A stretch of 64,000 nt of DNA from Ophelia neglecta (taxonomy: Eukaryota). Below, one piece after another: positions 1 to 64,000 of this stretch (positions are counted from its first letter, which is position 1; every line of letters begins with the position of its first letter). The notes under the pieces were generated by a model. The model was not told the DNA's origin. It did no database searches and saw only the letters and a list, made by a program, of their open reading frames with translations. The DNA lies in NCBI GenBank assembly GCA_965285935.1, contig OZ260666.1, forward strand, positions 22,754,001 through 22,818,000. Reading direction: 5' to 3'. A program made the position numbers and the translations under genes.

Positions 1-843
1 CTGTTTGAGCGGGCATTGTTCAGATTTTGTAAAAGCGGGTGCCTCGTTGAACGCAGTCTAAGCTTGTTAACTGCTAGGCTTGACTGTTCCGCCCGTCACG
101 CACGGCTGCCAAGCTGTTAAGCCCGCCTGGCACGGCGAATACAAAAGACAGTCGTTTTACAGTTTAACAGTTAACTTTTCACAATCCAGGGCTAATTCCA
201 CGTTAAGGTGACAATATATTTAGCTACATGATACGACATGTAGCTGGAAAAAAAAGGTTCTTTTTACACAAAATGCAAATGAAGTATCTACCTTATTTCC
301 AGATGGGATAGGTCTTATTCTAGCCGCATACATTTGTATTTCCAATGAATTTTCAAGAAGAAATGCCGTCACCCTGCATGACATTCAGTCATACTGACCA
401 GACACTAGTCTAGACCGCAACGTTGGACGACAGGTGCGGATCCAGCCTCCCCCTCCCCCCCCCCCCCCCCCAACCAATTATTTTTAAACTCTGAACAAGT
501 CCATCTCGGCTGGGAGGGACACCCCCAACAGGCGCCCTAAACATAGGCAACTAGACATATGAATGTAACTTCTGTGCTCCTCCCCCCCCCCCCCCCCCCC
601 CCGGAAATTCCTGGACGATGTAAAACTAGCAAACCTCAGATTCCGAATTTTTTGGTAAATCTGGCAGTAGTGTGATCAAATAATTAGCCATTAAATTACT
701 GATTCGTTCTGCGCTCTTCAATATCGTTTGCCTAATTTATTATAAAAATTACATTAAGTGTCATGATATTTATTGACATTAAATGACAGACGCAGTAGCC
801 TTAGTAGTATTATTTGCCTTAGTAGTATTATTTCTGATTGCAG

Positions 844-1686
844 GTTTTGGACTTTATTAACAATTGGCTGAAGATGGCGCTCAAAATTTACGTGTTGAGT
901 TGGCACCCGGTCGGTTGTAAGATCTACCGTTTCCTGTTTGTCACGTGTTACACGTACGCTTCGTGGGTAGTAGTAGCAGTCAGCGTAGAGCGGGTCATTG
1001 TCGTCTGGTTCCCTTTTCGCGCCAAGAGAGTCTGCACCAGACGTAACGCCATTCTGGCGGTTGTGTTGATTTCTCTGCCAATCGTTGCCATGTACACTTA
1101 TAACCTGTGGGCGTGGGATTTAGATGCTGAGAATAACTGTAATATCGCCCCCGACTATAATAATTTCCAGTCTTATATAGCACCTTGGCTTAACGGGGCT
1201 TTGTATAGCTACATTCCCTTTATTATTTTGGTTGTCTGCAACGCGGCAATTGTCGTCCAGTTGTCAAGGTCAAAGTCAAAACGGAAAGCTCTCGGAGAAG
1301 AACGCGGGGAACGTAAAAACAAAGATGCCCGGATCACGCGCACTGTCTGCCTCATCTGTCTGTTCTACCTGATCCTAACCACTCCTGTAGCCCTCTATTA
1401 CGTCATACAGTTTGCTGCGGGGCAGTTTATCTACCAAGGACCGGAAATGATGCTAGCGGAAGTGGTCATTCTCATATTTGCATTAGCCAATCACTCTATA
1501 AACATTTTTCTGTACATTTGCACATCTGAAACATTCCGCGGCGAATTATTAGCCATGGTTACGTGTAAGAGGAGAGGACGTTCTTCACATGACCATAAGA
1601 CGTCCGGAAAATCGAGCACTGAGTTGACCTCCGTCAGTAAGACTGTCAAGAGTACTGAAAGCGCAGTGCAGGAAATTGCGACCTAA
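844..1686 (+). CDS. Terminal coding exon of a class A (rhodopsin-like) peptide GPCR, FMRFamide/peptide-receptor-like; TM1 and most of TM2 lie in upstream exon(s) not identified
   Basis: ORF has the TM3 Cys (GCKIYRF), a DRY-equivalent (SVERVIVVWFPF), an ECL2 Cys, TM5 YIPF, TM6 LTTP, TM7 NHSINIFLY and a Ser/Thr-rich tail. Acceptor tttctgattgcag ends at 843, in phase with the ORF. Confidence 0.9.
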   Translation, partial: VLDFINNWLKMALKIYVLSWHPVGCKIYRFLFVTCYTYASWVVVAVSVERVIVVWFPFRAKRVCTRRNAILAVVLISLPIVAMYTYNLWAWDLDAENNCNIAPDYNNFQSYIAPWLNGALYSYIPFIILVVCNAAIVVQLSRSKSKRKALGEERGERKNKDARITRTVCLICLFYLILTTPVALYYVIQFAAGQFIYQGPEMMLAEVVILIFALANHSINIFLYICTSETFRGELLAMVTCKRRGRSSHDHKTSGKSSTELTSVSKTVKSTESAVQEIAT

Positions 1687-3036
1687 ATAGCTAGTAGTAT
1701 TGAAAGGATTGGGCAGGGGGGGGGATACTACTAGCCGTGAAGTCTAACCTAGTATTTATGCGTTTGCTATAAGAACTACGACTACTACAACTGTAGTGAT
1801 ATAAACCGACTTGCATACAGTAGACTGGTGGATTCTTATTCGATTCATTACCAATTCTGTTTTTACGTACACAGATGTTAGCTGAATTATATTGGGCGCA
1901 TAATCTGGTAAATGAAAAAGAAATAGATGTAAATTTAATCGTCGGTCGGTTAGAAAATATGTATTGCCGAAGAATATCACAGAAATACTTAAGTCGTGAG
2001 GTATTTTGGCCATAAATCAAGACGAGATGGCAAAATGAATCTGGATAAACCATATAATAGACACAATTGTAGGACATAATAAGGTTTTGGACTGTAAGAA
2101 AAGAAATTCATACCTTGTTTTCCCGGTCAACGGACATAAAAACCTTTATTGACAAGAGCCCAATTCCTATATCCGGTGGGCCATTCTGATATATCAGTGG
2201 TTTTGTAAACAACAGTATCATAAAATAAATGGCGAAAGGAAAAACGGCAAGGAACATTTTGATGTCTGTTTTCGAACGAACAATAGGTTACTTTTTCTAC
2301 GTACTTACTTATTATTATCTTAAACAAATGTGCGTTCCCGAATGTTTGACTTACAAGCTCCTACAAATATGTCATGCTATATTTATATTCGCTGTTGAAG
2401 TAGTGTACTCGGTTTTAGAGAATAGCTTCTAAATATATATCGTTAAGAGTTCTGTTTTGACATAGGCTATTCGGTGCTGTAAGGTAGTTCCTTAGACAAA
2501 TAAAACAAATACAGAAATCTACCATTTCATCGATAAGCAACACATGTTTCGCACAGTTCACTTTTTTGTTAAGCATTTCAAATTATCTTCAGTACCTCAA
2601 TTCCCAAATACCACAAACTCATAGATGAAAATAGAAAACAGATTTCTTATAGTATATTGGAATTCAGGTATAATTTCCTGCATTAGGCCTATAGGAATTT
2701 GTTTTTCACTGGGACAATGATTAACTTCACGCTTGGTTTAATTCCTATGATTTATTTTATAAATCCATGACACTACCCCTGCCTAGCTTGAACACTTACT
2801 TTATTAAAACAAATTATCTACAAGGTTATTCACGTGCGAGTTCCTCTTTGCATTTCACAATCATTAAGTTTTAATTTCAAAACTAACAATTATGCTGCAA
2901 GACAGTCAGGTCAGATTCGCAGAGAGATTACAAAAACTGACACGAAAACAAGAAGACAACATTATCATTTAATCAGATTTCTTCTTAATTTGTGTATAAT
3001 ACGTCAGTTCAATCGGGGAGGCACAGGGTACAGTTA

Positions 3037-3437
3037 GGGGCCGACCATTTAATGATGAAGTGGGGGGGGGGGGGGGGGGGATTTTATTTACAAAACAATT
3101 TTGTTTGCGTCCCCGAAAACAATATTTTTTTCCTCATAATTCCCATGCGAACATTTTTTTCTGTAAGTTCATTTATGTTACTTTTTTTGAGATATTATAT
3201 AAGACAAATTAACAAGATAATATTTCTTTATAGATTTGCCACAACATATAGTGCATAGTTTTTAGTGTAGCCATTTGGTGGATTTGGCCTTGCTTATCTA
3301 TTTCTCAATGTGCAAGCCAAACTTTTTTTTTCTCAAGTAGTGTGACAAACATTTTTTTGGCAAGAGCTGGCCAACAAACTTTTTTCTCTGAATTTTTCCC
3401 GCACCCCCCCCCCCTACATTATCAAATGGTCAGCCCC
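3037..3437. mobile_element. MITE with terminal inverted repeats and TA flanks
   Basis: Left ta|ggggccgaccatttaatgatg; right cattatcaaatggtcagcccc|ta. The ends are reverse-complementary and the interior is non-coding. Confidence 0.65.
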
Positions 3438-4639
3438 TATGTTAAATGCACCAGGAAAACTTGGGCATTATGGCACATTGTTCGTGGAAATAAAACACAA
3501 CATATTGTTTCTAAACAGTGTGATACATGTCTCTGAAAATATCACTGTGCAATGACGCCGCATATTGCAGTACCGGTAGTACATTTACATTACTTTCAGA
3601 TTTTGTGATTCCGTGAATCCGTGTTTCGGAATTATCCCATTTTTTCAAACTGGGAACTGGGAACGGGGACCCCCCTTACCTCATCTCAATGAATGTATTT
3701 TGAAGAATATTAATGGTTATAACTTATCTTTTTTGTATTATTTACACCAATTGATACCAATAACCCCCCCCCCTCCCCCACCCCCATCTCCTTCTCTCCC
3801 TCCCCTCCGAATTTACGCGGTTGCTATACAAATTGTACTGATTTTAAGACACAGATCTGGTTTATGGCCGACACGACCAATATAACCCTGTTTTTTATAA
3901 AATCAATCTTGTCTCCTTTGTTCAAATTCCGGAATAAACTGAAATAGACATTTTTTTTTTTGATATAGTGATTCTATTAACATAGTACATTTCATACCCA
4001 ATAAGCGGCTCGGCGCCGAGAGGACTTATATTGTGAACTAAATCTCCACTTTCCTGTTTTTTGTTTGTGTATAAAACGCGCCAAACGAGACACTCGATGA
4101 AGTCAATCAGTTGTATTTGACAAACTTCAGCGATCAGCAGTCTCCACGGCGCTCGCTGGCGCCCACAGTCTGCCTTAGCTTGTTACTTGGTTAACATATC
4201 GATATTACAGGTAAAAAGAAGCAGCCCATCTCTCTTGCTGCTCGCTCGACGACGTCTTGATAAAGGCCGAGAAGCTAGCACTTCCCTACGTTAACTCCGG
4301 CCTTTTTTTTTTTTTTTTTTTTTTTTTGATTGAAATGCATTTATTTTGGACGCCAGCTATAGAGTTTGCCGTTTGCTGGCCGCCCATTAGAGTAATAGTA
4401 TATATGACGTACAATATTAAATGTGAACAGAGCATTTTAGGAAACATTCGTAAAGTAAACAGCTGTATGAAGATCCATAGTGTAAATGATGTACAATGTC
4501 AGACAAGAAGAGTTTTGTTGCATATGTAACAATTTTTGATATAACAAGTGTTAGTATATGTATGTATGAAATATCCTTTGTAAATGTATGATTGACTCAG
4601 TGGTATTTTGTAGTGGTAAAGGATTTGATTGGTGGCATT

Positions 4640-5013
4640 GACCAGAATTAAATCTAAGACCAAAATGGCTACGTTTAAGACCAAATCATGTTGCCAAAAA
4701 CTCGGATTAGCAAATCAAGCCCGATTTAGCACTTAAATCATGATTAAATTCTTAATTTAGAGTGCAGACCGCTTCCGAAAGGGCTTTTGATTAAAAGCGG
4801 AGGCGCGGAGCCTTGCGGAGGTAAATTCCCAGATTAGAACAGAGCGCTAGACCTATTAAACCTGCTTCTAACCCTTTCCCTAACCCTTAAATTAAACATC
4901 AGATATAACTCTTGCCTTGCCGATGATTTTTTGCTTTTCTTCACTCAGAAATACCCATGACCTCCGCCTCCGCAGAGCCTCCGCGTTTAATCAATAGCCT
5001 CCGAAAGCGGGCC
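4640..5013. mobile_element. Partial copy of the ~240-bp GGGCCGGTTTC MITE family, interrupted by a nested element
   Basis: Matches 12910-13057 (aagaccaaaatggcta...gaccgcttcc...cgggcc) on both sides of the 4782-4999 insertion. Confidence 0.7.
4782..4999. mobile_element. 218-bp MITE with ~23-bp TIRs and an 8-bp target-site duplication (Merlin-like by GG termini and 8-bp TSD)
   Basis: TSD TCCGAAAG at 4774-4781 and 5000-5007. TIRs ggcttttgattaaaagcggaggc / gcctccgcgtttaatcaatagcc. Internal ctaaccc motifs. The superfamily call is inference. Confidence 0.8.
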
Positions 5014-5539
5014 CTGGTCTATAAAACTAGGTTACCTGGGCACAACGGGTAGCTTGTCTTTATTGTCAATAACATATCAGAGGCAACAACACAACCAATA
5101 TACAGTCTCTCAGCGGATGATTTTGTAATCTAGAAATGTACCTTTGGTTTTAATTTCCTCTTGGTGTAACTAAAAAGCTTAGACAGTATCTACAAGACAA
5201 ACAATTTCATGTTTAATTATCCTAGAGACATATGACATATTCAAATGTTGAAAATATATATTTGAAAAAATCTAAGAAACATCAGGAGGGGTAGTAATAA
5301 CTATGATTCCTTAGTGCAAATCGTCACCCCTTTTCTGTAGGTTACGTCACCGATAATATTGTATCGTAAAAAGGAAAGGGAGTGTTTATATTGCAAAGCA
5401 AAGGGTTGCGTAGTATTATAAAATAATACTCGAAAAAGGCGCCGAGTAGAATTCCTGAATAATTACAAAAAAAAAAAAATATTGAATTCATCTTGCACCG
5501 AGGCAGGATGAAGCTTTGTGGTGATTGGCCGCGGCAGTC

Positions 5540-6130
5540 TGGTGAATGCCCGCGCCCTTTCGCTACATATTCTGGTGATTGCCCGCGCCCATTCGCGTCA
5601 TTCTGGTGATTGTCCGCGAATTGTCCGCACCCATTCGCGGCATTCTGGTGATTGTCCGCGCCCATTCGCGGCATTACCGTGATAGTCCGCGCCCATTCGC
5701 GGCATTCTGGTGATTGTCCGCGCCCAGTCGCGGCATTCTGGTGATTGTCCGCGCCCATTCGCTGCATTCTGGTGATTGTCCGCGCCCATTCGCTGCATTC
5801 TGGTGATTGTCCGCGCCCATTTGCGGCATTCTGGTGATTGCCCGCGCCCAGTCGCGGCATTCTGGTGATTGTGCGCGCCCAGTCGCGGCATTCTGGTGAT
5901 TGTCCGCGCCCATTCGCGGCATTCTGGTGATTGTCCGCGCCCATTCGCTGCATTCTGGTGATTGTCCGCGCCCATTCGCGGCATTCTGGTGATTGCCCGC
6001 GCCCAGTCGCGGCATTCTGGTGATTGCCCCCGCCCAGTCGCGGCATACTGGTGATTGCCCCCGCCCAGTCGCGGCATACTGGTGATTGCTCCCGCCCAGT
6101 TGCGGCATACTGGTGATTGCCCCCGCCCTG
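5540..6130. repeat. 31-bp CpG-rich minisatellite (ATTCTGGTGATTGTCCGCGCCCATTCGCGGC), roughly 19 units
   Basis: The period is visible directly and explains the 31-aa periodic ORFs in three minus frames. Confidence 0.95.
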
Positions 6131-6499
6131 CTGCGACTTCTGATGCGTTTTTGCACCCTGCTGCGGTTTTGATGGTTGCCCGCGCTAAACTACCGCTAAC
6201 TTGATATATTTAGCCTGCGCCTTGCTGCGAATTTCTATTGACTGCAGCATTCTGATGAATGCGCACGGCAGTGTGCGTTATTTTAATTTTCTAGTACATG
6301 GCAATGTGTTATTCGTATTGTATCAACAGATATCTTCGTCTTTTTGTCTTTATCACAGACTAATTATAGTGCTTCATAATACGCTGGCCGCTTTATTCCA
6401 AAGAACATCGTAACTTCTGCTCATGATAATTATAATCCAAAGTAGTTTATTGGTCCTTGGGGAGAAACACATAATTACAAATATAAATGCAGCCAGGAT

Positions 6500-6930
6500 T
6501 AACATACTGAACTAACGTTATTTAAAATAAAAAGAATGATGGATTCAAGTTTGATATGTATATCTTTTTACCAATGAGAATTGGATGCCTATATACATTC
6601 CTAATAGTTGATTTTTCAAATAGATATATATGGAGAACAACAGTACAGATGCGACATGTCAGTTATACATTAAATGATAAGGAAATACAGTTTACATAGT
6701 AGGAATAATTCTAAGCAAAAAAATGAGAATAGCTACGAGAGGATAGTAATTGGGTTTATATTTGTTGCCATCACAAAAATTCTAGTGTCGTCTGCGAAAA
6801 GAATAGGAAACTAGGCTGACGAAACATTAAATATATCAGTAAGAAATGTAAAGGGCCCAAGATTGACCCGTGGGGAACGCCGCATGTAATAATTTTGGTG
6901 TCTGATTCAATAAATCAAAAGACACATAAT
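6500..6930 (-). mobile_element. Degraded CR1/L2-group LINE reverse-transcriptase fragment
   Basis: Minus-strand translation gives ITCGVPHGSILGP (about 6855-6892) and LFADDTRIF (about 6775-6802), the GVPQGS and (Y/F)ADD RT motifs, with stops and frameshifts. Confidence 0.8.
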
Positions 6931-9900
6931 GAGACTCGCTAGTTAAATGATGTTTGAGCCAGTCATGCGCAGTACACCGAAAACTGGAGAGGATAGTAAT
7001 TGGTAAACACTGTCTCGTGCCATGTTATTTTTCATCAAAGTAGTACATCTCTTTACCACAGTATCTGTGTAACTGCTTGAACGATGAGTAGTGCACTGCC
7101 TGGTTACTACTTCCCAATCGGCTGCTCGTAAACTTGAAATACAAAAATGTTCATTATACATTACAATAACGAATAAGTATTTGTGTAGCGTATAAAAGCA
7201 TTAACCAATTATCCCCGGCTCTTAATCAAAACAACTTCATAAAACGTATTATCAATTATTCTATAATATTTATTTATTTATGTATATAAGAAACCAGTGC
7301 AGGACATCCTGCTCATTGCAGCATAACTTTTCCAACATATTTATACCGCAAATGAAGGTTATTCAAAAGCCCAAAAAGTTTAGAAGTGTATTTTCCTTTT
7401 TGTTGTGGGTCACAGTTGTACGAATTGCGTAAAATAAAAAGGCCTTTCCGATGGGTTTTTTTTTTTAAATAGCGTGTCCGGGGTAGGGGGGGGGGGCAGG
7501 AGTATGTTTACAAACTCAAATCCGAGGGATCGGCGGGGGATACCTTAATGTAGAAGTGACGTCTCAGTGTTGAGATCGGGAGGCTGGGACCTTGTCAAGA
7601 ATTGTATGGTGCAGATGTGTATTTTCTTATGGTGCACCGCTGACTGGTAGGAATCAACGGCGCCAGTCTCAGACGGATATTTTCCTGGCTGAATTGCATA
7701 TGGACGGGAATTGGGTAAAAAGTATAGACGAACCATTTTCTAGGCGCTGGGCGCACCTACTTACAATTTATTGTGCACCAAACCTAATTTACGATAACAT
7801 TGTGTGTACGGATATCGATCGATATCAGCGGCCATGACACTAGTGCATGGCCCTCTGGTGGCGGTGTCGGGGAGTTGCCAGCAGAGGGCGCCTAATCCAT
7901 GTACCTTTTAATCGCAAGTACGTCTGTAAATACAATATTTACGGTCTTCAAAACTGCATACTAGCTCTGCCGTACTAAAGGTCAAATCTTTCTTAAAAGT
8001 ACGGCTATATTTGCACGAGAATACTGTTATTTGGTTTATGGTTGTATGCATGATGTGGCGTAAGAAAGTGTCACCTTTTCCCCCTTTAGGAGTAGAAAAC
8101 AGAAGGTGTATAATATTTACACCCCAGGGTATAACATTTACACCCCAGGGTATAAAATCACCACCCAAGTGCTATCAAATTCACCACGCCATAACCTACC
8201 CCCTTTGGAGGGAGAAAAAGTTACCTCAAAAGGGGTATGTTTGTTATACCTCCAGCCCGTGACAGACCTCCCTCTTCCAGCAGTGGTAGACCGAGCACAG
8301 TGATTTATATTGATTACACCCGAATAAAAATCCCTGAAATAAACCTTCATTTACTAAAAGAAGTCCCTTGTGGTTGCATCCCGCAAATCGTTACATTATC
8401 TCTTACGACCGTGTATTTTAGTAGCGTTTAACATAAAAAGGTGATGGTTTTTCATACACCGAGCTGCCGAGCCCGTGAAAAACGACCCTCTTTCAGGAGT
8501 GATAGATGGAGCACCACGATTCGTCATTACCGCACACAAAACCGTCATTACTCTTCTTCATAAAATAGCTGTATGGATGCAACTCTTTATTTGTTGTGTC
8601 AAAAATGTCACCGTACAATACGTACATCTTTTCACCTATTTACCTTTATTTCCACAACATTTTTGAATGATTTATAGATGCACCGACAAATCGATTGGAT
8701 ATTGCCTAATTAAGTAGTACATCGAGTACAACAAAACGAACGTTGCGGACATACAGTTCAGCACAAACTGACATGCTGTCAATATACCCAACAAATCTAA
8801 TACATCTAGGATTGAAATAATATTTGGGCAAGAGTACTCCAATATAAATTGCATAACAATAAAATATTTCGTTTGGTATTTTACGTTTAAAAACGCAAAG
8901 GTGATAGCTAGGCCCATTCTTAAGCCATAATAGGTCAAGCTGTGTTGAATTTATGTCTATGCCTACACTCATAATAAATCCTCCGTTGTTTTAACATGAA
9001 TAATTATTGTGGGAAGTATAAGAAATAACCTCGTGCATGGGACAGTCTCCTAGCTATATATGGTACCGATTTAAGCCTTTCGTACATGGACGTTCATATA
9101 TACAGTATGTCTATTTAGGGCAGGCTACTACTTCAGCATTCTTTAACTGCTACACTGCAACAAACTATTTAAAACGGATGTTGATAGATTTGATCGATAT
9201 GGCACGGCTGATCGTAACGCTTTATTATCGCCCATTGCCGACAGAAGGGGGGACAATTTGAAAAAGGGTATGATAATATGTCTCTTTAAGGGGGCAAAGT
9301 ATCATGATCCTAATCATAGCTCAAAAGTGTCACGAGGGCAAAAAATCCATGATAAAGTGTCGCGCGACAGTTAGGTATGGGGATCATAATCTACTGCACA
9401 ATGACCAACATGGCGAGCGATATTTTACAAAAAAACATGACACAAACACGAAGAACACCTGTCAGTTGTACGTCAGTCTTACATTCCATGTAAGAGTGTA
9501 TCAGATGGGGTACTTTTTGTGAAGGTGGTGTCGGTGGGGGGTGGGGAGTGGTATTGTGAAAAGGCTTGTCCGGGAGGTGGGTTTATCACAAGAAAGTTTG
9601 TGCTGGCGACGGTGGATCTTTGGCCAAGGTTTGTGCAGTCGGTGGACGAGGGGGCGGGGGGGGGGGGGGTTCGGAAAAGCCCCCCCCCCCCCCCCCCCGG
9701 AGGACAGTTTCTGGAACAGCCCTAACTCAAAGGCGGTTGAGTTGAAATTTTACAAGGGACATTCAAACTTTCCTCCAAACCCTTATTAAAACTAATCCAT
9801 AAAGTTGCTTATCGCTTCGCAATTTTGCTTGCTGCCAAGGAGCCATCCCTTTTTGTCAGGCACTAAAAAAGTTGGCCAAAAGAATGCAGCACTTGCCAAA

Positions 9901-10188
9901 TAAGGAACATGTCTGGATACAAGGTAATGTTAACGATGCCAGGGGAGTAGTATTAGCAATACATTGCTAGGGGGGCACACGATAGTGTGATGAACTGAAT
10001 AGTTGATTTAATTTTGTTGATCTAGTATTTGTGAACATACCCTGGTCACATCGCGCCCCTGTGTATTCTGGCAAACACTCGCAGAAATATCCCACTGACA
10101 GCAGACGACACACTCCATTAACACAGGGGTTGGATTGGCATTCGTTAGTATAACCTGGGAAAAGAAATGATAATAAAGGGTAAAAATC

Positions 10189-10321
10189 ACCGCGCGATAA
10201 GTAGTATAGAGTTATATCGTTAAATACCGCGCAGAAAGTAGTATAGAGTAATATCGTTAAATACCGCGCAGAAAGTAGTATAGAGTAATTTCGTTAAAAA
10301 CCGCGCAGAAAGTAGTATAGA
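10189..10321. repeat. 37-bp tandem repeat, ~3.5 copies
   Basis: accgcgcagaaagtagtatagagtaatatcgttaaat recurs at 10189, 10226, 10263 and 10300. Confidence 0.9.
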
Positions 10322-10583
10322 ATCATGCTCATCGTGTAATACCACTCAATAAGTAGCAGTAGGCCCGAAATTGGTCTTTAATAGGATAGGATTTATACAT
10401 TGCTTCATAAAAAACGGACATATTTCAAACTCGGTCTATAACTAAATGACCTATTAATTACAAAATCGAACAATTAAGGTAATGGACACCTAGCAGACAA
10501 AACAAGTCGTAAATTAAGATATCTTAAATAACGGTCCAATATCAACAAGTTCTGACACCTCAGGCTCCACACACCAATCCCCA

Positions 10584-10822
10584 GGGCCGGTTTCTGGGAG
10601 CGGTCTATTGTCTTGGGATTAGATTAGGGTCTATTACAGATTAGCTAAGTCCACTTTAACAATTGTTTCCATTGAGCAGGATTAAGTTTAGGACCAAAAT
10701 AGCCAGGTTTAAGACCAAAACTCGCTTACACGAACATCAATTAGCAAGTTAAAGCCAATTAAGCTCTAAATGCTGGTTTAAATCCGATTAAGTCTAAAGA
10801 CCTCTTTACAGAAACCGGGCCC
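10584..10822. mobile_element. ~240-bp MITE (GGGCCGGTTTCTG...CAGAAACCGGGCC), PIF/Harbinger-like
   Basis: TIRs at both ends; homologous along its length to 12820-13056; CWG-like flanks. Confidence 0.75.
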
Positions 10823-11328
10823 ACTTCCCTGTATGTAAATTGAGTAGATATCACTTGCGGTGTGAAGTGCTCAATAGTTTATTATGATTGGAGTCATATC
10901 ACAAAAAAAAACAAGCGGGTGGTCAAGGTTGGACAAAACATGAAAAATGGCGCGTCAATAAAACATTAAATATGCATGCGAGTCGCGTCAATAGCTCCAT
11001 GTTTACTTGTTCCTTCAAAACTAGGTACATGTAGTAGTAATTCCATAAAACATATTTGACGTAATGTTTATAATGTGGCATTAAGTTCTATGTTAACGGA
11101 CTGTAATTTATCTATGACCGCAGTTTATAAAACAGACCTATTTACGAAACCGTTTACTGATTAAATACATTGTAAAAAACAATGTCCATTGAGTCCATTT
11201 TACTACAGTATCGATTTATTATGGAAACTGTTCGTTTCGTAGGAAAGTATTTTTTTATCGCTATATCTTACTACTGAGGCTATGCACGATCACAACAGAG
11301 CTAAATTTAAATAAAATAAGTGTATATA

Positions 11329-11506
11329 CAGGGAAACCTGCCTTAAAGACCACCTCTATAATCAGACCACCTGTCAATTCAGACCACCGATATGAGGATC
11401 GTGCTGTATACTTTCAATGTTAAATAACCTGTTTAAGCAGACCTCCTCTGAAATCAGACCAGTATTTTCCGGTCCCTTTGGTGGTCTTAATTTACAGATT
11501 TCACTG
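11329..11506. mobile_element. Tc1/mariner-pogo-type MITE (TA|CAGTGAAACCTG...CAGGTTTCACTG|TA family), followed by a partial second copy to ~11615
   Basis: TA flanks, TIRs and internal AGACCAC repeats; same family as 15303, 15683 and 17330. Confidence 0.8.
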
Positions 11507-12819
11507 TATTTACAGACCACTGTATTTAAAGACCACCTCCATATTCAGACCATCTGGAAATTAAGACCACTTAATGCATACTTTTGATGTAAAACAACCT
11601 GTCTAAACAGACCAACCCCATATTTATATCGACTTACTGATGTGACAGTAGTCCCCGGTCCATCCTACAGGGCAGTCCACACATCTGTAATGTCCATTGA
11701 CAGATGAACAGGATCCACCATTCATACAGGCACGGTCATTAAAACAGACATCTGGAAATATATAAGAAAGATACACTTATATTATATATATAACCCATGC
11801 AATAGACTTTGATTAACAAAATAAAAAGACATATCTATGACTTGCTGAAAGTATTTGTACCAGTGAAGAAGTAGATTTGGAGAGAGGAGGTAAGCGCTCA
11901 CTCACAGACCCGCATACATTATTTAAAGTCACGTATGTGTCATCATCAAACATGTTGCGAGTTGACGAAGAAAATTGCCCATAAAATGAAATAAATTACA
12001 TAATTATCAGGAAAGCTTAATAATGAACTGTTAAGGGAAAGAATGACGCAAACACGCCTTCCTTGAACGAGCTTGCCCCATAAGATAAGACGAAAGATTA
12101 TTCTTCATACAACCCCATAGAGGTATCAAAGACGACAGTAAATCTTATAATATATAAAGTAAAATACAGCAGATGTGGATGGATAGAAGGAAAAAAGCAC
12201 AAGCATTTGATAAAAGTAGTTGTTAAACTCCTGCTTAAGAAAAGTTTCTGTCTTTCAGACACAATGGGAACCTTGTTGGATATGGTTGTGCTATGTTAAC
12301 TTGGTCACGTGACAAAATATTTCGAGGTTAGCTCAAGTAGTGGTGTACGCCATGATTTATCATAGAGTGACATAACGTCACTGTTATTCTTACATCCGGT
12401 TTATTTATACCATCTATGCTTTATTAACTAATCACGTGTTAGTCTGACTACTTACTTCCTTTATGGAGGCCAAGACCCAGGCCAAGGCCCAAGGCTACGG
12501 GCACAATCACGATCGCGACTATGCCCAATATAATCCAAATGATATAGCTGGAAAGATATAAAATCAAAATCAATTTTCAAAAATCTGTGCGTCGTAACAC
12601 TAGAAAAGAAATAAAATGTTCAATATTTTATAATTTTTTTGTAGCGCTGAATTATGTATATATTTATACATCTACAAACATGCATGTGCAATGAAATAAG
12701 TAAAAACGTATGACACTAACATACAAAATTAGTAAAACAAAAATATTGCAAAAACAAACAAAATTGTATTGGCTTGCACAATAGGTAATAAGATATATAG
12801 AGCCAAATGAAATATCCTG

Positions 12820-13056
12820 GGGCCGGTTTCTGGAAGGGGTCTTACGTTTTGGGATTAGATTAGCCTAAGACCGATTAGCTGAGGCCATGTTAAGCAGTGT
12901 TACCACTGACCAAGATGAAGTTTAAGACCAAAATGGCTAGGTTTAAGACCTAATCCAGCTTCCAGAAACCTCGATTAGTGAGTTAAGACCGATTAAGCAC
13001 TTTAATCCTGATTTTAATCCGAGTTTAGAGTTAAGACCGCTTCCAGAAACCGGGCC
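12820..13056. mobile_element. ~240-bp MITE, same family as 10584-10822
   Basis: ctg|gggccggtttctggaag ... cttccagaaaccgggcc|cag. Confidence 0.8.
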
Positions 13057-13500
13057 CAGGTTGTTACAAAATAAGTACAGACTTACTAAATAAGGCAAGT
13101 ATATGCAACAAGCTTAGACACAATATACATGTACTGTATATGCAATATGTTTTATGCAGAGATGCTTGTTTTTGCCAATAATAACATATTTATAATAATG
13201 ATAAACAAAAGAAAACATTAAAAATAAACACGTTGGCAGGGGATGTTCCATTTATCTTGTCGGAGACACAATACTTTTTTTTTCAATAGTTACATATCCA
13301 TGTTATAACCTGGGGGTCATTTGAATAAAGCAAGTTTATACATATTTGTTATTATCAAGGACAGACTGTCTTTCTCTAGGTGCTTCAAGTTGCCCGGATG
13401 AATATAAAATGAGTCGCGTCCTCCACTCTCTGATTATTAATGTTTGTTACTATGAAAGGTTGGGACGTTAATCCCTATGTTAACGGTTACAAAACCCAAG

Positions 13501-13750
13501 CAGGCGTCTACACTAAATTTTCTCAGCACCTCCCCTGAGGGCAAGTAGCACATGGAAACTACTTGCCCGCACCATAAGCTTACTGTTCCAAAAATATTTG
13601 TACATATAAAATATACAAGATATCCAAAAATCGGCGATTTGGGGAATTTTAGCAGGTTGCCCGGCGGGAAGTTAGTAACTAAAATGTTTGTGCCCGCGAG
13701 CCGATTTGAGGTGCCCTGGGACGTCGGGCAATAGTTAGTGTAGACCCCTG
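13501..13750. mobile_element. hAT-like MITE
   Basis: TIRs caggcgtctacactaa / ttagtgtagacccctg; internal gggcaagta/tacttgccc palindromic motifs; no clean TSD. Confidence 0.65.
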
Positions 13751-13873
13751 GCCAAGTATAGGAAATCTATCGGTTTTTATACATAATACATCTTACAGCA
13801 TTTAATTAAAAACAATGTTCCCACCAAGCAGCGGCATTAACACATTTGTCTCGAGATACGGTGACTATCGAGG

Positions 13874-14079
13874 ATTGTTTTGGGTGTAAGTAGTATCTTA
13901 CCTACAGCCACAGATTGTTTTGGGTGTAAGTAGTATCTTACCTACAGCCACAGAATGTTTGGGGTGTAAGTAGTATCTTACTTACAGCCACAGAATGTTT
14001 GTGGTGTAAGTAGTATCTTACCTACAGCCACAGAATGTTTGGGGTGTAAGTAGTATCTTACCTACAGCCACAGAATGTT
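13874..14079. repeat. 40-bp tandem repeat, 5 copies
   Basis: ggtgtaagtagtatcttacctacagccacagaatgttt recurs with a 40-bp period (13881, 13921, 13961, 14001, 14041). Confidence 0.95.
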
Positions 14080-15302
14080 CGACGTGGCTTGGCCCTTACG
14101 GTAAATGACCGCCTGTAAAATAAATATGTTAGCTGATTAAATCGATATATCATAAATGATAACACTATAAGGAATGCAACTATAAAGTTTATGAACATAT
14201 GTCTTACAAGCTTATACAAAATGTGGTAAACGTTTGACGCTGTTGTTTTTTCATGCCGGAGGGGAGGGGAGGTGTTTTTGACACATGCTTTCTTATTCTC
14301 TGAGACAAGACTTATATATTTTAGACTAGGTGAAAATCCAAAGTATCAAACATAAGTGGTCTTACACAGAGGGCGTCCGGCTAAGCTGACCATCGCCTGT
14401 CCCATATAAATGACCGATAGAAACCACAGACATGACTGCTGCAAGAAATAAAGAAACTGTAAACGAATATACAATAGGCCTATTAGATATAATAACGACA
14501 ATATAGTGTTTTTATAATGGAGAATTAGTAGACTTATTTATGATTTTATCTTCTATGGGTCATAGTCAGCGGGAGGGTTATTGTCAACTACGTCATTATA
14601 CCAAGCCGTGCATTAATAATGATGTTTGCAAAATTCATCCCATTTTAATGGCGTACCAGTTGAGTACCACCCCCCACCCCCACCCCCTCCTTCGTACAGG
14701 GATGTTACTGATAAATTGAACACTGAAATAAGTCAAAAACTACTGGAAATCAGATGAGACCCCTCAAATACTTTTGAAGGTGAATATTATAATTATGTGT
14801 TCGCTCGTTATTTCTCACTTCCACACCCCTATAGATAGAGATATGGTTATTTAATAAGGTCGAACTATTTCATCTATTAGCACATAGGGTAATATATGAT
14901 ACTTTCTGGTCTCGCTCAATACCGCAAAGACGAGGCTTATTTGGCGAACAATATAGAGACAGTTACCTGACCTTACCGCACTGAGTGCAGCTTCTCAAGC
15001 ATGATCATGTCTTGCTAGTCGACCATTGCCCGTTCAACTGTATATTTTTAAATCTAAACATATTCAACAGAACAGAGTTCATCTGTTTATGACCAGGGCA
15101 CAGGCGTGTCAGTATAGACAATTTTAAAGGCGCTTTATTATTATAAGGGAATGTCGACAAAAACCTTTTTCATATATTTCAACCAAGTGTAGCCTACAGC
15201 TTATTACAATCGTGAAAAACTGGGACAGAATCCCCGTGGATGTGTGTACCTTGTTTGTTGTCCAGATAAGGGTTCCCTTCTGTCAAATGAGTGAGGAACA
15301 TA

Positions 15303-15480
15303 CAGTGAAACCTGTGAATTAAGACCACCAAAGGGACTAGGAAATACTGGTCTGATTTTGGAGGTGGTCCGTTTAGACAGGATATTTAACATCGAAAGTA
15401 AACACCATGGTCCTCATATTAGTGGTCTGAATTGAGAGGTGGTCTGATTTTAAAGGTGGTCTTTAAGGCAGGTTTCACTG
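15303..15480 (-). mobile_element. Tc1/pogo-type MITE (CAGTGAAACCTG family), reverse orientation
   Basis: ta|cagtgaaacctg ... caggtttcactg|ta; reverse complement of 15683-15860. Confidence 0.85.
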
Positions 15481-15682
15481 TAATTTGCTAGAGACTTGTT
15501 CTTGTGATAGATCTAACAAATATACAAAATAATATCCTAGCAAAAGTAACATTCACATTTTGGAGATAACAACCTAATACGCTTCAATGTATTTCTACGC
15601 GTAAACAATTGTGATGCCAAGCAGACGACATTTAGTCCTGAGGCGTACTGTCGTCTGCTGGTAAACGCGTCCCAGTCATATA

Positions 15683-15860
15683 CAGTGAAACCTGCCTTAA
15701 AGACCACCTCTATAATCAGACCACCTTTCAATTCAGACCACTAACATGATGACCATGGTATATACTTTCGATGTTGAATATCCTGTCCAAACAGACTGCC
15801 TCCAAAATCAGACCAGTATTTCCTCATCCCTTTGGTGGTCTTAATTCACAGGTTTCACTG
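15683..15860 (+). mobile_element. Tc1/pogo-type MITE (CAGTGAAACCTG family)
   Basis: ta|cagtgaaacctgcc ... caggtttcactg|ta. Confidence 0.85.
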
Positions 15861-15919
15861 TACGCCATGTGGTTAGAGTCTGTTTCACTATACAGTTTTA
15901 GTAGGCAATATATTTTGTA

Positions 15920-16133
15920 CAATGGCGGATTCAAGGGGGGGGGGCGCTGTCAATGGGGGTAGGGTAGGGCAGCCCCCCCCCCCCCCATGCCAAAATGTGG
16001 GCCCGGACCAGGGCCTATTTCTGGACCTACGCAAGGTGGTTTCAGAGGAATGGTAATAAGGACAATCCAGACTTTTGCCTTGGAAAGTTTGCCCCCCCCC
16101 CCCCCCCCTGCTAAAATCTTGGATCCGCCACTG
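15920..16133. mobile_element. hAT-like MITE (CA(G/A)TGGCGGAT...GGATCCGCCACTG); a related fragment lies at ~431-615
   Basis: Inverted termini with G/C homopolymer interior; TSD not intact. Confidence 0.6.
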
Positions 16134-16170
16134 ATGTACATTCTGATTAATATTCTCTTGCGGTAACTTA

Positions 16171-17284
16171 CAGCCCTTTCATGTCTCATTGAGAAAGCCA
16201 GCAGCTTTCGTTTCTAGCGGGGAATCACGTTGCGAAGTGCATGACCTTTCATTGGCTGAGAGGGGACACACCTCCAAATGCTGGACTCTGATTGGTCAGA
16301 ACAGTGCCTCTCTGATTTAGTGCACATTGTAAACAAGAAGCCGGCGAGCAGACGTTGCTCACAGTTATGAAGCCGTTCAGCGAGGATTTACGATGGCGGA
16401 TTATTTACCATCACCAACTAAACGTTATTACCAAGTAAACTGGTAAAGGTACCGAAAACTAGATCTCAACTGGTATATAACGACGTATAAGGACAATAGC
16501 ATCCCTCATTCCTGAACATTCACGTTAGATTTTTACTCAACAGTCGTATTTATCCGACATACATAGGTAATATGGGTAGAAACATGTGAATAGCCATTAT
16601 CAACTGATCACACTGTAGAGTGACCTAGATAACTAAATGTAGGCTATAAGGAAGCAATGTACCGGTAGGCTTACAGCTTATACTGTACGCTTGTACTATA
16701 CACTTTAGTAGTCTGTGTAATGCAATACTATAATGAATGGCGTCCCCACATCAAAACAAGGACAATCAAAAGTATGTTTACTGAGTTGACAGGTTACACC
16801 TATACCTAGCATGGTATGCATGTGTGTGTGTGTGGGGGGGGGGGGGGGCAAAGTAGAACAGGCTTTGAACATTGACATCTGGCAGCCCTAAACGCAACTG
16901 GAGTGCTGCTTTCACCGAACTCCTTAGAGCATCTAGTGATGCAAAGTCCAATATTTGTTGGTTGGGTGCTCCCCTTGGTCGGTTCTTGTTTGTCAAATCA
17001 ATGTATAATACCGCGTTTCGCAGTAAAACTGGCGGCACAACTGGAATATGTTTAGTATGGTTAGTGGTCAGATGGTTAGCCGTGGTAGTGGCACTTGTCT
17101 CTCCTGTTGCCGCAATCGCCATGTTCGGACATTCACATTGTGCAAGCACAGAGTCTCCGCCAATCAGAGACCAGCATTTGGAGGTGTGTCCCCTTTCAGC
17201 CAATGAAAGGTCATGCACTTCGCGTCGTGATTCCCCGCGAGAAACGAAAGGTGCTGGCATTCTCAATGAGACATAGAAGGGCTG
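16171..17284. mobile_element. 1.1-kb non-autonomous DNA element with ~125-bp terminal inverted repeats and TA flanks
   Basis: ta|cagccctttcatgtctcattgagaa...ctctgattgg (16171-16295) is reverse-complementary to ccaatcagag...tctcaatgagacatagaagggctg|ta (17160-17284). Confidence 0.85.
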
Positions 17285-17329
17285 TAATATAGATACTGAT
17301 ATAAATGGAGGTATGGTATCCTCCAACTA

Positions 17330-17507
17330 CAGGGTAAACTGTGAATTAAGACCAGCAGAGGGGCTGGAAAGAACCGGTTTGATTTCCGAGGTGGTCGGTT
17401 TAGATAGGGTATCTAGCATTGAAAGAATTTATCACGGTCTTCATATCAGTGGTCTGAATTGACAGATGGTCTGATTAGAGAGGCGGTCTTTGAGGCAGGT
17501 TTAACTG
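17330..17507 (-). mobile_element. Tc1/pogo-type MITE (CAGTGAAACCTG family), diverged
   Basis: ta|cagggtaaactgtgaattaagacc ... gcaggtttaactg|ta; colinear with 15303-15480. Confidence 0.75.
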
Positions 17508-19373
17508 TATTCAATTAAACATGTACAATCAAACCAATTTTAATTAGGTTTCATATATTATAGAGTGACATGTCGTTATTTCAATGATTGGCAGAGAAGA
17601 TGTTGTCTTTGACAGGTAAGGCGTTGCCTTATACAGACGAGGTCGGGACAGACTTCACGGTCTATTGCATCGTCCTGGTCACCGAGGCAAGGCAGGTCAC
17701 GGTATCTGACTTCGTTTATTACCTGCATTAATGGTGATATACCTACCAGTCTCACATTGTGAACAATCCCACACATAGGCCAATCGGGCCAAAAAACGCG
17801 ATGCATACGCCTTCAGTAACATCTCACAACTGGTACGTCCCGTGTGTGATTTTAGCCCGTGTGTTTTCTAACTGGTTCTCCACTTATGTACAAGCTACCG
17901 CTAACTAAATACGGATTAATACTGTTAAGTACCTTCTTGAATATTTAAAAGTCGTCATAAAACAAGCTGGTATTTCATCCATTTATTTGGGATATTTTAA
18001 CGGTCATGTATAATCGGATACATTGCCACAGGCACACTGATTTATTTGATTGCCTTAAACCCCTGTAAATGAAAAGCATGGGGGACACAAATAGAGCTAA
18101 ACCAAAAATGAACCTCCTAGAAGTATCTCAGATTAACTACAAAGGATTCCTAAAAATCCTCTCAATGTTTGAATTGTTTTTATTATAACTAATATTTCAA
18201 TCCATGTAAACAATAAAATGAAATAAAATAAAAGTGATGGCGCGCTTACCTTTAACGTTATGTCGGTTCTGTAAGGAAACTTCTTAGAATGAAGAGAATA
18301 TCATTGGTGCGCATGCTCAGACGGAAAGGACATAGTTCTCGGCACGCACTATGTCCTACTATGTTATAATAACCAACACAATTCACGCTAAGATCAGTGT
18401 ATTTTACTTATAAAACACGCTACCATATATTGTATAAACGCTTCTAGCTAGACTGTTGTGGTTGTAGGAGCGCCAGGGAGCATCCCGAGCTCTCCTGTGT
18501 AAGTTGAAATAAAGCTATCCCGACAGAATTTTTTTTTAAAAACACGCGAATTTGAATATTCCTTTATTCCCATTGCATTACTATCGCAGAATCGAAGAAT
18601 TGAGGACTTAAAACGAGATAAAAGTCCCTTTGCCTAATAACTAATTACAGTATATATAAGAAACGTGTGATACTTATTAACTATGAATACCTAGTATAAA
18701 GACAATGGATGGGCTATGTTCTTGTTTGAATTAAAACACTCATAATTAAGAACAATAAATGTGATAAAAAGTACGTATTCAAATTATATATAAAATGCAT
18801 CATATCAATTTGATAAATAACATTTGTTTCTTCTATTTTAGAAAAATGTAATGTGCTGTTTCAAAAGACGAACAGCATTATTAGAATTAACATATTAAAT
18901 TAGTATTTATATGAAGCTGTGTATTACTATGTAAGAAGATAAGTTAGAGCTATGTTAATAAAGAGCGTATTATAATGTGGAAATAACGGCAGTCGAAATG
19001 ATTTAATTGTCAGTTTATTGAATCGTGATACGATGAAGGCAGAGCCTGGTATCGAGCCTAGCTATAACAAATATTGGTAATAAAGAGGAGTATTCTATAA
19101 TATATATCACGGAATATATATTCTTCGGCAGATCTGATTGACAATGTGTACAGATCTATAGCTGACCTCAATGAAACCTTGCTCTCTGGCAGCCATTTTG
19201 CTGATATATAGGACCATCTGATAACATTTCTTATATTACAGGCTGATTAAACGAGATCACCATTGCTTGATAATATAAAACGTCGGAATTATCTACAAAA
19301 AGACATGGACTCTTTCAATCAAAAGATGAGCTCTTCTAACTGGCCGCCAATTTTTAAATTTTATTTACCAGAA

Positions 19374-20520
19374 AAAATGGGTTGGGTTGGAATGTAATAA
19401 GAATGGGTAAGGTTGGAATGTAATAAGAATGGGTGGAGTTGGAATGCAATAAAAATGGGTGGGGTTGGAATGCAATAAAAATGGGTGGGGTTGGAATGTA
19501 ATAAGAATAGGTGGGGTTGGAATGCAATAAAAATGGGTGGGGTTGGAATTCAATAAAAATGGGTGGGGTTGGAATGCAATAAAAATGGGTGGGGTTGGAA
19601 TGCAATAAAAATGGGTGGGGTTGGAATGCAATAAGAATGGGTGGGGTTGGAATGCCATAAAAATGGGTGGGGTTGGAATGCAATAAAAATGGGTGGGGTT
19701 GGAATGCAATAAAAATGGGTGGGGTTGGAATGCAATAAAAATGGGTGGGGTTGGAATGTAATAAGAATGGGTGGGGTTGGAATGTAATAAGAATAGGTGG
19801 GGTTGGAATGCAAAAAAAATGGGGGGGGGTTGGAATGTAATAAGAATGGGTGGGGTTGGAATGCAATAAAAATGGGGGGGGGTTGGAATGTAATAAGAAT
19901 GGGTGGGGTTGGAATGTAATAAGAATGGGTGGGGTTGGAATGCAATAAAAATGGGTGGGGTTGGAATGTAACAAGAATGGGTGGGGTTGGAATGCAATAA
20001 AAATGGGTGGGGTTGGAATGCAATAAAAATGGGTGGGGTTGGAATGCAATAAAAATGGGTGGGGTTGGAATGCAATAAGAATGGGTGGGGTTGGAATGTA
20101 ACAAGAATGGGTGGGGTTGGAATGCAATAAAAATGGGTGGGGTTGGAATGCAATAAAAATGGGTGGGGTTGGAATGCAATAAAAATGGGTGGGGTTGGAA
20201 TGCAATAAGAATGGGTGGGGTTGGAATGTAACAAGAATGGGTGGGGTTGGAATGCAATAAAAATGGGTGGGGTTGGAATGCAATAAAAATGGGTGGGGTT
20301 GGAATGCAATAAAAATGGGTGGGGTTGGAATGCAATAAGAATGGGTGGGGTTGGAATGTAATAAGAATAAGTGGGGTTGGAATGCAATAAAAATGGAGGG
20401 GTTGGAATGTAATAAGAATGGGTGGGGTTGGAATGTAATAAGAATGGGTTGGGTTGGAATGCCATAAAAATGGGTGGGGTTTGACTGTAATAAGAATGGG
20501 TGGGATTGGAAGGTAAAAAG
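19374..20520. repeat. 26-bp G-rich minisatellite (GGGTGGGGTTGGAATGCAATAAAAAT), ~44 units
   Basis: The period is visible directly and explains the 26-aa periodic minus-strand ORFs. Confidence 0.97.
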
Positions 20521-21933
20521 GATGGGTGGGTTGCAAGGTATGGAGAGGCTATTTAAATAATATCCAAAACAGGAGCAATGATAGAGGTTCGGATAATAAT
20601 AAAAGGTACCAAACAATCTCCCTAGGGCGCTCACCAAACTTGAATCTCCGAATAGGCACCTTCATGGAATCAATCCAGATACTAAATTATACATTTAGCT
20701 TCCCTAGATACCATAACAACCTTTAACGACCAGTTTACAATATACAGCTTTGATAAGGACGATAAAAGCTACATATTTCAGTAATGTAGCCCTGTTAACA
20801 AACCTCTCAAGGAAGACATCAAGGGAAGTCGTTTTAATAAAAGAATTGTAAAGGCTTATTAATTATTAACAGCTAAGGCATGTCTATACTAAGAGTAATA
20901 TCACATTAGAGGGAAGATTACTGAACATCTGTTTGCAATGTAAGTGGTCAGTACACGCTCTATGTTGACCATAAAATGACATACTGTATGTTACATTATA
21001 CATTCATGAAAGTTAATGTGTGTAAACACACACTCTAATGGTCTCGTCACTTTGTCTGAGTAACTTTCGCCGAAATACAATTTGTTAATTAACCAAATTA
21101 GGGCTACTTCTGGATACATGGAGCAGGTGCATGCGTTTCATTAGGGAAGTTAAGACAAAATTTCTGAGTGTGAACCACATGGCTTGATGGGTAAATTGTC
21201 TGTATGGGAGCACGCCTAGTATAGCCGTATATATGTATACATCTTAACTTCCCTACCGAAGATTGGCCTGAAGGATTGCTCATGCGTATTTATTAGAGAC
21301 GTTGTTAAGGCTGGTTGTATTATAGGCATAGTTCGCTCAGTGGTGTCGTCGAGTTACTCAAGAAAGCGCATTAAGTGATTCTAGAAACGTAAGAAATGTA
21401 TACGTCAAACAATAAAATGACTTTATCTCTTTTCATCATTTTTGGATGGATCCCGGGAACTTCAGGAGAAGGTATTATTGTCTAATACAAATCTAAAAGC
21501 TCTAGTTTACTCACTTATATATATCCTGGAGGGGTGGTTTCCGCTAGCATTTCGGTTTTCAGCTTGTTTTCTTGATCGCCTTCTTAGTGTTTATTTATGC
21601 AAATTCTTTTATATATATTGTTTGCCTAAAATACATATCGACTCCTGGATATCAAATCGAATTCAAATATATGATATTATTGGTACACATTTGGTTTTCA
21701 TTGTAAGCCTGTATGCTAGGTTTCTATGGTGACAGACTTTCAGAACGTTGTAAGGCAACGTCACGTATATAAGACTTAATAAAGTAGATTGTGCAAAAAG
21801 GGTGGGCGACAACTCGACCATTATATAAGTTACTTCAATTGATTTGATCAAAACGGTTTTTATAATAAATGAATGGCCGGTTTATCTTGCATTTTTGAGT
21901 ATTGGTTTCTCTATAACTAAAATGTAGTCCACA

Positions 21934-22355
21934 TTATCATATACCTAACAAGTATCCTAGTCACTGATTGGTCAGTCACCTGAACCATATAAACTTGTAT
22001 TGTTCAGACGGAATCCAGTATTACTCAGTTCCTGGGGAATACCTTAAAGGTTGGAGGGGAATCCCCTAAATGACGTCATAGCAGCCTCGTTTTTCGATCT
22101 AGGTCATCACCTGATTCCGGAATGCACAAGGCAAGAGTCGGTGTAGTTCAATACATTTTTCCTACTGTCCGAAAGAAGGAATTTGTCAACTTGTTAGGTA
22201 TATGATAAAACCGTAACGCCATGCTTGAACGTTGAATACGGTGTGGTACGCCAACCTAGCAACCTGTATGCCCTTCAGCCTTCGGCTTCAGGGCATACAA
22301 ATTGCTAGGTTGGCGTACCACACCGTATTCAACGTTCAAGCATGGCGTAACTGAT
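21934..22355. mobile_element. Non-autonomous element with an asymmetric 20-bp inverted repeat and a terminal 133-bp hairpin (Crypton- or Helentron-like layout)
   Basis: ttatcatatacctaacaagt (21934-21953) is inverted at 22189-22208; near-perfect hairpin 22216-22348 centred on gccttcggc. Family assignment is inference. Confidence 0.6.
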
Positions 22356-22550
22356 AGTATGAACATCTATTCTCTTCCCAATTGCAAGGTATTTTCTATT
22401 TTGTCTTAATCATTTTGAAACATTGCTTCGCAGTAAGGTTTCTTTCTTGCTAATTGCATCTTCTTTTTTCTTTATTGTTTTTTTATCGTTGTAGTCTCTT
22501 CACTTCTTTATTTAAAGTTGATAAAAAGGTGGTTGAACTAAGTAACTGTC

Positions 22551-22660
22551 TAATAAGACATCCAGCCCCGTGCTCCGCTAATAAGTCATCCAGGCCCGTG
22601 CTCCGCTAATAAGACATCCAGGCCCGTGCTCCGCTAATAAGACATCCAGCCCCGTGCTCT
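22551..22660. repeat. 28-bp tandem repeat, 4 copies
   Basis: taataagacatccag(c/g)cccgtgctccgc repeated four times. Confidence 0.9.
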
Positions 22661-23388
22661 ACGTACTTATAAGTGATTTAATTACGTCACCGAGTGTGTC
22701 GTGTGTGGACGTTTCTATCAAATCCAGGACAACAACATTTCTTTTAAGAAAATCTGACGGTGTACAATTCCACAGTGTCTAGAAATTCTAACATTTTTTG
22801 ATATCGTGAGGACAATGGACGATATCAGTTATTTTATAATCGAACACTAACCCTTTCATCCCGGTTTGGTATTCGTTGTTTCAAATGATTTGCATTGCAT
22901 TCAACGAAAATGGATAAAATGAAAAAATATCCATTTGTTACTTAATGATATAATTTGTTTAAAATAATTTGACAACTAATTGATATTGTGGTGGTTTGAA
23001 CAATGATGGTTTTATAGATAAATCAGGTTTTGATACAGTTCCACATTGCCAGTGGCGATTGTATTGGAATAAATCAACAATGCAGACATAACACTGGGAT
23101 CACAGTGGTTGATTGATTGATTTGATTTGATTCAGAAAAAGTAAATAGACGGTGTACAAAATACAATGTATATCACAGAAGACAATAAATATATAGCACC
23201 ATCACATTTCCCAATTTCCTGAAAAGGAAGCATAAAAAGTTCTGCAGATGAGAACTTATTTTCATTATGGCCCTTGACTAGAGAGTGGATGACGATACAT
23301 AGCACCACAAAATAATAGCAACGAGTGACACATATCCATTTGGTTACATTTATAGCCTAATATGGAAAAAATACCGGACTAGAAATTA

Positions 23389-23552
23389 CAATGTGGTTCC
23401 GGTAATGAAGGGACACCCTCCGACCACAGGACAATTTTCAATGCCCTTGTCCTATCTTTCCTATGTTAATGTTCCTCTGATGAAGGGACACCTGTCTTGT
23501 AAGGACACATTTGCATGGATGTAGAGGTGTCCCTACATCGCAGGGACCACTG
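23389..23552. mobile_element. Tc1/pogo-type MITE (AGGGACACC-motif family)
   Basis: ta|caatgtggttcc...gaagggacacc ... ggtgtccct...gggaccactg|ta. Confidence 0.6.
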
Positions 23553-23824
23553 TATATAGAAATTGGGCCACATTTAAAAAATGAGGTTTTGGGACTGACT
23601 GCCAAGAATTTAATTCGACCCTAATATTTTGGGCGTTGCTTCCGTTTCATGTGCTGTAACAAGACGATCAGACTGAAGGCAAGAACAATAAACCTGTAGT
23701 TAAACAAATCGCATCGTTGGTCTTAAAATTTTAATTTGATGAACATGTCGCTGAAGCAAATATTCATTTCAACCGAAGGTTTCATTCAAACATTAGCTAT
23801 AAGAAGTTACACCATTGTTTTCAG

Positions 23825-24084
23825 CTGCAGATGCGGTACCCGAGAAGCAAGTCGTGTACCGGTCAAATTGGGGAGTGAATTCATGGTCCAAATCCCTCTT
23901 ATCAACGAGGAGGAGTAGTTCTCGAGTCGACTGTGTCACACAGTGTACCTTGGCGGATTGTGTACATTACCATTACGACCGAGATGACCAAACCTGTTTT
24001 TTGTTTTCGGACGGAAAACAAACTGGCATTGCTGGGAACACTTCGTCGGTTTTCTCAAAGGAAAGATGCTCATCAAACAGCAAG
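23825..24084 (+). CDS. Internal exon encoding a PAN/apple-like domain of a fibrinogen-related protein
   Basis: Acceptor tgttttcag (23824; alternative ag at 23830) and donor AAG|gtaaat. Peptide SSSRVDCVTQCTLADCVHYHYDRDDQTCFLF has the PAN C-x3-C...C...C pattern. Phase 0 join to the next exon. Signal-peptide exon not found. Confidence 0.7.
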
Positions 24085-24403
24085 GTAAATGATACAATAA
24101 CAACAATAGGCTGATTTTATAACCTATGAATCCCTGTATTAACTGACCTGCCTATTAAGGTCACCTACATAATGTGGTCAGTTTTTTCCAGTCCCATGAC
24201 TAACCTGATTAGACAAGTTCCACTGTAATAATTCAGACCATCTGTAAATGTTTGCATCTTTTATCATTCACCGTTAATATATGAACGTGTACTTCAGGCT
24301 CCTGTGTTTTGCCTATTGGAGCTCCATTGCCGAATCTAGGCTCGCTACTGACTCTATATTATTCAAACATTGTATATTGACTTATTGAAGAATTCCGTTT
24401 CAG

Positions 24404-24958
24404 ACATGGACTAGCCTATTTGATGGTGGATGGCGAATTGTCGTTCGCCGCCTGGACGGATCTGTGGACTTCAACCGATCATGGGCGGACTACCGCGCTG
24501 GATTTGGGGACCCGTGTGGGGAGTTCTGGCTGGGACTACAAGCTCTTCACACACTGACCTCAAGCCGGCCGCACAAGCTCCGTGTTGAGATGACAGCTTG
24601 GAATGCTACCGAGTATTTCTCCGAATACTCCTCCTTTTCCGTGGGATCGGAGTCTTCCGACTACACCCTTAGCGTGTCCGGCTACCAAAACTACTCGACA
24701 GCCGGGAACAGTCTAACAACGGGACATACTAACATGAAGTTTTCCACATACGACAAAGACAACGACCTCGGTTCTACTGGTTCTTGTGCTGTAAATACTG
24801 GAGGCGGATGGTGGTTTCATTCTTGTCTCTTTGCAAATCCAAACGGCAGACATTACCCAAGTATGGGCTGGCATGCTGGTAACGGAATTGTCTGGCACAC
24901 CACTTTTAATAATTGGTACACCTTTAAACACATGGTACTGAAAATACAACCCATTTGA
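24404..24958 (+). CDS. Terminal exon encoding a fibrinogen C-terminal (FBG/FReD) domain, ficolin/tachylectin-5-like
   Basis: Acceptor ttccgtttcag. Translation GGWRIVVRRLDGSVDFNRSWADYRAGFGDPCGEFWLGL...MKFSTYDKDND...CA...GGWWFHSC...NPNG...GIVW contains the diagnostic FBG motifs. Confidence 0.92.
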   Translation, partial: TWTSLFDGGWRIVVRRLDGSVDFNRSWADYRAGFGDPCGEFWLGLQALHTLTSSRPHKLRVEMTAWNATEYFSEYSSFSVGSESSDYTLSVSGYQNYSTAGNSLTTGHTNMKFSTYDKDNDLGSTGSCAVNTGGGWWFHSCLFANPNGRHYPSMGWHAGNGIVWHTTFNNWYTFKHMVLKIQPI

Positions 24959-25764
24959 TTGACGTTAAGACTGACTCATCCTATAAGAGAGCAAACTGAA
25001 TTCTTGCTTAACTATTACACTATACTACTCCTTTATGAATCCTTACATAATCTTTGGTATTGAAGTCTTGGGCACGGCTGGTGATTTTATAGTATTTTCT
25101 ATTTTTAACTTGGTGTTAGAACTCAAAGCTCGTGATCATATTATCTGCATAGTTGGCGTTTGTTTGCCAAACTAACGATTCTTCCAAAGCTGAAGATAAA
25201 TATATTTAGTCTATTAGATTACTAATATGTTAATTAAATAACAACAAATTGTCCTAGAGTATGAATGATTTATTAACCCTTAAAACCAATGTTGACACAT
25301 ATAACACCACCAGTCTTATTTCTAAAACTGCTTATAGTAAGTAAACAAAAATAAAAGATGTATATTACCAAGTCTTAAAGACTTGTTTCATGATATTCTT
25401 GTTACTGATATTTCTGATCACTAGGCTTTCTATAGTTTGAAATTGAACCTGTTCGGGAGCTGTTACCAGGCGCGGTCAAATCCGATATATGTGTGAAAAA
25501 ATATTAATATATTTAAACCTAACACCCCAGTCACACCATTGATATGTATAATCCATAGATACGCAGCTGCCATTAGTTCCATGATAAGGCCTTAGCCTCG
25601 CTCTAGCAGTTTGGAAAATTTCCGCCAGATTTCGCCTCTTGTATCCAAACCACACTAATATCCGCAAATATCGCGAGATTCTAAACGTTATCGTCAAAGG
25701 CAGCCATCTTGCAAATTGTTCATTGTGTTTACTTTCACGCTAACGATCGATATATTCTGTTATA

Positions 25765-26115
25765 ATGGCACGAAATAGGCAAGCGAATAAGACGGATTAT
25801 ATAAACTGGGACCAGATAATTCTGACGGAGACTGAGATAGATACGGACAATATTGAATCGGAGCGGGAATTGGATGTAGAATGCTTGTCAGGCGATGAGA
25901 TTATGGACACAGTGAGTGTACAATCTGCTATCCAGGCAGACCCAGAACTTGAAGAAGAAAATGCCCCCCCTAGCTAAAAAAAACGAAAGTTAAAAACAGA
26001 GCCGTCGAAGCCTAAGCAGAACACTTACAAATTTCCAGAATGCAACAAAGTTTTAAAAACTGTTACTGGATTCAGGGGCCATGTAGACCGTCAGCACAGT
26101 AAACCACATATCATT
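25765..26115 (+). pseudogene. Decayed ORF: acidic N-terminus, basic NLS-like stretch and a degenerate C2H2 zinc finger, probably transposon-derived
   Basis: Reading through the TAA at 25975 gives KKRKLKTEPSKPKQNTYKFPECNKVLKTVTGFRGHVDRQH (first Cys replaced by Phe). Truncated by the Harbinger insertion. Confidence 0.5.
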
Positions 26116-26119
26116 CTCT

Positions 26120-27210
26120 ATGTCTATGGTCACACAGAGCTATCGGTGATAGATCGCTAGTTTTCTTAGCCAGATTAGGGCGGGAACCGATGCAAACCTA
26201 TTTACCACCGATATCACCTATTGGTCCCGTTGTTTTCAACCGTTCAAATGCGATTGGGTAAAGATGAGTTTCGTCGGGGAAAATCTACCGATTGGGATTT
26301 TTAAACGTGTTTAAAATTCTCGATCGGTGAAGATATCTTACAAATAACCGATTAACAACCTGTCTACAACCGATATCACTGATAAACCACCGATAAGCCA
26401 CCGATATGCCACCGATGAACTGATACTAACCCCCGATGAAAAAAGCTGAGAATAAAACTTGTTATAATTAAAATTAAAAAAAATGGTTTCACGATTCTGG
26501 GAGATAGGCGTTGCAATAGCTCGTCGAACTTTTCCGGAGTCATCTTCATATAGTTCTGGAAGGAGCTCACTGCTGATGCCATCCTCCTTTCGCTCTGCAT
26601 GAATGGTGTGGTACTGCCAAAACTGAAGTATTTTATCGTCGGTTAACCAAGGTCTGGTCAATCATCTGCTTTGCCTCCTACGGCGCCGCCTTTGCTCGCC
26701 TATGGGCTGCTGGGCTACCCGGATGGCATGTCTGACATTGAGAAGGCACTGCTGTTGCCAAACTGCTGGATTACCTTTCCATCCTCCATGATTTCAAGCG
26801 GCGAAATGTAAGATATTCACCAGTTTTCATCACATATACATGTTTTTTTATTAAATGAACCGACAACCACCTTAAGAGATATGGAAGCTCTTTATCGCCT
26901 ATCTATCCCCGGTCGGCCACCGATTACCACATATATCTCACCGACCACATAAGACGAAAAATGATTGGTGACTACTGACTTGCTCCCAAACACCGATCGA
27001 TCGCCGACGTACCCGATTTAACACCGACTTACAAGCGATGATAACCGGTCATACCAGCAATGATTTTGACCGATTGAACAATTATTCACCACCGATACCC
27101 AGTCACACTAAAAGCAAGAAATGAAATCACTTACGACAACCGATGAGAATGAAATATTATTAGGCCGATTGGGTGCCGATTTAAGCCCGACCGTCTGTGT
27201 GACTGGGGCA
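26120..27210 (-). mobile_element. Internally deleted PIF/Harbinger DNA transposon retaining the 5' part of its transposase
   Basis: Termini ggtcacacagag / gtctgtgtgactggggca|tta. Minus-strand frameshifted peptide RRRRRR..LTRPWL...QYHTIHAE..ED..SFQNYMKMTPEKFDELLQRLSPRI (about 26495-26700) matches the HARBI1-type N-terminus. Many subterminal accga/tcggt motifs. Confidence 0.75.
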
Positions 27211-29371
27211 TTAGGTAATTTATTTGAAATAGACATACAAGATATAGACATTGATCGCTTTCACCCTAATACATTTTGATTAAGTAGATCGACGAGTATA
27301 TTTGGTGTATATTTTTTACAAATATCGGCAAATCATCAGTTCATCTGAAGCAATACAACTAAAATTCCATTCCGTTTGCGCCTCCCCAAATCTTTATTGT
27401 TAGAGAATTTACTGCTACACTGGAAAGATATTGCCCCGCCGCTTTTGGCCGGTCTGAACTGCATGTGCTTAGTTACCTCTCCAGTATACTTAGAAGCAAA
27501 AGTTAATCAGATCACTGCAAAAATTTGAGCTTGAGCCTCATTATATTCATTAAATGTCCACTGAACACCTGGTACGAGTTAAGGCCAGGCACCACAGCCA
27601 AAATTGACATTTCCACATGTTTTAAATATCCAATACCATATTACACCATTATGGAGAACTCACATTTGTAATTTTAAAAAAATCGTTTTTTCGTTGCTAT
27701 GGCAACCGGTTACCAGCTGGGAAGGCAATATAATTGCTATTTTTTACCATTTTTGGGTGCATGTTTGAAAAAGACGAAAAATGGTTTTCCAGTTATGTTT
27801 TGTTTTTCTGGCCATTCAGGTTGAGTTTAAAAATTCTACGGAATAGAATTGGCAATTTCAAATTTTCAAGCATGATCTTGGCCGTTAAAAATTTTAATTT
27901 GTTAAAAATAGGCAAAATTGGCCAAAAAATGTCTTAAGAATGTTATATTTCAGGAACAAATTGTTTTTTAAAAAATCCATTCCGTAGAATTTTTACTTTT
28001 GCCACATATTACATTTCTGGAGAGTTTCATGGGTAAGCTCCCAGTGGTTTTTGAAAAATATGCACCAGAAGGAGGAAAAAGTGCTATTTGGAGAAAATCA
28101 AGGAAAACTGAGAAGGAGAGGCCAGGCTCAGCCCTACCGCAAGGCCAGGGTGCCATCCATCCAGGAATAATTGTTCTTTACCAATTCTGGTATAATTTCT
28201 GTGTCTGTGATCCGGTTCTGGTCATCCTTATATCAATTGATAGCTAAATCCGAGGGCTTCGGATTGCAAGGGTAACCTTCCAGAAAATTGTGGTTTCCAT
28301 GGAAACCAGGCTCTCTAAAACCCAAATTTTACCAGAAAAACATTAACACGAAATATTAATTCATCAAAAAATAAAGCAATCGGACAAAATATTAATTTAC
28401 TACACCCATTTCAGCCAACAGCAGGAATTTCTAGATTTAAATCGGCATCTAAGCTGGATTTAGAGCATCAGGGGGCCTTATTCTTGAGTAATGCGGCACT
28501 TGTCTGCTCAATTATTGAGCAACTTGGTAATATCATTGATTGTAATAAATGAATAAATTAAAATCTTATGACATTTCAAACAATAATGATAATGTTCTCC
28601 TTGATGTACTGATAGGATAATGAGATTCCAATTATGTCAGCATCAAGTCCAATGCAGACGGGGCAACTATCTACAATGAAAGTGCCATGTCTTTGATTGC
28701 TATGGTATTCGGACAAAGGATGTTATGCAGACCTGGTATCCAATATCGCCGAACACTAGGTGACCAGAAATGACCAGTGCCTATTTAAATATATGCCTTG
28801 GTTTGTCGCTGTCCAGGAATGGCGCTTGGAAAAATGCTATTAGCGACCCAAAGAAATATCACGCGGCTATGCCTTAGTAGAAGGCCAAATTTACCTGTCG
28901 CAGAAATGCGGAGATTTTTAAATAGCATTTCAATAATATCTTAACAGCGAAGTTGACCAGTGACAAAACAATGCAGATACTAGTAACAAGATGCATTTCT
29001 AAGATTGAACCTTTCTGTACACCGAGTAGGCCGACTGGGGCATTATTTAAAGGAACCCAGTAAGGTTATACAAATCTTAAAGTACAAGTAAAAACCCTAC
29101 TAAATTTGCCACTAAGCCGATCGTAGTACTATGGTTACATTCCATTTTAATACTCGTACTTATGTATGCTATCCTTTTAAGTAGCAACTGAGTTTTCCAA
29201 TTTGCTACAGAAAATCAATACATGTAACTGAAGAGGAAACTAGAGAGGGAGTGGAACAATCTAGTTTAGGAATTTAACATCAGAACAATCCGGTATTAAA
29301 GTTAAGAGGTTATAACTTCAAAAAGCCTAGTTTATGTTTATGACCTGTATTGTATGCCCCACGAAGCCGGC

Positions 29372-29620
29372 GGACTAGGAGCCCCCCAGAGTCAGGAACC
29401 CCGGACTGAGTGCCCCCCAAACTTGGAGCCCCCTCCCTCCCTACCCAGAGTTAGGGGCAGCAGACTGAGAGCCCCCGGGCTGGGACCCCCTAGAGTCAGG
29501 GACCCGACCTGAGAACCCACGGGCTGAGGATCTTTACATTTAGAGACCCCCACACTGAGGGATCCCAGAGTAAGAGCCCCAGTTACTTACAAGCCCCAAA
29601 CTGTCATATCCCCCATGTCC
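29372..29620. repeat. Degenerate GGACTGAG minisatellite remnant
   Basis: Scattered ggactgag/gagcccc units of the family found in the kelch introns. Confidence 0.6.
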
Positions 29621-29774
29621 CCCGAGTCAGTGATCAACGTAAGGCAAATATTAAATCTGCCATAGAGCTTATAATGGAATAAGCTCTCTCATAAAAGTGA
29701 GATTATGTATGGTACTGAAGTCTGGTTCGTAATCATGAAGAATAAAGTGTCGCCAATTTTGAAAAAAGAAGATT

Positions 29775-30315
29775 ATTTTGATTTCCCAGCACTTCTCATT
29801 CCATGGTAGCAATATTCCCAATTTCCCAGCATACGAGGTGTGTACGTCGAGACGTTTGGCCTCTGAAAAATAAGATGCGTCTTTGTGTGGTTTTAGCAAA
29901 AGACACACAGCCCTGGTGTCCTAATTACTTGACCCAGGGATCCATCAACATTAAGATATCATTAGGAATCACCAGCAGCAGGCCCATAAACATAAATCTC
30001 AAGCATACCAGCAGTAAATAAGCTTGGAATTCAATTTTAATAATTTTTGATTTTCCAACACTTCCCATTGCTTGGTAGCAATATTCCCAATTTCCCAGCA
30101 TACGAGGTGTGTACGTCGAGACGAGTGGTCTCTGTAATATCATGTGCGTCTTTGCGTGGTTTTAGCATAAGACAATTAGCTTTTGTGTTCTGATTACTTT
30201 ACCCAGGGATCCACCAACGTTAAGATATCATTAGGATTCACCAGCAGGAGGCCCATAAACACAAATCTCAAGCATACCAGCAGTAAATAAGCTTGGAATA
30301 CAATTTTAATAATTA
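29775..30315. repeat. Tandem duplication of a ~269-bp segment (2 copies)
   Basis: aatattcccaatttcccagcatacgagg at 29811 and 30080; both copies end aagcataccagcagtaaataagcttggaat. Confidence 0.9.
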
Positions 30316-30939
30316 ATTAATATTTATATCACTTGCAATGGATAGCAGTGAACAGTTTTGATGCATGGTGCGAACCACCACCTGCAGAAACACTATTGAC
30401 GAACGACCAGCAAATAGCTGGTTTAAAACACATGTTATATCAGGTCAGCTTTTTTTTTGCCAAGTTAGATAAACTACTAAATACTTTAATAGAATATATC
30501 ATAGTCGCACAGGTGCTGGCATGAAGTGCTGTAAATTACCTTTATATATAAACAAGCTCAATTGGGAATAATCAAACAATATGACATACAAATTATAAAA
30601 TGTACTAAAATTAACAGATATTAGAGGATATTTCCCAGTGAGATTTGAATAACTACGATGCTGGCAAAATCCGCCAGGCTACAAAGTAATAAACTTTGTG
30701 GACTTTCTCGCGAAACATTCTTGAGGATTTTTTAAGAAACATAAACTTGTCAAATTTCCTCCAAGCTCCAAATAAATGTAAATTGCTAATTTTAGCGGAA
30801 TGATGACCGCGGATTTGGTAGAACTTACATATAGCAGGAGCTTTCATATCAACGTTGTTTTCATTTTACTATTCTTGAGCACAATCAGTTAGGCAAAGTA
30901 TGTAATGAAATACCACAGAAAAGGGCTACCCGTGGAAGT

Positions 30940-31280
30940 GTGATTAGTTCTAGTCCCTTGACTATTGTGTTCTGTAAGAGTTGAATATCTCTCGTCCGGG
31001 GCAGAAAGAACGCTATCCTTGAATTGAATTTAATGGTATGTGTGTTTACATGTGTTGCATGATCTTGTGACGGATGAATGTTCGCGTGCTTCACGCTTTT
31101 TATTTGAAACTTATATTGTGTAATGTGTTGTATGGGCGTCCTTAAAATAGGTCTATATTTTAACGGAAATAAATATTGTAATATGTTTTTCTGTGTGCAT
31201 GTGTGTAAATTCGACTACTGTATTTAAAAATGTAGATAATAAGTCAGTGATGACTTCAATAAATTGTTTAACCTTATTAA
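30940..31280 (+). mobile_element. 3' tail of the same LINE as 61490-62450
   Basis: Colinear with 62140-62450 (gttgaatatctctcgtc...gtgacggatgaatgtt...aataaattgttt). Confidence 0.6.
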
Positions 31281-32659
31281 TAAATGTAGAAATGTCAATG
31301 TTTCTCCAATTTCCTAGTATTGGTTGTTTTTTTGCACCACGGGGGTCTTTGAAACACCAACACTACACAAAATGAAACATACATGAAGCTGACAATGCAA
31401 ATACAGTTTTGCTGGTATAGAACTGCGAACTGGTATTTGTAAGCCTGAGCCAGACAGTACCAGGTGATTTTAGACATACCTACGTATCTCCTCTTCTTTT
31501 TAAAGCCAGTTTCCAGATAAAGGATTTTGTGTTATCGGCCGCATATACAAACCTGTTTAACCGCTTATTAATGATTGGCGGGAATGTACGTACTACTCCT
31601 AACTATGAAAGAACCGTTCAAATCAAGAAATGTAACTCGAATGCCGTTTTTTATGAGCTATTATCGATTCACTTAGTACCAGAATTAACAATATATTAAC
31701 ACACAGATTAAATGGTCTACTGCATTCAATTTACCAAGTCACATAAGTGGCAATACGTGTATGCTAAAGAAGTGACGGCGGTCACACACTTTGTGCATAT
31801 GGCACAAGAAATGTCATCAAACATAATCATAGAAAATGTTTAAATCTCCCAAAACGTGAACAATGTAAGTCGTGCAAAGTAAATACTAGTGGTTTTAATA
31901 CAACAGATTCAGAAGGTCTATTCATGTTGCGACACATGTATGCTAAAGAAGTATCGATGGTTACACACAAATGACGGTTTTTGAAAATTTAAATATCATT
32001 AACATTGAATGAATGAATCTGAATACTGTTATCATTACTAAATATGGTTATGATCCCCAATAGATAAAATCATATGTGCAGGGTCTTCTTTCAATGGGTA
32101 CATATTTTCGATAATAGCAAAACGTACTAAATAAATATCAAGCTTTAGTCATCCTATCTTATTAAATTAAGTATATGCCCAAGTGCAAGGTGTATGAATA
32201 AAAAACACCGATAATGAATGAATAAACACATGGATGAATGTAGTGTTTATATAACATATTACTACAAAAAAAATTACCATCGACTTGTGGATGATTGGAG
32301 ATTTAAGATTTAATAACCAGGTTTTAACATGTTCTTATCTTAGAATTAATCCTTAAACATAACGGGCATATAAACCACGTTTATTTACCGACGTAACCCC
32401 AAAACAATTCTCAACTCTTTTAGAACTCCACCCTGGATCTTCAAGAAAGACAACTACACCCTTTTGTGTCATTTGCGTTATCGGTATAAAAAATCATGAC
32501 AGTCTTCTGATAAATATAATTCAGCCTTATCTATTTTTTTCCGGCAGCACCAAATTGCTTGACGGTCGCATCAATAAAGGCATTTGTTTTTAGCTTAAAA
32601 GTTACTTCCTAGAACACAGTGACTTGGATATTTCAATGTTACAAATTGTACTTCAAACA

Positions 32660-34738
32660 TTAAATATATGCTGGGACCATTCTACTCATTTTATGCGGAA
32701 GCTTCAAATCACACATTTCCCACTCATCGGCCTTAATGTCATATCTTTGTATACAGTCTAGCTTGGTTTTGTCGTTTTGACTATAACCCCCGATGATATA
32801 AAACCAGTTATTAATCCTGACAGTGCAACCAAATTTGCAAGCCAACTTAGGAGGTGAGAGTTTCGTCCACTGATCTTGGATTATATCATAGCACTCTGCT
32901 GACATGACATCTTTCCATTTACCCTCTAAGAACACTCCTCCACCAACCACTATCAGCATACCCACCACACTAGTCATGGCATGGCACTGACGTACTTGTA
33001 ACATTGGAGACTTTTCAACCCAAACATTGTCACAGAAGCTAAACAATGTTTTAGTTTCACTTCCTCCACTGATGTACAGAACTCCGTCTTCATAAGACGC
33101 AGCATGCTTAACACGTGCTCTGGGCATTGGCACCATTCGAGCCCATTTCTTTTTTCTCACGTCATACTTCTCCACACAGACTAAATGGGTTTTGTCGACC
33201 GATCCACCAACAGCCAAAAGGGAATCATCAACTGTTGTCAAAGTGTGGTTGCGTCGTTTCTGTCGCATCTCTTCTAGTTCCAGCCATGTGTGTGAACGAG
33301 AGTCAAGCCGGAACATCGTATTTACACAGCCAGATTCGTTTTCACCACCAGAAACAAATATAAATCCTTCCATAGTAGCACAAGCACTGTTAAATAAGGC
33401 GAACGGGGTTTCACAAACATCAGTAAAAGGTGACAGGGATACGTTGCCTTTTAAATGGGTAACTTTTGACGCCACAACTTTTTTTATAGAATTATTAGAT
33501 GAATCATGTCCCCCCATGATGTAAATGGTTGAATTCTTCAGTCGTAGTTTGTTAATGTTTCCCTCTGCTACTCGTGGGTCATTTGGCCTTAAATGGTACC
33601 TCATGGCAGATACATATATATCATTACAACCTTGTAAAGCGTGCTCTGATATTACTTCTTCCATTTCTTCTTTCGTCATCAGACCAAATCTTATCAGACC
33701 GACTACTCTACGGTTTGTTTCAGCACTTGTATTGTTGTGTTTGATCCATTTCACCACCGTTTTGAAAATATCAATTTCTGATACTTTTCCTAAATAGTCA
33801 CTGTCCAGCATCAGGCAGAGTTCATCCTCAGAAATGTCCAGAGACAGATCCTTGAAGGCATGTAGACATAACTGGTTGAGATACGTCACAGACTCAGACG
33901 CAGCATACTGCTTGGCCCACTTCAAGGCGAGTGAAGTACCTTAGGCTGTAGGGGATGTTTTCACCAAACCTTCTACACAAGCTTTAATAAGGCCAACAAA
34001 ATTTATTTCCAGTGACAACTCTGTCAATGCTATGATGGATGTTTCAGTGGCTTCTTTTGGTATGATCAGTTTATCTCCTGGTTGCACAATATCTCGCATT
34101 GCAACGAAAGTATTTTTGTAATTTGTAATTTCACGTGTCTCTGCTAATATTACCTCAAGAAAGACATTCATTGCGTAACATATGTTATTGTCAGACAACG
34201 TCCCATGTTCTAGAATCTCCCCGATGAAGGCAGCGTCCAATCCTTTGATGATTGCTTCCTTGGGAACTTTAGTAATATTATCTAAAATCAGATTAGGCAC
34301 AAATTCCTTTGGTTGGACAGACCGAGGATGTATGAAAGCTGCTCGCAGGAAGTGACACCAAATATTTGCATTGGCATTTGTATTCAAGGCAAAGTTTAAA
34401 CACTCCTGCACTACGTCCAGGAACTCCAGACCCAGAGCAGCGTCGATGACATGTTCAAAGTTATCTTCAGAGATCGTAATCTCTCCAGAGTAACAATAAT
34501 CTACAATGAGCTGTAAACCTTTCCCCGACATGGTTTTGACGTTCAGTTGTTTCTTGTTCTGTTTCAAGAGACCAGAGACACGGTTGAACAGAGTCTGGTT
34601 ACAGGCAGCCATGTATGGTAGATGGACCCTGACCTCTCCATCCTTGGCACAGATAACTCCGTCCAGACCAATCTCCATCTCCTTCAGACGAGACATTCTC
34701 TCGTGGTACCCCAGGTAGTCTGTCGTCATTACCTTCAT
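32660..34738 (-). pseudogene. BTB-BACK-Kelch (KLHL-like) copy 1 with one in-frame stop at 33941-33943
   Basis: ORFs 33941-34738 and 32660-33925 are in the same frame and colinear with the 695-aa paralogues. ACA GCC TAA GGT here vs ACA GCT CAA GGT in copy 2. A 2-nt deletion at the extreme C-terminus gives AYI* instead of AYIYNV*. Confidence 0.85.
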
Positions 34739-34853
34739 TGTTATGATTTCCCTGCAAATATTAATTTGATCTATAGTGAGTTCATTTTTTCACATCACTA
34801 CGTTTTGCCGCCAATAGGAACCAATATGTGATTCTATCATTGGGTGTACTTTA

Positions 34854-35118
34854 CCATGTAAAAAATTACAGTTCGAAGACAACTCCCCACCTTTTGGCCA
34901 CGAGAGCTACATATTGTAGAGCTAAATTGGAGACAAATACGGCCTGTAGTAAAAGCCGAGCTATAATACGCGCCGTGTAAATAATAAAGGACTGGATTGT
35001 GAGATTAACAAAATCGGTCCATAATAAACGCTGTGTCTATAATAAAATCTGGTCTAAAATAAACGCTTTTAGCTCCCCTTAATTAACAAACGCCCGCCGA
35101 TTATTTAAGTCCATATGG
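34854..35118. mobile_element. Old Tigger/pogo-like MITE in the predicted intron 1, shared by copies 1-3 (also ~44920-45180 and ~54557-54825)
   Basis: taccatgta ... catatggta termini and internal aataaacgc repeats. Confidence 0.4.
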
Positions 35119-35134
35119 TACGTAAAGAATGAAC

Positions 35135-36825
35135 CCTGAAGACTGAGGGATCCCCAGGATGTGGAACCCCCCGATTGGAGAAACCCGAACTGACGGACGC
35201 GCAGACTGAAACTTACCAGGCTGAGAATCCCCGGACTGAGAACCCAGAATGAGTGTACCACGGACTGAGGGACCTTTGGGACAAACACCTCCGGGCTGAG
35301 AGTCCCGGACTGAGAACCCTCGGACTGAGAGCCCCTGTTCTGAAAACCTCCAGACTAGGAGTTCCTGGACTGAGAACCCTCTGACTGAGGGAGCCTCGGA
35401 CTGAAAACCCAAGGACTAAAAATACTGTGAATTAGAACCCTCGGTCTGAGGGTCCCCGGACTTGAAACCCCCGTTATTCAAGTCCTTGGACTGAGAAAGC
35501 CCGAAATGAGTTTTCCCCGGACTGATGGACACCCGGACTGAGAACCACCTGACTGAGAGACCCCTGAACTGAGGGACCACCGGACTGAAGGCGCCCGGAC
35601 TGAGAGACCCCCGGACTGAGGGACGCCCGGACTAAGAGACCACCGGATTGAAGGAGCCCGGACTGAGGGAACCCTGAACTGAGGAACCCCCGGACTGAGG
35701 GACCCCTGATTGAGAGAACCCTGAACTGAGGGACCACCGGAATGAAGGAGCCCAGACTGAGAGACCCCCTGATTGAGAGACCACTGAACTGAGGGACCAC
35801 CGGAATGAAGGCGCCCGGAGTGAGGGACCCCCGGACTGAGGAACCCCCGGACTGAGGGACCACCGAAATGAAGGCGCCTGGACTGAGAGACCCCCTGACT
35901 GAGAGACCCCTGAACTGAGGGACCACCGAAATGAAGGCGCCCGGAGTGAGGGACCCCGGGACTGAGGGACCACCGGAATGAAGGAGCCCGGACTGAGAGA
36001 CCCCCTGACTGAGAGACCCCTGAACTGAGGGACCACCGGAATGACAGAGCCCGGACTGAGGGACCTCCGGACTAATAACCACCGGAATGAGAGACCCCCG
36101 GAATGAGAGACCCCCGGACTGAAGGACCACCGGACTAATAATCACCGGACTGAGAGACCCCCGGACTGAGGGACCCCTTGGACTGAAAGACCTCCGAACT
36201 GAGAGACCACCGGACTGAGAACCACCGGACTGAGAGACCACCGGACTGAGAACCACCGGACTGAGAGACCACCGGACTGAGAACCACCGGACTGGGAGCA
36301 CCGGACTGAGGGACCCCCGGACTGAGAACCTCCGGACTGAGGGACCCCCGGACTGAGGGACCTCTTGGACTGAGAGACCTCCGGACTGAGGGACCCCCGG
36401 ACTGAGAGCCCTCCGGACTGAGGGACCACCGGACTAATAATCACCCGACTGAGGGACCCCCGGACTGAGGGACCCCTTGGACTGAGAGACCACCGGACTG
36501 AGAACCACCGGACTGAGAGACCACCGGACTGAGAACCACCGGACTGAGAGCACCGGACTGAGGGACCCCCGGACTGAGAACCTCCTGACTGAGGGACCCC
36601 CGGACTGAGGGACCTCCGGACTGAGAGACCTCCGGTCTGAGAGAGCACCGGACTAAGGGACTCCCGGACTAAGGGACCCCTGGACTGAGAGACCCCCGAA
36701 CTGAGACTCCCGGACTGAGGGACCCCTTGGACTGAGAGACTTTCGGACTGAGAGACTCCCGGACTGAGGGACCCCGGACTGAGGGACCCCGGACTGAAGG
36801 ATCCCGGACTGAGGGATCCTCGGGA
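35135..36825. repeat. GC-rich minisatellite of 15-17-bp units (GGACTGAG(A/G)GACC(A/C)CC)
   Basis: Visible directly; source of the S/P/G/V-rich spurious ORFs. Confidence 0.95.
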
Positions 36826-38019
36826 ACTTTTATTATTTAAGGAAGGTGGTGGGGGCTGGCGGGGGGAGCAAACGATGAGCTATAAAATTTTCCCGACGTG
36901 GTTGTATCAATTTTCTCGCATAAGTCATTGTTAACATATAGGCATTTGTTGCGGGGGGGGGGCGGCAAATGGAGACAGAATGGCCCAGAAGTTTACCTCC
37001 TTATGAGGCCTGATAGGGAAAATACTTTACTCCACATAGCAACTCGGCCGACCCCGCCGGACCCTCATCACCCCATCTAATATCTTCTCTCCCTGTTTCC
37101 GCCTCTTGTTTGAATGCATGTGCTTTCGTTTTCCCGAATCTCAAGACAGTGAAAACCTAGACTCGTGGAAAAGCCGAGGTCCTGCTCGGAATTCGACCTT
37201 TAGCCGTAACATTAAGCTGATAGCATGCACGTACGCCAGCCTTATAAGATAATTTATATTATTATATCGTCCTTTCAACCAAGGAATAAAACTTCTGCAT
37301 TTTTTCTACTACCGGTATTATTGAGTTGTTGAGAACCTGCATAGCGATGAGGAAGTTTGGGAAGCTCTTGTCTTAGACTTTAGTCTTAGAAAAGAAATAG
37401 TATAAAAGCCATTGATTTCTCTGATTTAAATAGGCTAGCAACTAAAGTCTACATATCGTTTTCTCTGTGTATGGCCAATGTGTTCAGAAGAAAAAGAGGT
37501 AGGCCTATATATATGAACGCATGGGGGTCAGTCACGTGGTTTTGAATTTCTATTATATTAAGATGATCCTAAAGTCTAGTAATGATGCTACCATGCTAGC
37601 TCATACAACCAGGTCAATGTCAGATGGTGTATATTTATGCACGGCAACCCTTACCCCCCCCCCTTCCCTACCTCCGCCCTACCTACCTTTCAGGTAATAT
37701 GTCTTATTCCATATCTTGTTCCATATCTCCCACGTTGTGACCTTAATAAACAATCATTGGAATATAGATCCCCCTTCCGGTGAATGGTAAGCCCATGATG
37801 CTAGAGAAATTACTTTTTAAAAATGAATCCCGCGCTCACGTACTTTGTAGTTTAGACCTTAATTGTAAATACTTGATATTGGGGAAGTGGGTTGGATTTC
37901 AAGGACCTACCATGCATCGAGAGTCATGCCCCCCTTCACTTCCTGTACTAAGAGCTCCGGGTTCAGAAGCTGAAAAGCGTCAGCCATCCAACCCTCCCAC
38001 TCCTACCCCCCCCCCCCCC

Positions 38020-38870
38020 CAGGACTAAGGACCCATGGACTGAGAGACACCCGGACTGAGAGCCCCCGGACTGAAAACCCAAGACTGATTGACCCCCGGA
38101 CTCAGAACCAGCGGGGACTGAGAGACCCCGGGGACTGAGAGACCCCCGGGGACTGAGAGACCCCCGGGGACTGAGAGACCCCCGGGGACTGAGAGACCCC
38201 CGGGGACTGAGAGACCCCCGGGGACTGAGAGACCCCCGGGGACTGAGAGACCCCGGGGACTGAGAGACCCCCGGGGACTGAGAGACCCCGGGGACTGAGA
38301 GACCCCCGGGGACTGAGACCCCCGGGGACTGAGAGACCCCGGGGACTGAGAGACCCCGGGGACTGAGAGACCCCCGGGGACTGAGAGACCCCCGGGGACT
38401 GAGAGACACCCGGGGACTGAGAGACACCCGGGAACTGAGAGACCCCCGGGGACTGAGAGACCCTCGGAGTGAGAGACCCTCGGAGTGAGAGACCCCCGGG
38501 GACTGAGAGACCCCAGGGGACTGAGAGACCCCCGGGGACTGAGAGACCATCCAGATTGAGAGCCCCCGGACTGAAAACCCCAGACTGATTGACCCCCGGA
38601 CTCAGAACCAGCGGGGACTGAGAGACCCCCGGGGACTGAGAGACCCCCGGGGACTGAGAGATCCCCGGGGACTGAGAGACCCCCGGGGACTCAGAGACCC
38701 CCGGGGACTTAGAGACCCCCGGGGACTCAGAGACCCCCGGGGACTCAGAGACCCCCGGGGACTCAGAGACCCCCGGGGACTCAGAGACCCCCGGGGACTG
38801 AGAGACCACCGGGGACAGAGAGACCCCTGGGGACTGAGAGACCCTCGGAGTGAGAGACCCCGGGAGTGAC
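38020..38870. repeat. 17-18-bp minisatellite (GGGGACTGAGAGACCCC(C))
   Basis: Visible directly; contains an internal duplication around gattgacccccggactcagaaccagc (about 38087 and 38587). Confidence 0.95.
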
Positions 38871-39356
38871 AGCTACATGTATTTATCTTGGACCTGTTGA
38901 CGTATACAATATATATATACTTGCAGTTGCCATTTGCAAAATGTCGATTTATTTGCTAGATATAAAGAAAATGAATTGCATAGACCGACTATATGAAAAT
39001 CTGTAATACTAACTGGAAACTTAAGAACTGTTCATTCGCTGACCCAGCGTCTACCAACTTAACCACCCACCCAAATAACATAGTGCCTTGACCATATTAG
39101 TCCATTTGATCGGTGATTTACAGGTTTGAAAGTCATAATTTTACAGTAACTTATTCATTATTGTCAATTCATATCAATGTGTATAGCTTCCTGAAAAGTT
39201 AATATGTCAGCTAGACTTAAAACAGGTGAATATCACCTGGGTTGATGACGTGTCCCGCTATAACATTGAGACATATAATATAGATCTTCTGGCTACAGTG
39301 TCTAATGGTAGGTTTATCACTCTGTGTAGTAATACAGCTAGTAAAATGGCACTTAC

Positions 39357-39580
39357 CAACTTTATGAAGAATTCCCTTCAACGAGGTAAGGAATGGCGAA
39401 ATTATATCGGAGAAACAAGCTATCCTCTCAAATGGGTTTGATGTGTTATCCTTGGTATGTCGTGATCTATAATCCGATAGTTGTAAGAAACGATGTACTT
39501 TATAACTGGGTGTCTGTCTTTGCTGGGCGGTAATAGGTGACACACTTCTGAGAAACGAGAAATAGGGAATTTCCATTACT
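39357..39580 (-). promoter_or_regulatory. Putative promoter and non-coding exon 1 of kelch copy 1: NF-kB site, IRF-like site, TATA box, donor
   Basis: GGGAATTTCC 39565-39574; GAAACGAGAAA 39552-39562; minus TATAAA 39499-39504; minus donor G|GTAAGT at 39356. Matching acceptor TTTGCAG (34752) lies 13 nt upstream of the ATG. Confidence 0.6.
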
Positions 39581-40029
39581 CATAAACTCGCCATGTTTAG
39601 CGGTGTAGAACTCGTTAAATGTATAAGCATGTAAACATGACAAATTGTGCTACGCTATAGCCGTCTGTTAGCTGCGGATCAATATTTAGTGAGACGGACT
39701 AAATGTACGCTGGCCTTCTTTATGTTAGAGTATCAAGTGACGAATAGCCACAGATTACTGAAAATATAGGAAAGTACTGAAAAATAGTCTAATACGTCGT
39801 GTAAATTTACAGTAATAAAATAATCATGTAAATGAAAATACTTGATTATCAGTAGCCTAGATTAGTGGGAATGTGCCGCGCTGAGGGGGGGCAGCAGATG
39901 GGGGGGCGAGTATTGACAAGGCAGGCGAAATTGAGGTCTGTGTGTTTCTCAGAATCTACTGGGATAAGATCACCATGTAGTCAAAGCGTCAACATCTAAG
40001 TATATGCTAAAGGACCAGACACCGGAAAT

Positions 40030-40380
40030 CCTCCCCCCCCCCCTCCCTTCTTCCTCATACTGAGAATGCCCCAGACTGAGTGACATCCTCCCCCCGGGCT
40101 CCCCCCTCCCTCCCCCCCCCCCGGCCTCCCCCCCCCCCCCACACACACCTCACCTCCCTCCTTCCTCGTACTGAGAACACCTGGGACTGAGTGACAACAC
40201 CCCTCCCCCCCTCCCTTCTTCCACCTTTCTCGTAATCCCCCCCCCCCGCCCCCACCTCCACTCCCTCCTTCCTCGTACTGAGAACGCCCTGGACTGAGTG
40301 GCCTCTTCCCCCCCCCCCCTCCCACTCTTCCTCGCACCGAGAACACCCCGGCCTGTGAACCCCCAGACTGGAAGGACACT
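40030..40380. repeat. Poly-C-rich degenerate repeat (ttcctcgtactgagaac...ggactgagtg, 3-4 copies)
   Basis: Visible directly; a single copy occupies the paralogous position ~59600-59655. Confidence 0.7.
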
Positions 40381-41014
40381 GTTATTACCCTTAATTAGTT
40401 TCCATGGGGTCCTGTTGCCGTGACGTGTAACCATGCTACGTTAAATTACAAGATCGTCACTGTAACTGTTGGCAGGTGTTTTCTGGAAATTTCTGTATTT
40501 GCTTTCTAACCAGAAATAAAATTTAGCTTTCAAAGGGAAATGTACACCAAAAAAAAAAAAAAAAAAAAAATCTGTAGAAGTTAAAACCAATACAAAATGT
40601 ATGTATACTGCCGGCGTTCATCTGACGCGTATTCACGATGATATCTTATGTAGTATAAACCTCTTTTAAGGTTATCAACTCATTGTGAATGTGTGGAAAA
40701 AAAGTGGTTTATGCCTACTTCTGATTGTTGTTGCATTCTTACGTTAATATGTCTACTTATTTTTAAAGATACAGAATAGTATTCTCTGTGTCAGACTAGT
40801 CATATACCATATATTACTCGGGACATATCGGGTCCCCCACTGTGCTCAGGCTCAGCCACTGAATCAAGCTCAGAGTCACTTATTATATCAAACCACCAAA
40901 CAATTATTCGCTACTGGTTCAATCCTCTACTCTCTACTGGTGAGAAAAATACAAAAAAATGCAACGGTTGTGCACTGAGTGGCTGAAGAGACGTATGCTG
41001 GTATGTACCACAGT

Positions 41015-41600
41015 TAAAGTGCTTCATCAAGTAATTTCTTCAACAGCTAAGTGTGAATAGCGTCAAGATGACACGAAGCCGCTGTGAACGAGAAATTAGT
41101 TTAGCGACTTCTTCCTGTGAAGCGCCGCTCAACAAATGAAGAGAGGCGCGCTCTGGACATGGTGCCACATAAATGTGTGTCAAGGCATGCGACCAAACTG
41201 GCAAGGCATCCCGAATCGTCTCAAATTCTTCAATGAAAAAATGTGAGAACCAGTCAGCAAATTCTTAATAGAAGCTGTGATCGGGTAGTATCACTGTCTT
41301 ACTCTTTGGGAGCAAACTGTCAAGAATGGACTGAACCGACTTCGCGTCAAAGCCTGCCTCCACGAACCTTAGTATTTTACCTGTTATTGTATAATTTTGG
41401 TAGTTTCTGGTGTCTTTTTAGAGGTTTTCTTGGCAGGCAAGGAAACCTCCTCATCGTATAAATGGATAGTTGTTTTCCATCTCCGTTCTTGTTTATGTTT
41501 CTTCCCCTTAAGGTCATCATCATACCAGAACTGCTGTGAGCCCAGAGAGGCAATCAAGGAATACTGAGCGGCGTAACGGTTCAGCGTTGGCAATATGGTG
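41015..41600 (-). mobile_element. L2-type LINE ORF2 fragment (duplicate of 60835-61430)
   Basis: Colinear with the copy at 60.8-61.4 kb; peptide QQFWYDDDLKGKKHKQERRWK. Confidence 0.7.
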
Positions 41601-42717
41601 GAGTTTAGATGATAAATGTGGAAATGTCAATGTTTCTTCATTTCCTAGTATTGGTTGTTTTTTGCACCACGGGTGTCTTTGAAACACCAACACCACACAA
41701 AATGACACATACATGAAACTGACAATACATATACAGTTGTACTGGTATAGAACTGCGAACTGGTATTTGTAGGCCTGAGCCAGACGGTACCAGATGATTT
41801 CAGACATATCTAGGTATCTCCTCTGGTTTTTTAAACGCTACATTCCAGATAAAGGATTTCGGGTTATCTGCCGGGTATACGAACCTGTTTAACCGCTTAT
41901 TAATGATTGGCGGGAATGTACGTACTACCCCTAACTATGAAAGAACGTTCAAATCAAGAAATGTAACTTGAAGGCCGTTTTTATTGGCGATTATCGAAGC
42001 GCTTAGCACCAGAATTAACAATGAATTAACACACAGATTAAATGGTCTACTGCATCCAATTTACCAAGTCACATAAGTGGCAATACGTGTATGCTAAAGA
42101 AGTGACGGCGTTTACACACTTTGTGCAAATAGCACAAAAATATGTCATCAAACATAATCAAAGAAAATGTTTAAATATCTCAAAACGGGAACAATGTAAG
42201 TCGTGCAAAGTAAATACTAGTGGTTTTAATACAACAGATTCAGAAGGTCTACTCATGTTGCGACACGTGTATGCTAAAGAAGTGAGGATGGGTACACACT
42301 ATGTGCAAATGGCGTCTCACAAAACATAGTCAAAGACGATTTTTGAAAATTTAAATATCATTAACACTGAATGAATGAAATTGAATACTGTTATCATTAT
42401 TTTATATGCTTATGTACTGATCCCCAATAGATAAAATCGTAAGTGCAGGGTCTTCTTAAATAGGCACATATTTTCGGTAATAGAAAACGTACCAATATCA
42501 AGCTTTAGTCATCCTATCTAAATAAAATTAAGTATATGCTCAAGTGCAAGATGGATGTATAAAAAACACCAATAATGCATGAATGAACACATGGATGAAT
42601 GTAGTCATTATACTAAATACTACACCAAATACCGACGATGGATTTGTGGAAGGTTGGAGATTTAAGTCTGTTCAGAAACATGGGCTTCATCATTTTCAAA
42701 TTGTTTCAAATTGTACT

Positions 42718-44805
42718 TCAAACATTATAAATATATGCTGTGACCATACTACTCATTTTATTCGGAAGCTTCAAATCACACATTTCCCACTCATCGGCCT
42801 CGATGTCATATCTTTGTATACAGTCTAGCTTGGTGTTGTCGTTTTTACAATAACCTCCGATGATATAAAACAAGTTATTAATCCTGACAGAGCAACCCAA
42901 ATAACAAGCAAACGTAGGAGGCGAGAGTTCCGTCCACTGATCTTGTATTATATCATAACACTCTGCTGACATGATATCTTTCCATTTACCCTCCATTGAC
43001 ACTCCTCCACCAACCACTACCAGCATACCAACCGCACTAGTCATGGCATGGCACTGACGTACTTGTAACATTGGAGACTTTTCAATCCAAACGTCGTCAC
43101 AGAAGCTAAACAATGTTTTAGTTTTACTACCACCACTGATGTACAGAACTCCGCCTTCATAAGACGCAGCATGCTGAGCTCGTGCTCGTGGCATTGGCAC
43201 CATTCGTGCCCATTTCTGTTTTCGCACGTCATATTTCTCCACACAGACTAAAAGGGTTTTGTGGTCCGATCCACCAACAGCGAAAACGGAATCATCACAT
43301 GTTGTCAAAGTGTGCCAGCATCGTTTCTGTCCCATCTCTTCTAGTTCCAGCCATGCGTTTGAACGAGAGTCAAGCCGGAACATCGTATTTACACAACCAG
43401 ATTCGTTTTGACCACCAGAAACAAATATATATCCATTCATCTCAGCACAAGCACTGCCGATTAATGCGAACGGGGTTTCACAAACATCAGTAAAAGGTGA
43501 CAGGGATACGTTGTCTTTTAAATGGGTAACCTTTGCCGTCAAAACATTTTTGATACAATTATTAGATGAATCTTGTCCCCCCATGATGTAAATGGTTGAA
43601 TGCTTCAGGCGTAGTTTGTTAATGTTTCCCTCGGCTAGTTGTGGGTCATTTGGCCGTAAATGGTACCTCATGGCAGATACATATTTATCATTACATCCTT
43701 GTAAAGGGTGCTCTAATACTACTTCTTCCATTTCTTCTTTCGCCATCAGACCAAATCTTATCAGACCGACTACTCTACGGTTTGTTTCAGCACTTGTATT
43801 GTTGTGTTTGATCCATTTCACTACCGTTTTGAAAATATCAATTTCTGATATTTTTCCTAAATAGTCACTGTCCAGCATCAGGCAGAGTTCATCCTCAGAA
43901 ATGTCCAGAGACAGATCCTTGAAGGCATGTAGACATAACTGGTTGAGATAAGTCACAGACTCAGACCCAGCATACTGCTTGGCCCACTTCACGGCGAGTG
44001 AAGTACCTTGAGCTGTAGGGGATGTTTTCACCAAACCTTCTACACAAGCTTTAATAATGCCAACAAAATTTATTTCCAGTGACAACTCTGTCAATGCTAT
44101 GATGGATGTACCAGTGGCTTCTTTTGGTATGATGAGTTTATCTCCTGGTTGCGCAATATCTCGCATTGCAACGAAAGTATTTTTGTAATTAGTAATTTCA
44201 CCTGTCTCTGCTAATATTACCTCAAGAAAGACATTCATTGCGTAACACCTGTTATTGTCAGACAACGTCCCATGTTCTAGAATCTCCCTGATGAAGGCAG
44301 CGTCCAATCCTTTGATGATTGCTTCCTTAGGAACTTTAGTAATATTATCTAAAATCAGATTAGGAACAAATTCCTTTGGTTGGACTGACCGAGGATGTTT
44401 AAAAGCAGCTCGCAGAAAGTGACACCAAATATTTGCATTAGCATCTGTATTCAAGGCAAAGTTTAAACACTTTTGCACTATGTCCAGGAACTCCAGACCC
44501 AGAGCAGCATCAATGATGTGTTCAAAGTTATCTTCAGAGATCGTAATCTCACCAGAGTAACAATAATCTACAATGAGCTGTAAACCTTTACCCGACATGG
44601 TTTTGACGGCCAGTTCTTTCTTGTTCTGTTTCAAGAGACCAGTAATACGGTTGAACAGAGTCTGGTTACAGGCAGCCATGTATGGTAAATGGACCCTGAC
44701 CTCTCCATCCTTGGCACAGATAACTCCGTCCAGACCAATCTCCATCTCCCTCAGACGAGACATTCTCTCATGGAACCCCAGGTAGTCTGTCGTCGTTACC
44801 TTCAT
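42718..44805 (-). CDS. BTB-BACK-Kelch (KLHL-like Cul3 adaptor) copy 2, 695 aa, single coding exon
   Basis: BTB (VHLPYMAAC...LIVDYCYSGEITISEDN), BACK (LMLDSDYLGKISEIDIFKTVVKWIKHN...LIRFGLM) and six kelch repeats with GG...Y/W motifs. Acceptor at 44819-44820. Confidence 0.93.
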   Translation of the reverse strand: MKVTTTDYLGFHERMSRLREMEIGLDGVICAKDGEVRVHLPYMAACNQTLFNRITGLLKQNKKELAVKTMSGKGLQLIVDYCYSGEITISEDNFEHIIDAALGLEFLDIVQKCLNFALNTDANANIWCHFLRAAFKHPRSVQPKEFVPNLILDNITKVPKEAIIKGLDAAFIREILEHGTLSDNNRCYAMNVFLEVILAETGEITNYKNTFVAMRDIAQPGDKLIIPKEATGTSIIALTELSLEINFVGIIKACVEGLVKTSPTAQGTSLAVKWAKQYAGSESVTYLNQLCLHAFKDLSLDISEDELCLMLDSDYLGKISEIDIFKTVVKWIKHNNTSAETNRRVVGLIRFGLMAKEEMEEVVLEHPLQGCNDKYVSAMRYHLRPNDPQLAEGNINKLRLKHSTIYIMGGQDSSNNCIKNVLTAKVTHLKDNVSLSPFTDVCETPFALIGSACAEMNGYIFVSGGQNESGCVNTMFRLDSRSNAWLELEEMGQKRCWHTLTTCDDSVFAVGGSDHKTLLVCVEKYDVRKQKWARMVPMPRARAQHAASYEGGVLYISGGSKTKTLFSFCDDVWIEKSPMLQVRQCHAMTSAVGMLVVVGGGVSMEGKWKDIMSAECYDIIQDQWTELSPPTFACYLGCSVRINNLFYIIGGYCKNDNTKLDCIQRYDIEADEWEMCDLKLPNKMSSMVTAYIYNV

Positions 44806-45184
44806 TGTTATGATTTCCCTGCAAATATTAATTTGATCTATAGTAAGTTCATTTTTTCACATCACTATGATTTTCTCCCAATAGGAACCAATATGTGATT
44901 CTATCATCGGGTGTACTAGTACCATTTGAAAAATTACAGTACGAAGTCAACTCCCCACCTATAGGCCACGAGGGCTACATATTGTAGAGCTAAATTGGAG
45001 ACAAATACGGCCTGTAGTAAAAGCCGAGCTATAATACGCGCCGCGTCCATAATAAAGGACTGGATAATGAGATCTGTCTATAATAAACGCTGTGTCCATA
45101 ATGAAATCTGGTCTAAAATAATTGCTTTTAGCTCCCCTTAATTAATAAACGCCCGCCGATTATTTAAGTCAATATGGTACGTAA

Positions 45185-46342
45185 AGACTGAACCCTGAAG
45201 ACCGATGGATCCCCAGGATGTGGAACCCCCCGATTGGAGACCCCCGAACTGGCGGACGCGCAGACTGAAAATTACCAGGCTGAGAACCCAGATTGAGTGT
45301 ACCACGGACTGAGGGACCCCCGGGCCAAACACATCCGGGCTGAGAATCCCCTGACTGAGAACCCAGATTGAGTGTACCACGGACTGAGGGACCCCCGGGC
45401 CAAACATATCCGGGCTGAGAATCCCCTGACTGAGAACCCTCGGACTGAGAACCCCTGTTCTGAAAACCTCCAGACTAGGAGTTCCTGGACTGAGAACCCT
45501 CTGACTGAGGGAGCCTCGGACTGAAAACCTAAGGACTAAAAATACTGTGAATTAGGACCCTCGGACTGAGAGACCCCGGACTTAAAACCCCCGTTATTCA
45601 AGTCCTTGGACTGAGAAAGCCCGAAATGAGTTTTCACCGGACTGATGGACCCCCGGACTGAGAACCACCTGACTGAGAGACCCCTGAACTGAGGAACCAC
45701 CGGACTGAAGGCTCCCGGACTGAGAGACCCCCGGACTGAGGGACCCCCGGACTGAGGGACCCCCGGACTGAAGGACCACCGGACTGAAGGCGCCCGGACT
45801 GAGAGACCACCGGACTAATAACCACCGGACTAAGAGACCCCCAGACTGAAGGACCCCTTGGACTGAGAGACCTCCGGATTGAGAGCACCGGACTGAGGGA
45901 CCCCCGGACTGAGAACCACCGGACTGAGAGACCACCGGACTGAGGGACCCCCGGACTGAGAGAGCACCGGACTGAGAGACCACCGGACTGAGGGACCCCC
46001 GGACTGAGAACCACCGGACTGAGAGACCACTGGACTGAGGGACCACCGGACTGAAGGCACCCGGACTGAGAGACCCCCGGACTGAGGGACGCCCGGACTG
46101 AGAACCACCGGACTGAGGGACCCCCGGACTGAGAGACCTCCGGACTGAGAGAGCCCCGGACTGAGAGACCCCGGGGCTGAGGGACCCCCGGACTGAGAGG
46201 CCTCCGGACTGAGAAACCCCGGGACTGAGGGACCCCCGGACTGAGAGACCTCCGGACTGAGAGACCTTTGGACTGAGAGACCTCCGGACTGAGAGACCTT
46301 TGGACTGAGAGAGCACCGGACTGAGGGACCCCGGACTGAGGG
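45185..46342. repeat. GGACTGAG minisatellite, paralogue of 35135-36825
   Basis: Same units and same flanks. Confidence 0.95.
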
Positions 46343-48040
46343 AACTTTTATTATTTAACGCCAGGAAGGTGGTGGTGGCTGGGGGGGGGGGAGCAAACGA
46401 TGAGCGATAAAATTTTCCCGACGTGGTTGTATCAATGTTCTCGCATATAGGCATTTGTGGCGGGGGGGGGGGGGCAAATGGAGACAGAATGGCCCAGAAG
46501 TTTACCTCCTTATGAGTTCTGATAGGGAAAATAGTTTACTCCACATAGCAACCCGACCGATCCCGCCGGACCCTCATCACCCCTTCTAATATCTTCCCTC
46601 CCTGTTTCCGCCTCTTGTTTGAATGCATACATGTGCTTTCGTGTTCCCGAATCCCGAGACAGTGAAAACCTAGACTCTTGCAAGCGATAACACGTAGGCC
46701 GAGGTTCTGCTCGGAATCCGACCTTTAGCCGTAACATTAAGCAGATAGCATGCACGCACGCCGAAAGAATTTATATTATTATCTCGTACTTTCAACCAAG
46801 GAATATAACTGCTGCGTTTATTGCAATATTAAGTAGTAAAAACCTTCATATAGATGAGGAAGTTTGGGAAGCTCTTGTTTTAGACTTGAGTCTTAGAAAA
46901 GAAGTAGTTTAAAAGCCTCGATCTGATTTAAATAGGTCAGAAACTTAAGTCTACATATCGTGTTCTCTGTGTATGTCCAATGTATTCAGAAGAAAAAGAG
47001 GTATATATATCGACGCATGGGAGTCAGTCACGTCGTATTGAATTTTATTATATTAAGATGATCCTAAAATCTAGTAATGATGCTGCCATGCCAGCTCATA
47101 CAACCAGGTCAATGGCAGATGGTGTATATTTATGCACGGCAACCCCTACGACCCCCTACCACCCCCAACCCTCCCCTCCCCCTACATACTGTACAGTATC
47201 AAATGGCCCGTCACTTAAGAAACCTCAAATTAATGCAACACATCAACTTGGTAGTTACAAATACAGAAAAAACATGGAAAGTTATGTATCGCACATTTGG
47301 TTTATCAGTTTTTCAGCTTAATTTATCAAGATACAAATTCTCTCCCTAGGTACAATTATAATAATACGATTATAAAAGCCGTGCCGCCCGGTGTATCACG
47401 GGACATTTGGATAGAAATACAAGTGTATAAGCTCCATTATGATCCGTTTGGATTATATATATATGTATGTATGTATGTATCCAAATGGTCATCCACACAT
47501 ATTTCCGAAAAGCTGTCATATGTACCGGATTACCATGATCTTTGTATAAGAACCAGTATAATAGCCATCTTGTTCCATATTTCCCTCGTTGTGACCTTGA
47601 TAAACAATTATTGGAATACAGACCCCCCTTCCGGTGGATGGTGATCACAGGACGCTGGAGAAATTACTTTTTGAAAATGAATTGCGCGCTCACATACTTT
47701 GTAATCTAAACCGTATATTGTGTTCTTTTGTATAATTTGTTCTTTTGGTGGATATTGGTGGTGTGGGTTGGATGTTGGATCTTCCATGCACCGAGAGTTA
47801 TGCCCCCCTCCCCTTCCAACGTCCTCTACTAAAACCTCCATTATCAGAACCCCCGAGACTAAAAGCGTCAGACATCCTAAAGTTAATATGTCAGCTAGAC
47901 CTAAAACAGGAGACTATCACCTGGGCTGATGACTTGTCCCGCTATAACGTTGAGACATATAATATAGATCTTCTGGCTACAATGTGTAATGGTAGATTTA
48001 ACAATCAGTGTGGTAATACAGCTAGTAAAATGGCACTTAC

Positions 48041-48270
48041 CAGATTAATTAACAAATCCCTTCAACGAGGTAAGAAATGGCGAAAATATATCGGAGAAAC
48101 AAACTATCCTCCCAAATGGGTTTGATGTGTTATCCTTGGTATGTCGTGATGTATAATCAGATAGTTGTTAGATACGATGTACTTCAACTTTATAACTGTA
48201 TGTCTATAGTTGCTAGGCAGTAACATGTGACACACTTATGAAACCCGAGAAATAGGGAATTTCCATTACT
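48041..48270 (-). promoter_or_regulatory. Putative promoter and non-coding exon 1 of kelch copy 2
   Basis: GGGAATTTCC 48255-48264; minus TATAAA 48189-48194; minus donor G|GTAAGT at 48040. Confidence 0.6.
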
Positions 48271-49039
48271 CATAAACCCGCTAGGCTAGAAGTGAAGAAC
48301 TAGTTAAACGCTTAAGCATGTAAACATGGCAAATGGTGCTGTGCTATAGCCGTCGGTTACGTGCTAAACAGTATTAACTCAGGGATTATAATGTACCCTG
48401 GACCTTACGTTCGACTATTAAGTGATCGATAGCCACCGATTACTGATAAGAACAGTTCTGCAAAAATAACCTAATATTACGGGTACATTTAAAACGAAAA
48501 TAGTACAACAGGTAAATAAAATACTTGATAACCAGTAGCCCAGATTATTACTGCATGACCCGGTATTGGGTGAGCGACAGCGGATGAGTGGGGGTCGTAT
48601 TAACATGGCAGGTGATTCGAGCCCTGTGTTTTCTGTGCTTCTACTGGAATAACATCATGTAGTCAAAACGTTAACATCCAAGTCTATGTGAAAGGACCAA
48701 ATACCGGAAGCCCTAGCTCAATCGCCTCTTCCTCTTTCCCCCTGCCTGAGATACCCCCCCCCCTGCATCCCGCGGACTCGGAACGCCCCGCAATAAAGAC
48801 CCACCCCCTACCCAAAACCCATCTGCTGCAGACAAACCTATCAATCCTTCTAACTTCCAATAGTGTCACGTCTGATCATTTGTTTTACATTGATTATTAT
48901 GTTGGTCACCCGGCTTGTTGCTCTGACTCTGTGAAAACGGTGTCAGCCAGTATTATCATATACGAATATTTCAATATCAATTAATTTGACAATGATTCTG
49001 TATCTTGAACATTATCAATTGTTAAGGCTCTTTGCCAAT

Positions 49040-49378
49040 TATTTCCGACAATATAGTCATTCCTTTTTCTGTGAAATGTGCACGTGGTTGACCGCCAGTC
49101 AAATCTTGGACTATGCGTTATAATTTCGTACTTAGCGTTATATGATTGAGCCCTGATTTTGTGGGCCTGAACTGGCGATTCCTGGGGACTTTGGACAGAC
49201 TTAAAAATTCACTCCCGTCTTTTTAAGGCAAGCTTCCATATACAGTGAAGCCTGTAAATTAAGACCACCAAAGGGACTGGCGAAATAATTCCGACAATAT
49301 AGTCATTCCTTTTTCTGTGAAATGTGCACGTGGTGGACCGCCAGTCAAATCTTGGACTATGCGTTATAATTTCGTATT
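49040..49378. repeat. ~90-bp direct repeat pair enclosing a MITE end
   Basis: ttccgacaatatagtcattcc...gcgttataatttcgta at about 49043 and 49289; tacagtgaagcctg MITE terminus at 49241. Confidence 0.8.
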
Positions 49379-49477
49379 TCCAATAATATTACCTGTAAGG
49401 TAGGTATGGTGGGGGTAGGGAGGTGGAGGGGAGGGGGGGGGTAGGGGTTGCAATACAATCTTAGTTAGCGCTATATA

Positions 49478-49775
49478 GGGCTGAGAGACGCCCGGGCTGA
49501 GAGACGCCCGGGCTGAGAGACACCAGAGCTGAGAGACCCCAGGGCTGAGAGACTCCAGGGCTGAGAGACCCCAGGGCTGAGAGACCCCAGGGCTGAGAGA
49601 CGCCCGGAATAAGAGACCCCCAGGCTGAGAGACCCACGGGCTGAGAGACCCCAGGGCTGAGAGACCCCCGGGCTGAGAGACCCCAGGGCTGAGAGACCCC
49701 ATGGCTGAGAGACCCCAGGGCGTAGAGTCCTCAGTTATGGGAGCCCTTAGTACTGCGAGCCCCCAGGGCTGAGCT
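49478..49775. repeat. 16-bp minisatellite variant (GGGCTGAGAGACCCCA)
   Basis: Visible directly. Confidence 0.9.
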
Positions 49776-49820
49776 TTAGCCCTTTGAACAATATCCACCT
49801 GCAGACAGGCACATCTTTTT

Positions 49821-49987
49821 AAAGTGAAACCTCGATATTAAGACCACTTGTCAATTCAGACCAGTAATATGAATACCATACCGTTCGCTATCACTGTAAA
49901 ATAATCTGTCTAAACAGATCACCTCTTTTATCAGACCAGTATTTCCTTGTTCCCTTTGTGTGGTCGCAATTCACGGGTTTTACTATA
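49821..49987 (+). mobile_element. Diverged CAGTGAAACCTG-family MITE
   Basis: agtgaaacct...aagaccac...cagaccagtatttcc...ccctttg...aattcacgggttttacta; colinear with 15683-15860. Confidence 0.6.
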
Positions 49988-50313
49988 TGTTGACACTAGG
50001 TAGGATTGGAATTTAACCGATTAAACTGGTTGGGTTTTAAACCACTAGGTTTATGCAACCCAATTATCTTACTAGTCACAAGTTAGCCGTCAAGATAGCG
50101 TTAAATACTAAAAGAGTTATTCAACAGGCCCCTTAACTGAGTGACACCCGAACTGAGAGTCGGAATTAGGATGGTGGGTGGACTTAAATACTTCTGGACT
50201 GAGAGTCCCCCGGGCTGAGGGACCCACATACTGATGGATCCATGACCTCGCTACATGGGTCAGCTAATGGTACACACAGTACACAGATTGGTCAGGAAGA
50301 TACACGAATTGTA

Positions 50314-50520
50314 ACTTACCTGATTTACCAAGACTTCCCAACGTGATAAGGAATGGCGTAATTACATCGGCAAACACTCTATTTTGAATGACACGATACC
50401 TGTACAAGTCAATGTTATAAGAGGGGACCTACTTGAACTTTATGACTGTGCACCTGTCGTTGTCAGGCCGTAACATGTCACACACTTAATACCGAGAATC
50501 AGGTAAATTCCATTACTCAC
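50314..50520 (-). promoter_or_regulatory. Diverged extra copy of the promoter/exon-1 module
   Basis: acttacc donor (50314-50320), taaggaatggcg, gtaacatgtcacacactt and ggtaaattccattactca are all colinear with 48035-48272. The TATA box and kB site carry substitutions. Confidence 0.5.
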
Positions 50521-52345
50521 TAGACTTGCAATCTTATTGTAATATTCTACTAGTTAGATGAACAAGCATGCAAAAGGTAGTTGTGTTTTCCGTGAGTTAC
50601 TTGATGATAACAGTATCGGCACTGGACGGTACTGGAATATATTATATAAATATCATTTACCATCACAAGAACCCCCCCCCCCCCAAAAAAAAAACAAACA
50701 AAAAAAAAAACAAAAAAAAAAACAATATTATTTTGGGCCAAATAATGACTTTGCACATTTACTTTGTATACAAAAAATAATGGAAAGTCTAATACTAAAT
50801 TTAATATCTGACTGAATTTGACACCGACAACAATCAGTTTTTGAGTCAGCAACATATATCAGAATACATTTCTTATACCACGATAGGCCCCACAAAGTCA
50901 ATAGATACATCACGGTATTCTTGTTTTATATTGCTTTAGTGTAATACTTTCAATTTAGTACACTCCTAAATAAAAGCATGTCGGCAAAATGTCTGCCCAA
51001 ATATAATATTATAATTATACTGTATGGCATACTTCATTTATTGTTGTACGTAGACGAAAGTTCAAATAAAATAATGTGGCTGGATGGGTGTACATATGAA
51101 GTCGGGTAAGGCAGGGGTCATTTATCATGGGTGAGGTAAGGTTCGTGGCCGGGTGACAAAAGGGATAGATGGCGGATCCGGCGGGGTAGGGGTGGGCAAG
51201 TGGGCACATGTATGATGGGTGAGGTGAAGACGATTCCTGGATGATCAGGGGGGTGGGTGGGGGAATGGGGTGATATGGGAACCATTGGATCCATTTTTTA
51301 TAGATGAGGTGAGGAAAATGTACGGATGACCAGATGGGTTGACGGGAAATGGGGCCCGGTGGGGAGGACAAATAACGGGATGACGGGTCTCTGGCTAACA
51401 CTATGCCGATAAAGCAGTGCTTACATGTAACATGTTACATTCCAATGACAAAGGGAATAAGGCACAAAGTGTGCTTATGTTCATCACTAGAAACGCCAAT
51501 GAACATATAAAGAAGTGCATGTGCCAGAGAGAAAAACATACTAAGATACCCGCGGCCCAGTTGGCGGAACGCAACCGAGTTGCATGTCTAATTAATGGCA
51601 CATGGTCTTTGTTGGCTGTTGTTTTAACCTGTTAACCCCGATGTAGGTGTTGGTGCTCGTTCATTATACAGGTTTCCACGACATGATTCAAAGCACACAA
51701 CAAACGATTGGGATGTAAGCCTACCGTGTCTTTAATACTACTACTCATCTTTGATGGTTATACTAATGAATGGGTCAGGTGTTCTTTAAAGGAACCATAT
51801 AAACTAAGAAGCAAATCGACAAGGCAGTCATTTAGACAAACGTGCGTTCAAATTACTTTCAAAAAAGTTAATTTAAATATTAAACATGTACAACGAATTC
51901 TCCGTGTAATAAGTCCTCGGGCGATGCCAAAGCCTGGTGATTTTTTGCTGTTTTAGTTGCTGGCCGTGTCAACCTCCCTAAAGTCCCGTGTGATTGATCT
52001 CAGGCGTTGTGCGGGTACCAGAAATGACTGGTCTCCATACTATTGCGTTCGGAGAATCAAGACGGAGCTTTCCTATATGGAACGCAGATGGAATTGTGTC
52101 CGTTTAACATTCTTTGATACAAGTTCTTTTCAAGGAAAGATACGGGTTAAGCACAGCGCCTAGTCACAGTAACAATCTGGATTACTGCACCCAGCAATGT
52201 TAAGGATTGGCACATTTTGGCCATGAATATACATAAAACATTCTGCATTGTTTATACAGCATTGTTCAACCATCGCATTAAAAAAAAGCGATTTTAGCTT
52301 TAAGATAATTCAAGGTCAGAGTGACTTTGGTAGTTCATTGGCATT

Positions 52346-54433
52346 TCATTTATTATCAATACATGCTCCGACCGACCGACTCATTTTGTATGGTAGTTTG
52401 CAATTACACACTTCCCATTCATTGGCCTCGATGTTAAACCTTTGAATACAGTCTAGCTTAGTTTTGTCGTTTTGACTATAACCCCCGATGATATAAAACC
52501 AGTTATTAATCCTGACAGAGCAACCTAAACCGCAAGCAAACTTAGGAGGCGAGAGTTCCGTCCACTGATCTTGTATTATATCATAGCACTCTGCTGACGT
52601 CACGTCATTCCATTTACCGTCCAACTTCACACCTCCACCAGCAACTACCAGCATACCAACCACACTAGTCATGGCATGGCACTGACGTACTTGTAACATT
52701 GGAGACTTTTCAACCCAAACGTTGTCACAGAAGCTATACAGTGTCTTAGACTGACTACCTCCACTGATATACAGAACTCCGTCTTCATAAGACGCAGCAT
52801 GCTGACCTCGTGCTCTGGGCATTGGCACCAAAAGTGCCCATTTCTTTTTTCGCGCGTCATATTTCTCCACACAGACTAATGGGGTTTCGCCGTCCCATCC
52901 ACCAACAGCGAAAAGGGAATCACCACATGTTGTCAGAGTGTGCCTGCATCGTTCCTGTCCCATCTCTTCTAGTTCCAGCCATACGTTTGAACGAGAGTCA
53001 AGCCGGAACATCGTATTTACACAGCCAGATTCGTTTTCACCACCAGAAACAAATATAAATCCATCCATAGTAGCACAAGCACTGTTAAATAAGGCGAACG
53101 GGGTTTCACAAGCATCAGTAAAAGGTGACAGGGATACGTTGCCTTTTAAATGGGTAACTTTTGACGCCAAAACTTTTTTTATATAATTATTAGATGAATC
53201 TTTTCCCCCCATGATGTAAATGGTCGAATGCTTCAAGCGTAGTTTGTTAATGTTTCCCTCGGCTAGTCGTGGGTCATTTGGCCTTAAATGGGACCTCATG
53301 GCTGATACAAAGATAGGCTCACAGCCAGGTAAATCGTACTCGACAAATACTTCATCCATTTCATCCTTTGTCATCAGACCAAATCTTATCAGACCGACTA
53401 CTCTACGGTTTGTTTCATCACTTGTATTATTGTGTTTGATCCATTTCACTACCGTTTTGAAAATATCAATTTCTGATATTTTTCCTAAATAGTCACTGTC
53501 CAGCATCAGGCAGAGTTCATCCTCAGAAATGTCCAGAGACAGATCCTTGAAGGCATGTAGACATAACTGGTTGAGATAGATCACAGACTCAGACACAGCA
53601 TACTGCTTGGCCCACTTCAATGCGTGTGAAGTAACGTCAGGTGTAGGGGACGTTTCTATCAAAACATCTACACAGGCTCCAATAAGACCAGCAAAGTTTA
53701 TTTCCAGTGACATTTCAATCAAAGCTATGATGGATGTTCCATTGTCTTCAGTTATTATGGTCAGATTATCATCTGGCTGCACAATATCTCGCATGCGACA
53801 GAGAGTATCTTTGTAATTTGAAAGTTCACCTGCTTCCGCTAGTAGTACCTCCAGAAAGACATTCATTGCGTAACACCTGTTATTTGCAGACAATGTCCCA
53901 TGTTCTAGAATCTCCCCGATAAAGGCAGCATCCAATCCTTTAAAGACTGCTTCCTTGGGAACTTCAGTAATATTATCTAAAATCAGATTGGGAACAAATT
54001 CCTTTGGTTGGACTGACCGAGGATGTTTAAAAGCTGCTCGCAGGAAGTGACACCAAATATTTGCATTGGCATCTGTATTCAAGGCAAAGTTTAAACACTC
54101 CTGCACTATGTCCAGGAACTCCAGACCCAGAGCGGCATCAATGACGTGTTCAAAGTTATCTTCAGAGATCGTAATCTCACCAGAGTAACAATAATCTACA
54201 ATGAGCTGTAAACCTTTACCCGACATGGTTTTGACGGCCAGGTCTTTCTTGTCCTGTTTCCAGAGACCAGTAATACGGTTGAACAGAGTCTGGTTACAGG
54301 CAGCCATGTATGGTAGATGGACCCTGACCTCTCCATCCTTGGCACAGATAACTCCGTCCAGACCGATCTCCATCTCCCTCAGACGAGACATTCTCTCATG
54401 GAACCCCAGGTAGTCTGTCGTTGTTACCTTCAT
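52346..54433 (-). CDS. BTB-BACK-Kelch copy 3, 695 aa, single coding exon
   Basis: Same architecture as copy 2 with an intact ORF; acceptor at 54447-54448. Confidence 0.93.
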   Translation of the reverse strand: MKVTTTDYLGFHERMSRLREMEIGLDGVICAKDGEVRVHLPYMAACNQTLFNRITGLWKQDKKDLAVKTMSGKGLQLIVDYCYSGEITISEDNFEHVIDAALGLEFLDIVQECLNFALNTDANANIWCHFLRAAFKHPRSVQPKEFVPNLILDNITEVPKEAVFKGLDAAFIGEILEHGTLSANNRCYAMNVFLEVLLAEAGELSNYKDTLCRMRDIVQPDDNLTIITEDNGTSIIALIEMSLEINFAGLIGACVDVLIETSPTPDVTSHALKWAKQYAVSESVIYLNQLCLHAFKDLSLDISEDELCLMLDSDYLGKISEIDIFKTVVKWIKHNNTSDETNRRVVGLIRFGLMTKDEMDEVFVEYDLPGCEPIFVSAMRSHLRPNDPRLAEGNINKLRLKHSTIYIMGGKDSSNNYIKKVLASKVTHLKGNVSLSPFTDACETPFALFNSACATMDGFIFVSGGENESGCVNTMFRLDSRSNVWLELEEMGQERCRHTLTTCGDSLFAVGGWDGETPLVCVEKYDARKKKWALLVPMPRARGQHAASYEDGVLYISGGSQSKTLYSFCDNVWVEKSPMLQVRQCHAMTSVVGMLVVAGGGVKLDGKWNDVTSAECYDIIQDQWTELSPPKFACGLGCSVRINNWFYIIGGYSQNDKTKLDCIQRFNIEANEWEVCNCKLPYKMSRSVGACIDNK

Positions 54434-55059
54434 TGTTATGATTTCCCTGCAAATATTTATTTGATCTATTGTAAGTAAGTTCTTTTTTTCACATAACTAT
54501 GATCCTCTCCCAATAGGAACCAACCAATATGTGATTCTCTCATCGGGTGTACTTTTACCATGTGAAAAATCACAGTTCGAAGACAACTCCCCACGTATAG
54601 GCCACGAGAGCTACATATTGTAGAGCTAAATTGGAGACAAATACAACCTTTAGTAAAAACCGAGCTATAATACGCGCCGGGTCAATAATAATTGACTGGA
54701 TTGTGAGATTAACAAAATCGGTCTAAAATAAACGCCGTGACTATAATGAATTACGGCCTCAAATAAACGCCGGGTCTATTAGCTCCCCGTTATTTCTAAA
54801 CGCTCGCCGATTATTTTAGTGTATACTGCTGAAGCCCCCCCCCCCCTTGCCAAAGCTCCACTGTTCAAGAGTCCTCTAGAATGACGAACCCACACATTAC
54901 TGAAGACCCCCCCCCCCTCTGACTGAGAGCCTCCAAACAGAGAGCACCATGACCCAAGAAACCCTGGGCATTGATGCAGAGGCTGTTGCACCTCTCTCAC
55001 CGCAACGAGAAAACGCAAAATGCCCCCCCCCCCCACGCCCCCCGCGACCTGGACTCTGA

Positions 55060-55950
55060 AAGAACGATCACCGGATTGAGGATCCCTGTAATAAATCGGT
55101 GGGATAGTGGACCACCTGACTAAAGGCTCCCCAGACTGTGAGTCCTCGGACTGAGAACACATCAGACTGAATCTCAGTCCGAGAGCTTTGTCTAGGAATC
55201 CGACAGAACGGGAAGTTCTCGTTCCATGGGTCTTTTTAGTAGTCCGCGGATTCTCAGTCCGTGGGTTCTGGCTCAGGGAGCCCCTGAGTCCATGCTTCTC
55301 GCTAGGGAGTCCCTTAATTCGGTGGGTTCCCACTCCTGGGTTTGGAGGGCTATCATTCCGGGTTCCCTCTCGGGTTGGGAGCCCCCAGTCAGGGGTCTTT
55401 CAGTCCGTGGTCCCTCATTCCGAAGATCCCTCCGGGAGTCTATTCCCGAACCTCAGACTGAGGGATCCTCAGGACGAGGAACCCCTGGACGGAGAAACCC
55501 GGACTGTCGGACACGCAGACTGAAAAGTACAACGCTGAGTGAACCCCGGACTGAGTGACCCCCAGACCGAAAACCTCCGAACTGAGAGTCCCAAGACTGA
55601 GAACCCTCGGATTGAGAGACCCCCGGACTGAGGGACCCCCGGACTGAGAGACCCCCGGACTGAGAGACCCCCGGACTGAGAGACCCCCGGACTGAGAGAC
55701 CACTGGACTGAGAGACCACTGGACTGAGAGACCCTCGGACTGAGAGGACCCCGGACTGAGAGACCACTGGACTGAGAGACCACTGGACTGATGGACCCCG
55801 GACTGAGAGACCATCCTACTGAAGGACCCAGGACTGGGAGACGCCCGGATGGAGGGACCACCGGACTGAGAGACCATCGGACTGAGAAACCCTTAGACTG
55901 AGAGACCCCTGGACTGAGAGACCATCGGACTGAGGGACCATCGGACTCTC
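55060..55950. repeat. GGACTGAG minisatellite of copy 3, including an inverted block at ~55250-55440
   Basis: ggactgag units on +, with ctcagtcc-type units in the inverted block. Confidence 0.85.
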
Positions 55951-56049
55951 CCAAGGTAAAATTATAATGATACGATTAGAAAAGCAGTGCTGCCGCCCGG
56001 TGTATAACGGGAGATTTGAATAGAAATACAAGTTTATAAGGTTTATTAT

Positions 56050-57144
56050 TGTAACAGTGTCATATCTACGTGCTTTCCCTACATTATATATGCCCTGTAT
56101 GCTAATGTTGGTTGACATTAGGTAATTTATGCTTGCTAGTGGCTCTGTTACGGTCTGGAAGTCAGCTGGGTTCACTGATGCATGTAACTGGGGCCAACCT
56201 TTGTAACCTCTCCATTTTTATGTCAGAGTTTGAATTCTGACCCTGGATTTACCTAATTATGTTTGCGTAATAGCCAATTATATTACTGGCTCCAACCCTT
56301 TGTCTCGACAAACTTTCCAGTGATTCAGCACAGTTGGCCTAGGGAGTTCACTTGAAGAGGACATGTTCAGATGTCTGGAATATTTTGTGTTTAGGACAAT
56401 TCATGAAGAGGTTTGTCAATGTAATCTCGATCTCAAGCTGCCCAGGCTATGTATATTATGTACTTGTTCCTACTTTGTGACCAATATGCTGTACTGCCTA
56501 TTGTGTTTGTTGGTGAAATCTAGATCTCATGTAGCCCTAGCCTAGCTGTAAATAACTATACTTTACTAGGTGGCCAATATACTGTGTTGCATATAGATAA
56601 ATATTTAGATAAATAATGTCCTGATTGTCAGATTGTCACTTATACTGGTTACAAACTTATTTTAGATTGGTCTCCTTTTGCATTCTAGGTATATGTCCTG
56701 TTGATGTGACTATAGTTTGTAGTCATCCTGATCTATACCTGTAAGTCTGGGCCAGTTGTCATTTGGCCAGTCAGCACCGTTAACCAAGGTATACACTCGT
56801 GTTTATGAAACGTGATGATTATGTTAAGGATTCGCACTAGTAAATTAGTGTGTTAGAGAATTGAATGCCGGCATTATGCATGAAAGTTAAATACCATAAA
56901 ATATGTAATATTTGTCCTGTATTAAACAAACCGTAAATGTGTATATATGTTTTGTTATCACAGGAAAAAGGTACATTTCTAAAGTTGCATCTGAATGGTT
57001 GCATGTAGCTTATGATTGTGTTTTAATTATTACAGGTGCTTAAATATAGACGGGTTGTTCATTGATGGATTGTGAATAAACTTTATGTACCTAAGTGGAC
57101 GTGCCACTTCGACTCACTCCCCCCCCCCCCCCTCCTTGGTTACA
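56050..57144 (+). mobile_element. Solo LTR (1095 bp), Gypsy-like by 4-bp TSD
   Basis: ttat|TGTAAC ... GTTACA|ttat; AATAAA at ~57075; empty site in the paralogous intron at ~47430-47445 (ataagctccattatgatccg). Confidence 0.85.
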
Positions 57145-57607
57145 TTATGATCCGTCTGGATTTGTCTATTGGAGAGAGGCGAGCTTATTTTACTGGTATT
57201 CCTATATATAAGTCCGAATGGTCATCCACACATATCTCCGATAAGCTGTCATATGTACCGGATTACCATTACCATAAGAACCAGTATAATAGCCATCTTG
57301 TTCCATATACCCTCTGTGTGGCCTGATAAATAATCTTTGGATTAAAGAACCCCGACGCCCAGCCCCTTCCGGTGGAATGGTAATCCCAGGACGCTAGAGA
57401 CAATCCTTTTTTGAAAATGTAGTTTTAACCTTAAATGTAAAGATTTTTTTATTTTGGTTGACATTGGTGGTGTGGGTTGAAAGTTCAAGGATCTTCCATT
57501 CACCGTGAGTCATGTTCCCCTCCCCTCCCCCACCCCTCACTTCCATCGTCCTGTTTTAAGAGCTCCGGTTTTTTTCAAGCGTCACCCCCTCTTGGGTCTA
57601 AGGGCCC

Positions 57608-58298
57608 ATGGACTGACAGTTACCCTGACTGAGGACCCCGGACTGTGAAGCCCCCGGACGGAGAACCCCAGCCTGATTGATCCCGGACTCAGAACCCTCG
57701 GGGACTGAGAGACCCCCGGGTATGAGAGACCCCCGGAGTGGGAGCTACTGGACGGAGAACCCCAGACTGATTAATCCCGGACTCAGAACCCCCGGGGACT
57801 GAGACCCCCGGGTATGAGAGACCCCCGGAATGGGAGCCCATGGACGGAGAACCCCAGACTGATTAATCCCCGGACCGAGAACCCCGTACGGAAAACCCCG
57901 GACTGATTGATACCCGGACTCAGAACCCCCGGGGACTGAGACCCCCGGGGACTGAGAGACCCCCGGGTATGAGAGACCCCCCGAGTGGGAGCTACTGGAC
58001 GGAGAACCCCAGACTGATTAATCCCCGGACCGAGAACCCCGGACGGAAAACCCCGGACTGATTGATACCCGGACTCAGAACCCCCGGGGACTGAGACCCC
58101 CGGGGACCGAGAGACCCCCGGGTATGAGAGACCCCCCGAATGGGAGCCACTGGACGGAGAACCCCAGACTGATTAATCCCCGGACCGAGAACCCCGGACG
58201 GAAACCCCGGACTGATTGATACCCGGACTCAGAACCACCGGGGACTCAGAACCCGCGGGGACTGAGACCCCCGGGTATGAGAGACCCCCGGAGTGAGA
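57608..58298. repeat. Compound GGACTGA minisatellite with a 155-bp higher-order period
   Basis: tggacggagaaccccagactgattaatc at 57841, 57996 and 58151. Confidence 0.9.
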
Positions 58299-58774
58299 GC
58301 TACATGCATTCATCTATGACCTGTTGACGCTTTTATTATAGAAACTTGCCGTTGCCATTTACAAAATTTCGACTTATTTGCTAGGTTTAAAGAAAATGAC
58401 TTGCAAAGACCGACTATATGAAAATCTGTAATACTAACTGGAAACTTAAGAACTGATCATTTGCTGACCCATTAAAGCTTCTACCAACGTAACCGCCCAC
58501 CCAAATAACATAGTGCCTTGAGCATATTAGTCCATTTTATCGGTGATTTATAGGTTTGAAAGTCGTCATTTTCCAGTAACTTTTTCTTTATTGTCAATTC
58601 ATATCAATGTGTATAGCTTCTTGAAAAATTAATATGTCAGCTAGACTTAAAACAGGTGACTGATGACGTGTCCCGCTATAACATTGAGACATATAATATA
58701 GATCTTCTGGCTACAATGTGTAATGGTACATTTAACACTCAGTGTGGTAATACAGCTAGTAAAAGGGCACTTAC

Positions 58775-59000
58775 CAGATTAATCAACAATCCTCTTCAAC
58801 GAGGTAAGGAATGGCGAAATTATATCCGAGAAACAAGCTTTCCTCTCAAATGGGTTTGATGTGTTATCCTTGGTATGTCGTGATGTATAATCGGACAGTT
58901 GTGTAAGATACGATGTACTTTATAGCCGCGTGTCTATTTTTGCTGGGCGGTAACATGTGACACACTTCTGAAAAACGAGAAATAGGGAATTTCCATTACT
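58775..59000 (-). promoter_or_regulatory. Putative promoter and non-coding exon 1 of kelch copy 3
   Basis: GGGAATTTCC 58985-58994; minus TATAAA 58919-58924; minus donor G|GTAAGT at 58774. Confidence 0.6.
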
Positions 59001-60604
59001 CATCAAATTGCCAGGTTTAGCTGTGTAGAACCCGTTAAACGTATAAGCATGTAACCATGACAACTGGTGCTGTGCTATAGCCGTCTGTTAGCTGCCGATA
59101 AATATTTAGTGAGAGGGCTTGATGTACGCTGGCCTTCTTTATGGTGGAGTATCAAGTGATGAATAGCCACAGATTACTGGTGACAAAGTAAAACATTGCA
59201 AAAACTGCTTAATATCCCAGGTTATATTAAAACGAAAAATTATAATATGTTGATAAAATACTTGATAATGAGTAGCCTAGGTTAGTACTGCATGACCCAA
59301 ACTTGAATAGGTTATTACTGTGATGAACTCGTTCTATTTACAAGCATGCAAATGCTGCTGTTACTTGCTGAAAAATAGTTTCATAGCGGGATTTAATGTA
59401 CGCTGGCATTTATGGCCGAGTATTGATCGATCGATAGCCACAGATTACTGACAATATAGAAAAGTACTGCAAAATAGTCTTGTATTTGCAAGACAGGCGA
59501 AATTGAGGCCTTGGTGCTTCTCTGAATCTACTAGGTTAAGATTATCATGTAGTCAAAACGTCAACATCTTAGTATATGCGAAAGGACCAGACACCGGAAC
59601 TCCTCCCCCCCCCCCCCCCTTCTTCCTCGTACTGAGAACGCCCTGGTCTGAGTGACAATATTTCTACTTATTTTTAAAGATACAGAATAGTATTCTCTGT
59701 GTCAGACTAGTCATATACTATATATTACTCGGGACATGTCGGGTCCCCCACTGCGCTCAGGCTCGGCCACTGAATCAGTCACTTATTATATCAAACCAAC
59801 ACACAATTATTCGCTACTGGGTCAATCCTCTACTCTCTACTGGTGAGAAAAATACCAAAAAATGCAACGGTTGTGCACTGAGTGGCTGAAGAGACGTATG
59901 GTGGTATGTACCACAGTTAACATGTAGTTAATAAATTCTCTTTTCATACTTTACAAGTAAAAATATAATCCCAAACACTATTCACGGTAGAAATGTTGCC
60001 TTTTACAATTTTAACAAATATTACCCATCACTCATCACGAGGATACCCTTCTCATGCCTTACATGTTGTGTCCTAGTCTTAAGAACCGGTACGCCGTGAC
60101 AACAATATCGGCAGCCATACAGGACAATATTATATGATTTTCCATCATGAGAACTCACAAAAACTATATTTATTTCATTGGTGCCCAACACCGATGAGTT
60201 GTTATGTTATGTATATGTTCTAAACATAAATCAATATTAAACAGGTTAATAGTAATGAAAAAAAGCTTTGAATTTGACTTCAGAAAAAAACATTTCCTGA
60301 GTCAGTAGCACGCATAAATAGATAGTTTGTATAATACAAAATACCTGACCATAACCTTAGATAAATCACTGCTGTACTGGGCTTTGGCCAAATATAATTA
60401 ATTGTGTTCTTTAAATATACTTAGCTGAATGACTGCAGACTTCACCACATTATCATACTATCAAGTCATTACTGTGGGACTAAACAATGATTATGAAGCA
60501 GCGATAAGGGGATTTTCAAAAAAAAAATTATCTGCGCAAAATAAAATGGCATAGTCTGTAAGCCCTCTCTAATAGAAGAATTTCCTGATTTTTTTTTTTT
60601 TTTC

Positions 60605-61480
60605 AGATTGAAGGGATTCGTGCAGATTGTTTTCTGTCATGTGCTGAGTCTTGCGAGTAGCAACAATCTGCTCAAGGGTCTTTAACTAAAATGATAGGTT
60701 GCGTTCTGCCCTATAGTTTTTAAGGTTATTGTGGTCAAGGCTAGGCTTTTAGAAAGTGGAGCTACCACTGCCCTCTTCATGATGTCAGGAGCCTCGCCAG
60801 TTGCGAGAGATGTGTTAATGATGGTAGTGATACTTTAAAGTGTTTCATCAAGTAATTTCTTCAACAGCTAAGTGGGAAAAGCGTCAAGAGAACAAGAAGC
60901 TGCTGTGAACGAGAAATTAGTTTAGCGACTTCTTCCTCTGAAGCGCCGCTCAACAAATGAAGAGAGGCACGCTCTGGACATGGTGGCACCTAAAGGGGTG
61001 TCAAGGCATGTGACCAAACTGACAAGGCACCCCGAATCTTCTCAATTTCTTCAATGAAAAAAAGTAAAAACCAGTCAGCAGATTCTGGAGAGAAGCTGTG
61101 ATCGGGTAGTATCACTGTCTTACTCTTTGGGAGCAAACTGTCAAGAATGGACAGAACCGACTTGGCGTCAAAGCCTGCCTCCACGAACCTTGTGTTATTG
61201 TTCCATTTTTGGTAGTTTCCAATGTCCTTTTAGAGATTTTCTTGGCCAGCAAGGTAACCTCCTCATCTGATAAATGGACAGTTAATTCCATCTCCGTTCT
61301 TGTTTATGTTTATTCCTCTTAAGGTCATGCCGCTTACCTTTATACCAGAACTGCTGTGGGCGCACAGGGACAATCCGGGAATACTAAGGGGCGTGACGGT
61401 TCAGCGTTGACAATATGGTGGAGTATAGATGCTGAAGCAGATCAGATGTGGTGATAGGAATGCTGGTGTCTGGGACAACA
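60605..61480 (-). mobile_element. L2-type LINE ORF2 fragment (linker and start of RT)
   Basis: Minus-strand peptides DAKSVLSILDSLL...FFIEEIEKIR and IINTSLATGEAPDIMKRAVVAPL...LDHNNLKNYR...KTLEQIV, with stops and frameshifts. Confidence 0.8.
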
Positions 61481-61489
61481 GCCGCATTA

Positions 61490-62450
61490 TAATGTAAATT
61501 GGCACCTATTGCGAACCAATGTCTTACAATTTCTAGTTTGAAAACACAATTTAGTGAAAACTCTGTTAGACACTGGCTTGCCCAAAAATCGTCACTAAAG
61601 GAGCAGCCTAAGATCAGAACTTATTCGTTATTTAAATCCTCTTTTGAATTGGAGCTGTACACAAAATATGTTTCTGAATATAAATACAGGCACATAGTTA
61701 CAAGATTAAGGCTAATCAGTCATAACTTGGAGATAGAGGGTGGTTACCACACTAGGCCTAAGACTCCAGCACACCTTAGGTTGTGCAAACTTTGTAATGA
61801 TGATGTGGAGGACGAGAAGCATATCTGCTAACTTTTGGGGCTCTTCATGAAACTAGATCATTTTCATGTCGAAATTATTAAACCTCTCGTCGCCTTTTGT
61901 AAACTTCTCTGGTGACGAGAAATTTATTTACCTTATGCCATCAAAAGATCTCAACATTGTGCACGTTGTAGCAAGGATGGTGTTTTCGTCGTTTCGGGTG
62001 AGAGATGAATATCTCTTGCCCTTAGTAGCCAAGCTATCTTTGAATTGAACTGAATTTAATGATATTTAGTTCGTGTCATCGAGATACCTGAAAACTATGC
62101 ATGTTGTAGCAGTGACGGTTTCCTCGGTGTTTCGGGTGTGAGTTGAATATCTCTCGTCTGGGGCAGCGACAGCGCTATCCTTGAATTGAATTTAATGGTG
62201 TGTGTGTGTGTGTGTACATGTGTTGCATGATCTTGTGACGGATGAATGTTAGCGTGCTTCGTGCTTTTATTTGATACTTTTTTTGTATGTGTTCTATATT
62301 AATTGAATGGGCGTCCCTAAAAATAGGCCTATATGTAAGGGAAAAATACTGTAATCTGTGCTTGTGTGTGCATGAGTGTAAATGCGACTACTCTATTTTA
62401 AAATGTAGATTATAAGTCAGTGATGACTTCAATAAATTGTTTATCCTTAT
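61490..62450 (+). mobile_element. 3' end of a non-LTR retrotransposon (RTE-X-like C-terminus) plus 3' UTR
   Basis: KIRTYSLFK...RLRLISHNLEIEGG...RLCKLCNDDVEDEKH matches the C-terminal Cys/His motif of LINE ORF2; AATAAA at ~62431. Clade call is tentative. Confidence 0.75.
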
Positions 62451-63743
62451 TTATGTCCCTGCTAAATGAGGGAATTTCAATGTTTCTCCATTTCCTAGTA
62501 TTGATTTGGTTTTTTGCACCACGGGGATCTTTGAAACATCAACACTACACAAAATGACACATACATGAAGCTGACAATGCATATACAGTTGTACTGGTAT
62601 AGAACTGCGAACTGGTATTTGTAGGCCTGAGCCAGACGGTACCAGATGATTTCAGACATATCTAGGTATCTCCCCTGGTTTTTTAAAGCCAGTTTCCAGA
62701 TAAAGGATTTCGTTTTATATGCCGGGTATACGAACCTGCTTAACCGCTTATTAATGATTGGCGGGAATTTACGTACGACTCCTAACTATGAAAAAACCGT
62801 TCAAATCAAGAAATGTAACCGTTTTTATTGGCTATTATCGATGCACTTAGCACCAAAATTAATAATACATTAACACACAGATTAAATGGTCTACTGCATT
62901 CAATTTACCAAGTAACCTTAGTGGCAATACGTTTATGCCAAAGAAGTGAAAATGTCATCAAACATAATCAAAGAAAATGTTTAAATCTCCCAAAACGTGA
63001 ACAATCTAATTCGGACAAAGTAAATACTAGCGGTTTTAATTCAACAGATGCAAAAGGTCTACTCATGTTGCGACTCACAAAACATAGTCAAAGACGATTT
63101 TTGAAAAATTAAATATCATTAACACTGAATGAACAATGCTGAATAATGTTATCATTACTTTATATATGTATGTACTGATCCCCAATAGATAAAATCATAT
63201 GTATAGGTACATATTTTAGGTAATAGAAAACGTACTAATATCAAGCTTTAGTCATCCTATCTAAATAAAATTAAGTATATGCTCAAGTGCAAGATGGATG
63301 TATAAAAAAACACCGATAATGCATGAATGAAAACATGGATGAATGCACTTATAAACTAAATACTACAACAAAAACCGACGATGGATTTGTGGTAGGTTGG
63401 AGATTTAAGTCTGCTCATAACCATGGGTTTCATCACTTTCTTATCTTAGAATTAAACCTGAAACAAAACGTAACGTAACCCCAAGACATAATTCCCAACT
63501 CTTAGAACTTCTTAGAACTTCAGCCTGGATCTTAGAGAAAGACCACTGCACCCTTCTGTGTCATTTTCGGTATTGGTATAAAAAATCATAACAGTCTGTT
63601 TCTGATAAATATAATTCAGCCTTATCTATTTTTTTCCGGCAGCATCAAATTGTTTGACGGTCGCATCAATAAATTTGTTTTTAGCTTAAAAGTTACTTTC
63701 TGGAACACAGTGACTTGGATATTTCAATTATACAAATTGTACT

Positions 63744-64000
63744 TCAAACATTATAAATATATGCTGTGACCATTCTACTCATTTTATACGGAAGCTTCAA
63801 ATCACACATTTCCCACTCATCGGCCTCGATGTTATATCTTTGTATACAGTCTAGCGTGGTGTTGTCGTTTTGACTATGACCTCCAATGATATAAAACCAG
63901 TTTTTTATCCTGACTGAGCAACCCAAACCGCAAGCAAACTTAGGAGGCGAGAGTTCCGTCCACTGATCTTGTATTATATCATAACACTCTGTTGACATAA
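63744..64000 (-). CDS. BTB-BACK-Kelch copy 4, C-terminal end only (runs off the window)
   Basis: ECYDIIQDQWTELSPPKFACGLGCSVRIKNWFYIIGG...VTAYIYNV*. The 3' flank matches those of copies 1 and 2. Integrity of the rest is unknown. Confidence 0.85.
   Translation of the reverse strand, partial: MSTECYDIIQDQWTELSPPKFACGLGCSVRIKNWFYIIGGHSQNDNTTLDCIQRYNIEADEWEMCDLKLPYKMSRMVTAYIYNV

What the first reader, a model, noticed from the sequence alone, without database searches (positions are those of the whole stretch)
32660..64000. Tandem array of BTB-Kelch genes diversifying at the substrate-binding face: candidate Cul3-based intracellular immune receptor family
Seen: at least four near-identical paralogues at 9.6-11.4 kb spacing. 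Kelch differences cluster right after each GG and around the conserved Arg of the inter-blade loop. Copies 1/2/3 read GG[H/Q/K]DSSNN[S/C/Y]; AL[FN/IG/FN]S; M[RQKRRN/GQKRCW/GQERCR]H; GG[SVDKTH/SDHKTL/WDGETP]; RAR[VK/AQ/GQ]H; GGS[ET/KT/QS]; GGGV[FLE/SME/KLD]; C[KF/YL/GL]G; GG[YSQ/YCK/YSQ, copy 4 HSQ]. The BTB and BACK cores and most strands differ little. Known: in KLHL propellers such as KEAP1 and KLHL3 these DA and BC loops form the substrate pocket, and conserved cullin-binding plus variable substrate-binding domains is the pattern of nematode F-box and MATH-BTB expansions proposed to target pathogen proteins. Inference: an analogous birth-and-death Cul3 adaptor repertoire in this animal.
Basis: partly seen in the sequence, partly recalled or inferred. 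Interest (0 to 1): 0.85.

Follow-up and report, generated by a model that had tools for sequence, protein, structure and literature searches.

The report
Diversifying BTB-Kelch gene array
This animal carries about thirty tandem copies of a BTB-Kelch protein whose ligand-binding pocket is under strong diversifying selection while the rest stays constant; that looks like a recognition repertoire, but its ligase partner, expression and targets are still unknown.

Summary
The window carries four single-coding-exon BTB-BACK-Kelch genes on the minus strand. They are 81-88% identical, not near-identical. Copy 1 has an in-frame stop at codon 266. They belong to a family on this chromosome of 20 intact and at least 10 broken copies, in three clusters.

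Within the four window copies alone, clustering of differences in the top loops is weak (p=0.06). Across 21 copies it is strong:
- M1a versus M2a gives 2dlnL of 76 and 73 for the two Kelch halves.
- Every blade is significant on its own tree.
- Null simulations with recombination reach at most 26.
- 13 codons have omega of about 4. Twelve lie in BC or DA loops, one per DA loop, and ten fall in a pre-defined set of 30 KEAP1-contact-equivalent positions (p=7e-9).
- The BTB domain has dN/dS 0.16.

So diversifying selection on the substrate face is supported.

"Cul3-based" is not shown. The phi-x-E motif reads L-K-Q, and three KLHL3 residues essential for Cul3 binding all differ.

"Immune" rests only on a conserved kB-like site and TATA box upstream. 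No RNA data exist. A reproductive role, as in the termite KLHL10 expansion, is not excluded.

The scan's first readers flagged the same family in another cluster (s1-736067).

The parts
32660..34738 (-). Copy 1: BTB-BACK-Kelch reading frame. It is full length apart from a single in-frame TAA at codon 266 (33941-33943), so it is a recent pseudogene or a null allele.
   Evidence: translation; Pfam; L002, 1 TAA
42718..44805 (-). Copy 2: intact 695-aa single-exon CDS. BTB is at residues 1-120, an extended helical BACK region at 121-395, and a six-blade Kelch propeller at 403-692. Codons with posterior probability of omega>1 above 0.9: 411, 449, 497, 513, 518, 543, 561, 585, 603, 635, 654, 686, 689.
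   Evidence: AF2 model, pLDDT 89.5; Foldseek: KEAP1/KLHL3 TM 0.9, KLHL22-CUL3 as top hit
52346..54433 (-). Copy 3: intact 695-aa CDS.
   Evidence: L011
63744..64000 (-). Copy 4: the last 85 codons plus the stop codon. The rest lies beyond the window and is intact (L010).
39357..39574 (-). Putative promoter and non-coding exon 1 of copy 1. A kB-like GGAAATTCCC sits at 39565-39574, TATAAAG about 65 nt downstream, and a G|GTAAGT donor follows with the exon ending at 39357.
   Evidence: Sequence evidence only, no transcript data.
48041..48264 (-). The same promoter and exon 1 module for copy 2 (kB-like site 48255-48264, donor at 48041).
58775..58994 (-). The same promoter and exon 1 module for copy 3 (kB-like site 58985-58994, donor at 58775).
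44806..44825 (-). Conserved acceptor-like TTTGCAG ending 13 nt before the ATG. The same sequence sits before the ATG of copies 1 and 3 (34739-34758 and 54434-54453). It implies a 1.2-4.6 kb intron in the 5'UTR.
35450..38810 (.). GC-rich 16-nt minisatellite arrays inside the putative 5'UTR intron of copy 1. Equivalent arrays lie at 45570-46410 and 55470-55950. They account for the variable unit length.

Best explanation
The four genes belong to a lineage-specific family of about 30 copies. Each copy has a single coding exon and encodes a BTB, extended BACK and six-blade Kelch protein.

The family evolves by tandem duplication, gene loss and gene conversion. The BTB domain is held constant. Thirteen codons on the top face of the propeller, one ring of DA-loop positions and one of BC-loop positions around the central pocket, are driven to diversify with omega of about 4. 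This part is shown.

The inferred mechanism is as follows. Each paralogue presents a differently shaped Kelch pocket. The family therefore acts as a repertoire of substrate receptors for fast-changing protein ligands, and hands those ligands to a shared partner bound by the invariant BTB. That partner is most likely the Cul3 ubiquitin ligase.

A conserved kB-like site and TATA box upstream of a non-coding first exon make inducible, defence-type use the leading guess for the biological role. Both the role and the Cul3 coupling are inferences.
For: Family and turnover:
- 63 matches in the genome. 20 copies are intact at 692-695 aa. At least 10 are broken by stops or frameshifts. All lie in three clusters on one chromosome.

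Architecture:
- Pfam finds BTB, BACK and Kelch.
- The AF2 model has pLDDT 89.5 and six blades.
- Foldseek matches KEAP1 and KLHL3 Kelch domains at TM 0.90-0.93 and rmsd about 2.1 A. Full-length KLHL22-CUL3 is the top hit.

Constraint gradient (pairwise dN/dS):
- BTB 0.16, strands 0.38, bottom loops 0.51, top loops 0.66.
- 30 pre-defined KEAP1-contact-equivalent sites: 0.91.

Site models (my own ML implementation):
- M1a versus M2a gives 2dlnL of 76.4 for codons 396-545 and 72.9 for codons 546-695. Omega2 is 4.1-4.5 on 5-7% of sites. The three N-terminal segments give only 7-9.
- With a separate tree per blade, every blade is significant and the sum is 137.8.
- M1a null simulations with three different trees per segment give a maximum of 9.3 and 26.5 in 13 replicates each.

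Location of the selected codons:
- 12 of 13 lie in BC or DA loops (p=6.5e-5).
- 10 of 13 lie in the pre-defined 30-site set (p=7e-9).
- None lies in a bottom loop.
- Up to 11 different residues occur at a single site.

Local rates: dN at the 13 sites is 0.96, against dS of 0.31 in the codons flanking them.

Promoter module: found upstream of 18 of 21 copies, with the exact GGAAATTCCC decamer in 14. The window has 3 matches against 0.26 expected by chance.
Against: - No expression data exist. The only public runs holding this DNA are DNA contigs of one sample.
- The canonical Cul3 interface is not conserved. The phi-x-E motif is L58-K59-Q60, and KLHL3 A77 and M78 correspond to N52 and R53. In KLHL3, mutating A77, M78 or E85 abolishes Cul3 binding (PMC3616122).
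- As a class, the 30 pre-defined contact sites do not exceed dN/dS of 1 (0.91, CI 0.57-1.47). The claim of positive selection therefore rests on the site models.
- Recombination is real and does inflate the LRT (4 of 13 null replicates exceeded 5.99 for the C-terminal half).
- My site-model code is not PAML or HyPhy.
- The kB-like site sits in a block that is conserved throughout, so it has no footprint of its own.
Confidence: 0.6

Rival explanations
1. This is a reproductive or germline-conflict family. The array would be a testis- or gamete-expressed KLHL10-like expansion, and its pocket would diversify under sexual selection, sperm competition or intragenomic conflict rather than under pathogen pressure.
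For: Lineage-specific BTB-BACK-Kelch expansion tied to spermatogenesis is documented in the termite Zootermopsis (37 against 10 genes; PMC4348803). Positive selection, tandem amplification and rapid pseudogenisation are also typical of reproductive gene families. No expression data argue against this reading.
Against: A perfect kB-like decamer about 65 nt upstream of the TATA box is kept in most copies. The best full-length solved match by sequence and fold is KLHL22, followed by KLHL20 and KEAP1; no KLHL10 structure appeared among the listed matches. Neither point is decisive.
Confidence: 0.2
2. The family is not a Cul3 adaptor. The divergent BTB would serve only for oligomerisation or for another partner, and the Kelch repertoire would act by sequestration or scaffolding rather than by ubiquitination.
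For: The phi-x-E motif reads phi-x-Q in all 20 paralogues, in the 51%-identical gene L028 and in the 33-35% relatives P0005 and P0006, whereas typical KLHLs read M-[RK]-E. Positions equivalent to KLHL3 A77, M78 and E85 all differ. A helical insert of about 130 residues splits the BACK region.
Against: Glutamine can keep hydrogen bonding, and a hydrophobic phi residue (L58) is retained. The BTB is the most constrained part (dN/dS 0.16), as expected for a shared essential partner. The genome has a canonical Cul3 with a human-like H2 helix. The whole-protein fold matches Cul3-bound KLHL22 and KBTBD2.
Confidence: 0.25
3. There is no adaptive diversification. The loop variability would be relaxed constraint in redundant duplicates, and the omega>1 signal would be an artefact of gene conversion or wrong trees.
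For: Segment trees conflict with high bootstrap support. Recombination inflates the LRT in simulations. The pre-defined contact-site class has dN/dS of 0.91, not above 1. Synonymous divergence is also higher in BC loops (0.44 against 0.25 in strands).
Against: The observed LRTs (76 and 73) are 3-8 times the largest null value with recombination. All six blades are significant on their own trees. The selected codons are isolated inside constrained loops: flanking codons have dN/dS of 0.44. They also sit at structurally equivalent positions in every blade, which neutral decay does not predict.
Confidence: 0.07

Closest known systems
KLHL / BTB-BACK-Kelch Cul3 substrate adaptors (KEAP1, KLHL3, KLHL20, KLHL22)
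   Same: The domain order is the same and the propeller has six blades. The fold matches KEAP1 and KLHL3 at TM about 0.9 and full-length KLHL22-CUL3. The hypervariable codons fall at the residue after each GG doublet and at the first or second residue after the conserved DA-loop Arg. Those are the positions that line the KEAP1 and KLHL3 substrate pocket (plus my own knowledge of KEAP1 contact residues).
   Different: Sequence identity to any solved KLHL is only about 20-25%. The phi-x-E motif is phi-x-Q, and the residues equivalent to A77 and M78 are N and R. A helical insert of about 130 residues lies within BACK. The coding region is a single exon. The family is a tandem array of about 30 copies, whereas vertebrate KLHLs, to my knowledge, are mostly single conserved orthologues.
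Nematode MATH-BTB (bath) and F-box adaptor expansions under positive selection (Thomas 2006, Genome Res; cited in PMC4091423 and PMC4334554)
   Same: These are large lineage-specific tandem families of ubiquitin-ligase substrate adaptors. The ligase-binding domain is conserved and positively selected sites concentrate in the substrate-binding surface. They were proposed to target pathogen proteins.
   Different: The recognition module here is a Kelch propeller, not MATH or FTH/FBA. The ligase-binding motif departs from the consensus. The pathogen link has not been demonstrated for these genes.
TRIM5alpha and fish finTRIM B30.2 repertoires (PMC3137616)
   Same: These are multi-copy E3-linked intracellular receptors in which diversifying selection is concentrated in a few surface loops of the recognition domain.
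   Different: The fold is unrelated (RING, B-box, coiled coil and SPRY). Those families are known antiviral effectors with expression and functional data. None exists here.
Termite KLHL10-type BTB-BACK-Kelch expansion (PMC4348803)
   Same: It is a lineage-specific multiplication of BTB-BACK-Kelch genes in an invertebrate (37 against 10).
   Different: That expansion is linked to spermatogenesis by annotation. The passages I read mention no site-specific selection analysis. Relatedness to the present subfamily was not tested.

Membership tests
BTB-BACK-Kelch (KLHL-type) protein | N-terminal BTB/POZ domain | tested here: met
   PF00651, 32-37 bits against a 20.5-bit cut-off, in all copies. phmmer hit to the KLHL3 BTB at E=1.9e-12.
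BTB-BACK-Kelch (KLHL-type) protein | BACK domain between BTB and Kelch | tested here: met
   PF07707, 38-42 bits, at residues about 273-363. An extra helical stretch of about 130 residues (about 167-270) has no Pfam match and shows no BLASTP similarity to the BACK part.
BTB-BACK-Kelch (KLHL-type) protein | Six Kelch repeats forming a beta-propeller | tested here: met
   Kelch_1 at 110-118 bits. The AF2 model has six four-stranded blades at pLDDT about 90. Foldseek matches KEAP1 and KLHL3 at TM 0.90-0.93.
Cul3 substrate adaptor | phi-x-E motif in the alpha3-beta4 region of the BTB | tested here: not met
   The motif aligns to KLHL3 M83-S84-E85 as L58-K59-Q60. Q60 is invariant in 20 paralogues. 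In KLHL3, E85A abolishes Cul3 binding (PMC3616122).
Cul3 substrate adaptor | Conserved alpha3 contact residues (KLHL3 A77 and M78; 'AMF' in typical KLHLs) | tested here: not met
   The equivalent residues are N52 and R53 ('NRI').
Cul3 substrate adaptor | Physical binding to the Cul3 N-terminal domain | not testable with these tools
   Cul3 is present in the genome but is multi-exon. The complex job with exon pieces supplied as separate chains gave no verdict.
Positively selected E3-adaptor repertoire (nematode MATH-BTB / F-box type) | Lineage-specific tandem expansion with pseudogenes (birth and death) | tested here: met
   20 intact copies, at least 10 disrupted copies and fragments, in three clusters on one chromosome. 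The nearest proteins outside the genome are at most 36% identical.
Positively selected E3-adaptor repertoire (nematode MATH-BTB / F-box type) | omega>1 confined to the substrate-binding surface, with the ligase-binding domain conserved | tested here: met
Innate immune receptor or effector family | Expression, and induction by infection | not testable with these tools
   No RNA run holds the sequence. The three holders are DNA contigs of one sample that also cover intergenic DNA.
Innate immune receptor or effector family | Immune-type cis-regulation (NF-kB/Rel site near the promoter) | tested here: inconclusive
   GGAAATTCCC lies about 65 nt upstream of TATAAAG in all three window copies and in 14 of 18 family promoters. 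The whole block is conserved, so the site has no specific footprint, and its function is untested.
Innate immune receptor or effector family | A pathogen-derived ligand | not testable with these tools
   No data.

The most novel reading that the evidence does not exclude
A germline-encoded repertoire of about 20 functional NF-kB-inducible Kelch-propeller receptors. Each would have a differently shaped pocket, recognise pathogen or mobile-element proteins inside the cell, and mark them for ubiquitination. It would be an invertebrate counterpart of TRIM5/finTRIM and nematode MATH-BTB defence, built on a BTB-Kelch scaffold with a non-canonical (phi-x-Q) ligase interface.
Probability: 0.3. Interest if true: 0.85.

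Novelty: new variant of a known kind. Interest (0 to 1): 0.6.

Why it matters
Expanded, positively selected ubiquitin-ligase adaptors are a recognised but poorly tested candidate class of intracellular immune receptors. They are known mainly from nematode MATH-BTB and F-box genes and from vertebrate TRIMs.

This family adds a Kelch-propeller version with an unusually clean signal: one hypervariable position per DA loop and per BC loop, ringing the pocket, on an invariant BTB. That gives about 20 natural pocket variants and a defined set of 13 specificity positions. Target identification by pull-down and specificity swapping become direct experiments.

The departure from the phi-x-E motif also raises a testable question: how, or whether, such adaptors engage Cul3.

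Tried and rejected
- Complex prediction, using BTB residues 1-175 with two Cul3 exon pieces as separate chains, returned no verdict (score 0.01). It is not evidence either way.
- The search for homologous proteins returned only four distant hits because candidates were capped. This says nothing about novelty.
- The look-up of sequencing runs and read laying gave only DNA contigs of one sample. Depth over the CDS reflects collapsed paralogues. There is no information on splicing or expression, and none usable on alleles or copy number.
BLASTP of residues 121-270 against 271-395 gives E=0.73, and Pfam finds nothing in 121-270. It is not supported at the sequence level, although the motif AMRDIAQPGD resembles AMRYHLRPND.
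- The first site-model script timed out. It was rerun with a faster optimiser.
- M7/M8 was not completed. M1a/M2a, the more conservative pair, was used.
- The protein-atlas search returned only generic KLHL clusters.
- The organism could not be identified with the tools, and no attempt was made to decode it.
- A viral or mobile-element origin was considered. I rejected it because each copy has a conserved promoter-like module with an apparent 5'UTR intron, the genes form a chromosomal array, and the same genome holds a 51%-identical paralogue elsewhere.
Full report
**1. What is in the window**

The minus strand carries four paralogous reading frames with start-to-start spacing of 10067, 9628 and 11398 nt.
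- Copy 2 (42718-44805) and copy 3 (52346-54433) are intact 695-codon ORFs.
- Copy 1 (32660-34738) is colinear but has one in-frame TAA at codon 266 (33941-33943).
- Copy 4 enters the window only with its last 85 codons (63744-64000). It is intact in the genome (L010).

Pfam finds BTB, BACK and Kelch repeats in all copies. The copies are not near-identical: protein identity is 81-88% and dS is 0.12-0.29.

**2. The family**

A six-frame search of the window's own genome finds 63 matches.
- 20 copies are intact, at 692-695 aa.
- At least 10 full-length copies are broken by stops or frame changes, and there are several fragments. Some frameshifts could be assembly errors.
- All lie on the same chromosome in three clusters: about 21.32-21.59 Mb, 22.79-22.82 Mb (this window) and 23.05-23.10 Mb.
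- More distant single genes lie elsewhere (51% and about 39% identity).

In a library of 1.84 billion representatives, the nearest full-length proteins are only 34-36% identical (P0005 and P0006). Both are also single-exon genes from another animal's contigs. They share the subfamily's signatures.

Window copies do not group together in the tree. Copy 1 pairs with L003, copy 3 with L007, and copy 4 with the L016 clade. Trees for different gene segments conflict with high bootstrap support. The family is therefore a mosaic shaped by gene conversion or recombination as well as by duplication and loss.

**3. Structure**

An AlphaFold2 model of copy 2 has mean pLDDT 89.5.
- BTB occupies residues 1-120.
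- A long all-helical region occupies 124-391.
- Six four-stranded blades occupy 403-692.

Foldseek puts CUL3-KLHL22 and KBTBD2-CUL3 first for the whole chain. It matches KEAP1 and KLHL3 Kelch domains at TM 0.90-0.93 and rmsd about 2.1 A.

The BACK Pfam match covers only about 273-363. About 130 extra helical residues (about 167-270) have no family match and no detectable similarity to the BACK part.

From the DSSP string and the Kelch motif I assigned strands A-D per blade. I then defined the top-face loops (BC and DA) and the bottom loops (AB and CD).

Before running site models I also fixed a set of 30 "KEAP1-contact-equivalent" positions. These are the first, third and sixth residues after each GG doublet, and the first and second residues after the conserved DA-loop Arg or its equivalent. 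The mapping of KEAP1 contact residues to those motif positions rests on my own knowledge of KEAP1. I did not check it against coordinates.

**4. Selection**

Pairwise Nei-Gojobori dN/dS over 21 gap-free aligned copies:

| Region | dN/dS |
|---|---|
| BTB | 0.16 |
| Helical region 121-395 | 0.42 |
| Kelch strands | 0.38 |
| Bottom loops | 0.51 |
| Top loops | 0.66 |
| 30 pre-defined sites | 0.91 (bootstrap 0.57-1.47) |

No pre-defined class exceeds 1 on its own.

I wrote a codon-model likelihood (GY94 with F3x4, branch proportions fixed from nucleotide trees) and compared M1a with M2a per segment, each segment on its own tree.
- The three N-terminal segments give 2dlnL of 8.0, 8.8 and 6.9.
- The two Kelch halves give 76.4 and 72.9, with omega2 of 4.1-4.5 on 5-7% of sites.

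With one tree per blade, which is conservative, all six blades are significant (p from 9e-3 to 4e-9; sum 137.8).

To calibrate for recombination, I simulated M1a data on three different sub-trees per segment and analysed them on one inferred tree.
- The LRT is indeed inflated.
- Its maxima are 9.3 and 26.5 in 13 replicates each.
- The N-terminal "signals" are therefore noise, and the Kelch signals are not.

Thirteen codons have posterior probability of omega>1 above 0.9: 411, 449, 497, 513, 518, 543, 561, 585, 603, 635, 654, 686 and 689.
- Six lie in BC loops.
- Six lie in DA loops, exactly one in each of the six DA loops.
- One lies at the start of the closing strand.
- None lies in a bottom loop.
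- Twelve of 13 in top loops gives p=6.5e-5. Ten of 13 in the pre-defined 30-site set gives p=7e-9.
- Up to 11 different residues occupy one site, with radical exchanges such as W/S/R/K at 513 and G/H/D/Y/K at 635.

At these sites dN is 0.96. The three codons on either side have dN/dS of 0.44 and dS of 0.31. They are isolated hypervariable positions within constrained loops.

Using only the four window copies, enrichment of variable residues in top loops is weak (Fisher p=0.057).

**5. The ligase side**

The genome has a canonical, multi-exon Cul3 whose H2-helix exon is almost identical to the human one.

The family's BTB departs from the Cul3-binding consensus.
- Aligned to KLHL3 (4HXI), the phi-x-E motif M83-S84-E85 corresponds to L58-K59-Q60.
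- KLHL3 A77 and M78 correspond to N52 and R53.
- Q60 is invariant in all paralogues. L028, P0005 and P0006 also have Q there, whereas typical KLHLs read M-[RK]-E.
- In KLHL3, the mutations A77E, M78V and E85A each abolish Cul3 binding (PMC3616122).

Cul3 coupling is therefore plausible but undemonstrated.
- For it: the overall fold, the retained hydrophobic phi residue, and the very strong constraint on the BTB.
- Untested: a complex prediction with Cul3 exon pieces as separate chains gave no verdict, and I do not count it.

**6. Regulation and expression**

I followed an earlier first-reader note (s1-741979) and checked it.

Each window copy has the following, 3.2-4.6 kb upstream of its ATG:
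- a conserved block of about 450 nt;
- a perfect kB-like decamer, GGAAATTCCC (3 matches in the window against 0.26 expected);
- TATAAAG about 65 nt downstream of the decamer;
- a G|GTAAGT donor about 120 nt further on;
- a conserved TTTGCAG acceptor 13 nt before the ATG.

The module is found upstream of 18 of 21 family copies, with the exact decamer in 14. The whole block is conserved, so the kB-like site has no footprint of its own.

The putative intron is filled with a 16-nt GC-rich minisatellite, which explains the variable unit length.

No RNA run holds the sequence. The three public holders are DNA contigs from one sample and also cover intergenic DNA. Expression is therefore untested.

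**7. Interpretation**

Shown:
- a lineage-specific BTB-Kelch family evolving by birth and death;
- a constant N-terminal domain;
- strong diversifying selection focused on a ring of pocket-lining loop positions.

Inferred:
- The proteins are interchangeable substrate receptors for rapidly changing ligands.
- They feed a common partner, probably Cul3.
- The conflict driving the diversification is with pathogens or mobile elements. The kB-like promoter site and a neighbouring fibrinogen-domain gene are weak hints.

A germline or reproductive conflict is an equally legitimate reading of the evolutionary data. There is precedent for BTB-BACK-Kelch expansion linked to spermatogenesis in a termite (PMC4348803).

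**8. Novelty**

The general principle is known from nematodes, plants and vertebrate TRIMs: E3-adaptor families with a conserved ligase-binding domain and a positively selected substrate surface (Thomas 2006, as cited in PMC4091423 and PMC4334554; PMC3137616).

My literature searches found no report of a Kelch-propeller version with site-resolved selection. I therefore rate it a new variant of a known kind.

The scan's first readers flagged the same family independently in the 21.5 Mb cluster (s1-736067). Those copies are included in my alignment.

Noticed in passing
window 24464-24958 (+): An ORF encodes a fibrinogen C-terminal globular domain (PF00147, E=1e-44). It is probably an exon of a fibrinogen-related protein gene about 8 kb from the array.
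   Followed up: partly
window 838-1686 (+): An ORF matches rhodopsin-family and Srw-type 7TM receptors (E=6e-15). It looks like a GPCR gene or fragment.
   Followed up: partly
window 35450-38810, 45570-46410, 49440-49780, 55470-55950: Kilobase-scale GC-rich minisatellites with a 16-nt unit (a GGTCTCTCAGTCCGGG-like unit, some arrays with 31- or 47-nt periodicity). Most lie within the putative 5'UTR introns of the Kelch genes; the 49440-49780 array lies upstream of copy 2's promoter. They create spurious long ORFs and may promote unequal exchange.
   Followed up: partly
window 5527-6239 and 19217-20640: Two further tandem arrays with periods of 31 nt and 26 nt. The second has strong GC skew (0.3). 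Both give long artefactual ORFs.
   Followed up: no
window 29776-30313: A tandem duplication of a 269-nt unit (89% identity).
   Followed up: no
copy 2 residues about 167-270 (window about 43996-44307, minus strand): A helical insert of about 130 residues sits between the first BACK helices (3-box region) and the Pfam-recognised BACK core. It is shared with L028, P0005 and P0006, so it defines a distinct BTB-Kelch subfamily together with the phi-x-Q motif. It has no detectable similarity to BACK.
   Followed up: partly
family-wide (L001-L023): Synonymous divergence rises along the gene (BTB 0.16-0.17, Kelch 0.29, BC loops 0.44). This suggests that gene conversion homogenises the 5' half, while the Kelch loops escape it or retain older lineages.
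   Followed up: partly
G000:C2:26475500-26481000 (L035): The canonical Cul3 gene. Its first three coding exons were identified, and their protein sequence is almost identical to human CUL3 over helices H1-H5. A Cul1-like gene lies at C1:81.13 Mb (L034).
   Followed up: partly

What the first reader, a model, noticed from the sequence alone, without database searches (positions are those of the whole stretch)
39357..59000. Each fully visible kelch copy has a hidden upstream module: NF-kB site, TATA box, non-coding exon and donor
Seen: 3-5 kb upstream of each CDS, in the right order for minus-strand transcription, lie a perfect GGGAATTTCC (39565, 48255, 58985), an adjacent GAAA-rich element (gaaacgagaaa in copy 1), TATAAA ~60 bp further on (39499, 48189, 58919) and a G|GTAAGT donor ~140 bp beyond that (39356, 48040, 58774). 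Each CDS has a TTTGCAG acceptor exactly 13 nt before its ATG. The block cgagaaatagggaatttccattactca is identical in all three copies while neighbouring sequence differs. Known: GGGRNWYYCC is the Rel/NF-kB consensus and GAAANNGAAA the IRF consensus (spacing here is 3, so imperfect). Inference: the array is immune-inducible, which independently supports the previous finding.
Basis: partly seen in the sequence, partly recalled or inferred. Interest (0 to 1): 0.75.

Follow-up and report, generated by a model that had tools for sequence, protein, structure and literature searches.

The report
Shared kB-type promoter of kelch genes
Each kelch gene in this invertebrate tandem array has, a few kilobases upstream, the same conserved block that looks like a switchable promoter with a short non-coding first exon, which gives a testable but still untested handle on how the whole gene family is turned on.

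Summary
Every motif sits at the stated coordinates in all three copies. The three occurrences are paralogous copies of one ancestral block, not independent events.

The same block precedes 24 genes of this BTB-BACK-Kelch family in three arrays on one chromosome. One array was noted earlier by the scan (s1-736067).

Two upstream subtypes are only 0.55-0.74 alike. Identity jumps to 0.95 exactly at the kB element and stays at 0.84-0.96 through TATA, exon 1, donor and about 160 nt of intron.

A rigid composite (kB site, 2 nt, TTTCTCG, 1 nt, TTTTC on the gene strand) also survives in:
- a 64%-identical promoter class;
- a paralog on another chromosome with 51% protein identity.

All 20 genome-wide matches lie beside this family; the control found 0.

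Donor and acceptor are conserved to the same depth. The genome encodes p65/c-Rel-type and p105-type factors and at least 7 IRF loci.

No RNA data could be obtained: the only runs found behave like DNA. Promoter and leader exon are therefore well supported by comparison. Rel-family control is plausible. Immune induction remains an inference. The IRF reading is weak because the spacing is wrong.

The parts
39556..39582 (-). Copy 1 composite element. On the gene strand: TGAGTAA (AP-1-like), kB site (39565-39574), 2 nt, TTTCTCG.
   Evidence: conserved in 24 copies and in deep paralogs
39499..39504 (-). Copy 1 TATAAA
   Evidence: TATAAA intact in 22 of 24 main-class copies
39357..39470 (-). Copy 1 putative non-coding exon 1. 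The 5' end is inferred at about 30 nt past the TATA; the 3' end is at the G|GTAAGT donor.
   Evidence: no RNA evidence
39198..39356 (-). Copy 1 conserved first ~160 nt of the intron. Function unexplained; includes the palindrome CAGGTGAnnnTCACCTG.
   Evidence: no RNA-structure signal
34752..39356 (-). Copy 1 putative leader intron (4.6 kb, rich in tandem repeats)
32660..34751 (-). Copy 1 exon 2: 13-nt leader, ATG at 34738, BTB-BACK-Kelch CDS interrupted by one TAA.
48246..48272 (-). Copy 2 composite element (kB 48255-48264)
48189..48194 (-). Copy 2 TATAAA, followed by a private 6-nt insertion
48041..48160 (-). Copy 2 putative exon 1 (5' end inferred)
44819..48040 (-). Copy 2 putative leader intron (3.2 kb). 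The first ~160 nt (47880-48040) are conserved.
42718..44818 (-). Copy 2 exon 2: 13-nt leader, ATG at 44805, intact 695-aa BTB-BACK-Kelch CDS.
58976..59002 (-). Copy 3 composite element (kB 58985-58994)
58919..58924 (-). Copy 3 TATAAA
58775..58894 (-). Copy 3 putative exon 1 (5' end inferred)
54447..58774 (-). Copy 3 putative leader intron (4.3 kb)
52346..54446 (-). Copy 3 exon 2: 13-nt leader, ATG at 54433, intact 695-aa CDS.

Best explanation
The block is the shared promoter and 5' leader of a family of about 30 single-coding-exon BTB-BACK-Kelch genes. Transcription would start about 30 nt past the TATA box and produce a non-coding exon of about 115 nt. That exon would be spliced, across a variable 1.2-6 kb intron, to an acceptor 13 nt before the ATG. 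At the 5' edge of the conserved core sits a rigid composite element. On the gene strand it reads: an AP-1-like heptamer, a kB-type site, 2 nt, TTTCTCG, 1 nt, TTTTC. I take the kB part as the docking site of a Rel-homology factor, since the genome encodes one p65/c-Rel type and one p105/p100 type. The GAAA-rich neighbour would bind a co-operating partner, possibly an IRF. On this reading the whole array is switched on together by a signal, most likely an immune or stress signal.

Shown: the anatomy, its conservation at three depths, its restriction to this family, and the presence of the factors' genes.
Inferred: the start site, the splicing, which factor binds, and inducibility.
For: EXTENT AND COLLINEARITY.
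- 24 main-class copies were found: 23 by the 27-mer and one more by an independent exon-1 probe. 23 of them lie collinear with, and upstream of, a kelch CDS; one (L017) has no CDS within 8.5 kb.
- One of the three arrays is inverted relative to the other two, and the module inverts with the gene.

SHARP CONSERVATION STEP.
- Two upstream subtypes are 0.55-0.74 alike upstream.
- They are 0.95 alike at the composite and 0.84-0.96 alike up to 160 nt past the donor, then 0.63.

DEEP FOOTPRINT.
- The divergent class is 64% alike overall. It keeps TGAGTCA, GGATTTTCCC, 2 nt, TTTCTCG, and the CTGGTAAG donor.
- The chromosome-2 paralog (51% protein identity) keeps GGGGAATCCCC, TTTCTCG at the same spacing, a GTGAGT donor, and an acceptor 13 nt before the ATG. 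Nothing else in its 5 kb upstream aligns.
- All 20 genome-wide matches to GGRWWTYCCCNNTTTCTCG lie beside this family; the reversed-pattern control gives 0.

FIT TO kB DEFINITIONS.
- Three different 10/11-mers all keep the G-run and C-run ends that define kB sites.
- The main-class 10-mer equals the MCP-1 kB site as printed in PMC9991059 (passages read).

OTHER POINTS.
- A rival donor (CAG|GTGATA) is not conserved.
- 17 of 24 copies have no ATG between TATA and donor.
- Rel-type and p105-type RHD loci and at least 7 IRF loci exist.
Against: - No RNA evidence. The three runs found cover all 30 bins, intron included, and show no leader-to-CDS joint, so they say nothing about transcripts.
- Within the main class the conservation may be partly gene conversion or recent duplication. 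Four-fold sites of the first 1200 nt of the CDS are 0.904 alike, against 0.919 for exon 1 and 0.924 for the post-donor stretch.
- The kB 10-mer alone is only in the top eighth of 10-nt windows (109 of 869).
- It is altered in 5 of 24 copies, and 3 of those 5 have an intact CDS.
- Module integrity does not track CDS integrity: 10 of 14 against 6 of 9.
- TATAAA is missing in the divergent class and on chromosome 2.
- The conserved core runs 160 nt past the proposed donor, which the exon model does not explain.
- The divergent-class site fails the classic GGGRNWYYCC consensus at one position.
- GAAANNGAAA is not met in any class.
- Paralogs at 39% identity show no composite within 3 kb.
Confidence: 0.55

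Rival explanations
1. The block is the family's promoter and leader, but the kB resemblance is incidental. The element would be bound by some other factor, or the promoter would be constitutive or tissue-specific, and the within-class identity would come from recent duplication and gene conversion.
For: - Four-fold CDS sites are as alike as exon 1 (0.904 against 0.919).
- The 10-mer ranks only 109 of 869.
- 5 of 24 copies carry a changed 10-mer, 3 of them with an intact CDS.
- A conserved 390-nt block has roughly a 5-10% chance of holding some kB-consensus match (my arithmetic from the consensus degeneracy).
- The window has 17 GGGRNWYYCC matches against 8.9 expected, many of them in repeats.
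Against: - Three sequence-different versions of the site keep the GGG...CC ends and a fixed 2-nt distance to TTTCTCG, across paralogs down to 51% protein identity.
- In the chromosome-2 paralog no neighbouring sequence aligns.
- The composite occurs nowhere else in 762 Mb.
- It sits exactly at the 5' edge of the conserved core.
Confidence: 0.22
2. The block is not the kelch promoter. It would be a separate unit carried along in each repeat, such as an enhancer, a non-coding transcript or an antisense exon. The CDS would be transcribed from a start close to the acceptor-like AG or from another exon.
For: - No RNA evidence for the junction.
- Conservation continues 160 nt past the proposed donor.
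- The opposite strand also carries a GAG|GTAAGG in exon 1 of the main class.
- Copy L012 has lost the donor by deletion, and L023 and L027 carry G+1>A. Of these three, L012 and L027 keep an open CDS.
- L030 lacks the composite and TATA yet has an open CDS.
Against: - Orientation and order relative to the CDS are constant in all copies and flip with the gene in the inverted array.
- Donor and acceptor are conserved at every depth examined, including chromosome 2.
- The antisense donor is not kept in the divergent class.
- Paralogs at 39% identity also have an acceptor 15-21 nt before the ATG, so a leader intron is a family trait.
- There is no Rfam match and no RNA-structure signal.
Confidence: 0.13
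3. The promoter is inducible, but by a non-immune signal (osmotic, oxidative or developmental) acting through the TGGAAA core and the AP-1-like site rather than through an immune Rel pathway.
For: - The main-class site contains TGGAAA next to TGAGTAA or TGAGTCA. This recalls NFAT-type and AP-1 composite sites (recalled, not tested).
- AP-1 is a general stress effector (established knowledge).
Against: - The Pfam RHD search found only two loci. Their first exons match p65/c-Rel and p105/p100 best, not NFAT. The search gives a lower bound.
- TGGAAA is not kept in the divergent class on that strand, and the AP-1-like heptamer is absent on chromosome 2.
Confidence: 0.1

Closest known systems
[quoted passage not shown]
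   Same: A GAAA half-site lies exactly 2 nt from a 10-bp kB site. The enhancer DNA printed in PMC3116919 (structure 2O61, passages read) reads ...GAAAGTGGGAAATTCC.... All three classes here read GAAA + 2 nt + kB on the window + strand. The spacing is rigid and conserved. A bZIP-type site is nearby in the chromosome-9 arrays.
   Different: - Only one clear GAAA half-site is present, where PRDI-III has four IRF sites.
- The second GAAA is out of register for GAAANNGAAA.
- The AP-1-like site abuts the kB site on the opposite side instead of lying beyond the IRF sites.
- The element drives a kelch gene family in an invertebrate.
- No binding or induction data exist.
Vertebrate kB sites (MCP-1, IL-6, MHC-type palindromes)
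   Same: The main-class 10-mer is identical to the MCP-1 kB DNA. The divergent class holds 10 of the 11 bases of the IL-6 kB site. The chromosome-2 site is an 11-bp 5+1+5 palindrome of the kind preferred by p50/p52 homodimers (definitions from PMC9991059 passages).
   Different: Sequence match only. The binding preferences of this species' Rel and p105-type proteins are unknown.
Shared immune-type promoter grammars noted elsewhere in this genome (s1-739860, an ARF-like GTPase array with NF-kB + CRE)
   Same: A tandem gene family carries a common kB-containing promoter block. In this window a kB palindrome plus a perfect CRE lies at 22055-22077.
   Different: The partner motif differs (CRE there, TTTCTCG and an AP-1-like site here). 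I did not examine that other locus, so it is an unchecked AI note.
KLHL-type BTB-BACK-Kelch Cullin-3 substrate adaptors
   Same: The genes driven by the module have BTB, BACK and Kelch repeats.
   Different: This is a lineage-specific tandem expansion of about 30 genes with a single coding exon. The closest database protein found is 25% identical.

Membership tests
kB (Rel/NF-kB) response element | Matches the classic consensus GGGRNWYYCC (as given in PMC9991059) | tested here: met
   The main class (GGGAATTTCC; 19 of 24 copies exact) and the chromosome-2 paralog (GGGGAATCCC within GGGGAATCCCC) match. The divergent class (GGGAAAATCC) fails at one position and fits only the broadened GGGNNNNNCC.
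kB (Rel/NF-kB) response element | A Rel-homology transcription factor is encoded by the organism | tested here: met
   There are two RHD loci. Their first exons match p65/c-Rel best (E 4.6e-18) and p105/p100 best (E 6.4e-14).
kB (Rel/NF-kB) response element | Bound by the factor and required for induced transcription | not testable with these tools
   Needs EMSA, DAP-seq or ChIP, and reporter mutagenesis.
ISRE / IRF element | Two GAAA half-sites with a 2-nt spacer (GAAANNGAAA) | tested here: not met
   The spacer is 3 nt in copy 1 and 5 nt (or out of register by one) in most copies. Only the kB-proximal GAAA is deeply conserved. IRF genes are present at 7 or more loci.
AP-1 / TRE | TGA(G/C)TCA heptamer (recalled consensus) | tested here: inconclusive
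   Perfect TGAGTCA in 3 of 3 divergent-class copies. TGAGTAA (one mismatch) in 24 of 24 main-class copies. Absent from the chromosome-2 paralog.
TATA-box core promoter | TATAAA about 25-35 nt upstream of a mapped start site | tested here: inconclusive
   TATAAA is present in 22 of 24 main-class copies. It is absent from the divergent class and the chromosome-2 paralog. No start site has been mapped.
Non-coding first exon with leader intron | Conserved GT donor and AG acceptor in the right order and strand | tested here: met
   Donor: 21 of 24 main-class copies, 3 of 3 divergent-class copies, and a GTGAGT on chromosome 2. Acceptor: all 24 copies in which the ATG probe matched, plus chromosome 2 at the same 13-nt distance.
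Non-coding first exon with leader intron | Spliced transcripts joining the two exons | tested here: inconclusive
   The only runs found (X1-X3) are contigs covering intron and exon alike, with no such joint. No RNA run was available.
Interferon-beta-type enhanceosome | Contiguous ATF-2/c-Jun, four IRF sites and an NF-kB site | tested here: not met
   Only the GAAA-2 nt-kB junction is shared. The IRF array is missing and the bZIP-like site is on the other side.

The most novel reading that the evidence does not exclude
A repertoire of about 30 diversifying Kelch-type ubiquitin-ligase adaptors in a mollusc is wired as one regulon to an ancient, rigidly spaced Rel-plus-partner composite. That composite resembles the kB/IRF junction of the vertebrate interferon-beta enhancer and predates the split of the chromosome-9 arrays from a chromosome-2 paralog. 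If so, the array would be an infection-inducible, intracellular, ubiquitin-based receptor battery, and enhanceosome-like kB/IRF grammar would be older than vertebrate interferon.
Probability: 0.2. Interest if true: 0.7.

Novelty: new member of a known kind. Interest (0 to 1): 0.4.

Why it matters
If the module works as proposed, one short element would control a whole expanded family of putative substrate-recognition proteins whose targets are unknown. That turns 'what is this array for?' into a direct experiment:
- challenge the animal and count the predicted junction reads;
- mutate about 25 bases in a reporter.

The fixed GAAA-2 nt-kB spacing is conserved across deep paralogs. This offers a test of whether co-operative Rel/IRF promoter grammar exists in lophotrochozoans. 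As it stands, this is a well-supported promoter and leader prediction with an untested regulatory reading. That is useful for annotation, because these genes would otherwise be modelled without their first exon, but it is not surprising in kind.

Tried and rejected
RNA EVIDENCE. The look-up of sequencing runs listed three runs of one sample, none on record as RNA. Read laying showed contigs over all 30 bins, intron included, and no leader-to-CDS joint. The runs behave like DNA, so the splicing test could not be made.

CROSS-SPECIES FOOTPRINT.
- The protein search found one hit at 25% identity among 8000 scored candidates, so there were no close relatives to follow.
- A metagenome scan with the 25-nt degenerate composite gave 8 contigs with unrelated flanks and no kelch match. 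These are chance hits.

STRUCTURED RNA OR KNOWN RNA FAMILY IN THE CONSERVED POST-DONOR STRETCH.
- Rfam gave 0 matches in the window.
- Folding z-scores were -0.43 and -1.33.
- This reading is rejected.

TRANSPOSON-DERIVED PROMOTER. Both the exon-1 probe and the 486-nt upstream probe hit only beside this family on chromosome 9. This reading is rejected.

LINK BETWEEN MODULE INTEGRITY AND CDS INTEGRITY.
- Among the 23 main-class copies that have a CDS, the CDS is open in 10 of 14 with an intact module and in 6 of 9 with an altered module.
- Three further copies have lost the composite by deletion or replacement (L030 with an open CDS; L031 and L032 with a split CDS).
- There is no association.

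ALTERNATIVE DONOR. CAG|GTGATA lies 120 nt downstream. It is deleted in copy 3 and absent from the divergent class. This reading is rejected.

MORE DISTANT PARALOGS (39% identity, L037-L039). An acceptor lies near the ATG, but there is no composite within 3 kb.

LITERATURE.
- Searches for kelch expansions in molluscs with an immune link and for mollusc kB/ISRE promoters returned nothing on such an array in the listings I saw.
- I read passages only of PMC5557890, PMC3116919 and PMC9991059. All other titles were seen as search listings.
- Supplements were not opened. Those of PMC5557890 might hold reporter details.

UNEXAMINED COPY. Gene C9:21538984 has only a weak 56-nt exon-1 hit, and its upstream region was not examined.

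Full report
WHAT IS THERE.
The window is G000:C9:22754001-22818000. From about 32.6 kb onward it holds a tandem array with a unit of about 10 kb.

Each unit carries, on the minus strand, a single open reading frame for a BTB-BACK-Kelch protein:
- 42718-44805 and 52346-54433 are intact, each 695 aa.
- 32660-34738 is interrupted by one TAA.
- A fourth copy begins at 63733 and runs off the window.

THE OBSERVATION.
- GGGAATTTCC occurs exactly three times, at 39565, 48255 and 58985.
- The 27-mer is identical in all three copies.
- On the minus strand, TATAAA follows about 61 nt later and G|GTAAGT about 142 nt after that.
- TTTGCAG lies 13 nt before each ATG.
- GGTAAGT is not frequent in the window: 5 matches against 8.8 expected. 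Three of the five are these donors.

The three occurrences are paralogous copies of one ancestral block, so the shuffle statistics overstate their independence.

HOW FAR THE BLOCK EXTENDS IN THE GENOME.
- The 27-mer, with up to 2 mismatches, occurs 23 times in 762 Mb. All are on contig C9, in three arrays: 21.32-21.57 Mb, the window, and 23.05-23.09 Mb.
- A probe that excludes the kB site (exon 1 plus the start of the intron) recovers the same copies plus one more, L029. It also finds three partial copies and a weakly similar class.
- A protein search finds about 30 genes of the family in these arrays. 20 have an undisturbed frame. More distant paralogs lie on C2 and elsewhere on C9.
- The module lies upstream of a CDS in the same orientation for 23 of the 24 main-class copies. 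In the arrays where the genes are on the other strand, the module is inverted with them.
- One copy, L017, has no CDS within 8.5 kb.
- Neither exon 1 nor the 486 nt upstream of the kB site occurs anywhere else in the genome, so this is not a dispersed repeat.

CONSERVATION PROFILE.
In an alignment of the 24 main-class copies, per-column identity is about 0.8 upstream. It rises at the composite element and stays high until about 160 nt past the donor.

The clearest view comes from two upstream subtypes:
- Between them, identity is 0.55-0.74 over most of the 450 nt upstream.
- It is 0.95 in the 30 columns holding the composite.
- It is 0.84-0.96 through TATA, exon 1, donor and the first 160 nt of the intron.
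- It then falls to 0.63.

The 27-mer is among the two best conserved 27-nt windows (rank 13 of 852). The kB 10-mer alone is exact in 19 of 24 copies and ranks 109 of 869.

A caution applies. Mean pairwise identity at four-fold degenerate sites of the first 1200 nt of the CDS is 0.904. That is about the same as exon 1 (0.919) and the post-donor stretch (0.924), and above the upstream region (0.79). Homogenisation by gene conversion cannot be excluded as a contributor within the main class.

DEEPER PARALOGS SETTLE THE QUESTION OF CONSTRAINT.
A divergent promoter class lies upstream of three CDS copies, including the fourth gene of the window's array, whose promoter lies beyond the window end. 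It is only about 64% identical to the main class. It still keeps:
- the heptamer, now a perfect TGAGTCA;
- a kB-like GGATTTTCCC;
- 2 nt and then TTTCTCG;
- the 3' end of exon 1;
- the CTGGTAAG donor.
The TTTCCAG acceptor 13 nt before the ATG is also kept in the two of these three copies where the ATG probe matched.

Upstream of the C2 paralog (51% protein identity), the only alignable piece in 5 kb is the composite itself. It reads GGGGAATCCCC followed, at the same spacing, by TTTCTCG, one base and TTTTC, about 850 nt before the ATG. ATCTG|GTGAGT follows about 238 nt later, and TTTGTAG lies exactly 13 nt before the ATG.

A degenerate pattern covering the three versions (GGRWWTYCCCNNTTTCTCG) has 20 matches in the whole genome. 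All are beside members of this family, and the reversed control gives none. The stricter 25-nt form has 11 matches, with the same result.

Three paralogs at 39% identity keep an acceptor 15-21 nt before the ATG, but show no composite within 3 kb.

The picture is therefore:
- The leader intron is a family trait.
- The composite is a trait of the C9 arrays plus one C2 gene.
- The composite has been kept while the surrounding sequence decayed.

WHAT THE COMPOSITE LOOKS LIKE.
By the definitions quoted in PMC9991059 (passages):
- The main-class site equals the MCP-1 kB site and fits GGGRNWYYCC.
- The C2 site is an 11-bp 5+1+5 palindrome that also fits.
- The divergent-class site fits only the broadened GGGNNNNNCC.

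The three sites differ in their inner bases but keep the G-run and C-run ends, which are the base-specific contacts.

On the window + strand, each class reads GAAA, 2 nt, then the kB site. The interferon-beta enhancer DNA printed in PMC3116919 (structure 2O61; passages) has the same GAAA-2 nt-kB arrangement at the PRDI/PRDII junction.

The second GAAA is 3 nt away in copy 1 and further away or out of register elsewhere, so GAAANNGAAA is never met.

The AP-1-like heptamer is one base off the recalled TGA(G/C)TCA consensus in the main class. It is perfect in the divergent class and absent on C2.

ARE THE FACTORS THERE?
- The genome has two Rel-homology loci.
- The first exon of one matches p65/c-Rel best. 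The first exon of the other matches p105/p100 best.
- At least seven IRF loci exist.
- Earlier notes of the scan treat the genome as a mollusc (s1-739860, unchecked).
[quoted passage not shown] Vertebrate-type sites are therefore plausibly read by molluscan factors.

THE GENE MODEL.
For the splicing model:
- The donor and acceptor are conserved at all depths.
- A nearby alternative donor is not conserved.
- Intron length varies from 1.2 to 6.0 kb and is filled with tandem repeats.
- A branch-point-like CTTAC run is conserved 25-40 nt before the AG.
- 17 of 24 copies have no ATG between the TATA and the donor.

Against it, or unexplained by it:
- No transcript evidence could be obtained. The three runs found are one sample, cover intron and exon alike, and show no such joint.
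- The core stays conserved for 160 nt beyond the donor. This stretch has no RNA-structure signal and no Rfam match.
- Several copies have a damaged module but an open CDS. L012 has its donor deleted, L027 has the donor G+1>A and a changed kB site, and L030 has the composite replaced.
- Module integrity does not track CDS integrity: 10 of 14 against 6 of 9.

I did not build or search any joined exon sequence.

VERDICT.
- The promoter and leader-exon reading is well supported by comparison, though not by RNA.
- The kB-type site is a genuine, family-specific, deeply conserved element with rigid spacing to a GAAA-containing neighbour.
- Control by a Rel-family factor is the best single reading.
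- Immune induction is a reasonable but untested inference.
- The IRF and TATA parts are the weakest.

In kind this is an ordinary inducible-type promoter with a leader intron. Its interest lies in the fact that it would put a whole diversifying kelch repertoire under one switch, and in the enhanceosome-like spacing.

Noticed in passing
window 22055-22095 (+), with 24464-24958 (+): An 11-bp kB palindrome GGGGAATCCCC, the same 11-mer as in the chromosome-2 kelch paralog, is followed 4 nt later by a perfect CRE (TGACGTCA) and then by CTCGTTTTTC. It lies about 2.4 kb upstream of an ORF with a fibrinogen C-terminal domain (Pfam E 1.1e-44), a lectin-type domain. This recalls the 'NF-kB + CRE' grammar noted elsewhere in this genome (s1-739860).
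   Followed up: partly
window 39198-39356, 47880-48040, about 58625-58774 (minus strand): The first ~160 nt of the putative leader intron are as conserved as exon 1 (0.92 pairwise) and partly kept in the divergent class. They include the palindrome CAGGTGA-nnn-TCACCTG (two E-box-like halves), which is deleted in copy 3. There is no RNA-structure signal. The function is unexplained.
   Followed up: partly
window 33925-33941 region (copy 1 CDS): Copy 1 of the kelch gene carries one in-frame TAA that splits the frame into 265 + 421 codons, while its upstream module is fully intact.
   Followed up: no
L017 (G000:C9:21511180 region); L012, L023, L027, L030-L032: Natural 'mutants' of the module:
- L017: an orphan module with no CDS within 8.5 kb.
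- L012: a copy with the donor deleted.
- L023 and L027: donor G+1>A.
- L030-L032: the composite is deleted or replaced.
Several of these still have an open CDS.
   Followed up: partly
window 35453-36787, 45573-46407, 49440-49775, 57660-58165: The leader introns and intergenic spacers are filled with 16-nt and 47-nt period tandem repeats. In copy 3 there are repeated units that each carry a GGGGTTCTCC (kB-consensus-like) word, which inflates the window's count of kB matches.
   Followed up: no
window 19217-20640 and 5527-6239: Long tandem arrays with 26-nt period (over 40 copies) and 31-nt period (16 copies). They generate spurious long ORFs on the minus strand.
   Followed up: no
window 838-1686 (+): ORF with a rhodopsin-family 7TM receptor match (Pfam 7tm_1, E 5.6e-15).
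   Followed up: no
G000:C9 arrays, upstream 450 nt of the module: The main-class copies fall into two upstream subtypes, about 74% alike, that share a nearly identical core. This hints at recombination or conversion with a breakpoint at the composite element.
   Followed up: partly
L037, L038, L039 (paralogs at 39% identity on C2 and C9): These distant family members also have an acceptor-like YAG 15-21 nt before the ATG, so a non-coding first exon seems general for single-coding-exon kelch genes here. L037 has TTTCAGTTTC (ISRE-like on the other strand) about 1.1 kb upstream of its ATG.
   Followed up: no
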